A stretch of DNA of 64,000 nucleotides from an uncultured Opitutaceae bacterium (GTDB lineage: Bacteria > Verrucomicrobiota > Verrucomicrobiia > Opitutales > Opitutaceae): the NCBI GenBank assembly GCA_964414785.1, contig CAYPXZ010000016.1, positions 677-64,676 on the forward strand. The letters run 5' to 3'. Positions 1 through 64,000 of the stretch are shown here, piece after piece (positions within the stretch are counted from its first letter, which is position 1; each line of letters begins with the position of its first letter). Position numbers and translations under genes: made by a program. A model generated the notes under the pieces. The model did no database searches. It saw nothing but the letters and a program-made list of their open reading frames with translations, and was not told the DNA's origin.

Positions 1-333
1 GCGGCGTTCGCCCAGTTCGGCTCCGACCTGGACGCGAAGACCAAGGCCCAGCTCGACCGCGGCGGCCGCATCGTCGAGCTGTTCAAGCAGCCGGCGTTCG
101 CGCCGCTGCCGATCGAGCTCCAGGTCTCGGTCCTCTTCGCCATGCAGAAGGGCTTCTTCGAGCCCGTCGACATCAAGAAGGTGGTCGAAGCGGCCTCGTC
201 CCTGAAGACGTTCTTCACGACCCGCAAGGAGCCCCTCCTCACGGAGATCCGCACGAAGGCGGCCCTCGACAAGGACCTCGAGGCCAAGCTCCAGGCGGCG
301 TGCGAGGAGTGGAAGAGCTCCTACACCGCCTAA
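1..333 (+). CDS. atpA: F0F1 ATP synthase subunit alpha, C-terminal fragment (5' end outside window)
   Basis: Frame 1 reads AAFAQFGSDLDAKTKAQLDRGGRIVELFKQPAFAPLPIELQV..., a typical alpha-subunit C-terminus. It is followed by the gamma, beta and epsilon genes. Confidence 0.9.
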   Translation, partial: AAFAQFGSDLDAKTKAQLDRGGRIVELFKQPAFAPLPIELQVSVLFAMQKGFFEPVDIKKVVEAASSLKTFFTTRKEPLLTEIRTKAALDKDLEAKLQAACEEWKSSYTA

Positions 334-370
334 GGGAGACAAACGCGAAGCACCCCAGGAGGAAACCACG

Positions 371-2708
<2,338 letters not shown>

Positions 2709-2712
2709 CCCG

Positions 2713-3123
2713 ATGTCGCTCATCCTCGAGATCGTCACCCCAGAGGCCCGGGTCTACTCCGAGACGGTCGACACGGTCGTCATCCCGACCGTGGAGGGGG
2801 AAGTGGGCATCCTGCCGGGACACATCCCGCTGGTGACCCAGGTCGGCGCGGGGGAACTGCGCGCCACGAAGGGTGGGGTGACCCAGCTCCTCGTCGTCGG
2901 CGGGGGCTTCGCCCAGGTCAGCGGCTCAAAGGTTTCCATCCTCGCGGACAGCGCGATCCAGGAGGAGAAGATCGACGGGGGCGCGGTCGAGAGCGCGATG
3001 AAGCGCGCCCAGGAGGCACTCCGGGGCAGCGCCCACCTCGATACGGCGGAGGTCGAGCGCCTCGAGGGGCTTGTCCGTTACTCGGTCGCCCAGCTCGCGG
3101 TGATCGGCAAACGCCGCAAATAG
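2713..3123 (+). CDS. atpC: F0F1 ATP synthase subunit epsilon
   Basis: 136 aa. LEIVTPE...VVIPTVEGEVGILPGHIPLVT is a typical epsilon N-terminal beta-sandwich. Position is after atpD. Confidence 0.9.
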   Translation: MSLILEIVTPEARVYSETVDTVVIPTVEGEVGILPGHIPLVTQVGAGELRATKGGVTQLLVVGGGFAQVSGSKVSILADSAIQEEKIDGGAVESAMKRAQEALRGSAHLDTAEVERLEGLVRYSVAQLAVIGKRRK

Positions 3124-3133
3124 GGTGGGATCG

Positions 3134-3156
3134 GGCCCTGCGAAGGGTTCAGGGCC
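3134..3156 (+). terminator. Candidate hairpin after the atp operon (GGCCCTG-N9-CAGGGCC)
   Basis: 7-bp GC-rich inverted repeat 11 nt after the atpC stop. There is no clear T-tract, so this is weak. Confidence 0.3.
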
Positions 3157-3301
3157 TTGGCCAATAAAAGGCGCTTTATGGTCATTTATTGCTGTTTAAT
3201 GGGCAAAAACAGCCCTTTTAGGCCAAATATGATGCAATTTTGAGAATTGAGGGGTAGCCGTTCTGGGACCGAGGACGTCCCCATGAACAACAATTTCTTG
3301 A

Positions 3302-3316
3302 AACTGAGTCTCAGTT
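3302..3316. promoter_or_regulatory. 7-1-7 perfect palindrome AACTGAG-T-CTCAGTT upstream of feoA
   Basis: Read directly. It lies in the only AT-rich stretch (about 3160-3357) ahead of the feo genes, 42 nt upstream of the preferred feoA ATG. Confidence 0.35.
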
Positions 3317-3357
3317 CCCATATTCTACTGCCTCAATCGGATTCCGCAGTCGCCGCG

Positions 3358-3600
3358 ATGCCCAACCTCTCCCCCTTTCCCCTCTGCCAGCTTCCCGTGC
3401 GGGCGACGGGACGCGTGTGCAAACTGAAGGGGGACTCGGAATTCTGCCAGCGGGTCCGCGAGATGGGCTTCGGCGAATCCGCCTACGTGACCAAGGTCTC
3501 AGGCAACCGCACGATCCTCTGCCAGGTCAATGGCACCCGAATCGCGCTAAGCCACAGCGCGGCCAGCCAAATCCTCGTTGAGCGGACGGGCCCCCGCTAG
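3358..3600 (+). CDS. feoA: FeoA-domain protein (ferrous iron transport protein A), copy 1
   Basis: LCQLPVRATGRVCKLKGDSEFCQRVREMGFGESAYVTKV...NGTRIALSHSAASQILVE fits the FeoA SH3-like domain. I prefer the ATG at 3358 because the upstream extension (TTG at 3247) has poor third-position GC. Confidence 0.75.
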   Translation: MPNLSPFPLCQLPVRATGRVCKLKGDSEFCQRVREMGFGESAYVTKVSGNRTILCQVNGTRIALSHSAASQILVERTGPR

Positions 3601-3615
3601 GGGCGGGGCGATCCC

Positions 3616-3858
3616 ATGGCGGCGTTGGTAAAGCTGTCCGATCTGCCGACCGGCGCGTCCGCAGTCGTCCGGGAATTCCCGAAGACGGGCCCCGCCTCCA
3701 TCAGGCTGCGCGAGATGGGGCTCCTCGTGGGCACCCCGGTGACGCTCGTGAGGTGCGCGCCGTTCGGCGACCCGATCGAGATTAAGGTGAGGGGATACCA
3801 CCTGACCCTGCGCAAGAGCGAGGCGGTCCACGTGGTTGTGGAGACTAAGGAGCCATGA
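3616..3858 (+). CDS. feoA: FeoA-domain protein, copy 2
   Basis: 80 aa. LSDLPTGASAVVREFPKTGPASIRLREMGLLVGTPVTLVRCAPFGDPIEIKVRGYHLTLRKSEA is a canonical FeoA. It overlaps the feoB start by 4 nt. Confidence 0.88.
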   Translation: MAALVKLSDLPTGASAVVREFPKTGPASIRLREMGLLVGTPVTLVRCAPFGDPIEIKVRGYHLTLRKSEAVHVVVETKEP

Positions 3859-5945
3859 CCGGGCAGGCCAGAGCCCCCATCTACGCGCTGGTTGGCAATC
3901 CCAATTGCGGCAAGAGCACGCTTTTCAATGCCCTGACGGGGCTCAAGCAGAAGGTGGGCAACTACCCCGGGGTCACCGTCGAGAAGAAGATCGGGACCTC
4001 CTACTCGCAGCACGGCCAGCCGATCACGCTGATCGACCTCCCCGGGGCCTACTCGCTCGCGGCCCGCTCGCCCGACGAGGCGGTGACCCGCGACGTCCTC
4101 CTCGGCCGGCGCGCCGACACGCCCCAGCCCGACCGCATCCTGTGCATCGTCGACGCGACCAACCTTGAGCGGAACCTGTACCTGGTGCACCAGGTGCTCG
4201 ACCTCGGCAGGCCCGTGATCGTCGTCCTCAACATGATGGACCTCGCGTCCCAGTCCGGGCTCGTGATCCGCGCGGCGCGCCTGGAGCAGATCCTCGGGAT
4301 CCCGGTGATCCCGTGCGAGGCCGTCAACGGCAAGGGGATCATCGAGCTCAAGCTCGCCATGAGCCGGGTGGACCCGCCGCTTTCCCGGCACGCCTGGAAC
4401 ATCCCGGCGGCCATCTCCTCCGCAGTCGCCGAGCTTCAGGCGTCGCTTGTCGTTAACGGCGGGAAGGCCCCCCTCATCGCCCGGGCCGAGGCGCTCCTTC
4501 TCCTCACCGACCAGGACTCCGTCCGGGTCGCGGGATCGACCCCGCTTGACAGGCGCACGGAGGAGATCCTCAGGTCCTGGCAGAAGCGCTGGGAGGCCGA
4601 GGGGATGGACTGGGCGGGAACCCTCGTGAATTCCCGCTACGAGGTGATCGGCCAGATGGCGTCCGAGGTGGTCCAGGCGGCGCATTCGTCGGCCCCGACG
4701 CCGAGCGACCGGATTGACGCCGTCGTCACCCACCCGGTCTGGGGCTGGCTGGTCCTGGGCGCCGTGATGACGCTGCTCTTCTTCAGCATATTCTCCCTGG
4801 CGCAGGCCCCGATGGACTGGATCGGAGGACGGACGACGGCCCTGGCGAACTGGACCAAGGAGATGATGCCCGCGGGCGACCTGCGCAACCTGATCACCGA
4901 CGGGGTCATCGGCGGTGTGGGCACGATCATCACGTTCCTCCCCCAGATCCTCATCCTCTTCTTCTTCATCGGCCTGCTTGAGAGCACGGGCTACATGGCG
5001 CGGGCGGCCTTCATCATGGACCGGCTCATGAGCAGGGTGGGGCTCAACGGCAAGTCCTTCATCCCCCTGCTCAGCTCCTACGCCTGCGCGATCCCCGGCA
5101 TCATGGCGACGCGCACGATCGAGGACCCGAAGGACCGGCTCGTCACGATCCTGGTCGCGCCGCTCATGAGCTGCTCGGCCCGGCTTCCCGTGTACCTGCT
5201 GATGATCGCGGCCCTCCTTCCGAATGCTAGCGGGTCGATCGCCACAAAGGTGGGCATCATGGTGCTCATGTACGCGCTCGGGACGCTGGGGGCCTTCGGG
5301 TTCGCCTGGCTCTTCAAGCGCACCCTCCTCAAGGGCGTGCCGCCGCTCATGATCATGGAGCTTCCGCCCTACCGGCTCCCGCGGGTCCGCGACGTCGCCC
5401 TCCACATGATCGAGCGGGCGGGACTCTTCCTGAAGCGCGCCGGCACCGTGATCCTGGGGATCAGCATCGTGCTCTGGTTCCTTGCCGCCTATCCCAAGGC
5501 CCCCGAGGGGGCGACGGACACCCAGCAGCTCGCGCAGAGCTTCGCGGGCCGGGCGGGCCACGCGATCGAGCCCCTGATCAAGCCGCTTGGCTTCGACTGG
5601 CAGATCGGCATCGGTCTCATCAGCTCGTTCGCGGCGCGGGAGGTCTTCGTCAGCACGATGGGGGTCGTCTTCAACGCCGAGTCGGATGCCGAGAACACGA
5701 AACCGCTCCAGCACGCCCTGGGCGCCGCGAAGTGGCCGGACGGGCGGATGCTCTTCACCCCCCTTGTCTGCATCACGCTCATGGTCTTCTACGTGTTCGC
5801 GATGCAGTGCATGAGCACGATCGCCGTCGTGCGCCGGGAGACCAACTCGTGGCGCTGGCCCCTCTTCCAGACGGCCTACATGACGGGCGCCGCCTGGATC
5901 ATATCGTTTGTTGTGTACCAGGGGGGCACCGCGTTAGGTTTCTAG
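3855..5945 (+). CDS. feoB: Ferrous iron transporter FeoB
   Basis: 696 aa. N-terminal G-domain (LVGNPNCGKSTLFNALTG, DLPG) followed by a polytopic membrane domain (gate-motif region). Confidence 0.95.
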   Translation: MTGQARAPIYALVGNPNCGKSTLFNALTGLKQKVGNYPGVTVEKKIGTSYSQHGQPITLIDLPGAYSLAARSPDEAVTRDVLLGRRADTPQPDRILCIVDATNLERNLYLVHQVLDLGRPVIVVLNMMDLASQSGLVIRAARLEQILGIPVIPCEAVNGKGIIELKLAMSRVDPPLSRHAWNIPAAISSAVAELQASLVVNGGKAPLIARAEALLLLTDQDSVRVAGSTPLDRRTEEILRSWQKRWEAEGMDWAGTLVNSRYEVIGQMASEVVQAAHSSAPTPSDRIDAVVTHPVWGWLVLGAVMTLLFFSIFSLAQAPMDWIGGRTTALANWTKEMMPAGDLRNLITDGVIGGVGTIITFLPQILILFFFIGLLESTGYMARAAFIMDRLMSRVGLNGKSFIPLLSSYACAIPGIMATRTIEDPKDRLVTILVAPLMSCSARLPVYLLMIAALLPNASGSIATKVGIMVLMYALGTLGAFGFAWLFKRTLLKGVPPLMIMELPPYRLPRVRDVALHMIERAGLFLKRAGTVILGISIVLWFLAAYPKAPEGATDTQQLAQSFAGRAGHAIEPLIKPLGFDWQIGIGLISSFAAREVFVSTMGVVFNAESDAENTKPLQHALGAAKWPDGRMLFTPLVCITLMVFYVFAMQCMSTIAVVRRETNSWRWPLFQTAYMTGAAWIISFVVYQGGTALGF

Positions 5946-5952
5946 CAGAAAG

Positions 5953-6135
5953 ATGACACCGGAGTTCCAGACCCTCGCAGCCCTCCTCGTCGTGGCGACC
6001 GCCGCGGTGTGGCTCGTCGTTCGCGCGTTCGCGAAGCGGCGCAAGCCCGGGTGCGGCGGCGGATGCGGGTGCCCCGCCGACGAATTCAAGGCGAAGGTGC
6101 GCGGCCGCGACGGCGCCGCGGGAATGGGGAGCTGA
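5953..6135 (+). CDS. FeoB-associated Cys-rich membrane peptide
   Basis: 60 aa with a single N-terminal TM helix followed by KRRKPGCGGGCGCP. It lies immediately after feoB, matching the FeoB-associated Cys-rich membrane protein family pattern. Confidence 0.7.
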   Translation: MTPEFQTLAALLVVATAAVWLVVRAFAKRRKPGCGGGCGCPADEFKAKVRGRDGAAGMGS

Positions 6136-6158
6136 CCGACGGCCCACGATCCAGACCG

Positions 6159-7028
6159 ATGTCCGTGCTCGTCCTTCACGATCCGCGGTGCGCCGAGTAC
6201 AATGTGCTGGGTCATCCCGAGAGGCCGGAGCGGGTGACAAGGACCGCCGCCTACCTGCAGGAGAACTACCCCGGGTGGGCGTGGAGGTCCGACCTGGGCG
6301 AGGTCCCGGATTCCACCCTCCTGCTTGCGCACACGCCGGCGCACCTGGCGCGCCTTGAGCTGCCGAGCGACTTCGACGCGGACACCAAATACGTTCCCGG
6401 AATCGGGCTCCACGCCCGGCGCTCCGTCGCCGCCGCCCTCCTGGCGACGAAGCATGCGCACGACACGGGGCGCCCGGCGTTCTCGCTCATGCGCCCGCCG
6501 GGGCACCACGCGTCCGCGAGCCAGGCGATGGGTTTCTGCTACCTGAACCAGGTCGCGATCGCCGCGCTCGCCGCCCGGCGCGACTACGACATCCACCGCA
6601 TCGCGGTCTGGGACTTCGACGCGCACCACGGGAACGGCACCGAGTCGATCCTCGTCGGCCGCGAGGGCTTCCTCGTGTGCTCGGTGCACCAGTCGCCGGG
6701 ATATCCGGGGACGGGCCTGACCGACCTGGGGAACATCCGCAACTGGTGCGTGGCCCCGGACGGGTCCAGGGATGCCCACATGGACGCGCTGCGCGCGTCC
6801 TTGGACGCGATCGTCGGGTTCAGGCCCGAGCTGGTGCTGGTCTCGGCGGGCTTTGACGCCTATGTCGGCGACCCGATAACCGACATGACCCTCGAGGTGG
6901 AGGATTTCGCGTCCCTCGGACGCTGGCTCCAGCACACCGGGTTCCCCGCGGCGGCGGTCCTCGAGGGCGGGTACAGCGCGGACCTGCCGGAGCTGGTGGG
7001 CGAGTTCCTCCATGCCTGGTCGGACTGA
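6159..7028 (+). CDS. Histone deacetylase-family (arginase/deacetylase fold) protein
   Basis: HPERPER, RPPGHHA and DFDAHHGNGT motifs typical of HDAC/AcuC-type deacetylases. I prefer the start at MSVLVLHDP (6159) because the ORF-track N-terminal extension is Arg-rich junk overlapping the upstream gene. Confidence 0.85.
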   Translation: MSVLVLHDPRCAEYNVLGHPERPERVTRTAAYLQENYPGWAWRSDLGEVPDSTLLLAHTPAHLARLELPSDFDADTKYVPGIGLHARRSVAAALLATKHAHDTGRPAFSLMRPPGHHASASQAMGFCYLNQVAIAALAARRDYDIHRIAVWDFDAHHGNGTESILVGREGFLVCSVHQSPGYPGTGLTDLGNIRNWCVAPDGSRDAHMDALRASLDAIVGFRPELVLVSAGFDAYVGDPITDMTLEVEDFASLGRWLQHTGFPAAAVLEGGYSADLPELVGEFLHAWSD

Positions 7029-7133
7029 GGGACGCCGTGCGCGGAGCAAGAACAGATTTGTGAAATGCCCGGCAACATGTATCCCGCAGGTGACGATCTC
7101 GCCCGCCTCCGGGCGCCGGGTCGAGCAATCCCC

Positions 7134-8210
7134 ATGACGACGCCCCGAACGCTGGTCCTTGCTGCCTGCGCCGCCCTTTCCGCGGTTCCCCTTCTTGCGG
7201 ACCAGAGGACCGGGACCTTGGATGTGTACTGGGTGGATTCCGAGGGGGGAGGCTCGACCCTCATCGTAACCCCGGCCGGCGAGTCGGTTCTGGTGGATTC
7301 CGGATACCCGGCTGTCGCCGGCCGCATCGCCAAGGCGGCCAGGGGGGACGCGGGCCTGGAAGGGCTCGACTACGTGATCGTCACGCATTTCCACGTGGAC
7401 CACTACGGCGGAGTCCCCGTCATAGTGCCGTTGATTCCCATCCTGCACCTCTGGGACAACGGCATCCCCGACGCCGATCCGGACCACGGATCGGACACCG
7501 GCTTCTGGCGCTCCGTGAGCAGGCCCTACCGGCAGCTGGCGATCCCGCGCCACACGGTGGCCGCGGGTGACACGGTCCCCCTGGCGCAGCGACCGCTCTC
7601 GCCCCGGCTGTCGATGCGCTGCCTAGGGGCCAGGCAGTCCTTCGTGGCCGCCCCCGCGGGGGCGGCGAGGAATCCGCTTTCCTCCGAGCTCACGCAGCAC
7701 GAGGTCGACACGACGGACAACGCCAACAGCAGCGCGTGGGTGATCGAATTCGGGCCGTTCAGGATGTTCGACGGGGGCGACCTGACATGGAACATGGAGG
7801 GCAGGCTGGTGGCGCCCGTGAATCTGGCCGGCCAGGTCGACGTGTATCAGGTGGACCACCACGGCCTTGGCTTCAGCAACAACCCCGTGCTGATCCACAG
7901 CCTGGCCCCCACGGTCGCTGTGATGAACAACGGGCCGACCAAGGGAACGGCTCCTTCGACGGTGGAGGGCCTGAGGTCCTCGCCCGGGATCCAGGCGATC
8001 TATCAGGTCCACAGGAACGTGCGGCCGGGCGAGGAGGCGAACAACACGGCGGCCGGGTTTATCGCCAATACGGGGCCGGATTCGCCGAATTGCCCGGGGA
8101 ACCTCATCCGGATGAGGGTGGCCCCGGACGGCCGATCCTACACGCTCGACATCCCCGCGACGGGCAGCAGCAGGACCTTCGCTACGCGCATCGACAAGGT
8201 GTCACCCTAG
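7134..8210 (+). CDS. Secreted MBL-fold metallo-hydrolase
   Basis: Signal-peptide-like MTTPRTLVLAACAALSAVPLLA followed by the VTHFHVDHYGG metallo-beta-lactamase motif. The start could instead be at 7065. Confidence 0.75.
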   Translation: MTTPRTLVLAACAALSAVPLLADQRTGTLDVYWVDSEGGGSTLIVTPAGESVLVDSGYPAVAGRIAKAARGDAGLEGLDYVIVTHFHVDHYGGVPVIVPLIPILHLWDNGIPDADPDHGSDTGFWRSVSRPYRQLAIPRHTVAAGDTVPLAQRPLSPRLSMRCLGARQSFVAAPAGAARNPLSSELTQHEVDTTDNANSSAWVIEFGPFRMFDGGDLTWNMEGRLVAPVNLAGQVDVYQVDHHGLGFSNNPVLIHSLAPTVAVMNNGPTKGTAPSTVEGLRSSPGIQAIYQVHRNVRPGEEANNTAAGFIANTGPDSPNCPGNLIRMRVAPDGRSYTLDIPATGSSRTFATRIDKVSP

Positions 8211-8273
8211 AGCGCGACCCTTTTTTAAGAATCGCCCTAGCTCCCCCGGCCATCCACGCTTCGCTAGACTGCG

Positions 8274-9449
8274 ATGATTTCCCGTTTCCTGCCGCACCCG
8301 GTACGCCGACTGCTGGGCGTAAAGACACAACACCCTCGTATATCGGGCTTTACCCTGATCGACCAGCCCGGGCGGATCCAACCCCTCCTCGAGGCCATAG
8401 AGAAGTCGGACGAGGTCGTCATGGATACGGAGGCCGACAACATGTACCGCTTCCGGGTACGGGTGTGCCTGCTCCAGTTCTACGTGGCAGGTGAGGTGTT
8501 CCTCCTGGACGCCCTGGCCCCGATCGACCTGGAGCCCCTCTGGCGCCGCCTTGCGAAGAAGCACCTGGTGATGCACGGGAGCGACTTCGACCTGAGGCTT
8601 CTCCACGACTTCTGCCGGTTCCGGGCGAAGAGCCTGTTCGACACGATGCTCGCGGCCCAGCTGCTCGGGCGCGGGCGCATCGGGCTTGCGTCGCTCATCG
8701 AGGACAACTTTGGGGTGAAGCTCGACAAGGACGGGCAGAAGGCCAACTGGTCGCGCCGGCCGATCACCCAGAAGCTCCTCGACTACGCGGCCCTCGACGT
8801 CTGGTACCTGCCGGCGCTGCGCGACATCCTCGCGCGCGAGCTCAAGAGGCTCGGCCGGACCGATTGGATGGAGCAGCAGTGCAGGGCCCAGATCGAGGCC
8901 GGCACGACGGGGTTCGCGCCGCCGGACGAGAACGACTGGCGGATCGGCAGGTCCGAGCGGCTCAGGGCGACCGGGCAGAGCGTCCTTCACTCCATCTGGC
9001 ACTGGCGCCAGGAGCAGGCGCAGAGGCTGGACACGCCGCCCTTCAAGGTCTGCTCGAACGAATTCCTGGTGCGCGTCGCCGGCGCTGCCGACGAGGGCCG
9101 CTCCGCGGACTCGATCCTGGCCGAGGTCAACCTGGGCAAGCGCCATGCGCGGCTGATCGGCTCGCTCTCCGCGGCCGTCCGGGCCGGACTCGAGAGGGAT
9201 CCGCACACGCTCCCGCGGCGTCCGGGGCGCGACCCGAGCCACATCCCGCTCACCCAGGCCGAGATCGCCCTCCTGGATAGGATCAAGGAGGAGCGGGACA
9301 AGATCGCCGCTAAGATATCGATCGAGCCGACCCTGATCGCGAACAGGTCGCAGCTTTCGCAGATTGCACGGACGCCCCGCAAGCTCAGCGAGATCCTCCT
9401 GCCCTGGCAGGCCTCGCTCCTTGCCGAGGCGCCCTCGCTCAAAGCGTGA
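8274..9449 (+). CDS. rnd: Ribonuclease D (DEDD 3'-5' exonuclease + HRDC)
   Basis: MDTEADNMYRF, HGSDFDLRLL and YAALDVWYL exonuclease motifs, followed by an HRDC-like region. Confidence 0.85.
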   Translation: MISRFLPHPVRRLLGVKTQHPRISGFTLIDQPGRIQPLLEAIEKSDEVVMDTEADNMYRFRVRVCLLQFYVAGEVFLLDALAPIDLEPLWRRLAKKHLVMHGSDFDLRLLHDFCRFRAKSLFDTMLAAQLLGRGRIGLASLIEDNFGVKLDKDGQKANWSRRPITQKLLDYAALDVWYLPALRDILARELKRLGRTDWMEQQCRAQIEAGTTGFAPPDENDWRIGRSERLRATGQSVLHSIWHWRQEQAQRLDTPPFKVCSNEFLVRVAGAADEGRSADSILAEVNLGKRHARLIGSLSAAVRAGLERDPHTLPRRPGRDPSHIPLTQAEIALLDRIKEERDKIAAKISIEPTLIANRSQLSQIARTPRKLSEILLPWQASLLAEAPSLKA

Positions 9450-11044
9450 ACGCAAACATCGCCCGGCATCTGGAAAGGATGGCCGCCGCGCAACCCGGGG
9501 CGACCGCGCTCAAGGTCCCCAGGGGGAGGACGGCCTCGGGCGGGATCGACTACCTCGCCCTGACCTTCGAGGGGCTTCTGGCGGAGACCGACGCCTGGTG
9601 CGCGCGGCTCAGGGAGAGGGGGGTCGTGCGCGGCGACCGGGCGCTTGTCATGGTCAGGCCCGGCCTTCCTCTCGTGGCCCTCGCGTTCGCGCTCTTCAAG
9701 GTCGGCGCCGTCCCGGTCATCATCGACCCGGGCATGGGCCTCGGGAACTTCCTTTCCTGCGTCCGGCGCTCCCGTCCGCGCGCCCTGGTGGGCATCCCCG
9801 TTTCCCAGATCCTCTCCCGGGTGTGCAGGCGCGCCTTCCAGAGCGTGGAGGTCCGGGTCCCGGTGAGCGGCTCGCTGACCGCGCGCGTGGCGGGGGCGGG
9901 CGGCCCGGCCGCGGACGCGGCGACCGCGGAACCCGGGGACCTTGCGGCCATCCTCTTCACCTCGGGGTCGACCGGGTCCCCGAAGGGCGTCTGCTACGAG
10001 CACGGCATGTTCGAGTCCCAGATAGGGATGATCCGCGACACGTACGGCATAGAGCCGGGAGAGATCGACCTGCCGCTGCTCCCGATCTTTGCGCTGTTCA
10101 ATCCGGCGCTTGGAATGACGAGCGTCATCCCCGAGATCGACCCCCGCCACCCGGCGCGCGCCGATCCCGCGGGGATCGTCCAGGCGATCCGCCAGGAGGG
10201 CGTCACGAACTCCTTCGGCTCCCCGACGATATGGCGGAGGGTCGCCGAGCACTGCAAGGCGAACGGGATCACGCTTCCAAGCCTGCGCCGCGTCCTGTGC
10301 GCCGGTGCGCCGGTCCCCGCCGACCTGTGGGAGGCCTCGCGGGCCTTCCTCGACGGCGGGCGCCTCCACAGCCCGTACGGGGCGACGGAGGCCCTCCCCG
10401 TGAGCACCGTGGAGGCGGGCGAGATCGACCCGAAGTCGACCCGCGGGGCCTGCGTCGGGCGACCGGTGGCGGGCGTCAACGTGAGGATCATCCCGCTCTC
10501 GGGCGAGGGGGTCGCGGCAGCCGCCCTTCCGAGCGGGGCCGTCGGGGAGATCATCGTGCGCGGCCCCAACGTGACCCGCGAGTATGACGGCCTCCCGGAG
10601 GAGACACGCGCCGCAAAGCTCGCCGACCCGTCGGACCCCCGGTCGTTCTGGCACCGCATGGGGGACTGCGGCATGATCGACGAAGCTGGCCGCCTCTGGT
10701 TCCTGGGGCGCAAGGCCGAGCGCGTCGAGGGCCCTGACGGCACGATGTACACCGAGCCCTGCGAGCAGGTCTTCCGCTCCCACCCCCGGGCGAGGCGATG
10801 CGCGCTCATCGGGGTCGGCGGCCAGCCCGCGCTTGTCGTCGAGACACGGACCCGCGGCGATCCAGAGGCGCGGCAGCTTGCCGCCGAGCTTAGGGTCATG
10901 GCCCTCAGTCATACCCATACCGCGCCCATCAGCACCTTCTTCTTCCGCACGCACCTTCCCGTCGACGTGCGGCACAACGCAAAGATCCACCGGCTCGCGC
11001 TTTCAAAGTGGGCGCAGAAGGCGCGAGCCTTTAGGGTCGCCTGA
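9446..11044 (+). CDS. oleC: AMP-dependent ligase of the OleC (beta-lactone synthetase)-like / fatty acid CoA ligase family
   Basis: 532 aa with ILFTSGSTGSPKGV, FALFKVGAVPVIIDPG, DLPLLPIFALFNPALGMTSVIPEIDP, PYGATE, HRMGDCGMIDEAGRLWFLGRK and FPVDVRHNAKI. This block pattern matches my recollection of OleC proteins. The GTG start overlaps the rnd stop (GTGA). Confidence 0.7.
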   Translation: MNANIARHLERMAAAQPGATALKVPRGRTASGGIDYLALTFEGLLAETDAWCARLRERGVVRGDRALVMVRPGLPLVALAFALFKVGAVPVIIDPGMGLGNFLSCVRRSRPRALVGIPVSQILSRVCRRAFQSVEVRVPVSGSLTARVAGAGGPAADAATAEPGDLAAILFTSGSTGSPKGVCYEHGMFESQIGMIRDTYGIEPGEIDLPLLPIFALFNPALGMTSVIPEIDPRHPARADPAGIVQAIRQEGVTNSFGSPTIWRRVAEHCKANGITLPSLRRVLCAGAPVPADLWEASRAFLDGGRLHSPYGATEALPVSTVEAGEIDPKSTRGACVGRPVAGVNVRIIPLSGEGVAAAALPSGAVGEIIVRGPNVTREYDGLPEETRAAKLADPSDPRSFWHRMGDCGMIDEAGRLWFLGRKAERVEGPDGTMYTEPCEQVFRSHPRARRCALIGVGGQPALVVETRTRGDPEARQLAAELRVMALSHTHTAPISTFFFRTHLPVDVRHNAKIHRLALSKWAQKARAFRVA

Positions 11045-11076
11045 CGGCACCCTTTTTGTGGTAACGTGCGCACTGC

Positions 11077-12129
11077 GTGACTGTTGCTGATACAAAAGAC
11101 TCCTGCAGGGGCCCCGTCCTGGTCACCGGGGGGACCGGCTTCCTGGGGCGGCGTATCGTCGAGAGGCTGATTTCCCAGGGACGCGAGGTCTCCGTGGCGG
11201 GCCGCACGCCGGCCCCCGATTTGGAGGCCCGCGGCGTGAGGTTCATCCGCGTGGCCCTCGAGGACGCAGAGGGGATCCGCGCGGCGTGCAGCGGGATGGA
11301 GGCCGTCTACCACGTCGCCGCGAAGGTCGGCGTCTGGGGTCACCGCTCGGATTTCTTCACGGCCAACGTGCTCGGGACCCGGGCCGTGATCGACGGTTGC
11401 AAGGTCCACGGGGTCCGAAGGCTCGTGCACACGAGCACGCCGAGCGTCGTCTACAACGGGCGCGACCTCGCTGGGGCGGACGAGTCGCTCTCCTTGACGA
11501 CCCGGTGCCCGAGCCCCTATCCCCTGACCAAGGCGCAGGCCGAGGCCGAGGTGATCCGCGCCCACGGCGTCGTGCTCAAAACCGTGGCGCTTAGGCCCCA
11601 CCTGATCTGGGGTCCCGGGGATCCGCACTTGGTGCCGAGGATCCTCTCGCGGGCCGGCGCCGGCCGCCTGCGGATCGTCGGGGGCGGCAGGAACCGGGTC
11701 GACATGGTCCACGTCGAGAACGCGGCGGACGCCCACATCGCCGCGGAGAGGGCCCTGGCCGCAAAGGGCTGCCCGGCCGGCGGTCGCGCCTATTTCATCA
11801 CAAACGGCGAACCCGTGGTCCTGTGGGACTGGATCAACTCGCTGCTCGCCGGTCTCGGCCGGCCGCCCGTCACGGGGAGGATCCCCCTCTGGGCGGCCTC
11901 CGCGATCGGGGGCGCGTGCGAGGCCGTCTGGAGCGTGATCCCGCTCCCGGGCGAACCCCCGATGACCCGCTTCGTCGCAGCCGAGCTGGCGAGCGACCAC
12001 TGGTTCGACATCTCCGCCGCCAGGCGCGACCTCGGCTACGCCCCCCGCTTGGGGATGGCCCAGGGGACGTCCGAGCTTGTCGAGTGGCTGCTCAACCGGC
12101 CGAACCCGGGGGCCCTGAGGACTCCCTAG
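11077..12129 (+). CDS. oleD: NAD(P)-dependent 3-beta-hydroxysteroid dehydrogenase/epimerase family reductase, OleD-like
   Basis: VLVTGGTGFLG Rossmann motif, then VALRPHLIWGPGDPHLVPRILSRAGAGRLRIVG, AYFITNGEP and PGEPPMTRF...HWFDISAARRDLGY, as in OleD-type reductases. It lies directly after the oleC-like gene. Confidence 0.7.
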   Translation: MTVADTKDSCRGPVLVTGGTGFLGRRIVERLISQGREVSVAGRTPAPDLEARGVRFIRVALEDAEGIRAACSGMEAVYHVAAKVGVWGHRSDFFTANVLGTRAVIDGCKVHGVRRLVHTSTPSVVYNGRDLAGADESLSLTTRCPSPYPLTKAQAEAEVIRAHGVVLKTVALRPHLIWGPGDPHLVPRILSRAGAGRLRIVGGGRNRVDMVHVENAADAHIAAERALAAKGCPAGGRAYFITNGEPVVLWDWINSLLAGLGRPPVTGRIPLWAASAIGGACEAVWSVIPLPGEPPMTRFVAAELASDHWFDISAARRDLGYAPRLGMAQGTSELVEWLLNRPNPGALRTP

Positions 12130-12935
12130 CGGGAGGCGCCCCGCTGCCTGACGGCCTCAAAGAGAGTGATCAGCGCGGCCATCGCCACGTTGAGCGAGTC
12201 CGCCTGGCCCGCCATGGGAATCCTGACGGGCAGGTCCGCGTTCTTGAGCCAGAATTCGCTCAGGCCGTACTGCTCGCTGCCCATGATGATCGCGAGCGGG
12301 CCGCGCAGGTCGCTGTCGGAATAGAGGGCTGCTGCAGCGGGGGTCGTGGCGACGGTCCTGATCCCGCGCCCCTTGAGCCAGGCGAGGACCGCCTCGCTCG
12401 CCTCGACCACGCACGGGACCGAGAACAGGACGCCGGTGGACGCCCGGACGACGTTCGGGTTGAACAGGTCGGTCACCGGGTCGCAGACGACGACGGCGTC
12501 GCAGCCGGCGGCGTCGGCGCTCCTGAGGATGGTGCCGAGGTTGCCGGGCTTTTCGATCGCCTCGACGACGAGGATGAAGGGGTTCTCGGGGAGCGCGAGG
12601 TCGGCCAGCGCCCGCCGCCACTGCGGCGCGACCGCGAGGATCCCGTCGGGGCGCTCCCGGTAGGCCACCTTGGCGAACGCGTCCTTGGACAGCTCGAAGA
12701 CGGCGGCGCCGGAAGCCTCGGCCTGCGCGATGAGCGAGGGCTCGTTCGTGCCGAGGAACCAGTCGCGGCAGAAATACAGCTCGTCGAGTGCCACCTTCTT
12801 CTCGAGCGCGCGGCGCACCTCGCGGTAGCCCTCCACCAGGAATTTGCGCTCCTCGTCGCGCGGTCGGCGGTCGCGAAGCCGCACAAGCCGCTTCAACCGC
12901 GGGTTCTGGAGGCTGGTGATTATCTCGACGGGCAT
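12126..12935 (-). CDS. TrmH/SpoU-family RNA 2'-O-methyltransferase
   Basis: IEKPGNLGTILRSADAAG and IPMAGQADSLNVAMA SpoU motifs. I prefer the start at MPVEII (12935), which avoids overlap with the divergent gene. Confidence 0.85.
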   Translation of the reverse strand: MPVEIITSLQNPRLKRLVRLRDRRPRDEERKFLVEGYREVRRALEKKVALDELYFCRDWFLGTNEPSLIAQAEASGAAVFELSKDAFAKVAYRERPDGILAVAPQWRRALADLALPENPFILVVEAIEKPGNLGTILRSADAAGCDAVVVCDPVTDLFNPNVVRASTGVLFSVPCVVEASEAVLAWLKGRGIRTVATTPAAAALYSDSDLRGPLAIIMGSEQYGLSEFWLKNADLPVRIPMAGQADSLNVAMAALITLFEAVRQRGASR

Positions 12936-12963
12936 CGCCCTATTTGAATTGTAGGGTGCTTCC

Positions 12964-14229
12964 GTGTCGAAAAAGAAAAGATTCAACGAGAGGCCGTTCG
13001 CCTACCACCAGGAGATCGAGGTCCCGATATCCACGCTCACCAACCTGGGGCTGGGCCTGGGCCGTGTTCCCCTGGAGGGGGCGGAGGGCGACCGGAAATG
13101 GGTGGTCATGGTGGCCTTTGCGCTCCCCGGGGAGCGGGTTCGCGCGAGGGTCTACCGCAACCACGCGAACTACTCGGAGGCCGACCTCATCGAGGTCCTC
13201 GAGGCCTCGCCCTACCGGATCGAGCCCAAGTGCCCGCTTTTCGGCTCCTGCGGAGGCTGCCAGTACCAGAACCTGCGCTATGAGGAGCAGCTCGAGTGGA
13301 AGCGCAGGCAGGTGGCTGAGCTGGTGGAGCACATGGCCGGGCTTACGCTGGCGGTCTCTCCGGTCGTCCCGTCGCCGCGCCCGTTCGGCTACCGCTCGAA
13401 GATAACCCCCCACTTCAACGCGAGCCGCGAGGGCCGCGAGATGGCGATCGGCTTCCTGCGCCAGGGCAACCGCTTCGACATCGTGGACGTCCCCCGCTGC
13501 GAGATCGCGACCGAGGCGATCAACGAGAGGCTGGGCGCCGCGAGGGCCGAGATCCTTCGCGAGGCCGGGGAGGCCGGGTTTGAGCGGGGTTCGACCCTGC
13601 TCCTGCGGGACGCCGGCGGGACGGTGACCTCGCGGCACGAGGACAAGGTCACCGAGGAGGTGCCGCTCGGGGCCGACGGGACCCTGCGCCTGTCCTTCCT
13701 CGCCCGCGACTTCTTCCAGAACAACCCCTTTATCCTGCCGGCGTTCGCCTGCTACGTGCGCGACCAGGCCCACGCCGCCGGTGCGCGGTTCCTCGTGGAC
13801 GCGTACTGCGGGAGCGGGCTCTTCGCCCTCGCGTCGGCGCGCGCCTTCGAGCGCGTCGCCGGTGTCGAGGTGAGCGAGTCGTCGGTTGCCTTCGCCCGCG
13901 AGAATGCGGCGGCGAACGGGATCACCAACGCGTCCTTCACTGCCGGGGACGCCTCCAGCATCTTCTCGGGACTTGATTTCCCAGGCGCGGAGACGGCTGT
14001 CGTCATCGACCCCCCGCGCAAGGGCTGCGACGAGTCATTCCTCAGGCAGCTCTTCGCGTTCCGGCCCCGCTCGGTCGTCTACGTGAGCTGCGACCCTGCG
14101 ACCCAGATGCGCGACCTGAAGGGGTTCCTTGCGGCGGGCTACACGGCCACGGCCGTCCAGCCCTTCGACCTCTTCCCCCAGACCCGCCACCTGGAGTGCG
14201 TGATCACGCTCGTGGCGCCGGGAGTTTGA
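12964..14229 (+). CDS. TRAM-domain 23S rRNA (uracil-5)-methyltransferase RlmD/RumA-like
   Basis: N-terminal TRAM-like region, Fe-S cysteines CPLFGSCGGCQYQ, and class I SAM MTase motifs (VDAYCGSGLFAL, DPPRKG). Confidence 0.85.
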   Translation: MSKKKRFNERPFAYHQEIEVPISTLTNLGLGLGRVPLEGAEGDRKWVVMVAFALPGERVRARVYRNHANYSEADLIEVLEASPYRIEPKCPLFGSCGGCQYQNLRYEEQLEWKRRQVAELVEHMAGLTLAVSPVVPSPRPFGYRSKITPHFNASREGREMAIGFLRQGNRFDIVDVPRCEIATEAINERLGAARAEILREAGEAGFERGSTLLLRDAGGTVTSRHEDKVTEEVPLGADGTLRLSFLARDFFQNNPFILPAFACYVRDQAHAAGARFLVDAYCGSGLFALASARAFERVAGVEVSESSVAFARENAAANGITNASFTAGDASSIFSGLDFPGAETAVVIDPPRKGCDESFLRQLFAFRPRSVVYVSCDPATQMRDLKGFLAAGYTATAVQPFDLFPQTRHLECVITLVAPGV

Positions 14230-14256
14230 ATCCCGGATCCACCTTTGGGCCCGCCC

Positions 14257-14908
14257 TTAGATTTCGAGTTCCCTATCCCTGCCGTCCCGCGACGGCGGAG
14301 GAATGGTTGGAGGCTCAGGCGCACGGTAGGGTTGGCGCGATAGTTCAACCGAGATTTGGCGACTCAAAAGCTCGATGTTCGCTATGACAGGCGCCCTATC
14401 TCCCACGAAATCAACCAATGCCTCGGTGGCACGACTCCGAAACTGGTCGGGCTGGATCAGGCCGGCGCCCGCCAGTGCAAGAATGTCCTCTCGATCCTGT
14501 GGCGAATAGCGCGAAACCTTCGTCACAGCGAGGTCGACTGGCGACAGAACGAAAAGATGGATCTTCCGTCGTTCATTTCCGATTCCAACCCATTCCACGG
14601 CATCGTGCGCATAAGACTCGTGCAGGAGGCCGGACGTGGGATTGTAGTTGTTGTCCAGGTAGAGAAAGGACGGGTTTCCGTCCTTGTGCAGATAGTTCAC
14701 CTCGAAGGGACCCAAATGCACGCGGCGGGTGTAGAAGGCATCGACGTCCTCCGTATATCGTGTACCGCAATAGAAATTAACAGCCATACCGCCAGCCAGG
14801 TACATGGTGATGGGGGGGGCCGTCAAAGCCACCACGCCGGATGGAGGAATCCATCTGGTCGAGAAGCTGGCCAAGTGCGTGCGAAAGCTCAGGAAAGGCT
14901 TTGTTCAT
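14257..14908 (-). pseudogene. Nucleotidyltransferase-fold protein (AbiEii/DUF6036-like), reading frame interrupted at a C8 homopolymer
   Basis: The ATG at 14908 opens MNKAFPELSHALGQLLDQMDSSIRRGGFDGPP and then runs out of frame. The remainder (ITMYLAGGMAVNFYCGTRYTEDVDAF..., a GG-X-DxD NTase signature) continues in another frame (ORF 14257..14874). Removing one C from the C8 run fuses the two frames exactly. Confidence 0.7.
14812..14819. repeat. G8 (coding-strand C8) homopolymer at the frameshift point
   Basis: Read directly: ...gtgatGGGGGGGGccgtc... Confidence 0.95.
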
Positions 14909-15185
14909 GAGCAAGCCTCGCTTGGAGACGTCCGCGGAATCGGCTGGGGTCAAAGCCTGTCGATCGCGCCATCTCACTGAAGTGACCCACGCTTCCGCGA
15001 TGCAGCCGTTCAGCAATATTCAGGAGCTCGCGCCGGTGGCCGAACCATGCCGTGTTAGCCAAATAAAGAGCAATGGTCGCCTTGTGATCGCGAGACACCG
15101 GCAGCTCCAGCCACGGAGAAAGCATGAAATGCGCCTTCTGTTGGACGCAAAACTCAAGCAACTGGTCTTCTAGATCGCGCTTCAT
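14889..15185 (-). CDS. Small protein of unknown function, putative cognate partner (antitoxin-like) of the NTase
   Basis: 98 aa. Its stop overlaps the ATG of the downstream NTase gene by about 20 nt (operonic coupling). It shares the same low-GC islet. I recognise no family motif. Confidence 0.5.
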   Translation of the reverse strand: MKRDLEDQLLEFCVQQKAHFMLSPWLELPVSRDHKATIALYLANTAWFGHRRELLNIAERLHRGSVGHFSEMARSTGFDPSRFRGRLQARLAHEQSLS

Positions 15186-15534
15186 GGTATGGGTCTGAAC
15201 TCAACCGATGCTTATCTTCGCCCGAGGTCTCAGGCGACAAAAATGGTGGATACGTCTTTCCTTTGGGCGGAGCCAAGTTTACGACGAGCAAATTGTCGAA
15301 TCTGGCGCGACGGTGGGGTTTGACTTCGGTGGTCCACGACAAAGTAGAAGGAAATCTTGTCGGCAGGGGCCATTTAGGTTCCCCAGAAGCCGGATCCTAA
15401 CGGGTAACTCGCCGATTTGCGGCGGGGATCACTCTGAGAATAAAACAAGCACGAAGGGCAATGAGGGACATGCCCGGAATCAAGAAGCGCGACATCGCGA
15501 TACCGAAGGCGGCATACGCGGACCAAGACCGGCG

Positions 15535-17043
15535 CTATCTGCCGCTCTTTCCTTGGCTCTCCCAGTCGCACCGCCACACGGAGACGTCGTCGATCGCCCC
15601 GACCTTGGTCCACGCGCACGGCAGCCGCTTCAGCGCGTCCAGCTCGAACGGGAAGAGCACGGCGTAGAGAGCCCGCTTCTCCGACTGGACGGAGGCGCGG
15701 ATGCGCGCTGCAACCGGCGGGGTGATCTGGTCGTGGCGCAGGAGCGTGAAGCCCGTGAAGTAATAAAGGGCGCCGCTCGCCTGCGACACCATCAGGACGG
15801 AATCCCCCGGGACGTGGGATTCGAGCCAGCGCGAGACGCGCCCGTACTTGCGCTCGCCGTGGCCGATGGCCCACGCCTCGCGCAGCGGCCGGGTCTGGCT
15901 CACCTCGACGCCGACGGCGGCCGCGAGGACGAGGGCGGGCAGCAGCACCGCCCAGGCTGGGGACCGACCGGCCACTCCCCGGCTGAGCCAATGCCACAGG
16001 GCCGCCAGGCCGCCCACGATGAGGGCCGGGGCCGCGGGCAACACGAAGCGCAGGAACCACCACTGCTCGTGCGTCCAGCGGTATGCCGAGTAGAAGGCGA
16101 GGAACGCCGCGGCCCACGACAGGAGGACGGCGGCGACCCGCGCCGGGGTGCGGGACGGCGCGAGGATCAGCGGCGCGAAGGCGACCACGGGGCTCAGGAG
16201 GAGCGGCAGCCAGCGTGCATAGAAAGCCAGCGTTCCCGCCACGAGGTCCGAGTGGAACTCGCCTCCCAGGGCCCCGTACCCGCTCTGCAGCGCGTCGCCG
16301 TAGGCCACGTGGTTGATCGCCATCCACGCGGCGATGCCTGGCATCGAGCCGAGGGCGACAAGAAGCAGGCGCCGCGGCGAGAGACCGGCCGCGATCAGGA
16401 CCGGGAGCGCGACTAGGAAGTTCGAGGGCCTTATCAGGAAGCCGACCGTGATGCAGGCGCCCGAGGCGAGCGCCCAGCCCGAGCGGTCGCGGCTCTTGAG
16501 CGCGGCGGCGATCGCGGCGGTCGCCCACACGGTAGCGGGCACGTCGCTGAGCGCCTGGAGTGAGGTGATCAGGTAGATGGGGCTGGCCGCCAGGATCGCG
16601 GCCGCAACGAGGGACCACGGGCCCGGCAGCCCGCAGAGGCGCCCGAGCGCAAACGTGAGCGCTATCCCTGCGAGGGAATGGACCAGGAGCAGGAAGTCGC
16701 CGGCATGCTGCCAGCCGATCACGCGGGCCGCCGGGACCAGGAGGAGGGGGAGCCCCGGGGGGTAAGTGGGCACGAGTTGCGAGGCATCCCCGGACGAAGG
16801 CTTGAATCCCAGCGGGACGTAGAGGTACGGAACGTCGGCCGGCGGGATCGCCGCGAGGGTCCTCATGGGCGTGTGGACCCTTCCCCGGGCGAAAAGGCGC
16901 GCCTCGTTGAAGTAGCCTGAGTTGTCGGAGCCTCCGGGCACCGCGCCGATCAGGATGTAGAGCAGGACCGCGTAGGCCGCGAGCCCGGCAGCCAGACCCA
17001 GCAGGGGGGCCGACAGCAAGCGTGGGGGCGGGGAGGAGGCCAC
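15535..17043 (-). CDS. Polytopic membrane protein, GT-C fold glycosyltransferase-like (family 39/83, ArnT/PMT-type)
   Basis: 502 aa with about 11-12 hydrophobic segments, a large first loop and a soluble C-terminal domain. The assignment rests on overall architecture only. Confidence 0.5.
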   Translation of the reverse strand: MASSPPPRLLSAPLLGLAAGLAAYAVLLYILIGAVPGGSDNSGYFNEARLFARGRVHTPMRTLAAIPPADVPYLYVPLGFKPSSGDASQLVPTYPPGLPLLLVPAARVIGWQHAGDFLLLVHSLAGIALTFALGRLCGLPGPWSLVAAAILAASPIYLITSLQALSDVPATVWATAAIAAALKSRDRSGWALASGACITVGFLIRPSNFLVALPVLIAAGLSPRRLLLVALGSMPGIAAWMAINHVAYGDALQSGYGALGGEFHSDLVAGTLAFYARWLPLLLSPVVAFAPLILAPSRTPARVAAVLLSWAAAFLAFYSAYRWTHEQWWFLRFVLPAAPALIVGGLAALWHWLSRGVAGRSPAWAVLLPALVLAAAVGVEVSQTRPLREAWAIGHGERKYGRVSRWLESHVPGDSVLMVSQASGALYYFTGFTLLRHDQITPPVAARIRASVQSEKRALYAVLFPFELDALKRLPCAWTKVGAIDDVSVWRCDWESQGKSGR

Positions 17044-17049
17044 GGGTCG

Positions 17050-19530
17050 TCAGTACGTGTCGGCGAGCGAGCGGCGGGTGAGGGACTTGCGCAGCATGTC
17101 CGGCGTCACTCGGTCGGCGAAGTCGACTTCCACCTCCTTCGTCTCGCCCGGGTAGAGATCGAAGAAGTTGTCGCTGGAGGTGAACGACTGCCCGGCGAAG
17201 TCGAACTCGAACCGGTGCTGGTACACGGGCGACGTGAACCTGACGAGCGCATAGCGGGGCGCCTTCACCCGGAACGAGACCTTCGTCCTCGGCCTGGGAA
17301 GGCTCATGAAACGGGGGAGCGTGAGGAGGGCGGTGCCCTCGCTGACGCGCCTTCGGCCGACGTCGAGCGCCACCCTCAGGTAGATCGAGTCCCGGCCGAA
17401 CTCGGCGATCGGACCGGCCAGGTCGAGCGTCTTCTGGCGGACGCTTCGCATGGGCCGCAGCACCACCTTCTTGCTCCCGCTCAGGAGCACCCGGCCGTCG
17501 AGGTGGAAGAGGTCCCAGCGCACGACGCCCCTGGCCATGCGCGGGCCGTCGTAGCTCGTGTGGACGTGGACGCGCTGCACGGTCGAGCTCCTGTAGTTGT
17601 TGGTCGTGAAGACCTCATCCCCGGGGACGTGGGCGCTCACGAGCGCGGGCGCGAAGAACCGCCTCGCGGCGTGGTGGAGCGCCCTCCAGCGCCCCGTGAA
17701 CTCGATCGAGCTCCACGAGGCGACGGGCCAGCAGTCGTTCAGCTGCCAGTAGAGGGCCCCCATGCACTGGGGCATGTTGCGCCTGTAGTGCTCGGTCCCC
17801 GTCTGCACGCAGTGGACCTGGTTCAGCTGGGAAAGGTAGATGAGCGACGCCTGGTCCTTCGGGAAGCGGTACCGCCGGGACACGTAGTCGAGGATGACCT
17901 GGTTGCCCCCCTTGTTCTTCTGGTGGTCCTCCATCACGGTCCCGAAGATGTTGCCGTCGCTCGCCGGGCAGAACGTCGCCTGCGTCGGGAGCGAATTGTA
18001 GCTCTGCATCCCGAACTCGGAGGCGAACCGGAAATTCCACCGCTCGTAGTCCTTCACGGGGTTTCGCCCGTGCCAGACGTCCCAGAAGTGCGTGTCGCCC
18101 CGGGCCTCGCCCGCCGGGTGGCCCGTGTCCTCGTCGCCCCTCCAGGGGGACGAGGGCCAGTAGGGGGTCGCTCCGCCGAGGCGCTCCACGACCTCAGGGA
18201 GCGCCTCGTGGAAGAGCCGCTCGTAGTCGCCCCTCAGACCCTTCTTCTTCGGGTCCATGAGCTCGTGGGCGTTGATGCCCCACACCTCGTTGTTGCCGCA
18301 CCAGAGCGCCAGGCAGGACCGGTGCCGGAGGCGGCGCACCTGGTACTCCGCCTCCTGCCTCGAGCTGTCGATGAACGCCTTGTCGCCGGGGTAGAGGGTG
18401 CAGGCGAACATGAAGTCCTGCCAGACGAGCAGGCCCAGCTCGTCGCACAGGTCGTAAAAGTCCTCCGACTCGTAGATCCCGCCCCCCCAGACGCGCACCA
18501 TGTTCATGTTCGCGGCGACCGCCGCCTCGAGGTCGCGCGCGTAGGCCCCCCGGGGCAGGCCCGCGACGAAGGAGTGCGCGGGGATCCAGTTCGCGCCCTT
18601 GGCAAAGAGTGCGCGGCCGTTCACCAGGAATTGGAACGAGGTCCCCCATTTGTCCCTGTGCTGGTCAAGCGAGACGGTCCTCAGGCCGATCCTGCGCCTC
18701 CACGAGCCGACCGGCGAGCCGTCGGAGCCCGCGACATCCACCTCAAGGTCGTAGAGCGGCTGGCCGCCCTGGCCGCTCGGCCACCACAGGCTGGGTTCGC
18801 GGACGACGGCGCTCGGGCCCGTGCCCGAGAGGACCGCCTTGGGCCCGAGCCCAAGGCGCCACGAGATGGTGGCGCTCCCGTCGGGACGAAGGAGCTCGGG
18901 CCGGATCGAGAGCGTCACGCTCCCGTCCGGCGCGTGGGCCTGGGAAACCCCGACATCCACGAGCCGGTTGCCGCTCCAGCCCTCCAGGCGGATGTCGCGC
19001 CAGATTCCCGCCGTCACGAACCGCGGGCCCCAGTCCCAGCCGAACTGGCACTGCTCCTTGCGGATCGCCGTGCAGCCGCCCACCGGGTCGTTGATCTCCC
19101 GCGGGCGGTGGGAGGTCCTGTGGGTGCGGATGTGGCGGGTCGCGCTGGCGAAGCGGATGGTGAGCGTGTTTTTTCCCGCGCGCAGGAGCGGCCTCACGTC
19201 CCAGCGGTAGCCGATGAACATGTTCTCGGTGCTCGCCACCCGCCTGCCGTTCACGCGCACGGTCGCGACGGTGTCGAGGCCGTCCGCGACGAGGTCGATT
19301 GCCTCCTCACCGAGGAGCGCAAGGTCGGCGTCAAAGTCCGCCGTGTACTCCCAGTCCCGCTCGTCGATCCACTGCAGTCCGGCCTCGTTGGTCCCCCAGA
19401 ACGGGTCGGGGATCTCGCCGGCGCGGAGCAAGTCGGTGTGGACGCACCCGGGCACGGTCGCCGGGAGCCACCTGGTGCCCGAGCAGTCCCTGAATCTCCA
19501 TGGTGATGCGCCGAGCGGAATGACTCTCAT
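17050..19530 (-). CDS. Glycoside hydrolase family 2 beta-mannosidase
   Basis: 826 aa with LWWPSGQGGQPLY, GANWIP, CGNNEVWG and QLNDCWPVASWSSIE blocks typical of GH2 beta-mannosidases. Confidence 0.85.
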   Translation of the reverse strand: MRVIPLGASPWRFRDCSGTRWLPATVPGCVHTDLLRAGEIPDPFWGTNEAGLQWIDERDWEYTADFDADLALLGEEAIDLVADGLDTVATVRVNGRRVASTENMFIGYRWDVRPLLRAGKNTLTIRFASATRHIRTHRTSHRPREINDPVGGCTAIRKEQCQFGWDWGPRFVTAGIWRDIRLEGWSGNRLVDVGVSQAHAPDGSVTLSIRPELLRPDGSATISWRLGLGPKAVLSGTGPSAVVREPSLWWPSGQGGQPLYDLEVDVAGSDGSPVGSWRRRIGLRTVSLDQHRDKWGTSFQFLVNGRALFAKGANWIPAHSFVAGLPRGAYARDLEAAVAANMNMVRVWGGGIYESEDFYDLCDELGLLVWQDFMFACTLYPGDKAFIDSSRQEAEYQVRRLRHRSCLALWCGNNEVWGINAHELMDPKKKGLRGDYERLFHEALPEVVERLGGATPYWPSSPWRGDEDTGHPAGEARGDTHFWDVWHGRNPVKDYERWNFRFASEFGMQSYNSLPTQATFCPASDGNIFGTVMEDHQKNKGGNQVILDYVSRRYRFPKDQASLIYLSQLNQVHCVQTGTEHYRRNMPQCMGALYWQLNDCWPVASWSSIEFTGRWRALHHAARRFFAPALVSAHVPGDEVFTTNNYRSSTVQRVHVHTSYDGPRMARGVVRWDLFHLDGRVLLSGSKKVVLRPMRSVRQKTLDLAGPIAEFGRDSIYLRVALDVGRRRVSEGTALLTLPRFMSLPRPRTKVSFRVKAPRYALVRFTSPVYQHRFEFDFAGQSFTSSDNFFDLYPGETKEVEVDFADRVTPDMLRKSLTRRSLADTY

Positions 19531-19542
19531 GCGGGGCCGCGG

Positions 19543-20916
19543 CTACTTGATCCCGAGGAAGTTGGTGATCCAGCCGCTGCTCGCGTCGTATTGCTCGGGC
19601 GTGTAGGCGTGGCCGAGCTCAAGGGTGAGCCCGAGCGTCTTCGGCGCGGTGATCAGGTTGTACGCGGCGTAGCACGAGGTCGGGGGGCACACCTCGTCGT
19701 TGTAGCCCCAGCTGTAGTAGCCGGGCACGCGGACCCGCCGCGCGAAGTTCACGGTGTCATAGTAGGTCGCCGTCGCGATCTTGGCCGGCGTCGCCTGGGC
19801 CGAGGGTGTGCCGTCCGGGTTCGGCATGAAGGGGTGGGGCCATCCCCCTGCGCGGCCGTGGAGCTCGGCGGAGTAGTCGCAGGCCGCCGGGTGGGTGGCG
19901 CTAAGCCCCGTCACGCGCGGGTCGAGGCCCGCGGTGACGATCGTCAGCTGCCCGCCCTGGCTGGCCCCCATGACGACCAGCTGCTTGCCGTCCCAGTACG
20001 GGCGCGAGGTCAGGAAGTCGTCCGCGCGGACGCAGCTCAGGTAGACGCGGTGGTAGTAGTAGTGCTCGCGGTCGTCGAAGTTGAAGAGCCAGTAGCCGTT
20101 GAGGCCGCCGGCGTAGAGCACGTCGTAGACGTCCTTCGCCATGTTGACCGGTATGCCGTGGATGCCGATCTCGAGGACGATCGCGCCCCTCGAGGCCAAT
20201 TCGGGGTCGCCCGAGTAGGGCCGGACGCCCGCCCCGGGCACCTTCAGGATCGCCGGGTATTTGCCTGGGGCCTTGGGCTCGCACAGGATCCCGAAGATCC
20301 GGGCCGGGACGGGCCCCATCCCCACGGTGCGGAAGCTCACGTGGTAGACGTCGACCTTTGAGGTGCAGGCCTCGGGCACGAGGGTCAGCTTCGCGTCCAG
20401 CGGCACCTTCGCCAGGTCGGCCTTCCCCGCGGCCCAGAACGCGTCGAAGTCCGCGGGCTCGACCTGGGTCGCCTTGATCTCCTGCGGCGCGAAGGCCGCC
20501 GTGGCGAGCCCGCGGTAGCTCCGCCCGGCCACCTGGGTGGTGACGATGCACCGGAGGAACCCGGGGACAGTCATCGTGCCCCCGTCCACCGTCAGGCCCG
20601 AGAGAGGCAGCGCAACGGTCTTCTTCTCGCCCGGGAACATGTCGGGCCCGACGGTGTAGGTCACCGTGACGGCGTCGACCGGCTCGTTGTCCGCCGTCAC
20701 CGACACCGCGAAACGGACAGGCTCGCCCAGCTTGTAGGTCCAGTCGCGGTGGTCGGGGACGACGATGACCCTGACGGTGGCCGCCCTCAGCGAGGCCCCC
20801 GGGGGCACCGGGGATATCGGCACCCCGGCGGTGTCCGAGGGGGAGTCCGCCATCGCAAGGCCGACGGCGCAGACAAGGGCGAGCGACGCAAGGGACAGGG
20901 CGCGCATGGATTTCAT
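19543..20916 (-). CDS. Acetylxylan esterase (CE7 / AXE1 family) with N-terminal extra domain and signal peptide
   Basis: 457 aa. Signal peptide MKSMRALSLASLALVCAVGLAMA and the GASQGG nucleophile motif of CE7 esterases. Confidence 0.8.
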   Translation of the reverse strand: MKSMRALSLASLALVCAVGLAMADSPSDTAGVPISPVPPGASLRAATVRVIVVPDHRDWTYKLGEPVRFAVSVTADNEPVDAVTVTYTVGPDMFPGEKKTVALPLSGLTVDGGTMTVPGFLRCIVTTQVAGRSYRGLATAAFAPQEIKATQVEPADFDAFWAAGKADLAKVPLDAKLTLVPEACTSKVDVYHVSFRTVGMGPVPARIFGILCEPKAPGKYPAILKVPGAGVRPYSGDPELASRGAIVLEIGIHGIPVNMAKDVYDVLYAGGLNGYWLFNFDDREHYYYHRVYLSCVRADDFLTSRPYWDGKQLVVMGASQGGQLTIVTAGLDPRVTGLSATHPAACDYSAELHGRAGGWPHPFMPNPDGTPSAQATPAKIATATYYDTVNFARRVRVPGYYSWGYNDEVCPPTSCYAAYNLITAPKTLGLTLELGHAYTPEQYDASSGWITNFLGIK

Positions 20917-21084
20917 GGGGATTGGGTTTCAAGGGCCGCCATCGGCACGGGCTTGCGGAGGGCCTTCCCTTCCTCTGGCGGCCGGCCATTGCCGGCTTCC
21001 CAGAGGTTTTCCATGACGCGGCTTTTTACAAGTATTACCCGACCCCGGGAGCCGCGTGCCTGGGGCCCCTGGGGCGGACGGGCG

Positions 21085-22182
21085 CTACTCCGCCGTCTCG
21101 CCGGTCACGACGGTCCCTCCCGTCACGCTGGCCTTCTCAAGGATAGCCTTGGAGATCTTCTCCGCGAGCTCCGGCTTCTCCCGGATGGTCTGCTTGGCCG
21201 CGTCGCGGCCCTGGCCCACGAGCTCGCCCAGGTAGGTGATCCACGAGCCCTTTTTCTCCAGGATCTTGTGCTCGAGGCCGAGATCAAGGAGCGAGCCCGA
21301 TGCGGAAATGCCCTCGTCGTACATGATGTCGAACTCGACCTCGGTGAACGGGGGCGCGACCTTGTTCTTCACGACCTTGATCTTGGTGCGGTTGCCGATG
21401 ACCTTCCCCTCGGGGGTCTTGATCTGGTCCTTGCGGCGGATGTCGATGCGGATCGACGAGAAGAACTTGAGCGCGCGCCCGCCGGACGTGGTCTCCGGGT
21501 TGCCGAACATCACGCCGATCTTCTCGCGGATCTGGTTGGTGAAGATGCACACGCACTGGGTCTTGCTGACCACGCTCGTCAGGCGGCGCATCGCCTGCGA
21601 CATGAGGCGCGCCTGGCTGCCCATGGTCATGTCGCCCATCTGGCCGTCGAGCTCCGCCTTGGTGATGAGCGCGGCGACCGAGTCGAGGACGATGATGTCG
21701 ATGCTGTTGGAGCGGATCAGCGTCTCCATGATGTTCAGGGCGTCCTCGCCGCTGTCGGGCTGGGAGACGAGGAGGTCGTCGAGCTTCACGCCCACGACGC
21801 GCGCATACTTCGGGTCGAGAGCGTGCTCGACGTCGATGAACGCGGCGAGCCCGCCCTTCTTCTGGGCCTCCGCGATGACGCTCAGGCAGAACGTGGTCTT
21901 GCCCGAGGACTCCGGCCCGTAGATCTCCACGATGCGGCCCTTGGGAAGGCCCCCGACCCCGAGCGCCAGGTCGATCGCGAGCGACCCGGTCGACAGGGTC
22001 TCGACCTTCATCTTCGCGTTGCTGCCGAGGCGCATGATCGAGCCCTCGCCGAACTCCTTGGTTATGGAGGAGAGCGCGAGCTCGATATTCTTCTCTCGGA
22101 CGTGGGCGACGGCGGGGGCTGCGGGTTTGGGAGGAGTGGCTTTTGACATGGCTTGGAGGGGAGCCCTTGTTGACGCATTCAT
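21085..22182 (-). CDS. recA: Recombinase RecA
   Basis: Walker [10 protein letters not shown] and canonical blocks [40 protein letters not shown]. An alternative start is at 22149 (MSKATPP). Confidence 0.97.
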
Positions 22183-22198
22183 TTGGGAACGGAGCGAT

Positions 22199-22522
22199 TC
22201 AAAAATCCCTATATTTCAGAGATTTTTCGGCCCCCGGCCCCGGCGGCACGACGGCGAGCGCCACGCAGCCGCCGCGGGTCAGCTCGGCGAGGACCCTGAC
22301 GGGCCCCGCGCCGGCGCCGGGCGCCCGAACCTTACCCTCAAAAAGGATGACCGGGCCGCCCCGGCTTCCCCTGCGGCGCACGACGCGCCTCGATCCATTC
22401 GCAATGGCGTCGCAGGCGTCCCTGTCGCAGAGGCGGCGCCCCTTTAGGGCGCACTGCCGGGCAAACCGCCGGGTGAACCGGACGACGCGGATGGGGGCCT
22501 GGGTGGAGGGGATCTGTGCCAC
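22199..22522 (-). CDS. Hypothetical small protein immediately upstream of recA
   Basis: 107 codons from a GTG. Strongly GC-biased third positions in this frame argue for real coding. It contains [15 protein letters not shown] recognise no family. Confidence 0.4.
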
Positions 22523-22573
22523 GGCTCGGGACCGGGAGCCAGCCCGTGGCGTTCCGCCAAGTCAAGACAGTAT

Positions 22574-22587
22574 TTAGACAAGTCTAA
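22574..22587. promoter_or_regulatory. Palindrome TTAGAC-AA-GTCTAA in a divergent intergenic region
   Basis: Read directly. It lies between the (hypothetical-recA) transcription unit and the amidase gene. Confidence 0.25.
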
Positions 22588-22670
22588 CATGCTTGGTCGC
22601 CTTGGGGGTCGGACGGGGCATTGAATCCGCAGGTTGCGATTTTCGCCGATAGGGCCGAGCTTGGGCCCCA

Positions 22671-23924
22671 ATGACGATAGGAGAATGGCAGAAGCTCGAC
22701 CCCGAGGCCGGCGCACGCGAGGTCCTGCGGCGCGTTGATACCCATCTTGCCCCTCCCCAACGCGTTTCGTCGGTCGCGGCCCTCCGCGGGCAGGGGGAGC
22801 TTGCCGCCGCGTTTGCGGTGGCTTCCCCCGGGCCCCTGCGCGGGGTCCCCTACATGGTGAAGGACCTCTTTGACGTCGCCGGCATGCCGACCCTGGCCGG
22901 CTCGTCGTTCCTGCCGGAGGTGAGGCCTGTCCCGGCGCAGGACTCGCGGATCGTTAGGGACCTGGCTGCGGCGGGCGCCGTCCTTGTCGGCAAGACCCAC
23001 CTCTTCGAGTTCGCCTGGGGCCTCACGGGGGAAAACGCCCATTACGGGGACTGCGAGCACCCGAAATTCGCGGGGAGGACCGCGGGGGGCTCGAGCAGCG
23101 GCAGCGCGGTCGCGGTGGCCGCCGACGTCGTCCCGCTCGCGATCGGGACCGACACGGGGGGATCGATCCGGGTCCCGGCGGCCTTCTGCGGGATCTACGG
23201 GTACCGGGGCGTCCCCGGGGATCCCTGGGCCCTGGACGCGGTTCCCCTGGCCCCCAGCTTTGACACCGCAGGCTGGTTCACGCGGACCGCCGGCGACATG
23301 CGGACGGTATGCGGGGCCCTCGTGGGCGCCGGCTCCCCGGGGGGGACGCCCCGCGGCTGCTACCTCGACATGCCGGGTGTCGACGCCGACGTGGCGGAGG
23401 CGTGCCGCGCCGCGGCCGCCGGCTTCACCGCGCCCTCGGAGGGGGCGTCGCGCCGCGAGCTCCTGGCCGCATTCAGCCCCGCGGCCGAGGTGTACGGCGT
23501 CCTTGGCGGGCACGAGTCCTGGCGGATCCACAGGAAATGGGCCGATCGGTACAAGGCCCGGTACGGCCCCCTCGTCCTCGACCGCCTGGAGCGGGCCAGG
23601 GCGATCTCGCCCGCGCAGCTTGCGGCCGTCGAGCCGAGCCGTCAGGCGATCAAGCGGGCGTGGGAGGCCTACTTCGTGGACCACGACTTCCTCGTCATGC
23701 CGGCGACCCCCTTCGGGGCGCTGACGAAGGCCGAGCTGACCCCCGCCAACCGGCTGCGCATGCTCGGCCTAACGGCGCCGGCGAGCCTGGGGGGACTCCC
23801 GGTCCTCACGGTGCCGGTCGCCCTTCCCTCGGGGCTGTCAGCGGGCCTGCAGGTGGTCTTCAGCCACCCGCAGAACCGCGTGGTGGCCTGGGTGCTCGCG
23901 GCCTGCCCTCACTCGTCGGCCTGA
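22671..23924 (+). CDS. Amidase (amidase-signature family)
   Basis: 417 aa with the GGSSSGSAVAVAA amidase signature and GTDTGGSIRVPAAFCG. Confidence 0.88.
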   Translation: MTIGEWQKLDPEAGAREVLRRVDTHLAPPQRVSSVAALRGQGELAAAFAVASPGPLRGVPYMVKDLFDVAGMPTLAGSSFLPEVRPVPAQDSRIVRDLAAAGAVLVGKTHLFEFAWGLTGENAHYGDCEHPKFAGRTAGGSSSGSAVAVAADVVPLAIGTDTGGSIRVPAAFCGIYGYRGVPGDPWALDAVPLAPSFDTAGWFTRTAGDMRTVCGALVGAGSPGGTPRGCYLDMPGVDADVAEACRAAAAGFTAPSEGASRRELLAAFSPAAEVYGVLGGHESWRIHRKWADRYKARYGPLVLDRLERARAISPAQLAAVEPSRQAIKRAWEAYFVDHDFLVMPATPFGALTKAELTPANRLRMLGLTAPASLGGLPVLTVPVALPSGLSAGLQVVFSHPQNRVVAWVLAACPHSSA

Positions 23925-24394
23925 TTCAGGAGGATCAGGCTCAGTCCCATGAAGGTGAAGAGCCGGAAGGCGGCATCCTGGCCGTTCCAGATCTTGGACT
24001 GCCACATGAGGAACCATTCGCCGCCGACGGCCATGAAGGCGAAGTACCACTGGATGAGGCCCACCGTGAGGCCGACCGAGGCGAGGCCCTTGGCCTTCTT
24101 CCACTCGGCCGCGGGCGCGCCCCGGGCCTTCCACAGTTTGAAAGAGCCCGCGCCGATCAGCGCGCAGCAGAGCGACTCCCACCCGATGATCGAGGCGTAG
24201 AAGGCCTTGTGCAGGACCGGCGCGCGGATCGCGCGGTACATGGCCGCGTTCCCGGGGAAGGTCGTGTCCATGCTAAGGACATGCCGGACAAACTGGTAGT
24301 TCGAGTTGGGGTCGGTCAGGTTGTTGAAAACGACGACCAGCATGAAGAAGGACGAGAGCGACGTGATGACGATCTTGCAGAGTCTGAGTTGCAT
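23909..24394 (-). CDS. DUF2165-like small integral membrane protein
   Basis: 161 aa with four hydrophobic segments. The N-terminus LSSFFMLVVVFNNLTDPNSNYQFVRHVLSMDTTF resembles the DUF2165 family. Confidence 0.6.
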   Translation of the reverse strand: MQLRLCKIVITSLSSFFMLVVVFNNLTDPNSNYQFVRHVLSMDTTFPGNAAMYRAIRAPVLHKAFYASIIGWESLCCALIGAGSFKLWKARGAPAAEWKKAKGLASVGLTVGLIQWYFAFMAVGGEWFLMWQSKIWNGQDAAFRLFTFMGLSLILLNQADE

Positions 24395-24445
24395 GGGGTG
24401 TTCCTCGGGTTTGAAGCCTGTTCTGGGTGGGGGCCGAATATGCTG

Positions 24446-25732
24446 CTAGCGGAGCTCGTCGTAGCCCGGGGGCCGCGCCTCCCGGATATTCTCGCCGTCG
24501 ACAAGGCGCCGCCGCGAGCCCTGCCGGCTCAGGAACTCGCTCAATGACCGGGCTGGGAAGACCACGAGATGGGCGGGGGAGCCCTCCGCCACGCGGCCCA
24601 TCGCCGGAAGGCCCACGATGTCCGCGGCCGCAGAGGTGACGACCGACACGGATTCGCCGAGGCGCGAGTCCAAGTGCGCGAGGCGCAGGCTCTGGATGTA
24701 GACCTCCGCGGCATCATAGTCCCCGTAGGCGAAGAACGCGTCGCGGACGTTGTCGCTGGCGCACGCGAGCGGAACGCCGGCGTCGAGGAGGTCCTGGACG
24801 AGCGTGATGCCCCGCCACTGCGGGGTCCGCGGGAACTGCGCGCCGCGCCGGTCCTGGAGGTAGAGGTTGCACAGGGGCAGCGAGATGACGCGGATGCCCG
24901 ACTCCTTCACCAGGGCGAGGGTCGAGCGCTGGCGGTCCGCGGGCTGGACCGACAGGCTGCAGCAGTGCCCGCAGACGACCGGGTTCGTGAAGGCGTTCCG
25001 GATCACGGCCTCGGCCACCGCGCGAAGGACCTCCTCCCCGGGGTTGCCGTTCTCGTCGACGTGCAGGTCCAGGCCCACTCCCCGGTCCCGCGCGATGGCC
25101 AGGAGGCGGTCAAGGTGCCGGGGCAGGTCGGGCGACATGGGGGACCAGCCGCCCAGGGCGCACGCCCCGTACTTGAGGGCGAGGTCGGCGATCGCGTCGC
25201 CCTGCGCGCCCTCGTAGTTCGCAAGGGCTGTGAGGGGCACCGTCTGCAGCGTGATCCGCCCCCGCCACGCCTCGCGCAGCTCCTGCATCGCCGCGTGGTT
25301 GACCTCTCCCCAGGGAAGCCAGGTGTCGACGTGCGTGCGGACGACCCTCGTGCCGTGCTCCCAGGCGCAGTGCAGGGCGAACCCGGCCCTGCGCAGGAGG
25401 TCCGGCCTCGTCCAGTTCTCCTTGTCCCTCGACAGGACGTCGAGCGCCTCGGCGAACGTGCCGCTCCTGTTTAGGGCCCGCTCCCAGGTGTGGGTCTTGT
25501 CGAGGTGGACGTGGGCGTCAACGAAGCCCGGGAAGACGAGCGCCCCGTCCAGGTCCACCGCGTTGTCCGGGCCCGACGGGACCGCGGCCGACGACCGGTG
25601 GACCGAGGTGATCTTCGACCCGGCGACCTCGATGTCGCAGAGGACGGACGGTTCCGCGGGATCCGGCGCCGGTAGGGCGATCGAAGCGGGTAGGACGGCG
25701 GCGGGCACGCGGGCCCTCTTGAGAAGAAGCAT
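24446..25732 (-). CDS. Cytosine deaminase-like amidohydrolase (CodA/AtzC-type)
   Basis: PGFVDAHVHLDKTHTWE (HxH metal motif), HVDE, and a C-terminal DN...D motif region. The start is set at MLLLKRARVP (25732). The 950-aa track ORF is a run-through artefact. Confidence 0.8.
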   Translation of the reverse strand: MLLLKRARVPAAVLPASIALPAPDPAEPSVLCDIEVAGSKITSVHRSSAAVPSGPDNAVDLDGALVFPGFVDAHVHLDKTHTWERALNRSGTFAEALDVLSRDKENWTRPDLLRRAGFALHCAWEHGTRVVRTHVDTWLPWGEVNHAAMQELREAWRGRITLQTVPLTALANYEGAQGDAIADLALKYGACALGGWSPMSPDLPRHLDRLLAIARDRGVGLDLHVDENGNPGEEVLRAVAEAVIRNAFTNPVVCGHCCSLSVQPADRQRSTLALVKESGIRVISLPLCNLYLQDRRGAQFPRTPQWRGITLVQDLLDAGVPLACASDNVRDAFFAYGDYDAAEVYIQSLRLAHLDSRLGESVSVVTSAAADIVGLPAMGRVAEGSPAHLVVFPARSLSEFLSRQGSRRRLVDGENIREARPPGYDELR

Positions 25733-25870
25733 GCCGGTGGGGAAAGCTGCGGAAAGCACGCTATGTGCCACATGTCCCGCCGCAAGGCTCCATACCGCAA
25801 AGGCCGCCCAAACTGAAACCCCGGCTTGCCGCGGCCCGCGCGATGGCAACATTCTTGCTCTCAACCGCTG

Positions 25871-27283
25871 ATGGACTCCCAACTTGTAGTACTGAAGTCG
25901 GAATTGCGCGCGATTGTCGGCGCGGGGGAGCTCATCGATTCCGGCGACACCCTGGAGACGCTGTCCAAGGACTACTACTGGTACTCGCCGGTCCTCAAGC
26001 GCCAGCTCGAGGACAAGCGCGCCGACATGGCCGTCCGCCCGGGCAGCGTCGAGGAGCTTCGCGCCGTGGTCGCGGCCTGCTGCCGGGCGCGCGTCCCCGT
26101 CGTGCCCCGGGGCGCGGGCACGGGCAACTACGGCCAGTGCGTCCCGCTCTACGGCGGAGTCGTCATCGATTTCTCGCGCATGGACCGGATCATCTCGCTC
26201 GACGGCGGGGTGGCCCACGTCGAGGCGGGCGCCCGGCTCGGCACGATAGAGGGCGAGGCCAGGAAATTGGGGTGGGAGCTTCGCTGCATGCCGTCGACCT
26301 GGATGAAGGCCACGATCGGCGGGTTCATGTGCGGCGGGTCCGGCGGGATCGGCTCGATCACTTGGGGCGGCATCAACGCCCCGGGCAACGTCAGGGCGGT
26401 CACGATGATGACGTGCGAGGAGACGCCCCGGCTGGTGCGCCTGGAGGAGGCGGAGTGCCTGAAGGCGCTGCACACCTACGGGACCACGGGGCTCATGGTC
26501 GAGGTGGAGATGCGCCTGGCGCCGAAGATCGACTACGACCAGCTGATCCTGAGCGCCCCCTCCTGGGACCGGCTCCTCGACTGGACCGACGCCGCCTCGA
26601 GGAGGCTCGAGTGGCGAAAGCGGCTGGTCACCCAGTTCGAGTGGCCGATCCCGTCCTATTTCAGGCCCCTGGCGAAGCACCTGCGAACCGGGGACTCGAT
26701 CACGTTCCTCCTTGTGGACCGCGCGCAGTCCGCCGAGGTGATCGCAAGCGCCGCCGCCGAGGGCATCGCCTGCGTCTACCAGAAGGCCCTCACGGACCCC
26801 CCGAGGCCCCCGTTCCTGACGGACTACACCTGGAACCACACGACGCTCTGGGCGATCAAGGCGGACCCCGCGATCACCTACCTGCAATCCGGCTTCGGGC
26901 CCAACTTCAGGCAGCAGTTCGCCGAACTGAGGAGCCGGTTCCCGGGCGAGATTCTTTTCCACCTGGAGTGGACCGCGGGCAACGCGAAGATGATGCGCGG
27001 GAACGCCGTCGCCAACAATGCGGACGAGATCGTGGTCGGCGGGATCCCGATCGTGTTCTTCAAGTCCGAGGAACGGCTCGGCGAGATCCTGCGCTGCTGC
27101 GAGGAGATCGGGGTGTTCATCGCCAACCCCCACACGGTCCACCTCGAGGAGGGCGGGCGCCATCCCAACATCGCCGACAAGCGCGCCTTCAAGGCGCAGG
27201 TCGACCCGGCCTCGCTCCTCAATCCCGGCAAGATGAAGACCTATCCCGTCAACCCCTTCGCGCGGGAGCCCGCCGCTACATGA
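25871..27283 (+). CDS. FAD-binding (FAD_binding_4 / vanillyl-alcohol-oxidase-type) oxidoreductase
   Basis: VVPRGAGTGNYGQCVPLYGGVVIDFSRM is typical of FAD-linked oxidases. Start at MDSQLVVLK. Confidence 0.75.
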   Translation: MDSQLVVLKSELRAIVGAGELIDSGDTLETLSKDYYWYSPVLKRQLEDKRADMAVRPGSVEELRAVVAACCRARVPVVPRGAGTGNYGQCVPLYGGVVIDFSRMDRIISLDGGVAHVEAGARLGTIEGEARKLGWELRCMPSTWMKATIGGFMCGGSGGIGSITWGGINAPGNVRAVTMMTCEETPRLVRLEEAECLKALHTYGTTGLMVEVEMRLAPKIDYDQLILSAPSWDRLLDWTDAASRRLEWRKRLVTQFEWPIPSYFRPLAKHLRTGDSITFLLVDRAQSAEVIASAAAEGIACVYQKALTDPPRPPFLTDYTWNHTTLWAIKADPAITYLQSGFGPNFRQQFAELRSRFPGEILFHLEWTAGNAKMMRGNAVANNADEIVVGGIPIVFFKSEERLGEILRCCEEIGVFIANPHTVHLEEGGRHPNIADKRAFKAQVDPASLLNPGKMKTYPVNPFAREPAAT

Positions 27284-28059
27284 GGCAGGAGGACCCACTG
27301 CCCATCGTCGAACTCAGGGACGTCGACAAGCGCTATGGAGACGGGCCGCTGATCCTCGACAAGATAGGGTTCGCCGCGAAGCGGGGCGACTTCATCACCC
27401 TCATCGGGCCCAGCGGGTGCGGCAAGTCGACCATCCTGAAGCTGATTTCCGGACTCAACCCGGTTTCGGCGGGCCGGATCGTCGTGGACGGCCTCGAGCC
27501 CGCCAACGCCGTCGAGAAGCTCTCCTTCGTCTTCCAGGAGCCGACGCTCCTGCCCTGGCGCACCGTGGCCCAGAACGTGGAGGTGCCGCTGAGGCTGCAC
27601 GGATCCGAGCCGGTCGCCCGGGCCGAGGTGGTCCGCAAGTCCCTCGCCCTCGTCGGCCTGGCGGACAGGATGGACTACTACCCGCGGCAGCTCTCGGGCG
27701 GCCAGAAGATGCGCGTGTCGATTGCGCGGGCGCTCAGCGTCTCGCCGAGGATCCTCCTCCTGGACGAGCCCTTCGGCGCGCTCGACGAGATGACCCGGGA
27801 CCACCTGAACGAGGAGCTCCTGGCGATCCGCCAGCAGCTCGCATGGACGGCCTTCTTCGTGACGCACTCCGTCTCCGAGGCGGTCTTCCTCTCGAACCGG
27901 ATCATCGTCCTGTCCGCGAACCCCGGTAGGGTCCACAGCGAGGTGCGGGTGGATTTCCCCTACCCGAGGACGGAGGAGACCCGCGAGTCGGCGCCGTTCC
28001 AGAAGATGGTCGCCGAGGTGTCCAAGATCCTGCGCTCGGTCGAGCGCCTGCACCCATGA
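27280..28059 (+). CDS. ABC transporter ATP-binding protein (NitT/TauT family)
   Basis: Walker A GPSGCGKST, signature LSGGQKMRV and Walker B LLLDEPFGALD. Its ATGA overlaps the upstream stop. Confidence 0.92.
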   Translation: MRQEDPLPIVELRDVDKRYGDGPLILDKIGFAAKRGDFITLIGPSGCGKSTILKLISGLNPVSAGRIVVDGLEPANAVEKLSFVFQEPTLLPWRTVAQNVEVPLRLHGSEPVARAEVVRKSLALVGLADRMDYYPRQLSGGQKMRVSIARALSVSPRILLLDEPFGALDEMTRDHLNEELLAIRQQLAWTAFFVTHSVSEAVFLSNRIIVLSANPGRVHSEVRVDFPYPRTEETRESAPFQKMVAEVSKILRSVERLHP

Positions 28060-28871
28060 GCGCCCCCAAGACCAGGTCGGGCCTGCCCGCGATCGTCCGA
28101 AGGTTCCTGCCGTTCGTGACCGGAATCGGCATGATCGTCGCCTGGTACGTCGTCTGCATGAGCCTGAGCGCCGACCAGCGTTTCCTGCTCCCGTCCCCGC
28201 ACGAAGTCGCGCGGGCCTTCGTCGACAAGGGCCCCGCCCTCTGGGGGGCGGCGCTCAACACCGGCGGGGGGGCCCTCCTCGGGTTCGGCCTGGCGGTGTG
28301 CCTGAGCTTCGCCTTCGCGCTCTTCCTCTCCCTCTCCCCGCTCGTCAGGGCCAGCTTCTACCCCTACCTGATGATCCTGCAGATGACCCCGATCATCGTC
28401 ATCGCCCCAATCCTCATCCTGTGGGTCGGGCCGGGACTGAAGAGCGTCGTCATCATCACCTTTTTGATCTGCTTCTTCCCGATGGTGGTGAACACCACCC
28501 AGGGGCTCATCTCGACCGACCGCAACCTCGTCGCCCTCTTCACGATGTGCAAGGCGACGAAATGGCAGGAGATCCTCCTGCTGAGGGTCCCCTCCGCGCT
28601 GCCGTATTTCTTCACGGGGCTGAGGATCGCGGCGACCCTGGCCCCCATAGGGGCGATCGTCGGCGACTACATCGCGGGAAACAGCGCGGGAGGGCAGGGG
28701 GGCCTCGGCTTCCTCACGATCATCTACAGCTCGCAGTTCCAGATGGGAGCGCTCTTCGCCACCGCGGCCGTCGGGTGCCTCCTCGGCTTCATCTTCGTCG
28801 CGGGCGTGATTGCCCTGAGCTGGCTCGCGCTCCACAAGTGGCACGACTCGTTCAGCCAATCCGACAATTGA
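28056..28871 (+). CDS. ABC transporter permease (NitT/TauT family)
   Basis: 271 aa with six hydrophobic segments and an EAA-like loop. It overlaps its neighbours by 4 nt and 1 nt. Confidence 0.88.
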   Translation: MSAPKTRSGLPAIVRRFLPFVTGIGMIVAWYVVCMSLSADQRFLLPSPHEVARAFVDKGPALWGAALNTGGGALLGFGLAVCLSFAFALFLSLSPLVRASFYPYLMILQMTPIIVIAPILILWVGPGLKSVVIITFLICFFPMVVNTTQGLISTDRNLVALFTMCKATKWQEILLLRVPSALPYFFTGLRIAATLAPIGAIVGDYIAGNSAGGQGGLGFLTIIYSSQFQMGALFATAAVGCLLGFIFVAGVIALSWLALHKWHDSFSQSDN

Positions 28872-29902
28872 TGAACCCGCTCCGGACGCCCAGGCAGGCC
28901 CCCGCGCTCGTTTGCGCCCTCCTTGCGTGCATGCTGGCCGGGTGTTCGAGGCCGGCGCCCGTGAGCCTCCCGGAGTCGGGGGTGGCGAAGACGCTTCCGA
29001 GGATCCGCTTCAAGACCGACTGGTACCCCCAGGCGGAGCACGGCGGCTTCTACCAGGCCCAGGCCAAGGGGTATTACCGGGATGCCGGGATCGACGTGGA
29101 CATCCAGCCGGGTGGGCCCGGCGTCCTCGTTTGGCAGCTCATGGTGGCGGGCCAGTGCGACATCGCCGTCAGCCGCAGCGACGACGTCGCCGTCTGGGTG
29201 TCGAAGGGCCTGCCGTTCATCGCGGTCGGCGCCTACATGGAGGGCGACCCGCAGGCCATCCTCGTCCACGACGAGAGTCCGGTCAGGACCTTCGCGGACC
29301 TGGACGGCAAGACGATCATGGGGGTGCCGGGATCGAACTGGATCGACTACCTCAAATTCCACTACCATATCGATTTCCGGCTCATTCCATCGAACTACGG
29401 GATCGCCCAGTTCATGGCGGACAAGGACTTCATGCAGCAGTGCTTCGTGACCAATGAGCCCTACTACGTCCGGAAGAATGGAGGGCATCCCCGCACGCTC
29501 CTCATGTCGGATTCCGGGTTCCGTCCCTACCGGATCCTCTTCACGACCCAGGGCTACCTTAAGGACCATGCCGCCGAGGTGCGCGCGTTCGTCGCGGCCT
29601 CGGTGCGCGGCTGGACGGACTTCATGAACGGCGACCCGACGCCCGGAAAGGCCCTCATCGCGAAGGCCAACCCCAACATGTCGGAGGAGTTCATGGACTA
29701 CTCGATCAAGGCCATGCGCGACTGGAACCTCGTGTCCGGCCGGCTGGCCGAGGGCGAGCGCATCGGTCTCATGACCCGCCGACGCCTCGAGGAGCAGGTC
29801 AACGACCTCTTCCAGCTGAAGATGATTCCGCAATTGATCCCGGTCGATAAATTTGTTCGATTCGACCTCATGCCGGAAGACCTTCAATCCGGGGCCAAGT
29901 AG
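28871..29902 (+). CDS. NMT1/THI5-type ABC substrate-binding lipoprotein (SBP-1)
   Basis: Lipobox LLACMLAGCS, then KTDWYPQAEHGGFYQAQAKGYYRDAGIDVDI, typical of NMT1/THI5-like binding proteins. Confidence 0.85.
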   Translation: MNPLRTPRQAPALVCALLACMLAGCSRPAPVSLPESGVAKTLPRIRFKTDWYPQAEHGGFYQAQAKGYYRDAGIDVDIQPGGPGVLVWQLMVAGQCDIAVSRSDDVAVWVSKGLPFIAVGAYMEGDPQAILVHDESPVRTFADLDGKTIMGVPGSNWIDYLKFHYHIDFRLIPSNYGIAQFMADKDFMQQCFVTNEPYYVRKNGGHPRTLLMSDSGFRPYRILFTTQGYLKDHAAEVRAFVAASVRGWTDFMNGDPTPGKALIAKANPNMSEEFMDYSIKAMRDWNLVSGRLAEGERIGLMTRRRLEEQVNDLFQLKMIPQLIPVDKFVRFDLMPEDLQSGAK

Positions 29903-29919
29903 TCGGTTATATCCAGTTA

Positions 29920-29935
29920 ATAATCAATTGATTAT
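29920..29935. promoter_or_regulatory. 16-bp perfect palindrome ATAATCAATTGATTAT upstream of TonB-dependent receptor 1
   Basis: Read directly, in a 114-nt AT-rich intergenic region 82 nt before the receptor ATG. The ATAATC/GATTAT arms are reminiscent of Fur-type boxes but do not match the E. coli consensus. Confidence 0.4.
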
Positions 29936-30016
29936 GCCGTAGAGGTATAAGGCAATTCATTGGCCCCATAAGATGCACGCATTGCATCCATCGAACACCA
30001 TCAAGAAAAATTATTC

Positions 30017-32593
30017 ATGCACCTCAACACCAAGAGACTCCTTCTGAAGGGCCCGGCGCTGCTGGGCCTCGTAATCGCGCTGAGCGCCGGACTCCGGGCG
30101 CAGTCATCGACGCCGCCGCCGTCGAGCCCCTCGGACTCGTCCACGACCCCCGCAACGGCAAACCAGAAGGTCACCACGCTGGAGAAATACACGGTGAGCG
30201 ACGTGCCGATCACCGAGCAGGTGCTCCCGACCGTCCGCCCGATCAACAGCGTCTACGGCGACGACCGAAGCATCATCGACATCCCGAGGTCGGTCTCGAG
30301 CGTGAACAAGGCCTGGATGGATGACCGGCAGGTCAAGAACGCGATGGACTTCGGGCAGTTCTCCCCGGGCGTATACGCCTCGGCCAACTACGGCATCCCG
30401 GGGGTTCCCCAGGTCCGCGGCGACTACGCCCAGATCTACGTGGACGGCCAGATCATCCCGTTCTCGCGAAACAGCACGTCGCTTTCGTTCAACGGCGTCG
30501 AGGCGATGGACATCGTGAAGGGCCCGGGAACGGCCGTATACGGCCCGCAGGGCAACGGCCCGGGCGGCTACGTCAACTTTGTGCCGAAGGAGCCCTATTT
30601 CGACCACGACCACACGGACATCTCGGCCACATTCGGCTACTGGACGAGCGGCCACTCCTACGCGAATCCGGAGTACACCATCGATTTCGGCGGCCCCCTG
30701 AGCGACAAGCTCGCCTACCGGGTGAGCTACCTGGGCCGGTACGGGGAGGGCTACTATCTCAACTCAAAGGACGAGACCCAGGACCTTTACGCGGCCCTGA
30801 CCTACCAGGCCACGAAGGACCTCAAGTTCGAGCTCTGGGGCGAGGGATTCGCCACGCGCACGAATGAGATCACCGGCGCGAACCGCGTCACGGAGCAGTT
30901 CATCAAGAACGGGACCTACATCGGCGGGCCGGCCATCCCCTCGATATCCCAGTATGGCTTTCCCTTTGGCGTGGATATCTATGCCCACCCGAACGACCCC
31001 TACACGACGATTGCCGACGGTTCGTACGTCATCGTGGATCCCGCCCACCTGTATACGACGAAGCTGCCGGCCTACGACGCGCTGGTCGGGCCCTATGACA
31101 CAGCCCGCTCCAAGCTCTTCGAGGGCCAGCTGAAAACGACGCTCGGGCTCTCGACCGACACATCCATCGTCAACCTCGCGTACTTCGGCCTCGAGCATTC
31201 CAACAAGTTCGAGACCTACGGCTACGACGAGTATATCCCGAGGAGCGAGTCGATCCAGGACCGGCTCGAGTTCCACACCAAGCTGGAGACGGGCAAGGTC
31301 GAGAACAACATCATCACGGGCCTCGACTACAGGTACACCTACCTGAGGGCCTACGACGACTACCAGACCGAGCCCTTCACCTACTACGACGTGAACCAGT
31401 CGCTCTCCAACATCTTCTACCCGGGTTACTACGCGGAGGGCGAGACCTGGGGCGGCGGACTTCAGGTCCCGGGGCATCCCGGCTACAGCACGGTCGAGCA
31501 CCAGGACAGCACGATCAAGGACTACGCCGCCTTCATCCAGGACGACGTGAGGTTCACCGATAGGTTCTCGGCCATCCTCGGGTTCCGCGAGGACTACATC
31601 TTTGCCAACTCGGCAAATCCCCCGTTCACGCAGGTGGGATACTACAACCAGTACTTCGAGTATGTTCCCCTGACCACGCCGATCTTCTTCGACCGCGGCG
31701 GCACCTACAGCGCCACCGCCGCGCGGTACGATCCGTCCTATTTCGCGAGCCTGATCTACAAGCTGACGGAGACGCAGTCCGTCTATGCCACCTATGACCG
31801 GGTGGACGCCACGCACGGGGCGACCAACTTCGGCGGCGTCGACAGCGGCGGCAACGGCACGGCCTACGGGATCGGCCAGTTGCCCCAGGGCAATGCGGGG
31901 ACCGTCGCGACCTCGATCTCAGTGGGCAGCACGCTCTACGAGGTCGGCTACAAGGGCAGCTACCTCGGCAACACGCTCTTCGTGAGCGCCTCGCTCTTCC
32001 AGCAGGACAAGGTTGAGTCCCAGCTCAAGGGCCCTCCGTTCAGGATCAAGGACAACGGCATTGAGCTGGACGTGATCTTCCAGCCCACGAAGGCGCTGAC
32101 GATCAACGGAAACCTGACGTACCAGGACGCGACGGCATTCGGGGACTACTTCTTCCAGGAGACGGGAAGCTACCTCGACGCCTACTCGACCTCGACCATC
32201 GTCGATGGAAAGCCCGGCACCGGAGTCGGCGCCGTCAACTATACCGGATACGTGCCGCCAACGGGCCGCATGCGGGCCCCGGGCGTCCCGCAGCTGATCG
32301 CCAACCTGTTCGTCGAGTACAAGTTCACGAACGGCATCGGCATCGGCGCGGGCCCGAACTTCATCGGCAAGCAATACGCCGACGACGAGGATGCGCTCTA
32401 CATCCCGAATGAATACGAGGTGGACGGCTACCTCATCTACGCCCCGAGCAAGAAATGGGATATTCGATTGAATATCACCAACTTGACCAACAATCGGGTA
32501 CTCGACCCGATCGACGTGAGCTTTGCGGGTAACGACACGATATTCGTGCGCAAGCCAATCTCGGCGTCGGTGACGTTCCGCCTGCACTACTGA
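30017..32593 (+). CDS. TonB-dependent receptor (paralog 1)
   Basis: 858 aa with a signal peptide, a plug domain (IDIPRSVSSVN, MDIVKGPGTAVYGPQG) and a long beta-barrel ending in an aromatic residue (FRLHY). Confidence 0.9.
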   Translation: MHLNTKRLLLKGPALLGLVIALSAGLRAQSSTPPPSSPSDSSTTPATANQKVTTLEKYTVSDVPITEQVLPTVRPINSVYGDDRSIIDIPRSVSSVNKAWMDDRQVKNAMDFGQFSPGVYASANYGIPGVPQVRGDYAQIYVDGQIIPFSRNSTSLSFNGVEAMDIVKGPGTAVYGPQGNGPGGYVNFVPKEPYFDHDHTDISATFGYWTSGHSYANPEYTIDFGGPLSDKLAYRVSYLGRYGEGYYLNSKDETQDLYAALTYQATKDLKFELWGEGFATRTNEITGANRVTEQFIKNGTYIGGPAIPSISQYGFPFGVDIYAHPNDPYTTIADGSYVIVDPAHLYTTKLPAYDALVGPYDTARSKLFEGQLKTTLGLSTDTSIVNLAYFGLEHSNKFETYGYDEYIPRSESIQDRLEFHTKLETGKVENNIITGLDYRYTYLRAYDDYQTEPFTYYDVNQSLSNIFYPGYYAEGETWGGGLQVPGHPGYSTVEHQDSTIKDYAAFIQDDVRFTDRFSAILGFREDYIFANSANPPFTQVGYYNQYFEYVPLTTPIFFDRGGTYSATAARYDPSYFASLIYKLTETQSVYATYDRVDATHGATNFGGVDSGGNGTAYGIGQLPQGNAGTVATSISVGSTLYEVGYKGSYLGNTLFVSASLFQQDKVESQLKGPPFRIKDNGIELDVIFQPTKALTINGNLTYQDATAFGDYFFQETGSYLDAYSTSTIVDGKPGTGVGAVNYTGYVPPTGRMRAPGVPQLIANLFVEYKFTNGIGIGAGPNFIGKQYADDEDALYIPNEYEVDGYLIYAPSKKWDIRLNITNLTNNRVLDPIDVSFAGNDTIFVRKPISASVTFRLHY

Positions 32594-32620
32594 CGGAGGC
32601 GCCGCAGAGGATATACCCGA

Positions 32621-32649
32621 AAAGGGGGCCCGAAAGGGCCCCCTTTTTC
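32621..32649 (+). terminator. Rho-independent terminator
   Basis: AAAGGGGGCCC-GAAA-GGGCCCCCTTTTT, a perfect GC stem with a GNRA-like loop and T-tract, 28 nt after the receptor 1 stop. Confidence 0.85.
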
Positions 32650-32790
32650 ATTGGGCCGCAGGGGGCGGCGCACGCGCAAAGTGGAAGCAGGCACGCAGAT
32701 AGGGTGCCAAAAACCTTCACCATAGGGCGCATGGCATGGGGGTTGCTAGAATCGGGTAAACCAACACCTGAAACCTAGTACCCAAACCGA

Positions 32791-35409
32791 ATGACCAAGA
32801 AACTCGTACTCAAGGGCCCGATCCTCGTGGGCGTGGCCTGCCTGATGGGCACCAGCCTCTTTGCGCAGTCCTCGACACCGCCTCCCGCCGCGTCCGCCGA
32901 GGCCGCCGCGGAGGGACAGAAGGCGACCAAGCTTGAGAAATACACCGTCAGCGACGTGCCGATTTCCGAGCAGGTGCTCCCGACCGTCCGCCCGATCGGC
33001 GACGTCCTGGGAGATGACACAAGCATCATCGACATCCCGCGATCCGTTTCCAGCGTCAACGCGGCGTGGATGAAGGACCGAATGGTGAAAAACGCCATGG
33101 ACTTCGGGCAGTTCTCCCCGGGCGTCTACTCGGCGGCCCAGTACGGCATCCCCGCGGTCCCCTTCATCCGCGGCGACCTCGGCTCGGTCTACGTCGACGG
33201 CCAGATCTCCATGTTCTCGCGCAACAGCACGCCGCCGAGCTTCAACGGCGTCGAGTCGATGGACATCGTCAAGGGCCCGGGCTCAGCGGTCTACGGGCCG
33301 CAGGGCGAGGGCGCCGGCGGCTACGTCGACTTCGTCATGAAGCAGCCGTACTTTGACAAGGACCACGCGGACATCGACGCCACGCTCGGCTACTGGTCCA
33401 GCGGCAAGATGTACTCCAATCCCGAGGTGACCCTGGATTTCGGAGGGCCTCTGAGCGACAAGTTCGCGTACCGGGTGAGCTACCTCGAGCGGTGGGGCAA
33501 CGGCTACTACGCAAACCTCCACAACTCCTCGCAGGACCTCTACGCGGCCATGACGTACCTGGCGACCAAGTCCCTGAAGTTCGAGGGCTGGATCCAGATG
33601 TATTCCGACAAGACCAACGAGAACACCGGCGTCAACCGCGTGACCCAGCAGTTCATCGACCACGGGACCTATGTCGCCGGCCCCACCTCCGTCCCGGAAT
33701 CCGGCCCCGACGCCTTCTTCGGGTACGACATCGCCAATCCGGGCGACCCCGTCGGCGCCTACGGCTCCTATCCCGACGGCGCGCTGCAGACCGTCACGAC
33801 GGCGACGGCGCACACCGTGAAGCTTCCGATGACCGCGGCCCTGATCGGGCCCAACGACACCGCCCGCTCAAAGCTCTTCCAGGCGCAGCTCAAGACCACG
33901 CTCGATCTCTCGACGGACTCGTTCGTCGTGAACCGAGCCCTGTTCTCGCTCGGCCGCTCGAACAAGTTCGAGACCTACGGCTATGACGAGTACGTCCCGC
34001 GCGAGGAGTCCATCCAGGACCGCCTCGAGTACCACGCCATCATGAAGTTGGGGTCGGTCGAGAACCACCTGATCGCAGGCGCCGACTTCCGGTTCTCCTA
34101 CCTGATCGCGTACCAGGACTTCACGACGGAGCCGTTCTCCTACTACGACCTCTCGCAGTCGGCATCCACGATCTACTATCCGGGCTACATCATGGAGGGT
34201 AAGACCTGGGGCGGCGGCGCCTCGGTCCCGGGAGCCCAGGGCTACAGCGCCAACGGCGAGTCGCCCGACACAGGCGGCTCCTCGGGCAACCAATGGTCCT
34301 ACATCTACGACACCGCGGTCTTCCTGCAGGACACCATCAAGGTCACGGACAAGTTCTCGATCACCCCGGGCTTCCGCTGGGACCACATCCAGGCGACCGA
34401 CTCGTCGCCGCCGGTCATCGAGCAGGGGTACAACGCGTACTTCACCTATTACCCGCTCACGACCCCGATCTACATCCCGCGCGGCCAGTCGAGCCCGCTC
34501 ATGGTGGATGAGTCCGGCCTCGGCGACGGCACGCACCCGACCTACGAGGGTTTCAACACGAGCGGCAGCAAGGACGACGAGTCCTACTTCCTGAGCCTCG
34601 GGTACAAGCTGACCGACACGACCTCGGTCTACGCGACCTACGACCGCGCGACGGCAATCCTCGGCACGTCGAACTTCGGCGGCCTCAACGTGAATCCCGT
34701 CGACGGAAACGCGGCCCTCTCGCTCCAGAAGTCGCTCGCCGCGCTGAGCACCCTCTACGAGGTCGGTATCAAGTCGAGCTTCCTCAACAACACGCTGTAC
34801 GGGAGCGTGGCGCTCTTCCAGCAGACGAAGTTTGGCGTCCAGATCGGCGGCGCCACCGACCTGATCAAGGACCAGGGCATCGAATTGGACGCCGTCTACC
34901 AGCCCTCAAAGGCCTGGACCGTGAACGGCAACTTCACCTACCAGAACGCGACGGTGTTCGGAGGCTCGTTCTTCCAGGAGACCGGCAACTACCTCGACAC
35001 CTACAACCCGGACTACATCGTGAACGGGCTCCCCGGCACGGGATTGGGCGCCCCGAATTTCACCAGCTACAAGCCGCCGACCGGCAGGATGCGGGCGCCC
35101 GGCATCCCGGCGATGCAGGCGAACCTCTTCCTGGTCTACACGTCGCCGATGGGCTGGGGCGCCGGCATCGGCCCCCAGATCCAGGGCAAGCAGTACGCCA
35201 ACGACCAGGAGACCCTCCACATCCCGCTTGAGACGGAGTGGGACGGGTATCTCTTCTACGGCAAGAAGGAGTGGGACGTCCGCCTCAACATCAAGAACCT
35301 CCTGAACGAGCGGATCCTGGACCCGATCGACGTGAGCTTCGCGGGCAACGACACGATCTACGTGCGCCCGCCGATCACGGCGTCGGTGACGTTCCGCTAC
35401 CACTATTGA
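32791..35409 (+). CDS. TonB-dependent receptor (paralog 2)
   Basis: 872 aa, colinear with paralog 1 and sharing long identical blocks (KYTVSDVPI.EQVLPTVRPI, IIDIPRSVSSVN, NAMDFGQFSPGVY, LDPIDVSFAGNDTI). Confidence 0.9.
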   Translation: MTKKLVLKGPILVGVACLMGTSLFAQSSTPPPAASAEAAAEGQKATKLEKYTVSDVPISEQVLPTVRPIGDVLGDDTSIIDIPRSVSSVNAAWMKDRMVKNAMDFGQFSPGVYSAAQYGIPAVPFIRGDLGSVYVDGQISMFSRNSTPPSFNGVESMDIVKGPGSAVYGPQGEGAGGYVDFVMKQPYFDKDHADIDATLGYWSSGKMYSNPEVTLDFGGPLSDKFAYRVSYLERWGNGYYANLHNSSQDLYAAMTYLATKSLKFEGWIQMYSDKTNENTGVNRVTQQFIDHGTYVAGPTSVPESGPDAFFGYDIANPGDPVGAYGSYPDGALQTVTTATAHTVKLPMTAALIGPNDTARSKLFQAQLKTTLDLSTDSFVVNRALFSLGRSNKFETYGYDEYVPREESIQDRLEYHAIMKLGSVENHLIAGADFRFSYLIAYQDFTTEPFSYYDLSQSASTIYYPGYIMEGKTWGGGASVPGAQGYSANGESPDTGGSSGNQWSYIYDTAVFLQDTIKVTDKFSITPGFRWDHIQATDSSPPVIEQGYNAYFTYYPLTTPIYIPRGQSSPLMVDESGLGDGTHPTYEGFNTSGSKDDESYFLSLGYKLTDTTSVYATYDRATAILGTSNFGGLNVNPVDGNAALSLQKSLAALSTLYEVGIKSSFLNNTLYGSVALFQQTKFGVQIGGATDLIKDQGIELDAVYQPSKAWTVNGNFTYQNATVFGGSFFQETGNYLDTYNPDYIVNGLPGTGLGAPNFTSYKPPTGRMRAPGIPAMQANLFLVYTSPMGWGAGIGPQIQGKQYANDQETLHIPLETEWDGYLFYGKKEWDVRLNIKNLLNERILDPIDVSFAGNDTIYVRPPITASVTFRYHY

Positions 35410-35435
35410 CCAGCAGACAGTCCTGACTGCTGATG

Positions 35436-35466
35436 AAAGGGGGGCCTCACGAGGGTCCCCCTTTTT
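35436..35466 (+). terminator. Rho-independent terminator abutting the next start codon
   Basis: AAAGGGGGGCCTCACGAGGGTCCCCCTTTTT, an imperfect GC-rich hairpin plus T5. The SBP-2 ATG starts 2 nt later. Confidence 0.7.
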
Positions 35467-35467
35467 C

Positions 35468-36424
35468 ATGAAACCGCTCCTCTGCCTCTCGCTCCTCCTG
35501 GCGGGCCCGCTGTCGGCGGGCGTGCCGATCACCTACTACCAGGACTGGTTCCCGGGCGCGCAGTTCGCCGGCCTCTACGAGGCGCTGGACCGGGGGTTCT
35601 ACGGGGCGGCGGGCCTCGACGTGACGGTGCATGCCTTCGCGTTCGGCCAGGATGCGGCGGGGATGATGGACGCGGATCCCTCGAGGGCCGCCGTGGGGAC
35701 CGTGGAGGGCTATATCCTGCTCCAGAAGCGCGCTAAGGGAGGGGACCTCCGGGCCCTCTCCGCGGTGCTCCGGGAAAGCCCCGCAGGGTACATGACCCTT
35801 CCCGGCAGGGGCGTGGATTCCGCGAGGGGCTTCGTTGGGAAGCGGGTCGGCGTCCACCGGTACGGGGACCCGCTGTTCCGCCTCTTCCTCCGCCGCGCGG
35901 GCGTCGACGAGGCGAGCGTGACGATGGTGTTCGTCGACGACGACGTCGGACGGCTCGTTCGCGGCGAGGTGGACGCCATGCAGGGCTACGCGATCGAGGA
36001 GCTCGTCCGGCTGGGGCGGCGGGTCGGGTCCGGCGAGGGCTTCCTCTCGTTCCGCGAGCTGGGCTTTGACGCCTATTCGCAGGTGGTCTTCTCGACGGGC
36101 GCCCAGGTGCGCGAACACCCCGGCGCGCTCCGGGCGTTCGTCGGCGCGACGCGGGAAGGCTGGGCCTACGCGATCGCCAATCCCGACCGGGCGGTCGACG
36201 CGGTCATGGCCCGCATGGGCGCCGGGGCCGACCGCGCCCTGGTGAGGGACATGTTCCTTGCGACGGTCCGGTTCGTCGCGCCCGGCGGCGAGGCGCCGCT
36301 CGGTCCCATGGACCCTGTGAAGTGGCGCGGCATGGCGGCCGCCTGCGTCGAGATGGGGATCCTGCCCCGCGCCGAGGACCCGGGAGTCTTCCTCTCCGGT
36401 GAAGTTACTTCAGGCCCGCGGTGA
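35468..36424 (+). CDS. NMT1/THI5-type periplasmic binding protein (SBP-2, divergent, non-lipoprotein signal)
   Basis: Signal MKPLLCLSLLLAGPLSAG, then ITYYQDWFPGAQFAGLYEALDRGFYGAAGLDVTV, the same fold signature as SBP-1 and SBP-3. Confidence 0.75.
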   Translation: MKPLLCLSLLLAGPLSAGVPITYYQDWFPGAQFAGLYEALDRGFYGAAGLDVTVHAFAFGQDAAGMMDADPSRAAVGTVEGYILLQKRAKGGDLRALSAVLRESPAGYMTLPGRGVDSARGFVGKRVGVHRYGDPLFRLFLRRAGVDEASVTMVFVDDDVGRLVRGEVDAMQGYAIEELVRLGRRVGSGEGFLSFRELGFDAYSQVVFSTGAQVREHPGALRAFVGATREGWAYAIANPDRAVDAVMARMGAGADRALVRDMFLATVRFVAPGGEAPLGPMDPVKWRGMAAACVEMGILPRAEDPGVFLSGEVTSGPR

Positions 36425-37259
36425 TGAACTCCACGAGCTGCGCCATTTGCTCGTCCGTGTAGCGGGGGTGCGCCTCCATCTTCGCGCTGGGGACGAGCGA
36501 CTTCGGATCGCGGACGTATTTCAAAAAGAAAGGCCGGTCGTAGGCGGCAAAGGCCGCGAGGACCTGGAACGGACGCCCCGCCTTCGTGCCCCCGAAGGTG
36601 CCGGCAGGGCCCGAGTGGCAGCTGGCGCAGGAATTCACCCAGATCTCGCGTCCGGCCCGCCCGGCCGGGCCCGCGGAGGCCCAGGGGCCCGAGTAGATGC
36701 CCCTGAAGCGCTCGGCGAAGGAGGCGACCTCGATCGTTGTCACGCCCCACGGCTTCTTGTGCTCGATGTCCAGGAACGCCGCGGCCGCCGGGACGAGTTC
36801 CGCGGACACGGTCACGACGTACGGGGCGGGGTTGAACTTCAGGCCCGGGGGCGGCCAGTCCGCCGGCCCCTTGCCGTTGATCTCCAGGACGAGGAAGGGC
36901 CTGTAGGTCCCGATGAAGCCGGACGTGAAGATGCCCACGTAGCCGTCGCCGCAGGTCGCAAAGAGCGCGTCGGCCCCCGGCAGCGCGGGAAGCGCCCTCC
37001 ACAGGTCGGACAGGAAGACGACCGTCAGGACCTGGGGGCCCTTCACGAACTCGCCGTCGAGGCGGACCTGGGAGGTCGGGAGCGCGCGCAGGTCCTCCCA
37101 CGAGGCGTATCGCGTCTCGCCCGCGGCGACGCCCGCCAGCTGGCCGGTCAGCGCAAGGTCAAAGGGCGAGCCCCGCTGCGCATGGAGCTCCAGGGCGCGC
37201 CCGGGGGCGGCGAGCGCGAGGACGGCTGATGCAACGGCCGCCGCGTACTGCAGTTTCAT
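36405..37259 (-). CDS. Secreted cytochrome c-domain protein (CxxCH) with N-terminal oxidoreductase molybdopterin-binding-like domain
   Basis: 284 aa with a signal peptide and a C-terminal CASCH heme-c motif. The N-terminal ~190 aa (LDGEFVKGPQVLTVVFLSDL..., FLVLEINGKGP) resembles YedY/sulfite-oxidase-like substrate domains. The N-terminal assignment is tentative. Confidence 0.5.
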   Translation of the reverse strand: MKLQYAAAVASAVLALAAPGRALELHAQRGSPFDLALTGQLAGVAAGETRYASWEDLRALPTSQVRLDGEFVKGPQVLTVVFLSDLWRALPALPGADALFATCGDGYVGIFTSGFIGTYRPFLVLEINGKGPADWPPPGLKFNPAPYVVTVSAELVPAAAAFLDIEHKKPWGVTTIEVASFAERFRGIYSGPWASAGPAGRAGREIWVNSCASCHSGPAGTFGGTKAGRPFQVLAAFAAYDRPFFLKYVRDPKSLVPSAKMEAHPRYTDEQMAQLVEFITAGLK

Positions 37260-37345
37260 GGAGCGGTTGATAGCACGAAGGGTGCCCGGACTGCGAGTAC
37301 TGCGCTGTTGCGGGCGCCCGGGGGGTTCTCTACGGATTTGCCCGG

Positions 37346-38353
37346 ATGACGCCCCTTCGACCCGGATTGCTCGCCGCCGCGCTCGCCTCGGCCCTGGCCG
37401 TATGCGGCTGTTCGCGGAGCGCGCCGGGGGATACCTCGGCCGGGGCGGGAGCCACGGCGCCCTTCAAGATCACGGTCCAGCTCGACTGGGTCGCGGAGCC
37501 CGAGCACGGGGGGTTCTACCAGGCCCTGGCGAAGGGGTATTTCAAGGAGGCGGGCCTGGATGTGAACGTGATCCAGGGCGGCCCGAACGGCTACGTCCTG
37601 CAGAAGGTGGCGACCGGCCAGGCCGACTTCGGCCAGTCGGACAGCACGAACGTGCTCCTCGCGATCAACCAGGGCCTTCCCATCATCCAGGTCGGCGCCG
37701 TGTTCCAGAACGACCCCTCGGTGCTCATGCTCCACGCCGACAACCCGGTGAAGACCTTCGAGGACCTGAACGGGAAGACCATCATGGCCCGCCTGGAATG
37801 GGCGTTCCTGCCGTACCTCAAGAACAAGTACCACATCGACTTCAAGATCATCCCCCAGAACTTCGCGGTCGGCAATTTCATCGCCGACCCGAACTTCATC
37901 CAGCAGGGGTTCTACACGGCGGAGCCGTATTTCATCGTGAAGGGCGGGGCGAAGTACCCGAAGTTCCTTTACGCCTGGGACGCGGGTTTTGACGCCTACA
38001 CCTGCATCGTCGCGAACCGCCGATGGGCCGAGGCGAACGCCGCCCACGCCCGCGCGTTCATGGCGGCCTACATCAGGGGCTGGAAGGACTACATCGAGGG
38101 CGACCCGGCTCCCGCGCACGCGCTGATGAAGCAGGTGAACCCCAACGTGACGGACGGATTCCTTGCCTTCTCACACAAGATGATCGTCGACGAGAAGCTG
38201 GTCATTGGGCGCCACGCCACGGACGACTCCCAGACGGGAAGGATCTCGGGGGAGCGCTTTGCCGTCCAGATCCGCCAGCTCGAGGACCTGGGGATCCTCC
38301 CCAGGGGAAAGCTGACCGCCGACCAGGTCATGACGACCGCCTACCTCCCATGA
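37346..38353 (+). CDS. NMT1/THI5-type ABC substrate-binding lipoprotein (SBP-3)
   Basis: Lipobox ALAVCGCS and QLDWVAEPEHGGFYQALAKGYFKEAGLDVNV. It is clearly paralogous to SBP-1 along its full length. Confidence 0.85.
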   Translation: MTPLRPGLLAAALASALAVCGCSRSAPGDTSAGAGATAPFKITVQLDWVAEPEHGGFYQALAKGYFKEAGLDVNVIQGGPNGYVLQKVATGQADFGQSDSTNVLLAINQGLPIIQVGAVFQNDPSVLMLHADNPVKTFEDLNGKTIMARLEWAFLPYLKNKYHIDFKIIPQNFAVGNFIADPNFIQQGFYTAEPYFIVKGGAKYPKFLYAWDAGFDAYTCIVANRRWAEANAAHARAFMAAYIRGWKDYIEGDPAPAHALMKQVNPNVTDGFLAFSHKMIVDEKLVIGRHATDDSQTGRISGERFAVQIRQLEDLGILPRGKLTADQVMTTAYLP

Positions 38354-38769
38354 AGACACCTCCGGCTTTTCTCGCCTGCCTCTGCGCGCTCGCCCTCGCC
38401 GGCTGCGGCCACCTGGAGCTCTCGCCCGAGGGGGACCCCCTCAGGGTGCTCACGGGCCAGGTCGACCTGGGGGACGCCGTCGCGCTCCCCTCGGACGCGA
38501 CGGTGACGGTCCGCGTCGAGGACACGTCGGCCGCCGGCATGCCGCCCCAGGTGCTGGGCTCGCAGACCGTGAGCAACCCCGGGACGGCGCCCATTGCCTT
38601 CCGCCTGGAGTACCGCGCCGAGGACGAGGTCCTTCGCCGGGGCCTCAACATCGAGGCCCGCGTCTCCTATTCCGGGAGGGTGCAGTACTACAACGTGAAC
38701 CGCTACGTCGTGACCCTGGGCAACGCAACCGACCCCCATCGCATCAGCGTGGTGCCCGCCAGTCGGTGA
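38350..38769 (+). CDS. YbaY/YscW-like lipoprotein
   Basis: Lipobox ALALAGCG, then LTGQVDLGDAVALPSDATVTVRVEDTSAAGMPPQVLGSQTV...PIAFRLEY, matching the YbaY family pattern. Its ATGA overlaps the SBP-3 stop. Confidence 0.7.
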   Translation: MKTPPAFLACLCALALAGCGHLELSPEGDPLRVLTGQVDLGDAVALPSDATVTVRVEDTSAAGMPPQVLGSQTVSNPGTAPIAFRLEYRAEDEVLRRGLNIEARVSYSGRVQYYNVNRYVVTLGNATDPHRISVVPASR

Positions 38770-39731
38770 AGATCTGGTCCAACGGGGATTTCGGGAGCGA
38801 GGGTATGGCGCTACTGGCGGGGGGCGTCGGCACCCACTCGCTCGTGCTTTCGGACAGCCGCAACAGCTCCGTGCTTGCCGGCGGCCAGCGCGACCCATCG
38901 ATCGCCGGCGCGGACATTGCCTTCGGGCAGCCGGCGCCCGAGGACTGCCTCGCAAACCCGGGCCTGCGCTGGATCGAGGTCTCGAGCGCGGGCTACACCC
39001 GCTACGACACCGCTGAATTCCGGGAGGCCATGCGCTCGCGCGGCACCGTGTTCACGAATGCGTCCCAGGCCTATGCGGATGCGTGCGCCGAGCATGTTCT
39101 CGCGATGATGCTTGCCCTTGGCCGCCAGCTCCTCCCCTCGTTCGCCACGCAGCAGGGTGATCGGTCGTGGCCCTACCAGGAACGGCGAGACCAGTCGCGC
39201 CTGCTCACGGGCCAGACCGTCGCCCTCCTTGGGTTCGGAGCGATCGGGCGCCGGCTCGCGGAGCTCCTCGCCCCCTTCCATGCAAGGGTCTTCGCCGTCC
39301 GGCGCAGCATCCGCAGCGAGCCCGGCGTCCGGGTCGTCGCGGAGGAGAGCCTGACCATGGTCCTCGCCGAGGCCGACCACGTGGTGAACGTGCTCCCCGA
39401 GAACGACACCACGCGCAACTACGTGAACGCGCGGCGGATCGCCTGCTTCAAGCCGGGGGCCCGTTTCTACAACGTCGGCCGGGGGACGACCGTGGACCAG
39501 GACGCCCTCATCAAGGGCCTCGAGTCCGGCAGGATAGGGGCCGCCTACCTCGACGTCATGGTTCCCGAACCCCTTCCGAAGGAACATCCGCTCTGGTCCG
39601 CGCCGAATTGTTTCATAACCCCGCACACGGCAGGGGGTCGCAACAACGTGAACGAGGAGCTCGTGCGCCACTTCCTCGCGAATCTGGCGCTCTTCCAGAC
39701 GGGCGGCCAACTGGTCGACCGCGTCCTGTGA
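38766..39731 (+). CDS. D-isomer-specific 2-hydroxyacid dehydrogenase family protein
   Basis: NAD-binding LLGFGAIGRRLA, and catalytic-region ARFYNVGRG and DVMVPEPLP...ITPHTAG. The GTG start overlaps the upstream stop. Confidence 0.82.
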   Translation: MKIWSNGDFGSEGMALLAGGVGTHSLVLSDSRNSSVLAGGQRDPSIAGADIAFGQPAPEDCLANPGLRWIEVSSAGYTRYDTAEFREAMRSRGTVFTNASQAYADACAEHVLAMMLALGRQLLPSFATQQGDRSWPYQERRDQSRLLTGQTVALLGFGAIGRRLAELLAPFHARVFAVRRSIRSEPGVRVVAEESLTMVLAEADHVVNVLPENDTTRNYVNARRIACFKPGARFYNVGRGTTVDQDALIKGLESGRIGAAYLDVMVPEPLPKEHPLWSAPNCFITPHTAGGRNNVNEELVRHFLANLALFQTGGQLVDRVL

Positions 39732-39768
39732 CGTTTCCGTGGCTTGGACCACGGACTGCCGATCGCGG

Positions 39769-39805
39769 TTGAATTTTGGCCCATCCGGGGGAATAATACC
39801 CCCGG
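39769..39805 (+). promoter_or_regulatory. Candidate sigma70-like promoter (TTGAAT-17 nt-AATAAT) whose -10 lies in the loop of an inverted repeat CCGGGGG-N7-CCCCCGG
   Basis: Read directly, about 90-120 nt upstream of the precursor-peptide ATG. Confidence 0.3.
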
Positions 39806-39890
39806 TAGTAACTCTTATACCCACACCGCACGGATCGGCACAGTGCCGGGCCGTGGCGGGCACTCCGAAACCCAACAATAGAAGTCTGTT

Positions 39891-40148
39891 ATGAACAAAT
39901 CGACACGTTTCATCGTCACCGCCGCGGCCATGGCCGGGCTCTATGCAGGATCGATGGCCACGCGCGCTTATGCCGATGGCGCTGCCGGAAGTGGTGATTC
40001 CTCCAAGGATGCCTCCAAGGACGCGGGCAAGCACGATTGTAAGGGCCAGAACTCGTGCAAGGGCCAGGGCGGCTGCAAGGCCGGCGACAACGGCTGCAAG
40101 GGCCAGAACTCCTGCAAGGGCAAGGGCGGCTGCAACACGAACAAGTAA
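39891..40148 (+). CDS. bufA: Sec-exported Cys-rich RiPP precursor, bufferin BufA2-like (6-Cys type)
   Basis: 85 aa. Signal peptide MNKSTRFIVTAAAMAGLYAGSMATRAYA|DG, a Ser/Asp/Lys-rich linker, then the core CKGQNSCKGQGGCKAGDNGCKGQNSCKGKGGC (six Cys, two repeats). It lies directly upstream of the DUF692/DUF2063/DoxX genes. Confidence 0.8.
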   Translation: MNKSTRFIVTAAAMAGLYAGSMATRAYADGAAGSGDSSKDASKDAGKHDCKGQNSCKGQGGCKAGDNGCKGQNSCKGKGGCNTNK

Positions 40149-40196
40149 GGGACCGGCCGAGCTCAGCAACGTCAGCCTCAAAGGACCTTTAGCGAC

Positions 40197-40227
40197 GCGG
40201 CCGGCTGGAACGCCGGCCGCGTTTTTT
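40197..40227 (+). terminator. Strong intrinsic terminator/attenuator between precursor and modification genes
   Basis: GCGGCCGGC-TGGAAC-GCCGGCCGC followed by GTTTTTT. It ends 4 nt before the DUF692 ATG. Confidence 0.8.
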
Positions 40228-40231
40228 CAAT

Positions 40232-41080
40232 ATGCCCGCCAACCGATTCAACGGCCACTGCGATTACGGCATCGGCATCGGACTGCGGGTTCCCCACTAC
40301 TCGCACATCCTCTCGAAGAAGCCGGTCGTGGACTGGTTTGAGATCATCTCCGAGAACTTCATGGTCGAGGGGGGCAGGCCCCTTGAGCTGCTGGACAAGA
40401 TCCTCGAGCAGTATCGCGTCGTGCAGCACGGCGTCTCGATGTACTTCGGCTCGGCGGACAAGCCCGACCGGGCGCACCTGAGGAGGCTCAAGAACCTGGT
40501 GAAGCGGACGAAGACGCCCTGGCTCTCGGACCACCTGTGCTGGGGCAGCGTCGACGGCACGTACACCCACGACCTGCTCCCGATGCCCTACACGTTCGCC
40601 GCGGCCCGGCGCACGGCGGAGAAGATCCGCCAGACCCGCGACTTCCTCGAGATCCCCATCTGCGTCGAGAACGTGAGCAGCTACGCCGAGTTCCACGCCT
40701 CCGAGATGACCGAGTGGGAGTTCCTGAGCGAGGTGGTCGAGCTCGCGGACTGCGGAATCCTGCTCGACGTGAACAACATCTACGTCTCGTCGAAGAACCA
40801 CGGGTTCGACCCGTACGATTACGTCAACAACGTGCCGCACGACCGCGTCGGCCAGATGCACATCGCCGGGCACACCAAGTTTGAGAAGTACATCCTCGAC
40901 ACGCACGACCACCCCGTGCTCGACCCCGTGTGGAAGCTCTACGCGAGGGCGACCGAGCTGTGCGGGGTGTCGGCCACCCTCCTTGAATGGGACGACAAGA
41001 TCCCGTCGTTCGACGAGGTCCACAATGAGGCCCTGAAGGCGAACGAGTTCATCGACGGCGCGAAGAAGGCGGTGGTGTGA
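40232..41080 (+). CDS. bufB: DUF692-family multinuclear non-heme iron oxidative enzyme (MNIO; MbnB/BufB-like)
   Basis: 282 aa with GIGLRVPHY, VDWFEIISENF, HGVSMYFGS, LSDHLCW, HDLLPMPYT, VENVSSY, LLDVNNIYVSSKNHGFDP, HIAGH and DTHDHPV, which are all DUF692 hallmark blocks. Confidence 0.9.
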   Translation: MPANRFNGHCDYGIGIGLRVPHYSHILSKKPVVDWFEIISENFMVEGGRPLELLDKILEQYRVVQHGVSMYFGSADKPDRAHLRRLKNLVKRTKTPWLSDHLCWGSVDGTYTHDLLPMPYTFAAARRTAEKIRQTRDFLEIPICVENVSSYAEFHASEMTEWEFLSEVVELADCGILLDVNNIYVSSKNHGFDPYDYVNNVPHDRVGQMHIAGHTKFEKYILDTHDHPVLDPVWKLYARATELCGVSATLLEWDDKIPSFDEVHNEALKANEFIDGAKKAVV

Positions 41081-42012
41081 AGAGGCCGCCCAAGCACGCC
41101 CCGGAGAGGATCGCCTCCACCGAGGACCTCCGGTCGTTCCAGCGGATGATGGCGACCGCGGTGACCCGGCCCATGACGGCGCAGGACGGACTCCAGTCCC
41201 GCTGGATCGACGGGCGCCCGATGGCCAGGGTCGCGGCCGAGTTCGTCAAGCCCAACGACAGGCTGAGCTCATTCGAGCGCCTCGAGCTCTACAACCAGAT
41301 GTACTGGTTCCGGCTTTTCAGCGCGATCCAGGACGACTGCCCCGGCCTGCGCGCGGCCCTGGGAGACGGCAAGTTCATGCGCCTGGCCCGGGCGTACCTG
41401 GCCAAGTGCCCATCCCGCTCGTTCACGCTTCGCGACCTGTGCTCGCGCCTCGTGGAGTTCATCCGCAAGAACCCACGGCTGACGGCCCCGCGGACCGCCT
41501 TGGCGGTCGAGATCGCCCGCTTCGAATGGGCCCAGACGGTGGCCTTTGACGGCGAGGCGAGGCCGGTCGTGGACGCGCAGGGGTTCGCCCGGACGCCCCC
41601 GGACCGGCTGCGCCTCGGCATCCAGCCCTACCTCACGCTGCTCGACCTGCGCCACCCGATCGATACCTACGTGATCTCGGTGAAGCGCCGCGAGGTGATG
41701 CGCTCCGAGGCGAGCAACACTCCCGATGCGAGCGCCTTGCCCGGCCGCGCGGCCCGACGGCCCTCGCTGCCGCGTCCGTCGCGGACATGCGTCGCCGTCC
41801 ACCGGCACAACAACCGCCTCTTCTACAAGCGCCTGAGCCCGGCCGCGTACCGCATCCTTGCTGAACTGGCCCGGGGGCAAACGCTCACCCGGGCGGTGGC
41901 CGCCGCGGGGCCCGGGGTGAGGCCGGCGCAGGTCCGGGCGTGGTTCACCACCTGGATGGCGCTCGGCTGGTTCTGCGCCCCCGGGAACAAACGGCTCCCG
42001 AGGGCATCCTGA
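41077..42012 (+). CDS. bufC: DUF2063-domain partner protein (BufC-like)
   Basis: 311 aa. LELYNQMYWFRLFSAIQDDCPGLRAALGDGKFMRLARAYLAKCPSRSFTLRDL is typical of the DUF2063 N-terminal domain. The GTGTGA overlap with bufB indicates translational coupling. Confidence 0.8.
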   Translation: MKRPPKHAPERIASTEDLRSFQRMMATAVTRPMTAQDGLQSRWIDGRPMARVAAEFVKPNDRLSSFERLELYNQMYWFRLFSAIQDDCPGLRAALGDGKFMRLARAYLAKCPSRSFTLRDLCSRLVEFIRKNPRLTAPRTALAVEIARFEWAQTVAFDGEARPVVDAQGFARTPPDRLRLGIQPYLTLLDLRHPIDTYVISVKRREVMRSEASNTPDASALPGRAARRPSLPRPSRTCVAVHRHNNRLFYKRLSPAAYRILAELARGQTLTRAVAAAGPGVRPAQVRAWFTTWMALGWFCAPGNKRLPRAS

Positions 42013-42035
42013 TCGCCGACGGCGCCCCAACCCCC

Positions 42036-42494
42036 ATGAAACTCCTGTCCAAACTCCACGCCCTGCTCGCCAGGGCAGGGCACCTCCTGCAGAGCCCGCT
42101 CCTCCTCGTCATCCGGGCCTATTGGGGCTGGCAGTTCATTGGCACGGGCTGGGGAAAACTCCACCGGCTCGGCGACGTGACGAAGTATTTCGCGAGCCTC
42201 AACATCCCGGCCCCCCACCTGAACGCCATCCTGGCGTCGTCGACCGAGACCCTGGGCGGAGTCCTGCTGATCCTCGGCCTGTTCACCCGCTTCGCGTCGC
42301 TCGCCCTGATTGGCGTCATGTGCGTCGCCTACGCGACGGCGGAGAGGGAGGCCCTGAACGCGATCTTCAGCGACACGGACAAGTTCTTCGGCGCCGCGCC
42401 GTTCCTCTTCCTCTATGCGGCCGTCCTCCTGTTCGCGTTCGGTCCCGGCAAGCTCGCCGTCGACGCGCTTATCGGCAGGGAAAAGAAGGGCTGA
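42036..42494 (+). CDS. DoxX-family membrane protein (BufD-like)
   Basis: 152 aa with four TM segments. LLLVIRAYWGWQFIGTGWGKL and TETLGGVLLILGLFTRFASLAL are DoxX-like. Confidence 0.8.
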   Translation: MKLLSKLHALLARAGHLLQSPLLLVIRAYWGWQFIGTGWGKLHRLGDVTKYFASLNIPAPHLNAILASSTETLGGVLLILGLFTRFASLALIGVMCVAYATAEREALNAIFSDTDKFFGAAPFLFLYAAVLLFAFGPGKLAVDALIGREKKG

Positions 42495-42513
42495 GGGCCG
42501 TCCGCCCGCGCCC

Positions 42514-43323
42514 TCAGCTTTTCGGGTTGCAGAGGTCCTCGTACGCGTAGGCAAACGCGCCGACGACGACGGGAAGGGCGATGAAGATGCCCACGCCGAG
42601 GGCCGCAAAGCCCAGCAGGAAAAAGGGTATGCCGAGCAGGATGAGCCCGCAGACCCTCCACCACTGCCGCGTGACGACGCGGCGGCTGGTCTCCATGGCC
42701 TCCCAGAAGCCCAGACCCTTGTCGACCGCCAGGATGTAGGTGAACGGGTAGGCGAACGCCAGGTAGATCCCTGGGATCACCAGGCAGATGAGCCCGACGG
42801 CGATGAAGATCGACACGAGGAGCCCCGCGATGAGGAGGTTGAGGAACGCCTTCGTGAACCCGGCAAATGCGTCGCCCAGGGTCGACGGCTGGCCGCGGAT
42901 CTTGCGCAGGAAGTAGTAATAGTACCCCGCCGTGACTACGCCCCCGAGGAGCGGGGACACGAAGAAGAGTCCCGCGTACTGGGAGTATCCCAGGCACGCG
43001 AAGATCAGCGCCATCAGGACGCTGACGCCGACCAACGGCCAGAAGTTGGCCTTCAGGAGATTCCAGCTGCGCTCGTAGCAGCTGATGATGTCGAGCTTGG
43101 CCGCGGCCGCGGAGGCCGGGACTGTCACCGGAGGCGCGCCCGCGCCGCCCGCGGGGGCGCTGCCCGTGATCTCCGGGAAATCCGCGACGGTCTTCCACGT
43201 GTCCTCTCCCGCCACCTTTATCTTCGTCTCAAGATTGGCCCGGCCGCCCGCGATCCAGGCGCGGACCTGCTCGGCTGTCACCGGCCCGTACTCCCTGCCG
43301 TCCCCTCCGATGATCGTGTACAT
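42514..43323 (-). CDS. GYF_2-domain membrane protein
   Basis: N-terminal MYTIIGGDGREYGPVTAEQVRAWIAGGRANLETKIKVAGEDTWKTVADFPE (GYF-like domain) followed by about five TM helices. Confidence 0.65.
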   Translation of the reverse strand: MYTIIGGDGREYGPVTAEQVRAWIAGGRANLETKIKVAGEDTWKTVADFPEITGSAPAGGAGAPPVTVPASAAAAKLDIISCYERSWNLLKANFWPLVGVSVLMALIFACLGYSQYAGLFFVSPLLGGVVTAGYYYYFLRKIRGQPSTLGDAFAGFTKAFLNLLIAGLLVSIFIAVGLICLVIPGIYLAFAYPFTYILAVDKGLGFWEAMETSRRVVTRQWWRVCGLILLGIPFFLLGFAALGVGIFIALPVVVGAFAYAYEDLCNPKS

Positions 43324-43383
43324 GAGGCCGATATGACCAGCGGGGGAAGCCCACGTCAACCGCGCCCGGCGTCCGGCCCCCGG

Positions 43384-44703
43384 TTATTGCCGCGGCGGGG
43401 CCCCGGCGGCGCGCGCGACGGCCTGGCGGGCGAGGACGCAGTCATAGCGGGCCTGGAGGCGGCCGAGCTCGGCCGCCCTGAGCGCGCTCTGGGCGTCCAG
43501 GAGCTCAAAGTTCGTGATGACGCCGTTCGCGTAGCGGGTCTGCGCCAGCGAAAGGGCCTCGCGGGCCTGGTCGACGAGCGTGTCGGCGTTTCCAAGCCTG
43601 GACCTTGCGGCGTTGAGGTCCGAGTACGCGTCGGCGACCTCCGTGGTGATCGTGTCCCTCAGCTCCCTCTCCCGTGCCTGGGCCGATCGGACGCCGGCGT
43701 CGGCCTCCATGCGCTCGCCCTCGACCCGCTTCCCCGTGAATATGGGAACCTGAAGCGACAGCCCGGCGGAAACGTATCCTCTGTTGTCATACAAGGCCGG
43801 GACGACCCCGTTCTCCACGCCGCCCGAGACCTGGGCGGCGAGGGTCGGCCGGTTTCCCCGGTCGGCCGAATCAAGCTTGAAGCGCGCGGTCTGCTCGTTG
43901 TCGCGGGCCACCTTCATCTCGGGGCGGTTGACGAGGCCGTCCGCGATCGCGGCGGACTCTGCGAGGGCGGGCGCGCCCGCGTCAAAGTCCCCGGTGAGCT
44001 CGAGGGGCGAGGCGGGGTCGCGGCCCAGGAGCTGGCGCAGGCCGTTCTCCTGCTTCTCCAGGGACGCGAGCGTGTCGGTCAGGTGGTTCCTGGCGTTGAC
44101 GAGACGCACCTGCGTCGTCAGCACGTCGAACTTGGTCGCGCTCCCTGCGTCGAACTTCCGCTGGGCGATGCGCAGGGCCTCCTCGAGCGCGCTGATCTCC
44201 TCCCGGGCGACGCCCGAGGACTCGCGCAGCAGGAGCACGCCGTAGAACGATTGGATGGCCTGGTACCCGAGCTGGTGCCTGACCTCCTCAAGGGCGTCCT
44301 GGGCGGCGATCTGGCCTGAGCGGGCCATGTCGACCAGGCGGTCGGTGCGGCCGAAGTCCGTCAGCAGCTGCCTCGCCGTGATGTTCACGTTGTAGGCGTC
44401 CTGGACGTTCTCGTAGATCGCGCCCCTCGGGCCGCCCGGTATCGAGATCGCGACGTAGGGCCGCAGCGAGGTGTAGTTGTAGCCGCCCTGGCCGGTCACC
44501 TGCGGGAGCCGGCTCGAGTTCGCCTGCATCGTACGGGCGCGCGCGGCGTCGACGGCCGAGCGGGCGGCGTCGATCGTCGGATAGCGGGCGATCACCGACT
44601 CGACGGCCTGATCGAGCGTGAGCGGGCCCGACGCCGTGCCCTGCGCGAATGCCGAGGACGCGATCGAGGCGAGGACAAGGAGAAATGCGCCTTTGTTTTT
44701 CAT
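43384..44703 (-). CDS. TolC-family outer membrane efflux protein
   Basis: Signal peptide MKNKGAFLLVLASIASSAFA and two OEP repeats (LTLDQAVE...; RYPTIDAARSAVDAAR). Last gene of the efflux operon. Confidence 0.85.
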   Translation of the reverse strand: MKNKGAFLLVLASIASSAFAQGTASGPLTLDQAVESVIARYPTIDAARSAVDAARARTMQANSSRLPQVTGQGGYNYTSLRPYVAISIPGGPRGAIYENVQDAYNVNITARQLLTDFGRTDRLVDMARSGQIAAQDALEEVRHQLGYQAIQSFYGVLLLRESSGVAREEISALEEALRIAQRKFDAGSATKFDVLTTQVRLVNARNHLTDTLASLEKQENGLRQLLGRDPASPLELTGDFDAGAPALAESAAIADGLVNRPEMKVARDNEQTARFKLDSADRGNRPTLAAQVSGGVENGVVPALYDNRGYVSAGLSLQVPIFTGKRVEGERMEADAGVRSAQARERELRDTITTEVADAYSDLNAARSRLGNADTLVDQAREALSLAQTRYANGVITNFELLDAQSALRAAELGRLQARYDCVLARQAVARAAGAPPRQ

Positions 44704-44719
44704 GGGAGGAACGGGAAGG

Positions 44720-46282
44720 TCAGTGCGACTCGGCCGCCGCGGCCGCCGCGCCCTTTGGGAGCGAGCCGGGCCGGCCGGCAAAGAGGATCAGGGGCACGCA
44801 TGCCATGGATAGGAAACCGACAAAACGGAATGCGTCGATATAACTGAGCAGGTAGGACTGCTGCTGGACGGTGGCGTCGAGCAGCCCGAGCGCCCGGCGG
44901 GGGGCCTCCCAGGCCGTGGCGCCCCTGGCGAGCATCGCATGAGTGAGCTGGCTGAGCCTCCCGTCGGTCGCCGGGTCGCCGGCCACGAGCCTCGAGACCA
45001 GGCTCAGCCGGTGGGCCGCGTAGCGGTGGTCCAGGAAAGTGTTGATGAACGCGATCCCGAAGGAGCCCCCCATCTGGCGCATCATGTTGTTGAGGGCGAC
45101 CCCCTGGGGTATGTCCCGGGCATGGAGCCCGGACACGGCGAGCTGCGTCAGCGGGATGGTGACCAGGCTCAGGCCGATCGCGCGAAGGATGATGGGCCAG
45201 AAGAAGTCGCTGGACTCCGCGGTCAGGTTGAGGCCCGACAGCTTCATGGCGAAGACCGACACGATCCCGAACCCGAGGATCACCATGAACTGGGGAGGAA
45301 ATCCCTTCATGAGGAGCCTTCCCATCATGGGGAGGATGACCACGGCGACGATCGTGCCCGGCAGGAAGAGCATCCCGGTCTTGAGCGCCGTGTACCCAAG
45401 CAGGCGCTGGGTGAACACCGGGACGATGAAGACCGTCGCAAACAGGGCGAAGCCGAGGACGAACGTGAGGCTGGCGGCGATCGCCAACCTGCGGCTCTTG
45501 AGGACGCGCAGGTCGACGACGGGGTGCTCCGCCATGAGCTCGCGCACGATGAAGGAGACGAGGGACACCGCCGCGACGGCCGCGAGGATCACGATGTACC
45601 GCTTGGAGAACCAGTCCTCCGACTCGCCGCGCTCAAGCACCGTCTGGAGCGAGCCGAGGCCGACGACCAGGAGCACGATCCCGGGCCAGTCTATCGTCTC
45701 AGCGTTCCGGGCGTGGTCGGGCTCCTTCACGTAGAGCCAGGACAGGAACGCCGCGGCGAGGCCGATCGGCAGGTTGATGTAGAAGATCCACGGCCAGGAG
45801 TACTGGTCGATGATCCATCCGCCGACGGTCGGGCCGATCGTGGGTCCCACGAAGATTCCGACCGCGAAGAGGGAGGCGGCGAACCCGCGCTGGGCCACCG
45901 TGTACGTCTCGAAGAGGATTGCCTGGGAGGTGGACAGGAGCGCCCCGCCGCCGATCCCCTGGATGAAGCGGAACGCCACGAGCTCCCAGATGTTGTGGGC
46001 GTTGCCACACGCGACCGACGCCGCGGTGAAGAGCAGGATCGAGCTGATGTAGTAGTTGCGCCGGCCGAACCTGGCGGCGAGGAAGCTGGTCATCGGGATG
46101 ATGATCACGTTGGCGATGGCGTACGAGGTGACGACCCAGGCGACATCCTCCAGGGTGGCGCCCAGGTTGCCGCTCATGTCGTTGAGCGCCACGTTCACGA
46201 TGGACGTGTCGATCAGCTCGATGATCGCCGCGGCGACCACCGTGATCGTGATGATCAGCTTTCGCAGTCCTTGCTCGGCCAT
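44720..46282 (-). CDS. DHA2-family MFS drug efflux transporter (EmrB/QacA-like, 14-TMS)
   Basis: 520 aa with LDTSIVNVAL, FGRRNYYISSILLFT and GIGGGAL motifs. Confidence 0.88.
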   Translation of the reverse strand: MAEQGLRKLIITITVVAAAIIELIDTSIVNVALNDMSGNLGATLEDVAWVVTSYAIANVIIIPMTSFLAARFGRRNYYISSILLFTAASVACGNAHNIWELVAFRFIQGIGGGALLSTSQAILFETYTVAQRGFAASLFAVGIFVGPTIGPTVGGWIIDQYSWPWIFYINLPIGLAAAFLSWLYVKEPDHARNAETIDWPGIVLLVVGLGSLQTVLERGESEDWFSKRYIVILAAVAAVSLVSFIVRELMAEHPVVDLRVLKSRRLAIAASLTFVLGFALFATVFIVPVFTQRLLGYTALKTGMLFLPGTIVAVVILPMMGRLLMKGFPPQFMVILGFGIVSVFAMKLSGLNLTAESSDFFWPIILRAIGLSLVTIPLTQLAVSGLHARDIPQGVALNNMMRQMGGSFGIAFINTFLDHRYAAHRLSLVSRLVAGDPATDGRLSQLTHAMLARGATAWEAPRRALGLLDATVQQQSYLLSYIDAFRFVGFLSMACVPLILFAGRPGSLPKGAAAAAAESH

Positions 46283-46296
46283 GGCGGTCCCCGGCT

Positions 46297-47382
46297 CTAG
46301 TCCTTCACCCGGACCGTGGCGTCGACGCTCATGCCCGGGCGCAGCAGGTGCTCCATGTCGGGGGTCTGGCTGAGGACGATCTTCACCGGCACGCGCTGGG
46401 TCACCTTGACGAAGTTGCCCGTCGAATTGTCGGGCGGAAGGAGCGCGAACCTGGCGCCGGTCGCCCCGGAGAGGGACTCGATCTTCCCGTGAAAGACGAC
46501 GCCCGGGAAGCTGTCGGCCCCGAACTCGACGTCCTGGCCCGCCCTCATGTGCGTGAGCTGGGTCTCCTTGAAATTGGCGATGACCCAGACATCCGACTCG
46601 GCCGTGATGGACAGGAGCGTCTGTCCCGACTGGATGAACTGCCCCGGCTCGACGCTCTTCCTGGACACGAGCCCGCCTATGGGAGCCGTGACGGTGCAGT
46701 AGGAGCGCTGCAGCCGGGCAAAGTCGAGGTCCGAGGCCTTCTCGGCGGCCTCCGTCTGGGCGGCGGCCACGCGGGCGGACGCCACAGCCACCTGAGCGTC
46801 CGCGGTCTTGGACTCGCTCCTGACGGCCTCCAGCTGCGCCGCAGCCGTGTCGGCGGCCGCCTTGGAGTCCGTCAGCTGGCTGTCGGTGATTGCGCCGGTC
46901 TTGAAGAGGTTCGCATCGCGCGCGAGGTCGCCCGCGGCTTTGCGCTGGCGCACGAGCGCGGTCTCAACGTTGGCCTGCGCGGTCACCGTGGAGGCGCGGG
47001 CGCTCGCGAGCGACGCTTCCGCCGTGGCCTTTGCGGCCTGCGCGTTCTGGAGGGCCGCGTTGGCCTCGGCAACCTTCAGGTCGAGCTCCTTCGGGTCGAT
47101 CTCGATCAGCGCCTGGCCCTGTTCCACGCGCTGGTTGTCGACAACCAGGACCTGGGAGACATATCCGGGGACGCGGGGGAGCACCGGGCTAATGTGCCCC
47201 TCGACCTGGGCGTCGTCGGTCTCCTCGTGAGACATCGCGAAATTCCAGCGGGAGATGCCGTAGAGGATGCCCAGGATCGCCACGACGGCGGCGGCTGTGC
47301 CGACCACGGCTTGGCGGGTGACGGCCCCCGACTTGGGCTTCTTCACGGGTTCAGGTGCGGCTTCAGGGAGGGCGGTGGGCAT
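46297..47382 (-). CDS. HlyD-family membrane fusion protein (EmrA-like)
   Basis: 361 aa with an N-terminal TM anchor, a long coiled-coil (AEANAALQNAQAAKATAEASL...) and a beta-barrel C-terminus. Confidence 0.88.
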   Translation of the reverse strand: MPTALPEAAPEPVKKPKSGAVTRQAVVGTAAAVVAILGILYGISRWNFAMSHEETDDAQVEGHISPVLPRVPGYVSQVLVVDNQRVEQGQALIEIDPKELDLKVAEANAALQNAQAAKATAEASLASARASTVTAQANVETALVRQRKAAGDLARDANLFKTGAITDSQLTDSKAAADTAAAQLEAVRSESKTADAQVAVASARVAAAQTEAAEKASDLDFARLQRSYCTVTAPIGGLVSRKSVEPGQFIQSGQTLLSITAESDVWVIANFKETQLTHMRAGQDVEFGADSFPGVVFHGKIESLSGATGARFALLPPDNSTGNFVKVTQRVPVKIVLSQTPDMEHLLRPGMSVDATVRVKD

Positions 47383-47391
47383 GGCGGAAAT

Positions 47392-47415
47392 AGATGATTA
47401 GGCACCTAATCATCT
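47392..47415. promoter_or_regulatory. 11-2-11 perfect inverted repeat AGATGATTAGG-CA-CCTAATCATCT directly upstream of the efflux operon start
   Basis: Read directly. It lies 9 nt from the emrA-like ATG on the coding strand. Confidence 0.45.
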
Positions 47416-47482
47416 GTAATTGCAAGCCCGCCCAGCGAAAAAACCCACGGCCCTTTTAGGTACGCCCTGGGGCTAATCCGGC

Positions 47483-48181
47483 CTAGAAATTATCTAAATA
47501 ATTGATAGGCAATTCAATCCAAGACCCGCGGGGAAGGTTCCCAAGCTCGAGGCTCCCGAATCGGACCCGGTCGAGCTCGACAACCCCGCACCCCTGGCTC
47601 GCGAACATCCGCTTCACCTGGTGGTACCGTCCCTCCACAAGGACGACCTCAGCCCGCCTCTCACCGAGGAGCCGCAGCGGTGCCGGGGCGCAGGGCGCCT
47701 CCTCGCCCGCCAGAAGGAGGGTCCCGCTGGAGAAGATCGCCTCGATGCCGGCCGGGGGGTCCCGGTCGAGCAGCGCACGGTACACCTTGGGCACCTTGTG
47801 CTTCGGCGAGGTCAGGCGGTGCACCAAGCCGCTCCTGTCGGTCAGGAGCAGGAGCCCCGTCGTGTCCTTGTCGAGCCTGCCGACGCTGGTCACGGGCGGA
47901 TTGCGCCTCCTCCAGCGGTGGGGGAGCAGGTCATAGACGCTCGGGCCCTCCGCCGCGTCGTGGGAGCACACCCGGCCCGCCGGCTTGTTCAGGAGAAGGA
48001 GAAGTTCCCCCGGGTGGTCGAGCGGCTCGCCGTCCATCCTAACCTCCTCTGGCTCAACCCGGGCGCCGGGATCGGTGGCCGCGACGCCCCGGACGGTCAC
48101 CCGGCCGTCCTCGACCCATTTGTGCACATCGCGCCGGGAGCCGTAGCCCAGGCTGGCAAGAAGTTGGTCCAGGCGGCGCAT
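47483..48181 (-). CDS. Pseudouridine synthase, RsuA/RluB family (S4 domain + catalytic domain)
   Basis: MRRLDQLLASLGYGSRRDV (S4 domain) and the GRLDKDTTGLLLLT catalytic Asp motif. Confidence 0.88.
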   Translation of the reverse strand: MRRLDQLLASLGYGSRRDVHKWVEDGRVTVRGVAATDPGARVEPEEVRMDGEPLDHPGELLLLLNKPAGRVCSHDAAEGPSVYDLLPHRWRRRNPPVTSVGRLDKDTTGLLLLTDRSGLVHRLTSPKHKVPKVYRALLDRDPPAGIEAIFSSGTLLLAGEEAPCAPAPLRLLGERRAEVVLVEGRYHQVKRMFASQGCGVVELDRVRFGSLELGNLPRGSWIELPINYLDNF

Positions 48182-48309
48182 TGGGTGCCCGATTTGGGCA
48201 TTTTCCCGGGCCCAGATCAACATGCGGCTGGGCAGTTATCTGCGGATTGTCCAAGAATAGACTCGGCATCACGGCCGCCTTTTGGGATGTGTTAAGTTTA
48301 CGACCACTT

Positions 48310-49899
48310 ATGGCAGTCTGGGAATATAAGGTAATCTCGAGCGGCAAGGGGGGCTTCGCAACGCCCGCGCTGCTTGAATCATTTCTGAACCAACTCGGGA
48401 CGGAAGAGTGGGAGATCGTCGAGTTCCGCGGGCAGCCCGACAATCCGCTGGCCTTCTCCGGGCTGGCGCGGCGCCCGACCCAGCGCGACTGGACCCTGGG
48501 CGACGCGGCCGCGGCGGCGGCGAAGGTCGAGGCGGACAAGCTGCGCGTCGAGTTCGAAGCCAAGTTCCGGAGCGCCACGTCGTCGGCCGGCCCGGCCGAG
48601 GCGGCCGAGGCCCCGGTGAGCACCGACAACGAGGGCCTGCGGGAGCAGGACGGCCTGCGGCGCCTGCGCGACACCGAGCGCGATTCCGATCCCGACGCCC
48701 CCGAGGAGGCCCCGGAGGACGACTGGGACAAGCTTGGGACCGAGGACGAGGTGCCGACTTTCTTTGAGGCGATCCGCCCCCACCTTCGCAGGAACCAGCG
48801 CGGCCCGGGCTTCTCGGTGGGGGTCGACTACCTCGCCAAGAAATGGGACATCTCCGAGTCGGAGGTCGTCGGCGCCCTGAAGGAGTGCGGGCTCGACGTT
48901 CCCGAGGACGAGGACGCCAAGGTCACGTACGTGGACTACGACGGGGACCTCTACTGGGTTAACATCAACCGCAGGGGCGAGCTCTGGATCAACACGAAGG
49001 AGAAGTCCCGGCCCATGTTCAGGACCGTGGCGGCCACAAAGGTGGAGACCCCGGAGGAGGAGCAGAAGCAGCCCGAGCCCGAGAGGCGCCAGGAGAAGCA
49101 CCACGAGGAGCGCAAGCACCAGCAGAGGAAGCACGAGGCGGAGCCCGATACGGGCGCGCCCGCGGCCCCACTGCCCGAGGGACCGGCCCTTCTCGACAGG
49201 ATCCGCCCCCTGATGCGCAAGAACCGCCGCGAGGCGGGCGGTGCGGGCAGCATGAGTTTCCTCTCAAGGGCCCTGAAGTGCAGCGAGGCCGCGCTTGTCG
49301 GGGCCTTCACGGCCATGGGCCTGAACGCACAGTCCTCCGCGGGCGACCCGCCGGTCTTCGTGGAGATCGGGGACGAGACCTGGTGGCTCAACACGGACAA
49401 CAGGGGCGGGATCTGGATCAACGCGCGCGCGAGGCGCGGCGACGCGCCAGCGGAGCAGCAGGCCCGGCCCGAGCAGGCCGCGGCGACCCCGGCCCCGGGC
49501 AACGTCTTCGCCGCCGTCAGGCTTCTCCTTAAGGAGACACGGACGGGATCGGTGGCGGCGCCCGTCGAGCGCCTCGCGGGCGAGATCGGCAAGACCGCGG
49601 AGGAGCTGCTTTCCGCCCTCACCTCGTCGGGCCTGAGGGTTCCCGAGAAGGCGCGCGAGAAGCCGGTGTTCGTCGAGCACGCGGGCGAGATCTTCTGGCT
49701 CAACCTCAACGGCAAGGGCGAGCTCTGGCTCAACGCCAAGGCATCGAAGTATTCCGACGGCGACCCTGACGGGGAGCACAAGGGCCGCAGGCCCCGCCCG
49801 AAGAAGAAGTCGGCCGAGACGGAGGGCGGGCCCGAGGCCGCAGCTTCCGAGCCGGCTCCGGAACCGGCGCCCGGGGCGCCGGAAGAGCCCGCCACCTAG
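48310..49899 (+). CDS. DUF4177-like N-terminal domain protein with charged linkers and three ~85-aa repeats
   Basis: MAVWEYKVISSGKGGFATPALLESFLNQLGTEEWEIVEF fits DUF4177. Three modules follow at 48751-49008, 49180-49437 and 49495-49749, each ending in a ...YWLN.N.RGELWINAK motif. Confidence 0.75.
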   Translation: MAVWEYKVISSGKGGFATPALLESFLNQLGTEEWEIVEFRGQPDNPLAFSGLARRPTQRDWTLGDAAAAAAKVEADKLRVEFEAKFRSATSSAGPAEAAEAPVSTDNEGLREQDGLRRLRDTERDSDPDAPEEAPEDDWDKLGTEDEVPTFFEAIRPHLRRNQRGPGFSVGVDYLAKKWDISESEVVGALKECGLDVPEDEDAKVTYVDYDGDLYWVNINRRGELWINTKEKSRPMFRTVAATKVETPEEEQKQPEPERRQEKHHEERKHQQRKHEAEPDTGAPAAPLPEGPALLDRIRPLMRKNRREAGGAGSMSFLSRALKCSEAALVGAFTAMGLNAQSSAGDPPVFVEIGDETWWLNTDNRGGIWINARARRGDAPAEQQARPEQAAATPAPGNVFAAVRLLLKETRTGSVAAPVERLAGEIGKTAEELLSALTSSGLRVPEKAREKPVFVEHAGEIFWLNLNGKGELWLNAKASKYSDGDPDGEHKGRRPRPKKKSAETEGGPEAAASEPAPEPAPGAPEEPAT

Positions 49900-50960
49900 G
49901 CCCGGGCCCTGCGCCTGGCCGCCACCGCGTCCGCAAGCGACGCAATGAGCGGAACCGTCTTTTCCCAGGGCAGGCACGCGTCGGTCACGCTTTGCCCGTG
50001 GACGAGCGGGACCGCGCGGTAGTCCTGGGATCCGCCCGCCAGGTTGCTCTCGATCATGACCGCAGCGACCGTTCGGTCGCCCGCGGAGATGCGCGCGGTG
50101 ATCTCGGCGGCCACGGCCGACTGGCGATCGGCGTCCCCCTTCCAGCTGTTGGCATGGCTCAGGTCGACCATCAGGTGGGGGGGCAGCCCGTTCCTGGCGA
50201 GGAGTTCCGCCGCCAGGGCGACGTCCCCGGAGGAGAAGTTCGGCCCCAGCGTGCCACCCCGGAGGACGAGGTGCGTGTCCTCGTTGCCCGAGGTCTGCAC
50301 GCACGCGGGGGTCCCGTCGTGCGCGAGCGTCGGGAACCAGTGCGGATGGCGGGCGGAGCGGATCGCGTCTACGGCGACCTGGACGTTCCCGTCGGTCCTG
50401 TTCTTGAACCCCACGGGCATCGACAGCCCCGACGCCAGCTCCCTGTGGATCTGGCTCTCCACGGTGCGGGCACCGATGGCGCCCCAGCTGACGAGGTCGG
50501 CGTAGTACTGGCCGAACGTCGTCTCGAGGAATTCGGTCCCCACGGGCAGGCCGAGGGCGCCGATCTCGACCATCAGCCTGCGCGCGACGCGAAGCCCCTT
50601 GTTGATGTCGTAGGTGTCGTTGAGGTCCGGGTCGTTGATCAGGCCCTTCCATCCGACGACCGTCCGCGGCTTCTCGAAATAGACGCGCATCGCGACCAGC
50701 AGCTCGCCCGCGTGGCGCTCGGCCTCGGCGCCAAGGAGCGCGGCGTACTCCATCGCCGCCCCGGGGTCGTGGATGGAGCAGGGCCCCACGAGGACAAGCA
50801 GGCGGTCCTCCCTGCCGGCCATGATGGACGCGATCTCGCCGCGCGAGCGGGAGATCCGCGCCGCCCCGGCGTCATCGAGCGGGAACTCCGCCTCGACCGC
50901 CGCCGGGGCGGGCAGCGACCGGGTCGCGCGGATCCGCAGGTCGGAGGTGGGCTGATGCAT
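49896..50960 (-). CDS. aroG: 3-deoxy-7-phosphoheptulonate (DAHP) synthase, class I
   Basis: 354 aa with LLVLVGPCSIHD, KPRTVVGWKGLINDP, GLSMPVGFKN and a C-terminal block typical of AroF/G/H. Confidence 0.92.
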   Translation of the reverse strand: MHQPTSDLRIRATRSLPAPAAVEAEFPLDDAGAARISRSRGEIASIMAGREDRLLVLVGPCSIHDPGAAMEYAALLGAEAERHAGELLVAMRVYFEKPRTVVGWKGLINDPDLNDTYDINKGLRVARRLMVEIGALGLPVGTEFLETTFGQYYADLVSWGAIGARTVESQIHRELASGLSMPVGFKNRTDGNVQVAVDAIRSARHPHWFPTLAHDGTPACVQTSGNEDTHLVLRGGTLGPNFSSGDVALAAELLARNGLPPHLMVDLSHANSWKGDADRQSAVAAEITARISAGDRTVAAVMIESNLAGGSQDYRAVPLVHGQSVTDACLPWEKTVPLIASLADAVAARRRARA

Positions 50961-50987
50961 TCCGGACGTCCTTGCGGGGCGCCCGGA

Positions 50988-52385
50988 TCAGGCGCCGATC
51001 AGGGATCGGGCCTGGGCGACCGTGGGGTGCCGGCTCAGGAGGACCTCGGAGAGGTTCGGTGCGATCCCTAGCGCGGAGGCCCTCATGCGCAGCGAGACCC
51101 AGGCAAGGGACGAGGCCGGCGGGCTGAACGCGTGCTGGGCCAGGCTGTCGAACACCGGCGAGAGCGGAGCCAGGAGCTCCTTGGTCTGGAGGCCCTTCTC
51201 GACCAGGAAGAGGCCGAGCAGCGCACCCAGGGCGTCGAGCCAGATGGTCGGGTGCTGGGGGGCCGAGTACGGAATCCCGGAGCCCTCGGGGTAGGGGGTC
51301 CACTCCATGAAGGCGCGGATGTACTCGTGGAGCTTCGTCAGCTCCGCGTCGGCGTTGGCGGAGTTCCAGCGGACCGTGAACTGCTTGCGCTCGCGCATCT
51401 TCTTCACCTCCCAGACGCGCATGATGAGCACGAAGTCGGGGCCCTCGCGCTTGAGCGAGCCGGTGAAGATGTAGTCGAGGCCGTCCGAGACCGTCTCCGC
51501 GAGCTTCTTGAGGTTGTCCACCGTCCAGTCCGTGTGGAAGATCGCGGGGCGCTTCGAAGTGGCCCCCTCGTGGATGCAGCCGAGTGCCGCGACCGACGAG
51601 TACAGGGGCGAGAAATAGAACGTCTCCGCGAACCAGACCGGAATGGCGCGTGAGAGGCGGCCGAGCTCGTCCTCGGGGAGCCTCGAGGCGGCGTCGGGAT
51701 CGGGGTAGGCGCCCGGGAGCGAGAGCTGGGCGAACGCGATCCGGCGCATCTTGCCCTCCTTCTTCGGGAGGACGTCCGCCACGGACTCAAGGCCGTAGGC
51801 CCACACGGGCCTGCTGAGCGTGACGAGGGCGACGGAGACCGGGGCGGGTTCCTCCGCGCGGGCCTGCTCGGCCGCCTGGGGCGCGATCGCCGGGGCCCCC
51901 TGCACGACCCCGTGGCTGATCAGCTCGGCGACGGCGTTGGAGAAGCCCATGAGGCGTTCCTCGAGCTCCGGCCGGTTGAGCGAGTAGAGGATGTCGAGGA
52001 CGTGCTGCGCGGCGTCGGCGTCGCGGACGGCGAGGTAGGCCTGGATCAGGTTGATGCCGGTGGCCGGGCCGTGGCGCAGCGCGTCATAGCGCGGGGCCAC
52101 CAGGTCGACGATCTGCGGGATGTGGCCCGTGGAGCCGAGGTCGCCCGAGATCGTCACGAGCACATCGGCGCGGTCGCCGGCGGTGGCGAGCACCTCCTCG
52201 TAGATCGCGAGGGCGCCCTGCAGGTCCTTCTCCTCCAGCTTCTCGCGCGCCGCCAGCAGGCGGGGCGCGACCCCGGAGACCGAGGAGTCAAGTGCGGTCG
52301 CCGGCGCGGCCTCGTGCCCGTTGGACGGGGGCTGCGGGGCCGGCTTGCCGGCAAAGCGGTCGAAGAATCCCATGGAAACGAGCAA
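50988..52385 (-). CDS. Hypothetical protein (no recognised domain)
   Basis: Long ORF with GC-rich third positions. An alternative start is at 52373 (MGFFDRFAG). I recognise no motif. Confidence 0.55.
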   Translation of the reverse strand: MLVSMGFFDRFAGKPAPQPPSNGHEAAPATALDSSVSGVAPRLLAAREKLEEKDLQGALAIYEEVLATAGDRADVLVTISGDLGSTGHIPQIVDLVAPRYDALRHGPATGINLIQAYLAVRDADAAQHVLDILYSLNRPELEERLMGFSNAVAELISHGVVQGAPAIAPQAAEQARAEEPAPVSVALVTLSRPVWAYGLESVADVLPKKEGKMRRIAFAQLSLPGAYPDPDAASRLPEDELGRLSRAIPVWFAETFYFSPLYSSVAALGCIHEGATSKRPAIFHTDWTVDNLKKLAETVSDGLDYIFTGSLKREGPDFVLIMRVWEVKKMRERKQFTVRWNSANADAELTKLHEYIRAFMEWTPYPEGSGIPYSAPQHPTIWLDALGALLGLFLVEKGLQTKELLAPLSPVFDSLAQHAFSPPASSLAWVSLRMRASALGIAPNLSEVLLSRHPTVAQARSLIGA

Positions 52386-52487
52386 AGCGACAGGAACGCC
52401 CGTGGCGAACAGAATTGGAGGGAGGCGCCCCGGGCAATTCCTCGTTTGACCGGCAATTTGTCCCCCTATTACCTAGCCCCCCCGCCC

Positions 52488-53879
52488 ATGAACCGGGTCC
52501 ACATCAAGACCTACGGCTGCCAGATGAACGAACGCGACAGCGAGGCGGTCGCGGCGATGCTTCGCGCCCGCGGCTACCGGATCGTGGGGAGCGAGGACGA
52601 GTGCGACATCCTCCTGCTCAACACCTGCAGCGTCCGCGACGCGGCCGAGCAGAAGGCGATAGGGAAGGCCGGGTACGCGCTGTCCAGGAAGGCGCGCAAC
52701 CCGGACTTCGTCCTGGGGATCCTCGGCTGCATCGCGCAGAACCGGGGGGCGGGGCTCCTCGACAGGCTCCCCGACGTGGACCTGATCGTGGGAACGCAGA
52801 AGTTCCACAGGGTGCCGGACTACCTCGACAACCTCCGGGCGGCCCGCGACTCGGGCATCCCCCTTGCGCAGGCGATCGTCGACACGGCCGAGGAGGCCGG
52901 CTCCCAGAACACGATCCGCGACCACCTGGAGGGGCCCGAGCGCAAGGTGTGCGCCTTCGTGTCGATCCAGCAGGGGTGCAACATGGACTGCTCGTTCTGC
53001 ATCGTCCCGACGACGCGGGGCGACGAGCGATCCCGGCCGATGGACGAGATCGTCCGCGAATGCGAGGAAGTCGTCGCGAACGGCGCCCGCGAGGTGACGC
53101 TCCTCGGGCAGATCGTGACGAGCTACGGCCGGCGCGACTACCCCCACACGGGGGGCGTCACGCCCTTCGTCCAGCTGCTTGAGCGCGTGAACGCCATACC
53201 CGGACTTGAGCGGATCCGGTTCACCTCCCCCCATCCGCGCGGGTTCAGGCAGGACCTGGCGCAGGCCTTCGGGCGCCTTCCGAAGCTCGGCGAGCACGTC
53301 CACCTCCCCGTCCAGTCGGGCAGCGACAGGATCCTGAAGGCGATGCGCCGGCCCTACACCCGGGACCGCTACCTGGAGATCGTCGACTCCCTGCGCGCCG
53401 CGCAGCCCGCCATGGCCTTCTCGACCGACATCATCGTCGGTTTCCCGGGGGAGACCGACGAGGACTTCGAGGACACGCGCAGGCTCTGCGAGATGGTCGA
53501 CTACGACATGGCGTACATCTTCAAGTACTCGGTGCGGACGGGGACGCCCGCCGCCTCGATGCCGGGCCAGGTGCCCGACGAGGTGAGGGAGGAGCGAAAC
53601 CGGGTCCTGCTCGAGGTGCTCGGCAGGGGTTCGCTCAGGCGCAGCCAGGCGCTCGTCGGCACGGTCCAGGAGGTCCTTATCGAGGGGAGCGACAAGACGG
53701 GGGAGCGGTTCATGGGCCGGACCCGCGGCAACCGGGTTACCGTGTTCGAGGCCTCCCCGCGCCTCGTGGGAACCCTGGTGCCGGTCGAGATCACCCGGGC
53801 GAGCGTCAGCACCCTCTACGGCGGGCTCGTCCTCGCGGACGACGGCTTGCAATCGCCGATGGGCGCGGCGTCACTCTGA
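52488..53879 (+). CDS. miaB: tRNA (N6-isopentenyl-A37) methylthiotransferase MiaB
   Basis: MNRVHIKTYGCQMNERDSE (UPF0004 domain), radical-SAM CNMDCSFCIVP and a C-terminal TRAM domain. Confidence 0.92.
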   Translation: MNRVHIKTYGCQMNERDSEAVAAMLRARGYRIVGSEDECDILLLNTCSVRDAAEQKAIGKAGYALSRKARNPDFVLGILGCIAQNRGAGLLDRLPDVDLIVGTQKFHRVPDYLDNLRAARDSGIPLAQAIVDTAEEAGSQNTIRDHLEGPERKVCAFVSIQQGCNMDCSFCIVPTTRGDERSRPMDEIVRECEEVVANGAREVTLLGQIVTSYGRRDYPHTGGVTPFVQLLERVNAIPGLERIRFTSPHPRGFRQDLAQAFGRLPKLGEHVHLPVQSGSDRILKAMRRPYTRDRYLEIVDSLRAAQPAMAFSTDIIVGFPGETDEDFEDTRRLCEMVDYDMAYIFKYSVRTGTPAASMPGQVPDEVREERNRVLLEVLGRGSLRRSQALVGTVQEVLIEGSDKTGERFMGRTRGNRVTVFEASPRLVGTLVPVEITRASVSTLYGGLVLADDGLQSPMGAASL

Positions 53880-53892
53880 GCCTGATCGACCC

Positions 53893-54435
53893 ATGTCGCT
53901 GTTCTCCGCCTCACTCCTCCCCGGCCTCGTCCTGACCCTCGTCGGGGTGCTTCTCCTTATGGACGTCGCGGGGTTCAAGTCCGCGGTCAGGGCGTTCCCG
54001 CGCTCGGCCACCGCGGGCTACCTCGTCTTCGGCGCAGCCGCGGCGTGGTTCCTCTACAACATCCTCCACCTCTCCAACGCCGACTTCGGCGAGTACCGGA
54101 CCCTCCTGTTCGTGGGCTTCGCGGCCGTGGCCGTCCTCGCCTACAAGTGCGTCCCCGACTTCCTCGGCGTGCGCGGGGCGAGCGCCCTTGTCCTGATCGG
54201 GGCGGCGCCGTTCCTGAGGGCGGCGTACATGGAGTACGCCCACCCGGCCCGCCTCTTCATGGTCTCGTTTGTCTACGTGGCCATCGCGATCGCGATCTGG
54301 CTCGGGGCCCAGCCGTGGAGGCTGCGCGACTTCCTCAACTGGCTCTTCGCGAGGCCCGCGAGGTCGAGGGGCCTCGGCGGGCTCCTCTTCGCCTACGGCC
54401 TCCTCCTTTGCGGGGCGGCCTTCGCGCTCCGATGA
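53893..54435 (+). CDS. Hypothetical integral membrane protein
   Basis: 180 aa with five or six hydrophobic segments. It overlaps the gmk start by 4 nt. Confidence 0.55.
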   Translation: MSLFSASLLPGLVLTLVGVLLLMDVAGFKSAVRAFPRSATAGYLVFGAAAAWFLYNILHLSNADFGEYRTLLFVGFAAVAVLAYKCVPDFLGVRGASALVLIGAAPFLRAAYMEYAHPARLFMVSFVYVAIAIAIWLGAQPWRLRDFLNWLFARPARSRGLGGLLFAYGLLLCGAAFALR

Positions 54436-55055
54436 CCCCGGACACCGACCCGCGGCCCGGCGCAGGGGACCCGATCCTGCTCGTCATCGCCGGCCCGGCC
54501 GGATCGGGCAAGAGCACGCTGTGCGACCGGCTTGTCGCGGCGAACCGGGGATTCTCGCGAGTCGTGACGAGCACGACCCGGGCCCCGAGGGACGGCGAGG
54601 CGGACGGGGTCCACTACCACTTCTTCACGCCCGAGCAGTTCGACGAGCGCGTCGCGGCGGGGGAGTTCCTCGAGTGGGCGTGGGTCCATGGGGAGAGGCG
54701 CTACGGGACGCTGGCGGCCAGCGTCCTCGGGCCCCTCCTCCTCGGGAAGAGCCTCGTGCTGAGCATCGACGTCCAGGGCGTCGAGAGCTTCCGCCGGCTG
54801 GCGGCGGAGAACCCATTCCTCAAGCGCGCCATGGTCACCGTGTTCATCGTGGTCGACCACGAGCGCCTGCTTTCGCGCATGCGCGGCCGGGGCAAGGACG
54901 ACGAGGCGGAGATCGCGCGCAGGATGGCGACCGCGAAGGCGGAGCTGCGGGAGGCGGCGAAGTTCGACCACGTGATCGAGAGCAAGACCCGCGAGGAGGA
55001 CTTCGCGGCGCTCCTCGCCATCCTGGCCAAGGTCAGGGGGCGTCCTGCGGCCTAG
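54432..55055 (+). CDS. gmk: Guanylate kinase
   Basis: P-loop GPAGSGKSTL, TTRAPRDGEADGVHYHF and EWAWVHGERYGT. Confidence 0.9.
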   Translation: MTPDTDPRPGAGDPILLVIAGPAGSGKSTLCDRLVAANRGFSRVVTSTTRAPRDGEADGVHYHFFTPEQFDERVAAGEFLEWAWVHGERRYGTLAASVLGPLLLGKSLVLSIDVQGVESFRRLAAENPFLKRAMVTVFIVVDHERLLSRMRGRGKDDEAEIARRMATAKAELREAAKFDHVIESKTREEDFAALLAILAKVRGRPAA

Positions 55056-56065
55056 CCGCCGATGTAGCTCATCTCGACCTTCTCGCGCGGCCTGCCCGCC
55101 GCGAGCACCTCGGCCCTCTCGTCGCTGTAGCGGTCCCTGCGGCCGCCCCATATCCCCTGCAGGAACGCCGTGAGCCCGGCGTCGTCCGAGCCCGACCTGA
55201 CGCGGGCCAGGACATCCCATCCCGAAGAGGCGAACAGGCACGTGAAGAGCTTGCCGTCGGCGGAGAGTCGCGCGCGGTGGCAGTCCTTGCAGAACGGCTC
55301 CGTGACCGAGCTGACGACGCCGATCTCGCCGCGGCCGTCCCGGTAGCGGTAGCGCGAGGCGACCTCGCCGCGGTATGCGGGCCCCGCCGGCTCGAGGGGC
55401 CACTTTGCCGAGATGCGCTCCACGATCTCGTGGGCCGGCACCACCTGCGAGGTCGACCAGTGGTTCGTGTTGCCCACGTCCATGAACTCGATGAACCGCA
55501 GCGTGTGGCCGCGCTCCCTGAAGTACTCGCAAAGGGGGATGACCTCGGCGTCGTTCACCCCGCGCTGGACGACACAGTTGACCTTCACGGGGAAGCCGGC
55601 CGCCGCGGCGGCGTCGATGCCGTCCAGCACGCGCGACACGTCGAATCCGAGCCCGTTCATCCTGCCGGCGGTCGGCCCGTCGAGCGCGTCGACGGAGACG
55701 TTGATCCTGTCGAGGCCGGCCAGGCGGAGCGCGCCAGCCTGCTTGCCCAGGAACCAGCCGTTGGTCGTCAGTGAAACATCGCCGACCCCCATGTCCTTGA
55801 TCCCCCGTATGATCGCGGGCAGGTCCCCGCGCAGGAGCGGCTCGCCCCCGGTAAGGCGCACCTTCTGGACACCCAGGCGCACAAAGGCGCCGACGATCCT
55901 CAGGAGCTCACCCGGGTTCATGAGGCGCTCGCCGGTAAGGAAGGGGTGGTCGGGGCCGAAGGCCTCCTTCGGCATGCAGTACGGGCACCTGAAGTTGCAG
56001 CGGTCCGTCACCGAAACGCGAAGGTCCCTCAGCGGGCGTCCAAGTGTGTCGCGGGTTCCGGACAT
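55052..56065 (-). CDS. moaA: GTP 3',8-cyclase MoaA (radical SAM)
   Basis: LRVSVTDRCNFRCPYCMP, VRLTGGEPLLR and a C-terminal CxxCxRxRLSADGKL second cluster. Confidence 0.93.
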   Translation of the reverse strand: MSGTRDTLGRPLRDLRVSVTDRCNFRCPYCMPKEAFGPDHPFLTGERLMNPGELLRIVGAFVRLGVQKVRLTGGEPLLRGDLPAIIRGIKDMGVGDVSLTTNGWFLGKQAGALRLAGLDRINVSVDALDGPTAGRMNGLGFDVSRVLDGIDAAAAAGFPVKVNCVVQRGVNDAEVIPLCEYFRERGHTLRFIEFMDVGNTNHWSTSQVVPAHEIVERISAKWPLEPAGPAYRGEVASRYRYRDGRGEIGVVSSVTEPFCKDCHRARLSADGKLFTCLFASSGWDVLARVRSGSDDAGLTAFLQGIWGGRRDRYSDERAEVLAAGRPREKVEMSYIGG

Positions 56066-56116
56066 GTAATAATTCAGAAATGCACCAAATCGTTATTTTC
56101 GCGAGGAGGGATTTGT

Positions 56117-57340
56117 GTGCTATCCTTCGGCGTGCTCACACCCGAAGGCGCCGAGAGGCTCATACTGGAGGCGATCCCGCTCTTCCACAGGGAGGATTGC
56201 GCGATCGCAGAGGCCCACGGCAGGGTGCTGCGAAGCGACCTCAAGGCGGACCGGGACCTTCCCCCCTATGACCGGGTGACGATGGACGGTTTTGCGCTCA
56301 GGTCCTCGTCGCGCGAGAAGGGGGTTGTAAAGTTCCGGATAGAGGCGACCCGGGCGCCGGGGATGAAGCAGGTGGGCCTTGGTCCGGGCGACGACGCGTG
56401 TGTGGAGGTCATGACCGGTTCCGTCCTCCCGGAGGGCGCGGACTGCGTGGTTCCCTATGAGGAGACGGCACGCGAGGGCGACGTGATGGCCGTCCTGGCG
56501 GCGGCGGAGCCCGCGGCGTCGGGCCGGCACATCCACCGGCGCGGTTCGGACCACGCGGCGGGCGACGTGATCATCCGGGCGGGCGTCCGGCTGACCGGGC
56601 GCGAGATAGCCGTGGCGGCCGCGTGCGGGCACCCCGCGCTGACCGTGACCCATTGCCCGAAGATCGCCGTGATCTCGACGGGAGACGAGCTTGTCGAGGT
56701 CGACTCGCTCGTTGCGCCGCACCAGATCCGGCGCAGCAACGACCACGCCCTGCGTGCCGCCCTGATTGCGGCGGGATACCCCAGGGCAGACAGGTTCCAC
56801 CTGCGTGACAACCGCCACGAGATCGAGCACATGCTCTGGCACATCCTCGCGGAATACGACGTCGTGCTGATCACCGGCGGCGTGTCCAAGGGGAAGTTCG
56901 ACTTCCTCCCCTCGGAGCTCGGGCGCCAGGGCGTGAAGAAGATCTTCCAGGGTGTCGCGCAGCGCCCCGGCAAGCCGTTCTGGTTCGGGCTGAGCGGCCG
57001 GATGACCCCCGTCTTCGCCCTGCCCGGGAACCCGGTCTCTGCCTACACGTGCCTCCACCGCTACGTTCTGCCGGCCCTCGACCACGCGAGCGGCCTCGCG
57101 CTCCGGGCACCCCTCCTCGCGGCGCTCGCCGGGAAGTTCGTGTTCAGGCCCAAGCTCGCGTGCCTCCTGCCGGTCAGGATCTCGAGCGGCCCGGGCGCGG
57201 AGCTCCTCGCGACACCCTGCGCGACCAACTCGTCGGGGGACTTTGCGGGCCTGGTGGGCACCGACGGCTTCGTGGAGCTGCCCGCGGCCCAGGACGAGTT
57301 CCCAGGGGGCTTTGTCGCGCCCTACAGGGCCTGGGTCTGA
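56117..57340 (+). CDS. moeA: Molybdopterin molybdenumtransferase MoeA
   Basis: PPYDRVTMDGFALRS, TGDEL, ITGGVSKGKFDF and PGKPFWFG...VFALPGNPVS. The GTG start at 56117 is inferred; the upstream part of the track ORF overlaps moaA antisense. Confidence 0.88.
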   Translation: MLSFGVLTPEGAERLILEAIPLFHREDCAIAEAHGRVLRSDLKADRDLPPYDRVTMDGFALRSSSREKGVVKFRIEATRAPGMKQVGLGPGDDACVEVMTGSVLPEGADCVVPYEETAREGDVMAVLAAAEPAASGRHIHRRGSDHAAGDVIIRAGVRLTGREIAVAAACGHPALTVTHCPKIAVISTGDELVEVDSLVAPHQIRRSNDHALRAALIAAGYPRADRFHLRDNRHEIEHMLWHILAEYDVVLITGGVSKGKFDFLPSELGRQGVKKIFQGVAQRPGKPFWFGLSGRMTPVFALPGNPVSAYTCLHRYVLPALDHASGLALRAPLLAALAGKFVFRPKLACLLPVRISSGPGAELLATPCATNSSGDFAGLVGTDGFVELPAAQDEFPGGFVAPYRAWV

Positions 57341-57375
57341 GCCGAGCGCTCAAGGGTTGCGGTCGGCGGGCCGGG

Positions 57376-57897
57376 ATGCACATTGTGCGGACCCCGATGC
57401 AGCCCAAGCGCAGCCTCTCGCACCTAGGCGCCGACAACCGCCCCCAGATGGTGGACGTCGGGGGCAAGCGCGTCACCTCCCGCACCGCGACGGCGGCGGC
57501 CGTCGTCGTCCTCCCCGCGGCGCTCGCCCGGCTCCTGGAAGGCGGCGAGATCCGCACGGCGAAGGGCCCCATCTTCCAGCTGGCGACCGTGGCCGGCATC
57601 ATGGGCGCGAAGCGCACCTCCGAGCTCATCCCCCTCTGCCACCCGATTCCGCTCGACGACTGCAAGATAGAGATCACCTCGCGCCGCCCGGCGGCCGACG
57701 GCTCGGTCGAGGTGGAGGTGCGCTGCCGCGCGAAGACCCGGGCCCGGACCGGCGTCGAGATGGAGGCGCTCACCGGCGCCAGCGTGGCGGCCCTCGCGCT
57801 CTACGACATGGGCAAGGCAGTGACCCACGGGATCGTGGTCAGGGACCTGCGACTCCTCGAGAAGACCGGCGGCAAGAAGGACTACCGAGCCCCGTGA
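57376..57897 (+). CDS. moaC: Cyclic pyranopterin monophosphate synthase MoaC
   Basis: MVDVGGKRVTSRTATA, KGPIFQLATVAGIMGAKRTSELIPLCHP, GVEMEALTGASVAALALYDM. Confidence 0.92.
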   Translation: MHIVRTPMQPKRSLSHLGADNRPQMVDVGGKRVTSRTATAAAVVVLPAALARLLEGGEIRTAKGPIFQLATVAGIMGAKRTSELIPLCHPIPLDDCKIEITSRRPAADGSVEVEVRCRAKTRARTGVEMEALTGASVAALALYDMGKAVTHGIVVRDLRLLEKTGGKKDYRAP

Positions 57898-58139
57898 AGA
57901 AGACGGTCCGCGTGAGCTATTTTGCGATCCTGCGCGAGCAGAGGGGCCTCGGCGCCGAGCAGGTCTCGACCGAGGCCTCGACCGCGGCGGAGCTCTACGA
58001 GGAGCTGCGGGGGCGCCACCGGTTCACGCTTCCCGCGGCGCGGGTGCGCGTCGCGATCAACGACGAGTTCGGACCCTGGTCCTCGGAGGTCCGGGAGGGC
58101 GACGCGCTCGCCTTCCTGCCGCCGGTCGCGGGGGGCTGA
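57894..58139 (+). CDS. moaD: Molybdopterin synthase sulfur-carrier subunit MoaD
   Basis: 81 aa ending in ...FLPPVAGG (C-terminal Gly-Gly). The GTG start overlaps the moaC stop. Confidence 0.85.
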   Translation: MKKTVRVSYFAILREQRGLGAEQVSTEASTAAELYEELRGRHRFTLPAARVRVAINDEFGPWSSEVREGDALAFLPPVAGG

Positions 58140-58143
58140 AGCC

Positions 58144-58587
58144 ATGACGTTCCGGCTCACCGACGCTCCGATCGACCCGGCGTCCCTCATCAAGGGGTTC
58201 GGCGATGCGCGCGCCGGGGCCTGCGTCACGTTCGAGGGGCGAGTCCGGGGCCAGAACGACGGGAAGGGCGTGAAAGCGCTCGACTACGAGGCCCATGCGA
58301 CGCTGGCGCAGAAGGAGGGGGAGAGGATCCTTGCCGAGGCCCGGGAGAAGTTTGAGATCCTCGACGCCCTATGCGTGCACAGGACGGGAAGCCTCAGCCT
58401 CGGGGACATCGCCGTCTGGATCGCCGTCGTCGCCGCCCACCGGGGAGCCGCGTTCGAGGCCTGCCGCTTCATCATCGACGAGTCCAAGGCGCGCGTCCCG
58501 ATCTGGAAGAAGGAGCACTACTCGGATGGATCCACGGAATGGATCAACTGCGCGACGAGGGGGCCGGAATCCTCCGGCCCGGGTTAA
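58144..58587 (+). CDS. moaE: Molybdopterin synthase catalytic subunit MoaE
   Basis: GACVTFEGRVR, ALDYEAHATLA, AVVAAHRGAAFEACRFIIDESKARVPIWKKE. Confidence 0.9.
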   Translation: MTFRLTDAPIDPASLIKGFGDARAGACVTFEGRVRGQNDGKGVKALDYEAHATLAQKEGERILAEAREKFEILDALCVHRTGSLSLGDIAVWIAVVAAHRGAAFEACRFIIDESKARVPIWKKEHYSDGSTEWINCATRGPESSGPG

Positions 58588-58681
58588 AGTGAGGTGAAAA
58601 TGGCGCCGGGAGCCCGTGTGGACGCTGTTTTGCTTCGGCTCGACAGCGTCCGGCGCCATTGTTACGAACAACGTCACTAAA

Positions 58682-59014
58682 ATGGGCACTCATTACATGA
58701 TCTTCGCGGCGGCCACCACGACGCTCGATAAGCTGCAGAAAATCCCGAAGGAGTTCTGGCTGAAGGCGGGCGGCGCGGTCGCGGCCGTCATCATCGTATT
58801 CATCATCATCCAGAAGGTATTGAAGATAAATAAGTTCGTGCTCGGTGGCATCGTCTTCGTGGGAGGCGGGCTCATGTGGTTCAACTGGATCTACCACCGC
58901 ACCGAGCCGAAGTTCCTGACGCCCCTCGTCGACAGGATCGCGCCCTTCTTCCCCTCGGCCGGCGCCTACGACGCGAAGCAGCAGACGAACCCGGGCGACG
59001 CGAAGAAGAAGTAG
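58682..59014 (+). CDS. Small hypothetical membrane protein
   Basis: Two TM segments (AVAAVIIVFIIIQKVL and LGGIVFVGGGLMWFNWIY). The start is uncertain, either GTG 58616 or ATG 58682. Confidence 0.45.
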   Translation: MGTHYMIFAAATTTLDKLQKIPKEFWLKAGGAVAAVIIVFIIIQKVLKINKFVLGGIVFVGGGLMWFNWIYHRTEPKFLTPLVDRIAPFFPSAGAYDAKQQTNPGDAKKK

Positions 59015-59069
59015 GCTCTTTTAGAAACTGCTTGGATTCGGGGCGCCAGTGGGGGAGATTTGTGGCCCT

Positions 59070-60572
59070 ATGGCTAAACCCCTTTCCGACATTGGTCTCG
59101 TTGGCCTAGCGGTCATGGGCCAGAACCTGGCCCTCAACATCGCCGACCACGGGTTTCAGATCTCGGTCTTCAACCGCACGACGGAGAAGACCGACAAGTT
59201 CGTCGCCGAGAACCCAGGGACCCCCGGCGGCGTCATCGGGACAAAAACGATCGGGGAATTCGTGGCCTCGCTGTCGCTGCCCAGGAAGATCGTGATCCTC
59301 GTTCAGGCGGGGAAGGGCACGGACGCGGTCATCGACAGCCTCGCCCCGCTTCTCGCCAAGGGGGACATCGTGATCGACGGCGGGAACTCGCTCTGGACGG
59401 ACACCATCCGCCGCGAGAAGGCCTTCAGCGCAAGGGGACTCCGCTTCATCGGAAGCGGCGTCTCGGGCGGCGAGGAGGGCGCGCGCTTCGGCCCCTCGCT
59501 CATGCCCGGTGGCGAATTTGAGGCGTGGCTCGAGATCAAGCCGGTGTGGGAGGCCATCGCCGCCAAGGTGGACCCGAAGACGGGCAAGCCCCTCGCGGGC
59601 GCGGCTCCCGGCAAGCCGGTCGTGGGAGGCGTGCCCTGCACGACCTACATCGGCGCGAACGGCGCGGGGCACTACGTGAAGATGGTGCACAACGGGATCG
59701 AGTACGGCGACATGCAGATGATCTGCGAGGCCTACGCCCTGATGAAGGGGCTCCTCGGGCTAAAGCCCGCCGAGATGGGAGCCATCTTCACCGAGTGGAA
59801 CACGGGGATCCTCGACAGCTTCCTGATCGAGATCACGGCCGACATCCTCAAGCAGAAGGACCCCGTCACAAGGAAGCCCTTCGTGGACGTCGTCCTCGAC
59901 ACCGCGGGCCAGAAGGGCACCGGAAAGTGGACGTCGACCAGCGCCCTCGACATGGGAGTGCCGGCCCCGACGATCGCCGAGGCGGTATTCGCACGCTGCA
60001 TCTCCGCCATCAAGGACGAGCGCGTCGCGGCCTCGAAGATCCTAAAGGGACCTTCGAAGAAGTACCGCGGCTCGAAGAAGGCGCTCATTGCCGCGATCCA
60101 CGACGCCCTCTATTGCTCGAAGATCTGCAGCTACGCGCAGGGCTTCCAGCTCATGCGCACCGGCGCGCAGGAGTATGGCTGGAAGCTGAATTTCGGCGAG
60201 ATCGCCAAGATATGGAGGGGCGGCTGCATCATCCGCGCCGCGTTCCTGCAGAAGATCACCGAGGCCTACGCCCGGAATCCCAACCTGGCGAACCTGCTCC
60301 TGGACCCCTACTTCAACAAGACGTTCAAGTCCGCGCAGGAGAACTGGCGGAAGGTTGTCGCCCTCGCCGCGGAATGCGGCGTGCCGGCGCCGACCTTCAG
60401 CACCTCGCTCGCCTACTACGACGGCTACCGGTCCGCGCGTCTGCCCGCGAACCTGCTCCAGGCGCAGCGCGACTTCTTCGGCGCACACACCTACGAGCGC
60501 GTGGACCAGCCTCGCGGGAAGTTCTTCCATCTCGATTGGCCCGATCCCAAGAGGCCGCAGGCGGCGGTCTGA
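59070..60572 (+). CDS. gnd: NADP-dependent 6-phosphogluconate dehydrogenase (decarboxylating)
   Basis: [64 protein letters not shown]. Confidence 0.95.
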
Positions 60573-60593
60573 GGTCTGGGAACGTTTAGCCTA

Positions 60594-62177
60594 TCATTGC
60601 CCGATCCGGTAGTAGTCAAAGTCCACACGGCCGCCGGCGGTCTTGGTAGAATAATAGAAGAGGGCGAAGCGATAACCCATGAAGTGCGGGATGGTGTAGG
60701 AAAGGCGCGAGGGACGACCGATGGGTGTCCAGGAGCGGCCGTCGAGGCTGTAGGAAAAGCGGGCGACTTCAGGCGCGGGCTGAAATTCGCATTCGACCTT
60801 GAGGTGAACGGTTTTGCCAGAGAGGGGAACGGCGGCGATTTCCTCGGGATCGTCGGAGTCGGCGCTTACCATGACGAGAGATCTGGTGCCGTCGCTCATC
60901 TTTACGCCAACGAAACCATAGCGTTTCTGAAAAGCGGCGAGGCCGGCCCAGTCACCGTCTTTCATGCCGCTCACGTCGATGCTGGTGGTGGCAGAGCTGC
61001 GAGGGCCAAAAGTGCGCTGGGTGAGGGTATTCGTGGCCTCGGGCAGAGTGGAAACGATCCGGCTGGTGACGAAACTCAGGTAGCCCGGGCGCTTGGTGAG
61101 CGACCAGTTACGAGGCTCGGGATTGTGATTCCATTGCCAGGCGAGGGGCAGGTCGGGGTCGCCGGGCCGGCGGTCGAATTCGTCGGAGGCGACGATGCCG
61201 GAGACGCCGGACACGCCCTGTCCGCCGGCGGGGATGTCGAGCGTCGTGGGCACCTTGCCGTTTTCGCCGAGCACGGGCCAGCCGTCCTTCCAAGTCACGG
61301 GCACGAGGTAGGGGATGCGACCGACGGCGCCGTTGTCCTTGAAAAGATAGGCATACCATTTGCCTTCCGGGGTGTCGATGAGGCCGCCCTGGGCGATACC
61401 GCGATCATCGAGCGCGATGCGACCCTCGTAGGGACCGGTGATTGCGTCGGCGCGGTGGACGATGACCGTGCGCGCCCAGCGGCTCCCGGGCGAGGCGATG
61501 TTGAAGAGGTAGTAGCGTCCGTTGATCTTGGAAAGCTGCGAGCCCTCGCCCTTGAGCCCGCCCTGGTCGGCACCGAAGACGGCGTTGACATTTTCGACGA
61601 TGACCTGGTTCACGCCGCCGGGCTTGATTCCGGAGAGGTCGGGTTGCAGCTCGGTGAGCATAATACGACCCCCCCCGTAAACCATGTAAACGCGACCGTC
61701 GTCGTCGAAAAACAGGCTGTGGTCACCCAGCGAGGGCGTGAAACTCGCCTCTTTCCACGGGCCGCGCTCCGGATCGCGCGTGGTGTAGATGTGGGTGCGT
61801 CCGGTGGTGGCGGAGAAGGTCGAGGCATAGAACACGCCGTCGTGGAAACGCAGGCTGCTGGCCCAGGAGCCGTGACCGTAGGCGTTTTTGCCGTTTTCGA
61901 GGCGGAGGGCTTCGTTGTCGGCGAGGGTTTCATAGGCGTAGGAGGCCATGCGCCAGTTGACCAGGTCCGCCGACTTCATGATCGGGAGACCCGGGCTCAG
62001 GTGCATCGTCGTGCTGCTCATGTAAAAGGTATTTCCTACACGGATAATGGCGATGTCCGGAACGTCGGCCCACATAAGAGGATTTCGGGCAGGATCCGCC
62101 TGCGTCGCCGGAAGTGGCTGAGACGTGACGGAGGCGAGGACGAAGGCCACCGAGAAGGAAAAAATCGAGCGGTTCAT
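60594..62177 (-). CDS. Glycoside hydrolase family 43 (beta-xylosidase/alpha-L-arabinofuranosidase) with C-terminal beta-sandwich domain
   Basis: Signal peptide, then NPLMWADVPDIAIIRVGNTFYMSSTT and WASSLRFHDGVFY, which are typical of GH43. The C-terminal ~190 aa is lectin/LamG-like. Confidence 0.8.
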   Translation of the reverse strand: MNRSIFSFSVAFVLASVTSQPLPATQADPARNPLMWADVPDIAIIRVGNTFYMSSTTMHLSPGLPIMKSADLVNWRMASYAYETLADNEALRLENGKNAYGHGSWASSLRFHDGVFYASTFSATTGRTHIYTTRDPERGPWKEASFTPSLGDHSLFFDDDGRVYMVYGGGRIMLTELQPDLSGIKPGGVNQVIVENVNAVFGADQGGLKGEGSQLSKINGRYYLFNIASPGSRWARTVIVHRADAITGPYEGRIALDDRGIAQGGLIDTPEGKWYAYLFKDNGAVGRIPYLVPVTWKDGWPVLGENGKVPTTLDIPAGGQGVSGVSGIVASDEFDRRPGDPDLPLAWQWNHNPEPRNWSLTKRPGYLSFVTSRIVSTLPEATNTLTQRTFGPRSSATTSIDVSGMKDGDWAGLAAFQKRYGFVGVKMSDGTRSLVMVSADSDDPEEIAAVPLSGKTVHLKVECEFQPAPEVARFSYSLDGRSWTPIGRPSRLSYTIPHFMGYRFALFYYSTKTAGGRVDFDYYRIGQ

Positions 62178-62293
62178 GGGCGGGTGGGAGAGAAGGCGGA
62201 AGGCCGATTCAGGCCGTCAGAGGTAGCAGCAAGGGGGCCGGTGCGAATCTTCGGGCTGATCTTTACATGTTTTGTGCCAGCGGCGTTAACCGG

Positions 62294-64000
62294 CTACTTC
62301 TTGGCGGGAAACCGCAGCAATGTGACGGAGTAAGGTGCAAACGTGCGGTCAAACACCGCCGCGGCATTCGTAAACGGCTCCTCCTTGGGCGCAACGTTCT
62401 CCGGCTGTGAGATTGAATTGATCGCTGAGGGAGGGCCCGTGATGACGATCGCCTTGCCGGCGCCGATCTCGCTCGCGCCCCGAAGGTGGATTTCGGTCTC
62501 CAGTGGGGTAGCTGCAGTATTGACAAACTTCACGATCAATTCGCCGCTGGCGTTGACGTAAGACGCCGACGCGAATGCGGTGGCCGTCGGTTGGCGCGGC
62601 TCATCGTTTTCCGCCATGACCAGTTTGCCGTCGACATAACCGCGTGCGGCGTGGCCGTTCACTTCAAGTTTCAGATCGTACCACCGGCCTGTTTCAACTG
62701 AGAAGGGTGCGCCCTCTCCGTAGGGTTCACGACCACCGTTTTCGGACACCTCACAACGGGAAACCGTATTGCCCCAACCGCCAAGATTCCACCAGCGGTA
62801 GTTGTCGCCGTCAACCGCGTGCCAGAGCAGGATGAAGCCTTCGTCGCCGGCAAGCTTCCGCGCGCGCAGTGTGATGGTGTAATTCGTCCAGCCCAAATCG
62901 CCCGTGAGCGCCCAGGTCTGGGGACCGTCGCCAAGTGGGCGCAAGATGCCGCCGCCAAGGGACCAGCCCCCCTGACAGAATTGCCATTGGCCGGCATCCT
63001 TGGTCAGGTTGTCTGTAGAGAGTTTTCGGCCGTCCGGATTGGTGACAACGAAGTCAGAATATTCGACCTGAGTCCCATATGAACCCACGCCAACCCGGCC
63101 GTGAGGATCTGGATCCCCGATCGCGGGGAGATGGGGAGCATCGAGTCTCACCGGCACAACGACATCCCCCTTGTTTTGCCCGAAAACGGCCAGCACGTGG
63201 TAGCTAGGAGAGCCGAAGACGTGGAGTGAGTCGTACCCGATCAGGTTCGTATTCCACTGCCAGCCTCGCGGGTGACCCTTCGCCTGGTCCTCGGCGTTCA
63301 CATTTGCGAAAAGTGGGGCGTAACATTGCATCACGACGTCGTCGGCATTGCGCTCGAGGCCCATGACGAAAACGGCGTCACCGAGGGCGGACATTAGGTT
63401 CGGGGTTGGCGAGCCACCCTGCGTGGCCCATTCACCCATGAATACCTTGATACCGTTAGTCTTGCGGCCCTCCGGATGACCGGAACCCGGGTCGTAGCGG
63501 GTACCCTCGCGAATCATTGTTCCGGCGGTAGCATAAATGTGGTCGTCGATGAGGTCGGGTTTAGCCACCGTGACCGGCGTCGTGGCGATAATCTTGAGCT
63601 GTGGATATTTCTTCCGGATCGCCTTCGCCATGTTGGCAAAACGGCCTTCATAGCTGCCCGAACGGTCAAAAAAATCTTCATTGCCTATTTCCACATACTT
63701 CAGGCGGAACGGCTCGGGAAAACCGTCCGCGGCACGCCGCCTACCCCATTCGCTGTTGGCCGGACCCGTGACATACTCAATTTCCTCGAGGGCTTCTTTC
63801 GTGTAAAGGTCAAGCTCCGGGCTGCCCGCCGCGGCATAATCGCCGTTCAGCGTGTAGCCGGCAAAAAGCGCGAGCACGGGCTCGGCGCCAAGCTGCTTGC
63901 ACCAGAGCAGATACTCCGGCAGGCCGAAGCCGTCGCTGCTCCGGTAACTCCAACAGCCCTGATGGCCAGGCCGCTGATCAGCCGGCCCGATCATCTTCTT
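62294..64000 (-). CDS. GH51-like alpha-L-arabinofuranosidase with an inserted beta-sandwich module; N-terminus outside window
   Basis: YVEIGNEDF (acid/base region), VFMGEWAT (nucleophile region), and the C-terminal domain ...FAPYSVTLLRF. An inserted segment (GWTNYTITLRARK...WYDLKLEVNG...GYVDGKLV) resembles DUF1080/LamG-type modules. Confidence 0.7.
   Translation of the reverse strand, partial: KKMIGPADQRPGHQGCWSYRSSDGFGLPEYLLWCKQLGAEPVLALFAGYTLNGDYAAAGSPELDLYTKEALEEIEYVTGPANSEWGRRRAADGFPEPFRLKYVEIGNEDFFDRSGSYEGRFANMAKAIRKKYPQLKIIATTPVTVAKPDLIDDHIYATAGTMIREGTRYDPGSGHPEGRKTNGIKVFMGEWATQGGSPTPNLMSALGDAVFVMGLERNADDVVMQCYAPLFANVNAEDQAKGHPRGWQWNTNLIGYDSLHVFGSPSYHVLAVFGQNKGDVVVPVRLDAPHLPAIGDPDPHGRVGVGSYGTQVEYSDFVVTNPDGRKLSTDNLTKDAGQWQFCQGGWSLGGGILRPLGDGPQTWALTGDLGWTNYTITLRARKLAGDEGFILLWHAVDGDNYRWWNLGGWGNTVSRCEVSENGGREPYGEGAPFSVETGRWYDLKLEVNGHAARGYVDGKLVMAENDEPRQPTATAFASASYVNASGELIVKFVNTAATPLETEIHLRGASEIGAGKAIVITGPPSAINSISQPENVAPKEEPFTNAAAVFDRTFAPYSVTLLRFPAKK

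Follow-up and report, generated by a model that had tools for sequence, protein, structure and literature searches.

Gene content of the locus

Searches of the window, i.e. the whole stretch of 64,000 nucleotides analysed here, with Pfam and NCBIfam profiles recovered every gene named in a first-pass annotation of this DNA. That inventory had nevertheless overlooked the gene of a 284-aa periplasmic protein, encoded with a signal peptide between SBP2 and SBP3, and its limits for the unit (24446–38353) proved too narrow, partner genes being present on both sides.

22671..23924, plus strand: AtzE/PRK08310-like amidase-signature enzyme, flanking partner (Pfam Amidase, 9e-58)
23909..24394, minus strand: DUF2165 small integral membrane protein, 3' of the deaminase gene (PF09933, 1e-59)
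24446..25732, minus strand: CodA/AtzC-like metal amidohydrolase, candidate pterin-type aminohydrolase (NF005759/PRK07583)
25871..27283, plus strand: VAO/GlcD-type FAD-linked oxidase (FAD_binding_4, 1e-27)
27280..28059, plus strand: ABC ATPase, NitT/TauT type (ABC_tran, 5e-31)
28056..28871, plus strand: ABC permease (BPD_transp_1, 5e-22)
28871..29902, plus strand: SBP1, NMT1/THI5-type lipoprotein binding protein (PF09084, 4e-32)
30017..32593, plus strand: TonB-dependent receptor 1 (plug and beta-barrel domains)
32791..35409, plus strand: TonB-dependent receptor 2 (plug and beta-barrel domains)
35468..36424, plus strand: SBP2, divergent NMT1-type binding protein (PF09084, 2e-32)
36405..37259, minus strand: PruR-like (truncated SUOX fold) domain plus class I cytochrome c, periplasmic (AF2, Foldseek)
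37346..38353, plus strand: SBP3, NMT1-type lipoprotein binding protein, SBP1 paralogue (PF09084, 3e-36)
38350..38769, plus strand: YscW/YbaY-like lipoprotein, overlapping SBP3 by 4 nt (PF09619, 2e-15)
38766..39731, plus strand: D-2-hydroxyacid dehydrogenase family protein, overlapping the lipoprotein gene by 4 nt (2-Hacid_dh_C, 2e-48)

The overlaps of 1–4 nt described for the oxidase, ATPase, permease and SBP1 genes were measured as 4, 4 and 1 nt, and the proposed paralogies were borne out by pairwise comparison: SBP1 and SBP3 share 42% identity over their entire length, SBP2 is more divergent (27% identity to SBP1 over 224 aa), and the two receptors are 58% identical. On the left, the unit extends to the DUF2165 gene, which follows the CodA-like gene in nearly all Opitutales loci and in one gammaproteobacterial MAG, and to the amidase gene, which is a neighbour in every locus of the genus and in two further Opitutales loci; the amidase scores 259 bits with PRK08310 and 210 bits with the AtzE family, both below the NCBIfam cut-off. 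On the right, SBP3, the lipoprotein and the 2-hydroxyacid dehydrogenase are joined by 4-nt overlaps. Synteny is kept for the lipoprotein gene in all same-genus loci and for the dehydrogenase gene within the genus, and a distant homologue of the latter lies downstream of the Ancylobacter operon. A copper-peptide (bufferin) cluster is a neighbour of the locus.

Promoters and terminators

The following elements were located between the genes:

25755..25770, minus strand: sigma-54-type promoter TGGCACATAGCGTGCT, 22 nt 5' of the deaminase ATG
25844..25859, plus strand: sigma-54-type promoter TGGCAACATTCTTGCT, 11 nt 5' of the FAD oxidase ATG
29920..29935, unstranded: perfect 16-bp palindrome ATAATCAATTGATTAT, 5' of receptor 1, possible operator
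32620..32649, plus strand: intrinsic terminator AAAAGGGGGCCCGAAAGGGCCCCCTTTTTC, 3' of receptor 1 (sequence read by eye)
32732..32747, plus strand: sigma-54-type promoter TGGCATGGGGGTTGCT, 43 nt 5' of receptor 2
35436..35467, plus strand: intrinsic terminator 3' of receptor 2, abutting the SBP2 ATG (read by eye)
37272..37287, minus strand: weaker sigma-54-like motif GGGCACCCTTCGTGCT, 13 nt 5' of the cytochrome gene

The motif TGGCA-N6-KTGCW occurs three times in the 64-kb window against 0.27 matches expected, always inside the locus, and precedes the deaminase gene, the oxidase operon and receptor 2, respectively. Related loci (1.4 Mb) contain 70 matches, 53 of which lie upstream of members of these gene families. 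At 21 sites the motif precedes the CodA-like gene in the matching position, at 13 it precedes the oxidase gene by 12–14 nt, and 16 times it stands ahead of receptor genes. The motif preceding the cytochrome gene has two mismatches to the consensus, and homologues of this gene have a full motif upstream in three loci. The genome carries rpoN and about eight activator genes, and the motif also precedes the PII and GSII genes.

Each receptor has its own terminator, as had been noted previously, consisting of a G+C-rich hairpin followed by T5; both were found by direct reading and missed by a simple terminator scan. No sigma-54 motif of its own was found for receptor 1, which may therefore be read through from SBP1. 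The concern that the receptors might belong to an unrelated regulon is countered by the promoter type that receptor, deaminase and oxidase genes have in common, and also by a second, paralogous module that pairs a receptor with a deaminase and a binding protein: a paralogous deaminase-SBP pair lies elsewhere in the same genome (contig C72), and its version in relatives has its own receptor alongside.

Conservation across genomes

Conservation of the neighbourhood, on which the first-pass reading had been made to depend, extends well past genus level, the core forming one operon in five phyla. Operons of SBP, ATPase, permease, CodA-like and FAD oxidase genes occur in Methylomirabilota, Dormibacterota, Alphaproteobacteria and Cyanobacteria, to which Opitutales add the TonB-dependent receptors, DUF2165 and the PruR-like cytochrome protein. 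The gene arrangement is thus far from a chance product, as it recurs in about 12 same-genus genomes and, in part, elsewhere in the order and beyond the phylum. Within the genus, SBP2 is carried by part of the genomes only, and the second receptor is likewise present in some genomes and absent from others. In other families, the SBP2 type is co-operonic with the PruR-like cytochrome c protein and the deaminase, and in Opitutaceae the SBP3 gene is always adjacent to or divergent from the cytochrome gene. Accessory genes in other genomes include those of the creatininase family, RidA, a 2OG oxygenase and a CocE/NonD hydrolase, and would match other amino-heterocycles equally well.

ABC importer and binding proteins

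The best NCBIfam models for the ATPase are TauB, SaoA and NrtCD, each scoring under its cut-off. The binding proteins fall outside the sulfonate and nitrate groups, the SsuA-family score being 31 bits for a cut-off of 163, and a sulfonate or nitrate substrate is disfavoured. By sequence and by fold they come closest to thiamin- and FAMP-binding proteins and to THI5, in line with the heterocycle-type assignment made earlier; the AF2 model of SBP1 (pLDDT 93) is matched best by thiamin-bound 4nmy and by 3ix1 (ThiY-FAMP), at TM scores of 0.80–0.82. As to fold, the SBPs group with the heterocycle binders (thiamin, FAMP, THI5) and not with the sulfonate/nitrate branch.

The PruR-like cytochrome c protein

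The main clue is the 284-aa protein. In its AF2 model (pLDDT 91), the N-terminal domain has as best Foldseek matches the PruR pterin-binding proteins (E 1e-6, TM 0.69–0.80), including a neopterin complex, whereas Moco enzymes rank below them (TM 0.28–0.39). Identity to PruR is 15–17%, so that the likeness holds at the level of the fold only. Among homologues, CxxCH and Met261 are invariant, and D105-G-Y107 and W171 are conserved; D105, Y107 and W171 would correspond to residues N102, Y104 and W160 of PruR (PMC11194511), a pairing made by sequence motifs and not by superposition. PruR also has a PW motif, for which no counterpart was found here. A Tat-exported Moco enzyme was also considered and is disfavoured by the Sec-type signal and the heme c domain.

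Other Opitutales encode fusions of about 600 aa in which an SBP1-type protein (40–47% identical) is joined to the PruR-like/cytochrome c pair. In a sample of 201 Opitutales genomes, 15 carry both the cytochrome protein and the deaminase, out of 16 that have the deaminase and 18 that have the cytochrome protein.

Amidohydrolase and FAD oxidase

The amidohydrolase reaches 461 bits with NF005759/PRK07583 (NCBIfam cut-off 403) and is 27–28% identical to both E. coli CodA and AtzC. Its catalytic residues are complete; Lys79 and the SDN328xRD motif are as in AtzC, whereas Gln156 of CodA has no counterpart. Doi et al. 2025 (PMC12391406) report pterin/lumazine clusters in which cytosine-deaminase-like genes take the place of pterin deaminase, and the CDA-like Arad_3529 is cited there as having pterin deaminase activity; by analogy, these clusters may provide a pteridine clue for the present family. 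The lumazine-degrading genes LuDH, DHLI and XCDC were not found within the locus. Residues 22–458 of the oxidase align full-length with PDB 6V42/6V43 (phmmer E 2e-85), annotated 'FAD/FMN-containing dehydrogenase'.

Link with folate auxotrophy

A folate pathway search of this genome recovered DHFR, MetH and FolE2, as well as ThiC, but neither FolE-I, FolB, FolK nor DHPS, and no BT1 transporter was found; judging from its gene content, the host is unable to make its own folate. Among the 201 Opitutales genomes, FolK is found in 0 of 16 deaminase carriers versus 135 of the 185 others, and in 0 of 18 carriers of the cytochrome protein, a count that spans 6 families and 10 genera, consists mostly of MAGs and ignores shared ancestry. 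Within the genus, presence of the locus matches absence of FolB and FolK almost exactly. FolK does coexist with an operon of the same core in Thalassobacterium, Ancylobacter, a cyanobacterium, a Methylomirabilota MAG and a gammaproteobacterial MAG, Thalassobacterium possessing the entire cytochrome-SBP-deaminase operon, so that auxotrophy is no requirement for the locus.

A proposed pteridine uptake and deamination system

The reading that we favour, and to which we give about an even chance, is an envelope-spanning system, dependent on the nitrogen-type sigma factor sigma-54 (RpoN), for the uptake and deamination of pteridines (free pterins and/or folates). The substrate would cross the outer membrane via one or two TonB-dependent receptors and be handled in the periplasm by the PruR-like pterin-binding domain fused to cytochrome c, through hand-off or redox conditioning; up to three NMT1/ThiY-type binding proteins would then deliver it to the single ABC importer. 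In the cytoplasm, the CodA/AtzC-like aminohydrolase would remove an amino group from the ring, in chemistry of the pterin-to-lumazine kind, after which the VAO-type flavoprotein might oxidise the product or its side chain. Gene content and its conservation, the promoter motifs, the fold assignments, the SBP1-type fusions and the restriction of the locus, within the Opitutales sample, to genomes devoid of the pterin branch of folate synthesis are shown here; what the substrate is, in which direction and to what end the flux runs, and what the heme domain does are inferred. The flux might supply an auxotroph with folate or pterin, free ring nitrogen when nitrogen is limiting, or do both; as a deaminase would destroy the pterin ring and not salvage it, catabolism fits better than vitamin supply. 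The earlier proposal of N-heterocycle salvage is upheld by each of the checks set for it, with 'salvage' becoming one of two options beside nitrogen scavenging, and its substrate question is tentatively narrowed to pteridines. No description of such a pterin/folate transport route was found in the literature searched; if the proposal is true, a folate-auxotrophic soil Verrucomicrobium would possess a route for these vitamins and pigments through both membranes.

Alternative explanations

The same architecture might, as a possible though less likely alternative, serve to degrade another amino-substituted N-heterocycle or cyclic amidine for ammonia under nitrogen limitation. A pyrimidine, an oxidised vitamin fragment, or an ammelide/triazine-like or creatinine/hydantoin-like compound would be candidates, and both the folate auxotrophy and the PruR-like fold would then be incidental. 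The residues common to AtzC, an s-triazine enzyme, are consistent with such a reading, as are the generic partner enzymes (creatininase family, RidA, TRZ/ATZ amidohydrolases, AtzE-like amidase, 2OG oxygenase), the promoter type in common with the PII and GSII genes, the carriers with intact FolK, and the LysR-controlled operon versions on Rhizobium and Paroceanicella plasmids, typical for catabolic operons. Such a substrate does not account, however, for the fusion of a pterin-binding-type fold to the SBP1 type or for the absence of FolB and FolK from every sampled Opitutales carrier, and TonB-dependent receptors would hardly be needed for small pyrimidines or creatinine.

Salvage of thiamine pyrimidines (HMP/FAMP/AmMP) by a ThiXYZ-type system supplemented with outer-membrane receptors is suggested by the nearest solved relatives of SBP1, but identity with ThiY reaches only about 20% and deamination of the 4-amino group would destroy HMP. 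A riboswitch search (E<=1) found none, and ThiC is present here and in 22 of the 24 same-genus genomes, locus carriers and non-carriers alike; the earlier view that thiamine-type control is not supported thus stands. With the TenA, ThiD and YlmB partners absent from every locus, we consider this reading very improbable.

Equally slight is the probability that we assign to uptake of a metal or metallophore (iron, zinc or lanthanide; siderophore or lut type) with enzymes that process the chelator. The best matches of the receptors are siderophore/metallophore receptors, yet weak ones, receptor 1 resembling siderophore receptors only weakly; PqqT, a PQQ-binding SBP, is among the lower fold matches, and the bufferin cluster adjoins the locus. 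The AT-rich palindrome 5' of receptor 1 has Fur-box-like arms, but it is single-copy in the 3.9-Mb genome with up to two mismatches allowed and shows no conservation among relatives, and the conserved promoters are of sigma-54 and not Fur type. Chelator-biosynthesis genes are absent, and the core operon occurs free of receptors in five phyla.

Finally, that the receptors, orphan binding proteins and cytochrome gene are unrelated neighbours held together by shared ancestry in one genus is hardly credible: complete synteny is documented chiefly inside that genus, and SBP2 and the second receptor vary between genomes, but cytochrome-SBP-deaminase-DUF2165 genes are operonic in other families too, the cytochrome and deaminase genes co-occur as counted above, the promoter type is shared within the locus, and the binding protein and the cytochrome are fused in other genomes.

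Gene content and extent of the locus

All genes named in the first-pass annotation were recovered by the ORF listing and by the Pfam and NCBIfam scans; they are listed below with those by which the locus is extended.

Features of the locus (window coordinates, strand or flank, product)
22671–23924, left flank: AtzE-like amidase, part of the conserved block
23909–24394, left flank: DUF2165 protein, part of the conserved block
24446–25732, minus: CodA-like amidohydrolase (hereafter deaminase); NF005759, 461 bits against a cut-off of 403
25871–27283, plus: FAD_binding_4 oxidase, divergent from the CodA-like gene
27280–28059, plus: ABC ATPase, oxidase operon
28056–28871, plus: ABC permease, oxidase operon
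28871–29902, plus: SBP1, NMT1-type lipoprotein, last of the overlap-joined genes
30017–32593 and 32791–35409, plus: TonB-dependent receptors 1 and 2, 58% identical to each other
35468–36424, plus: SBP2, NMT1-type binding protein
36405–37259, minus: PruR-like cytochrome c, 284 residues
37346–38353, plus: SBP3, NMT1-type binding protein

The overlaps reported to join the oxidase, ATPase, permease and SBP1 genes measure 4, 4 and 1 nt, and a G+C-rich hairpin followed by a T5 tail is found 3' of both receptor genes, in agreement with the terminator assigned to each. SBP1 and SBP3 are indeed full-length paralogues (42% identity), SBP2 being much more divergent (27%), and the failure to find a TPP riboswitch is borne out by a search in which no Rfam family matched at E ≤ 1. 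Both receptors contain the PF07715 (Plug) and PF00593 (barrel) domains of TonB-dependent receptors. The gene list was nevertheless incomplete, the cytochrome gene between SBP2 and SBP3 having been overlooked, and the coordinates were too short, since the conserved block reaches further on both sides: on the left it includes the DUF2165 and amidase genes, and on the right genes for a YscW-like lipoprotein and a 2-hydroxyacid dehydrogenase are joined to SBP3 by translational coupling. Immediately downstream is a bufferin-type DUF692/DUF2063 peptide cluster (39769–42494), which within the genus stays syntenic with the locus; no functional link between this cluster and the locus was found.

Binding proteins, deaminase and oxidase

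The three binding proteins match PF09084 at 112–126 bits (cut-off 20.5). The model of SBP1 (pLDDT 93) has as its best fold matches in Foldseek the thiamin-bound binding protein 4nmy, the ThiY-FAMP complex 3ix1 and THI5, with TM scores of 0.80–0.82, and SsuA, TauA, PqqT, CmpA and NrtA rank lower. In NCBIfam the SsuA family scores 24–37 bits for the three proteins, far from its cut-off of 163.5, and NrtA is not matched at all. The fold ranking and these scores place the binding proteins outside the sulfonate and nitrate clades, where their membership would have spoken against a heterocycle uptake system.

The metal and catalytic residues of CodA (His61, His63, His214, Glu217, His246 and Asp313) align with H74, H76, H224, E227, H256 and D327 of the deaminase, all conserved across the deaminase family. 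The substrate-binding residues of CodA are not kept: the position of Gln156 is taken by Ala169, within a variable segment, and Asp314 is replaced by Asn328, whose conservation in alignment A2 is at least 90%. Features of AtzC are retained, as Lys79 and S326-D-N-V-R-D331 align with its HTHMDK and SDNIRD motifs. With Gln156 missing, Asp314 changed to Asn and an AtzC-like Lys79/SDNxRD pair, the substrate is probably neither cytosine nor necessarily a triazine, and the amidohydrolase is probably not a cytosine deaminase; the cut-off of NF005759 (PRK07583) is passed, and the name 'cytosine deaminase' carried by that entry is an annotation label. The subtype III amidohydrolase fold is common to the deaminase, Escherichia coli CodA and Pseudomonas/Paenarthrobacter AtzC, but the identity is only 27–28% (27% for AtzC). 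The FAD oxidase aligns over its full length with PDB entries 6V42/6V43 (phmmer E 2e-85), for which no publication was found in a literature search.

A PruR-like domain fused to a cytochrome c

The model of the overlooked protein (pLDDT 91) consists of an N-terminal domain of about 150 residues and a C-terminal class I cytochrome c, in which C211, C214 and H215 of the CxxCH motif as well as M261 are invariant among 29 sequences, as the class requires. For the N-terminal domain the best Foldseek matches are structures of PruR, a known pterin-binding protein, including its neopterin complex (E ~1e-6, TM 0.69–0.80), and Moco enzymes rank lower (TM 0.28–0.39). The relation to PruR was seen by fold only, as a profile search against PDB sequences matched just the cytochrome part, and no sulfite-oxidase signature was detected in the protein by Pfam. 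As modelled, the domain is a truncated SUOX fold behind a Sec-type leader and without a Moco-ligand cysteine loop. These features are also those of PruR in the PruR-DcpA pair of Agrobacterium tumefaciens and other Proteobacteria, which is likewise periplasmic and whose pterin contacts are made by Asn102, Tyr104 and Trp160 (PMC11194511). Matched by sequence motif and not by superposition, the candidate counterparts are D105 (29 of 29 sequences), Y107 (27) and W171 (26), so that the Asn/Asp-x-Tyr and Trp positions may be common to both proteins; the Pro-Trp70 motif of PruR was not seen. The first two residues run Asp105-Gly-Tyr107 in the family. Cys103, two residues before Asp105, is present in 28 of the 29 homologues and does not coincide with the cysteine that ligates Moco in SUOX enzymes.

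The locus protein differs from PruR in several respects. Identity is 15–17%, and a DcpA-type cyclase/phosphodiesterase partner is not found in same-genus or related loci, where the neighbours are binding proteins, deaminase and receptors. Whereas PruR itself belongs to a signalling pair, the PruR-like domain is set in a transport and catabolic operon, and its fusion partners are a cytochrome c and, in certain genomes, a binding protein as well. Indeed, lipoproteins of about 600 residues from other Opitutales (P0143, P0146, P0192, P0227, P0230 and P0245) are fusions of an SBP1-type part (40–47% identical), the PruR-like domain and the cytochrome, and in sampled genomes these long forms lie 5–13 kb from the deaminase gene. 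The family is small, with 241 representatives among 1.84 billion proteins. A SUOX fold combined with a periplasmic c-type cytochrome is also known from the SorAB-type sulfite:cytochrome c oxidoreductases, which are among the lower Foldseek matches. In contrast to these, the domain is truncated to about 150 residues, carries a Sec-type signal and has its heme covalently bound in the same polypeptide; for these reasons Moco loading is disfavoured, and the leader and the attached heme also argue against a Moco enzyme exported by Tat.

Conservation of the locus

The source genome, an Opitutaceae MAG, is 3.9 Mb in size and 96% complete. The whole gene order from the amidase to the bufferin cluster is kept in about a dozen genomes of the same genus; the number of receptors is one or two, and SBP2 is not always present. 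When one genome per species was scanned for relatives of the deaminase, 244 were found, and 78 loci were retained for comparison. Among these, the genes for SBP, ATPase, permease, CodA-like deaminase and FAD oxidase form a single operon in Methylomirabilota, Dormibacterota and Alphaproteobacteria (Ancylobacter, Rhizobium johnstonii pRL12 and Paroceanicella), and Cyanobacteria have this core operon minus the oxidase. Frequent extras in operons outside Opitutales are a LysR regulator, creatininase-family proteins, RidA, and NAD(P)H oxidoreductases or a 2OG oxygenase. The Opitutales add to the module the TonB-dependent receptor, DUF2165 and the PruR-like cytochrome c gene, and in other families of the order a single operon comprises cytochrome, SBP2, deaminase and DUF2165 (e.g., in G033, Thalassobacterium). 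The gene neighbourhood is thus clearly conserved in the same genus, in the order and in other phyla, and the co-functional architecture proposed in the first-pass annotation is very probably correct.

A second, paralogous module is present in the source genome. On contig C72 (L025: 5572–8150) an SBP1-like gene is divergent from a CodA-like gene (55% identical), and a receptor fragment at the start of contig C64 (L110: 12–1841) is 52% identical to receptors 1 and 2. In relatives the SBP1-like, CodA-like and receptor genes of this module are adjacent, the receptor following the deaminase-SBP pair.

Predicted sigma-54 promoters

Three matches to the pattern TGGCA-N6-KTGCW are present in the 64-kb window, against 0.27 expected: 22 nt before the ATG of the deaminase, 11 nt before that of the oxidase and 43 nt before receptor 2. 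A weaker copy is found 13 nt upstream of the cytochrome gene. The related loci (1.4 Mb) contain 70 matches, of which 53 immediately precede a gene for the deaminase (21), the oxidase (13), a receptor (16) or the cytochrome protein (3). The whole genome contains 33 matches; the others stand in front of genes for PII and GSII, flagellar genes and a DUF3891-amidohydrolase pair. It also encodes rpoN and about eight activators. With their GG-N10-GC core, a TGGCAC-N5-TTGCW pattern close upstream of the genes and rpoN with activators in the genome, the sites are predicted to be sigma-54-dependent promoters. Since the motifs stand upstream of receptors and enzymes alike, both share the regulon type, a type that also serves nitrogen assimilation in this genome, and the receptors do not belong to an unrelated regulon. 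At the oxidase promoter (25844–25871) the -12 element ends 11 nt before the ATG (12–14 nt in relatives), and the mRNA of the oxidase operon would be leaderless or nearly so.

On contig C69 of the source genome (L108: 3631–5731) the motif lies 11 nt 5' of the DUF3891 gene, which is followed by a TRZ/ATZ-type amidohydrolase gene, with a RidA-like gene nearby (6637–7173). Homologues of the C69 genes adjoin the deaminase in other Opitutales, which suggests a dispersed regulon. Another match, on contig C33 near RidA-creatininase genes, is located inside an MFS gene and was rejected as a promoter. A perfect AT-rich 16-bp palindrome upstream of receptor 1 (29920–29935) was considered as a site of Fur or Zur control and likewise discarded, since the genome contains no second copy at up to 2 mismatches and relatives lack the palindrome at this position.

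Folate synthesis and its relation to the locus

The whole source genome (contigs C9, C10, C35 and C7) gave no match for FolE-I, FolB or FolK. DHPS is also missing, because the sole match to the pterin-binding domain is MetH, and no BT1-family transporter was found in this genome. DHFR, FolE2, ThiC and a MetH-like protein are present. On this gene content the organism appears to be a folate auxotroph. The MetH open frame (C9: 35866–38601) starts at the pterin-binding domain, and the homocysteine-binding domain may be encoded separately.

Across 41 relatives the pattern of FolB is that of FolK. A strong deaminase match was obtained in 17, all but one of which lack FolB and FolK (16/17), the exception having a deaminase with an in-frame stop. 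Both proteins are present in 16 of the 24 relatives without deaminase. G001 is the sole same-genus genome in which FolB/FolK and a CodA-like gene (C19: 61240–62520) occur together; this gene has an in-frame TGA and may be a decaying copy or reflect an assembly error. G022, which lacks FolK and was an apparent non-carrier, does have the locus at a contig end. ThiC is present in relatives with or without the locus.

The relation was also seen in an evenly sampled set of 201 genomes of the order with a completeness of 85% or more. Sixteen of these (10 genera, 6 families) have the deaminase, 18 the cytochrome protein and 15 both; FolK is found in none of the genomes with either protein versus 135 of the 185 without deaminase. 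Fisher tests uncorrected for ancestry give p = 5e-9 (deaminase) and p = 3e-10 (cytochrome protein), or roughly 4e-4 when 6 independent families are counted. There are counter-examples, FolK being present in Thalassobacterium, which has the full operon, and in every tested carrier outside Opitutales.

Substrate class and comparison with known systems

Three clues point to pteridines as the substrate class: the PruR-like fold with its SBP1-type fusion, the precedent of pterin deamination by cytosine-deaminase-like (CDA-like) proteins, and the confinement of the locus, in the sample of the order, to genomes without the pterin branch of folate synthesis. The clues are independent of one another, none being a ligand test, and we give the pteridine assignment an even chance. 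The main rival, in which the same machinery handles another amino-heterocycle, is possible but rather doubtful. A thiamine pyrimidine, a metal, or genes that do not form a system are each very improbable. For the first, the NMT1/THI5-fold binding proteins of 4nmy and of ThiXYZ from Bacillus halodurans (ThiY, 3ix1) provide the closest folds, and ThiXYZ by analogy resembles the locus in its NitT/TauT-type ABC importer and in an amino-pyrimidine-type heterocycle as ligand. Against it, identity to ThiY is about 20%, there is no TPP riboswitch and no TenA, YlmB or ThiD partner, and ThiC is encoded in the genome. The locus further differs from ThiXYZ in its TonB-dependent receptors, its deaminase and oxidase, and the number of binding proteins, which is three. 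As for metals, lanthanide (lut-like) uptake was considered and dropped: LutA is not assigned to a protein family in the lut paper, no paper linking NMT1 proteins to lanthanides was found, and nothing else is supportive.

The precedent for a pterin substrate comes from the pterin/lumazine degradation cluster I of Cupriavidus sp. LA-1 described by Doi et al. in 2025 (PMC12391406), who report that cytosine-deaminase-like proteins replace pterin deaminase in some lineages and cite Fan et al. 2013 for a CDA-like protein with pterin deaminase activity, Arad_3529. Cluster I and Arad_3529 would be analogous to the locus in coming from soil bacteria and in starting with pterin deamination by an enzyme of the amidohydrolase superfamily. 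Cluster I further consists of LuDH (XOR family), DHLI (an amidohydrolase_2 pair), a UbiD-type decarboxylase, a GTP-binding chaperone and predicted purine/pyrimidine permeases. LuDH, DHLI, the decarboxylase and the chaperone are absent from the locus and related loci. The locus also lacks the permeases and has instead the FAD oxidase, ABC importer, receptors and PruR-like cytochrome c; XOR-family genes occur elsewhere in the source genome. PaoABC-like genes beside the Rhizobium johnstonii operon were examined as a possible cluster I and rejected, the cluster I genes being absent from that region.

In architecture only, the locus resembles BtuB-BtuF-BtuCD, where a TonB-dependent receptor, a binding protein and an ABC importer likewise serve, as would be the case here, an organism unable to make a scarce cofactor. 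It differs in its unrelated protein families, the lack of a riboswitch, the catabolic enzymes in the operon and sigma-54 control. No TonB- or SBP-dependent importer of pterins or folates was found in our literature searches. To our knowledge, which includes these searches, the only bacterial folate importers are ECF-FolT and BT1/FBT carriers. The flux may serve folate/pterin supply, nitrogen scavenging or both: the sigma-54 promoters, deaminase and amidase fit scavenging, whereas vitamin supply would suit an auxotroph that has these receptors and lacks known folate carriers. Tentatively, the locus could be the first TonB- and SBP-dependent ABC importer of folates or pterins, a 'Btu-like' B9 route that enabled loss of the pterin branch in Opitutales lineages, with the PruR-like cytochrome c as a new pterin hand-off or redox protein working physically with the binding protein.

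A 2026 review (PMC13259868) describes the passage of pterins across bacterial membranes as unknown, and the locus represents a testable candidate route across both the outer and the inner one. If its substrates are pteridines, it would account for the ability of common Verrucomicrobia of soil and peat to live without synthesising folate, add a route for the environmental turnover of pterin pigments and folates, and represent a new use of the PruR fold. If they are not, the genome comparisons nevertheless delimit a coherent sigma-54 regulon for an N-heterocycle. Moreover, the core operon of SBP, ABC importer, CodA-like deaminase and FAD oxidase, found in five phyla, carries the database label 'cytosine deaminase' and has never been assigned a substrate. 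A variant on plasmid pAtAF1_95 of A. tumefaciens (L112: 7286–13296) has a 2OG/Fe(II) oxygenase in place of the FAD oxidase, in the order SBP, ATPase, permease, oxygenase, LysR and CodA-like, the CodA-like gene being 38% identical.

Follow-up and report, generated by a model that had tools for sequence, protein, structure and literature searches.

Organization of the locus

The window, by which we mean the whole 64-kb stretch of DNA analysed, carries a four-gene cluster, bufA-bufB-bufC-bufD (doxX), with a hairpin between bufA and bufB and a promoter-like region ahead of bufA (Table 1). The four genes and the hairpin all lie where a sequence-only reading of the same DNA had placed them. The genes encode a Sec-type Cys-rich precursor, a DUF692 enzyme, a DUF2063 protein and a DoxX protein, and the assignment of the locus as a bufferin-type MNIO RiPP cluster is supported. 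The same architecture recurs among related loci (n = 80), with bufA in 80/80, bufC in 78/80 and doxX in 66/80. The host is a soil Verrucomicrobium.

Table 1. Features of the bufferin-type locus, with positions in the window.
Feature	Positions	Strand	Evidence
Promoter-like region, 5' of bufA	39769-39814	+	Sigma-70-type match overlapping a conserved motif; putative promoter
Sigma-70-type match, TTGAAT-17-AATAAT	39769-39797		Consensus scan; one site here
Conserved motif, GGAATAA-N16-CTC	39790-39814		Alignment of upstream regions
Bufferin cluster bufA-bufB-bufC-bufD (doxX)	39891-42494	+	Four genes and a hairpin between bufA and bufB
bufA, 85-aa precursor	39891-40148	+	Sequence, homologues, conservation, JGI gene call
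Signal peptide of BufA, aa 1-28	39891-39974		Heuristic, judged by hand
Cys-rich core of BufA, aa 50-81	40038-40133
ORF of 456 aa, antisense to bufA	38811-40181		Pfam match absent
Intrinsic-terminator-like hairpin and U-tract, bufA-bufB spacer	40194-40229	+	Stem, loop and T6; putative terminator
Hairpin	40194-40223		12-bp stem, 6-nt loop
T6 run	40222-40227		Stem and T6 together, 40194-40227
bufB, 282-aa MNIO (DUF692) multi-iron oxidase	40232-41080	+	PF05114, 350.6 bits; NF050167, 341.9 bits
bufC, 311-aa MNIO partner (PME1)	41077-42012	+	PF09836, 54.6 bits; AlphaFold2 and Foldseek
bufD (doxX), 152-aa DoxX-family membrane protein, accessory component	42036-42494	+	PF07681, 79.6 bits; JGI call

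The precursor is a conserved gene with a near-exact repeat

The 85-aa ORF was recovered with exactly the core quoted for it by the sequence-only reading, CKGQNSCKGQGGCKAGDNGCKGQNSCKGKGGC. Inspection of its N-terminus by hand reveals an n-region (MNKSTR), an Ala/Gly-rich h-region and A-Y-A at -3 to -1 before D29, an anatomy that fits the Sec signal peptide proposed earlier, with predicted cleavage between AYA and D. A variable, Asp/Ser/Lys-rich linker (aa 29-49) leads into the Cys-rich core, where the Cys residues are spaced C-5-C-5-C-6-C-5-C-5-C. The core had been described as an exact two-fold repeat. It is a near-exact one, in which two 13-residue units with KAGDNG in between differ at a single residue (Q to K) and match at 36/39 nt. 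Structure prediction returns the core as disordered (pLDDT below 50).

BufA has more than 4,600 homologues. Conservation of the small ORF in the neighbourhoods of homologues, on which the sequence-only reading had made its proposal depend, was found throughout, with bufA immediately upstream of the MNIO gene in 80/80 related loci from three phyla. The six Cys are invariant among the relatives, some of which carry a tandem 12-Cys arrangement. Across 66 core sequences the pN/pS is 0.18 (pS 0.56, pN 0.10), with synonymous sites near saturation, and bufA is under purifying selection. Lys follows each of Cys1 to Cys5 in 56-64/67 relatives, and follows Cys1 in 64/67; after Cys6, BufA has Asn and most relatives have Ala. 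We regard Cys1 to Cys5, each followed by Lys, as candidate modification sites, and Cys6 is probably left as a thiol.

A Pfam search of BufA gave zero matches, and no obvious Shine-Dalgarno was seen in the sequence before bufA. The precursor is nevertheless less easily missed than had been supposed: on contigs with identical BufC, the JGI gene calls include one of 85 aa at the same place, and RefSeq has an annotated protein for the Opitutus terrae orthologue (UniRef name "Low-complexity protein"). The 456-aa antisense ORF noted earlier is present and overlaps bufA. Because it lacks a Pfam match and faces a well-supported 2-hydroxyacid dehydrogenase gene, we take it for a shadow ORF of high-GC DNA. 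Stop-free stretches on the antisense strand differ greatly from locus to locus.

BufB retains the iron ligands and the Cys-Lys specificity residue

Profile searches place BufB within the DUF692 family, all of whose hallmark blocks it had been said to carry (350.6 bits against PF05114), and its score against the MNIO_BufB equivalog NF050167 passes the cut-off (341.9 against 310 bits). Scores against the ApyH, ChrH and MbnB models fall far under their cut-offs, that for MbnB being 40.8 bits against 325, and the HvfB model gives 246.5 bits against a cut-off of 360. Absence of the iron ligands on alignment had been named as a ground for abandoning the proposal. All nine are present, as H66, H101, E146, D179, N182, H210, D223, H225 and E252, and invariant in 81 sequences, where the reference ligands are MbnB H54, H90, E133, D163, N166, H192, D208, H210 and E239.

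The equivalent of the catalytic base is D254, likewise invariant in 81 sequences, and the residue specific to Cys-Lys enzymes is D255, with Asp in 76/81. BufB carries E252-W-D254-D255 at this site, which fits the Phe-to-Asp change and catalytic Asp reported for Cys-Lys MNIOs (PMC13097082). Two of the three proteobacterial BufB2 examined have ERDD here; the third and one BufB1 have ERDG, and 3BWW has ERDF. Identity of BufB to proteobacterial BufB2 is 47-50%.

BufC models as a TglI-like partner

The bufC GTG start overlaps the bufB stop as GTGA, confirming the overlap described earlier between the DUF2063 and DUF692 genes. BufC passes the PF09836 cut-off (54.6 against 27.2 bits) and scores 38.9 bits against NF050145 (HvfC), under the 142-bit cut-off. 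It comprises an N-terminal DUF2063 (HvfC_N) domain and an RRE-like C-terminal winged-helix domain. The best PDB matches found by Foldseek for its AlphaFold2 model (pLDDT 76, pTM 0.70) are TglI structures (8hci_A and 8hi7_A; E 7.6e-6, probability 1.0), and the model also weakly matches the RRE protein TbiB1. On this model BufC is a TglI-like partner whose C-terminal domain resembles an RRE.

The DoxX membrane protein proposed earlier is borne out by a PF07681 match of 79.6 bits, and scores 69.1 bits against the HvfX family (NF050144), under the 80-bit cut-off. Its gene likely starts at the ATG at 42036. A GTG at 41940 is disfavoured as the start, since JGI gene calls use the ATG and give the same 152-aa product. 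In most of the 66/80 loci carrying doxX, the gene lies 3' of bufC.

Putative control elements flank bufA

The sigma-70-type match and the GGAATAA-N16-CTC motif overlap ahead of bufA. Alignment of 12 Opitutales upstream regions shows no variation in GGGAATA or in the CTC downstream of it. GGAAT[ACT]-N14-18-CTC lies ~100 nt upstream of bufA in 23/73 loci, where the background rate is 0.025 per 320 nt, and a more stringent version of the motif has a single occurrence on the two strands of the window.

The hairpin terminator described after the precursor ORF was also recovered. Ten of the 12 stem pairs are G-C, and the U-tract ends 4 nt upstream of the bufB ATG, leaving no space for a Shine-Dalgarno ahead of bufB. 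Hairpins with a T-rich tail occupy the bufA-bufB spacer in 38/73 loci; homology among them is seen within Opitutaceae but not in Acidobacteriota and Planctomycetota. The element is probably an attenuator that would set the precursor:enzyme ratio.

Flanking genes scanned show no link to copper

An adjacent EmrAB-TolC operon and a GYF protein had been put forward as possible functional partners, and neither suggestion held. The operon is convergent and present in 2/80 related loci. The GYF gene occurs in 16/80 loci, all but one titled Opitutales or relatives, and the equally unrelated dehydrogenase gene occurs in 17/80; from these distributions, the co-occurrence of both reads as synteny by descent. 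A scan of about 35 ORFs of the window gave no copper-homeostasis gene, ECF sigma factor or NrsF anti-sigma factor, so the link to copper is by homology alone.

Relation to characterised systems

The precursor had been placed in the BufA2 class, an assignment that holds only in part. Similarity to NF050166 (BufA2) is significant (36.2 bits, E 5e-9, profile positions 26-63 of 79) but under the 60-bit cut-off, and the C-terminal module is absent. Relatives score 23-47 bits against this model, versus 80-100 bits for Legionella, Asticcacaulis and Thiothrix BufA2. Against bona fide Legionella BufA2, BufA aligns ungapped over Cys1 to Cys5 (56% identity over 39 aa), with Cys6 opposite Ile. Precursors with six or twelve conserved Cys that match an in-house HMM make up the Buf2 / Buf_6-12Cys class of Antoine et al. 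2025, whose Buf2 column includes the O. terrae orthologue WP_012373563.1. The features that mark Cys-Lys captophorins (Gadgil et al. 2026) are present as five Cys-Lys sites and an Asp (D255) at the position of FonB Phe250.

With Buf2 of C. vibrioides (BufA2B2C2, CCNA_02999-03001) and canonical BufA2, the window cluster shares a Sec-type signal peptide and six Cys, the motifs CKGxN and CKGxG and the Cys1 to Cys5 spacing C-5-C-5-C-6-C-5-C, a BufB-type MNIO whose Cys-Lys specificity residue is Asp, and a DUF2063/RRE partner protein in gene order A-B-C. The differences lie at the two ends of the core. In the canonical sequences examined, Cys6 falls 12 residues past Cys5 within a C-terminal "C-L-x-x-G-G" module, whereas in the window this module is absent and Cys6 ends the second CKGKGGC unit. 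C-(10-14)-C spacing occurs in 87/89 Asticcacaulis-type relatives and in three plasmid examples, and symmetric spacing in none of the canonical sequences. In the canonical sequences examined Tyr or Ser comes after Cys1, which here is a Cys-Lys site, giving five such sites rather than three or four. C. vibrioides Buf2 has four modified Cys and a Cys-I to Cys-VI disulfide, and small folded proteins have been reported for BufA1 and BufA2, in contrast to the predicted disorder of the BufA core. The C. vibrioides buf2 cluster lacks the doxX that the window cluster has, and the host phyla differ.

Another Opitutaceae species, Opitutus terrae PB90-1, has a cluster (WP_012373563/62/61/60), known from a catalogue entry only, with the same four-gene architecture and precursor sub-type; its precursor matches 95% of the query at 70% identity. 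It is listed as Buf2, with MNIO, DUF2063 and DoxX genes, in Table S4 of Antoine et al. 2025 (PMC12452194). The claim that the host lies far from the characterised examples is true with respect to Pseudomonadota, but Verrucomicrobiota and Acidobacteriota members are already in the published catalogue.

Bufferin 1 (bufABCD or gig operons, with a DUF2282 precursor) resembles the window cluster in its four-gene layout with DoxX, in its Sec-exported precursor and in its BufB/BufC pair, which in Buf1 installs thiooxazoles. The window precursor differs in having no DUF2282 match, six Cys rather than four and no adjacent SigF/NrsF genes. A Buf1 identity (PF10048, four Cys) was rejected, BufA having no Pfam match and PF10048 appearing in none of the 120 homologues listed. 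Oxazolin, fontiphorin and gonophorin (HvfABCX; EGKCG "Lys-Cys" captophorins) share an MNIO, a PME1 partner, DoxX and a repetitive Cys-rich Sec-exported precursor, and carry 5-thiooxazoles and bind copper, as would be expected by analogy for the window peptide. Their motif polarity is Lys-Cys-Gly rather than the Cys-Lys-Gly of BufA, and the Lys-Cys captophorin MNIO has Phe where BufB has Asp255; NACKG and HNDCK are examples of Cys-Lys motifs that FonBC leaves unprocessed. This type was also rejected, as EGKCG is absent from BufA and the HvfB score falls short of its cut-off. Methanobactin (MbnABC) likewise involves an MNIO-fold iron enzyme with conserved ligands that acts on Cys to yield a copper chelator. 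There, the partner is MbnC, the precursor has a leader in place of a Sec signal and an oxazolone-thioamide is secreted as a chalkophore; the MbnB score and the DUF2063 partner exclude this system.

Weighing alternative explanations

The bufferin-type MNIO RiPP operon proposed by the sequence-only reading is borne out by the BufB cut-off passed, the complete iron ligands, the TglI-like partner, the recurrent architecture and the cataloguing of the O. terrae orthologue as Buf2. In our judgement, the locus is very probably a four-gene bufferin cluster of Buf2 / "Cys-Lys captophorin" type in an Opitutaceae (Verrucomicrobiota) host. That the small ORF might be an untranslated or non-substrate, low-complexity, GC-rich chance ORF, with the MNIO and DUF2063 proteins acting elsewhere, is essentially refuted. 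Such an ORF would account for the missing Pfam family and Shine-Dalgarno, the low complexity echoed in the UniRef name of the O. terrae orthologue, and the overlapping antisense ORF. It would not account for a gene directly 5' of the MNIO in every related locus, six invariant Cys behind a signal-peptide-like N-terminus, a low pN/pS with synonymous sites near saturation, or significant similarity to bona fide BufA2, and the antisense ORF itself is family-less, faces a real dehydrogenase gene and has counterparts of varying length between loci. It is also very improbable that the MNIO installs another Cys modification, for example an oxazolone-thioamide, beta-carbon excision or cross-link. Reactions in the MNIO superfamily are varied, BufA and characterised Buf2 differ at the first and the last Cys, and BufB is no more than half identical to proteobacterial BufB2. 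Against this stand the equivalog match with ApyH, ChrH and MbnB scores far under cut-off, the conserved catalytic and specificity residues, and the reassignment of all closely related MNIO-PME1 pairs to 5-thiooxazole (10.64898/2025.12.15.693703).

An unlikely but more serious possibility is that the same biosynthesis serves another target, be it Au, Hg, Zn, Cd, or redox or sulphur stress. The absence of a copper gene and SigF/NrsF-type regulator among the ORFs scanned would suit this explanation, as would a predicted disordered core without a disulfide-stapled C-terminal module. DoxX, kept in 66/80 loci, belongs to a family for which links to oxidative and sulphur stress have been drawn. Fusions of MerC with Buf2 suggest a role for some bufferins with other metals, and the gig operons are reported to have come to light through their induction by gold. 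Yet all characterised relatives (Buf1, Buf2, oxazolin, fontiphorin, bulbicupramide) bind copper, several protect against it, and thiooxazole N,S ligands suit Cu(I). Were another target the true one, the sub-type would be closer to a disordered metallothionein-like multi-site chelator than to a folded bufferin.

Proposed pathway and standing of the family

For the bufferin cluster that we favour, bufA would be transcribed from a dedicated promoter ~100 nt upstream, and the strong hairpin terminator would let part of the transcripts reach bufBCD; through this partial read-through the precursor would outnumber the enzymes. In the cytoplasm, BufC may bind the 85-aa precursor and present it to BufB, its fold being modelled and its binding role taken from BufC1 and HvfC studies. 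BufB, a predicted TIM-barrel with a di- or tri-iron site, would use O2 to convert Cys to 5-thiooxazole, a four-electron oxidation (-4 Da per Cys), with Asp254 as catalytic base and Asp255 pairing with the Lys after each target Cys. The residues are those seen here and the chemistry is that of Buf1, Buf2, fontiphorin and oxazolin; a unified assignment of 5-thiooxazole now applies to bufferin-type MNIOs (10.64898/2025.12.15.693703). Sec export and signal peptidase cleavage after Ala28 would release a 57-residue Gly/Lys-rich periplasmic peptide. DoxX is a conserved accessory membrane protein; in Caulobacter the modification proceeds without it.

For Buf1 and Buf2, thiooxazoles, Sec export, copper binding and protection have been described, with DoxX dispensable (PMC11626156). 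By analogy, the thiooxazole N,S pairs of the window peptide may act as copper chelators that buffer the periplasm under metal stress, although no ORF scanned in the window links the cluster to copper. Because the O. terrae orthologue is already catalogued as Buf2, the locus is an ordinary member of the known bufferin family. Its precursor sub-type, known from sequences alone, is a large one that extends across Verrucomicrobiota, Acidobacteriota and Planctomycetota.

A complete Buf2-type bufferin cluster

The bufferins defined by Leprevost et al. (2024) derive from Sec-exported precursors that BufB and BufC convert into 5-thiooxazole peptides, which bind copper and protect against it (PMC11626156). 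The 5-thiooxazole assignment was confirmed by Lippens et al. The sequence-only reading had proposed such an operon here, consisting of genes for a Cys-rich precursor, a DUF692 enzyme, a DUF2063 protein and a DoxX protein (see table). ORF analysis, Pfam and NCBIfam profiles and 80 related loci uphold this layout, including the overlap of the DUF2063 GTG start with the DUF692 stop. The DoxX protein passes the Pfam DoxX model (79.6 bits) but reaches just 69.1 of the 80 bits that the HvfX family model requires. Its 152-aa form is also called by the JGI pipeline on contigs bearing an identical BufC, which come from at least four JGI metagenome samples (3300029957, 3300031251, 3300028577 and 3300028654). 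DoxX has been found dispensable for modification and for the copper phenotype (PMC11626156).

As a whole, this is a complete bufferin cluster of an ordinary, already catalogued kind, the Buf2 (Cys-Lys) type. Table S4 of Antoine et al. (2025) places WP_012373563.1 of Opitutus terrae PB90-1 under Buf2 (Buf_6-12Cys), together with the MNIO, DUF2063 and DoxX genes of its cluster, and enters a Koribacter protein likewise (PMC12452194). The O. terrae protein, recovered in our precursor searches as P0100, is 70% identical to the window precursor.

Features of the bufferin cluster and its surroundings
Feature	Position	Strand	Description
Putative uptake and catabolism cluster	22671-38769		apparently for a nitrogen compound
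ORF	24446-27298	-	overlaps the next ORF
ORF	25765-28059	+	overlaps the previous ORF
TonB-dependent receptor	30017-32593		
TonB-dependent receptor	32791-35409		
Cytochrome c-domain protein	36405-37259	-	
2-hydroxyacid dehydrogenase	38766-39731		strong match; opposite the 456-aa ORF
Antisense ORF	38811-40181	-	456 aa; spans dehydrogenase gene and bufA
Bufferin cluster	39769-42494	+	four genes, same direction
bufA upstream motif	39790-39814		GGAATA[AT]-N~16-CTC
bufA	39891-40148	+	85-aa ORF
Signal-peptide hydrophobic core	39924-39950		precursor A12-G20
Spacer hairpin	40194-40223		12-bp stem, 10 G-C pairs, 6-nt loop, then six T
U-tract to bufB start	40222-40234		U-tract stops 4 nt short of bufB ATG
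bufB	40232-41080	+	282-aa ORF
bufC	41077-42012	+	311-aa ORF; GTG start shares GTGA with bufB stop
doxX	from 42036	+	ATG 42036 likeliest start, 152 aa
GYF membrane protein	42514-43359	-	N-terminal GYF_2, DUF975/YciC-like C-terminal part; convergent to doxX

The precursor is conserved across three phyla

The 85-aa precursor consists of MNKSTRFIVTAAAMAGLYAGSMATRAYA followed by DGAAGSGDSSKDASKDAGKHDCKGQNSCKGQGGCKAGDNGCKGQNSCKGKGGCNTNK, with cleavage predicted between the two. Assessed by hand, its signal peptide is made up of a basic n-region, a hydrophobic stretch rich in Ala and Gly, and an A-x-A ahead of Asp29. The core comprises two 13-residue units separated by KAGDNG. These had been described as an exact two-fold repeat; they prove to be near-exact, with 12/13 residues and 36/39 nt alike.

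Searching species-representative genomes, we recovered 80 loci (L001-L080) with MNIOs 77-91% identical to BufB, drawn from Verrucomicrobiota, Acidobacteriota and two Planctomycetota. The best match is an Opitutaceae MAG with full synteny, which places the host of the window in the Opitutaceae. Inspection of these neighbourhoods by tblastn of the window proteins places bufA upstream of the MNIO gene in 80/80 loci, with bufC present in 78 and doxX in 66. The six Cys are invariant in the extracted peptides and spaced C-5-C-5-C-6-C-5-C-5-C (consensus core KHxCKGQNSCKGxGGCKxGDNGCKGKNSCKGKGGC). Substitutions across 66 cores (pS 0.56, pN 0.10, pN/pS 0.18) show that the precursor is translated in that frame under purifying selection. 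At 90% identity the homologues fall into more than 4,600 clusters, and a profile search returned 2,013 representatives at 50% identity (E <=1e-3). Among the best 149 of these 2,013 matches, the symmetric module is present in 143 and duplicated in 31, giving 12-Cys forms.

The number of Cys varies in the precursor family. Some Opitutales peptides have additional N-terminal CKGKDG-type repeats and 8-11 Cys, and the L032 precursor consists of such repeats almost throughout. 4-Cys forms occur at four loci, one verrucomicrobial and three acidobacterial, with other residues in place of Cys3 and Cys4 (CKGQGGG...). Variants in Cys count are listed at L006, L008-L011, L014, L025, L026, L032 and L038, at L018, L064, L066 and L072, and at L062, where two precursor genes lie in tandem. 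In metagenomic relatives, two or three 6-Cys modules follow one another, giving 12-15 Cys (variants listed at P0257-P0260, P0287 and P0349).

Conservation over the three phyla is also unusually high in the hydrophobic core of the signal peptide. Here A12, A13, G16 and G20 are invariant, defining a motif AAxAGLxxG that is not shared by the three canonical BufA2 signal peptides examined. The segment may have a double role and also serve as a leader element recognised by BufC.

BufB passes the MNIO_BufB model and BufC resembles TglI

BufB scores 350.6 bits against PF05114 and 341.9 bits against the NCBI MNIO_BufB equivalog, over the 310-bit cut-off; the HvfB, ApyH, ChrH and MbnB models each score far under their own cut-offs. 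Iron ligands were mapped by aligning BufB to 3BWW, TglH and MbnB, with the ligands taken from the MbnBC crystal structure (PMC9060507). Equivalents of all nine MbnB ligands are present (H66, H101, E146, D179, N182, H210, D223, H225 and E252) and invariant in 81 sequences. Directly after E252 follows W-D254-D255, where D254 is the counterpart of FonB Asp249, a proposed catalytic base. The D255 site is reported to hold Phe in Lys-Cys enzymes and Asp in Cys-Lys enzymes (PMC13097082). Two of three proteobacterial BufB2 examined read ERDD here and the third ERDG; one BufB1 reads ERDG and 3BWW reads ERDF.

BufC passes the Pfam DUF2063 (HvfC_N) model at 54.6 bits. A sequence search of the PDB with BufC gave no match, and its relations were found by fold search. 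The top Foldseek matches of its AlphaFold2 model (pLDDT 76, pTM 0.70) are to TglI, which partners the MNIO TglH (E 7.6e-6, probability 1.0), and its C-terminal strand-and-helix domain weakly matches TbiB1, a lasso-peptide RRE protein.

Across Verrucomicrobiota, Acidobacteriota and Planctomycetota, identity is 77-91% for BufB and just 35-65% for the neighbouring BufC. This gap would reflect either extreme constraint on BufB or movement of the cluster between soil phyla.

The precursor departs from canonical BufA2

The precursor had been assigned to the BufA2 class from its sequence, and this assignment stands in part. Cys1-Cys5 correspond to those of canonical BufA2 in an ungapped alignment, but the canonical C-terminal segment is lacking, and the precursor scores 36.2 bits against the NCBI BufA2 equivalog (NF050166), below the cut-off of 60, with a match confined to positions 26-63 of the 79-position profile. 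The relatives reach 23-47 bits, compared with 80-100 bits for BufA2 of Legionella, Asticcacaulis and Thiothrix. In the window, Cys6 closes a second CKGKGGC unit, whereas in canonical BufA2 Cys-VI lies in the C-terminal segment, 12 residues past Cys-V. This canonical spacing occurs in 87/89 Asticcacaulis-type relatives, the symmetric spacing in 0/89. The residues after the Cys also differ: canonical BufA2 has Tyr after Cys1 and Leu after Cys6, in contrast to the window's family, where Cys1 to Cys5 each precede a Lys in 56-64 of 67 sequences and Cys6 is mostly followed by Ala. Weak DUF2282 matches appear in several canonical BufA2 relatives and in 0/120 listed homologues of the window precursor.

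These comparisons rest on other BufA2 that pass the NCBIfam cut-off, and not on C. vibrioides BufA2 itself. With Asticcacaulis BufA2 as the query, a protein search brought up no entry named as Caulobacter, and the published C. vibrioides numbering (Cys24, Cys50) is not reconcilable with the spacings seen. C. vibrioides Buf2 is modified at its four central Cys and not at Cys-I and Cys-VI, which probably pair in a disulfide; BufA1 and BufA2 are reported to fold as small proteins (PMC11626156). AlphaFold2 modelled only the signal-peptide helix of the window precursor, with core pLDDT <50 and 50.7 overall from a shallow 38-sequence alignment, a weak indication that the core may be disordered. Elsewhere, a peatland BGC paper makes no mention of MNIOs (PMC13642348), and the 6-Cys clusters in an Antarctic soil paper are gammaproteobacterial and belong to a different clade from the window's (PMC8692599).

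Putative regulatory elements flank bufA

A hairpin terminator had been proposed 3' of the precursor gene, and the bufA-bufB spacer indeed holds a terminator-like hairpin. A spacer hairpin with a T-rich tail occurs in 38/73 loci, homologous among Opitutaceae and non-homologous elsewhere. This recurrence suggests an attenuator through which precursor mRNA would stay in excess. The U-tract leaves no space for a Shine-Dalgarno sequence before bufB, and the hairpin would occlude the initiation region; bufB translation on read-through transcripts may therefore be attenuated as well.

About 100 nt upstream of bufA, GGAAT[ACT]-N14-18-CTC occurs in 23/73 loci, Opitutales included, against a background of 0.025 per 320 nt. 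Its stricter form occurs once in the 64-kb window, and the motif overlaps a sigma-70-like TTGAAT-17-AATAAT. It may represent a dedicated promoter, possibly ECF-type, or an operator. Opitutales loci with otherwise diverged spacers keep it in the form found in the window; loci with the motif include L001-L016, L022, L025, L026, L032 and L038, among others. It resembles an ECF-type -35/-10 pair, yet no sigma/anti-sigma gene lies nearby. The 5' region and spacer gave no Rfam match to a structured RNA or riboswitch at gathering score, with fold z-scores of -1.3 and -1.4.

Neighbouring genes reflect descent

A functional link to the adjacent EmrAB-TolC-type operon or GYF protein, raised from the sequence, was rejected. 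The EmrA/EmrB/OEP operon is convergent and recurs in 2/80 loci by tblastn. The GYF/DUF975 gene occurs in 16/80 and the dehydrogenase in 17/80, and since almost all of these loci are titled Opitutales or relatives, their recurrence is read as synteny by descent. The GYF gene keeps its position in its 16 loci, and its JGI product is shorter (269 aa).

The 456-aa antisense ORF was likewise rejected as a gene. It has no Pfam match and lies opposite the dehydrogenase, and is therefore read as a high-GC shadow (window G+C 67%). Antisense stop-free stretches at the same position in related high-GC loci vary widely in length (median 160 aa, longest >1,000 aa).

No copper-homeostasis, ECF sigma or NrsF anti-sigma gene was found among the ~35 other window ORFs scanned, and the whole 64-kb window has no tRNA gene and no Rfam family at gathering score. 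Besides the two TonB-dependent receptors and the cytochrome c-domain protein, the putative nitrogen-compound cluster includes three NMT1/THI5-like binding proteins, an ABC ATPase, an amidase, a YscW-like lipoprotein and an ORF with an amidohydrolase domain.

Proposed mechanism and significance

In the mechanism we propose, BufC would present the precursor to BufB, which with O2 would convert the Cys-Lys cysteines to thiooxazoles. The modified precursor would then be Sec-exported and cut by signal peptidase after Ala28, and the mature peptide would chelate copper in the periplasm. We consider the biosynthetic part probable; copper as the target of the mature peptide is proposed with less confidence.

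The precursor belongs to an uncharacterised sub-type that differs in structure from the Buf2 studied so far, which amounts to only modest novelty. As judged from the sequences recovered, this sub-type is widespread among the closest relatives, in three non-proteobacterial phyla. For its members, five Cys-Lys sites are predicted to be modified, the core to be disordered and the disulfide staple to be missing. A joint reading of these features, which we hold possible and on balance rather doubtful, is that of a distinct, metallothionein-like Buf2 branch with a disordered, pseudo-symmetric (CKGxNxCKGxGGC)x2 core, in which the staple-fold was lost and which spread horizontally. On this joint reading, the peptide may carry five or six thiooxazoles instead of four, plus a free thiol, and each molecule may consequently bind more copper, much as metallothioneins do. 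The cluster may also have been transferred horizontally among soil Verrucomicrobiota, Acidobacteriota and Planctomycetota, where BufB is about 80% identical.

Bufferins/captophorins are now counted among the largest RiPP classes, with >20,000 MNIO-PME1 loci reported, and are regarded as a widespread periplasmic copper defence. To our knowledge, their biochemistry to date comes entirely from Pseudomonadota. The locus introduces no new principle; it is a clean, complete Opitutaceae example of the sub-type predominant among its closest relatives. One characterised member would test whether the Cys-then-Lys rule governs site selection and would also reveal how copper stoichiometry scales with thiooxazole number.
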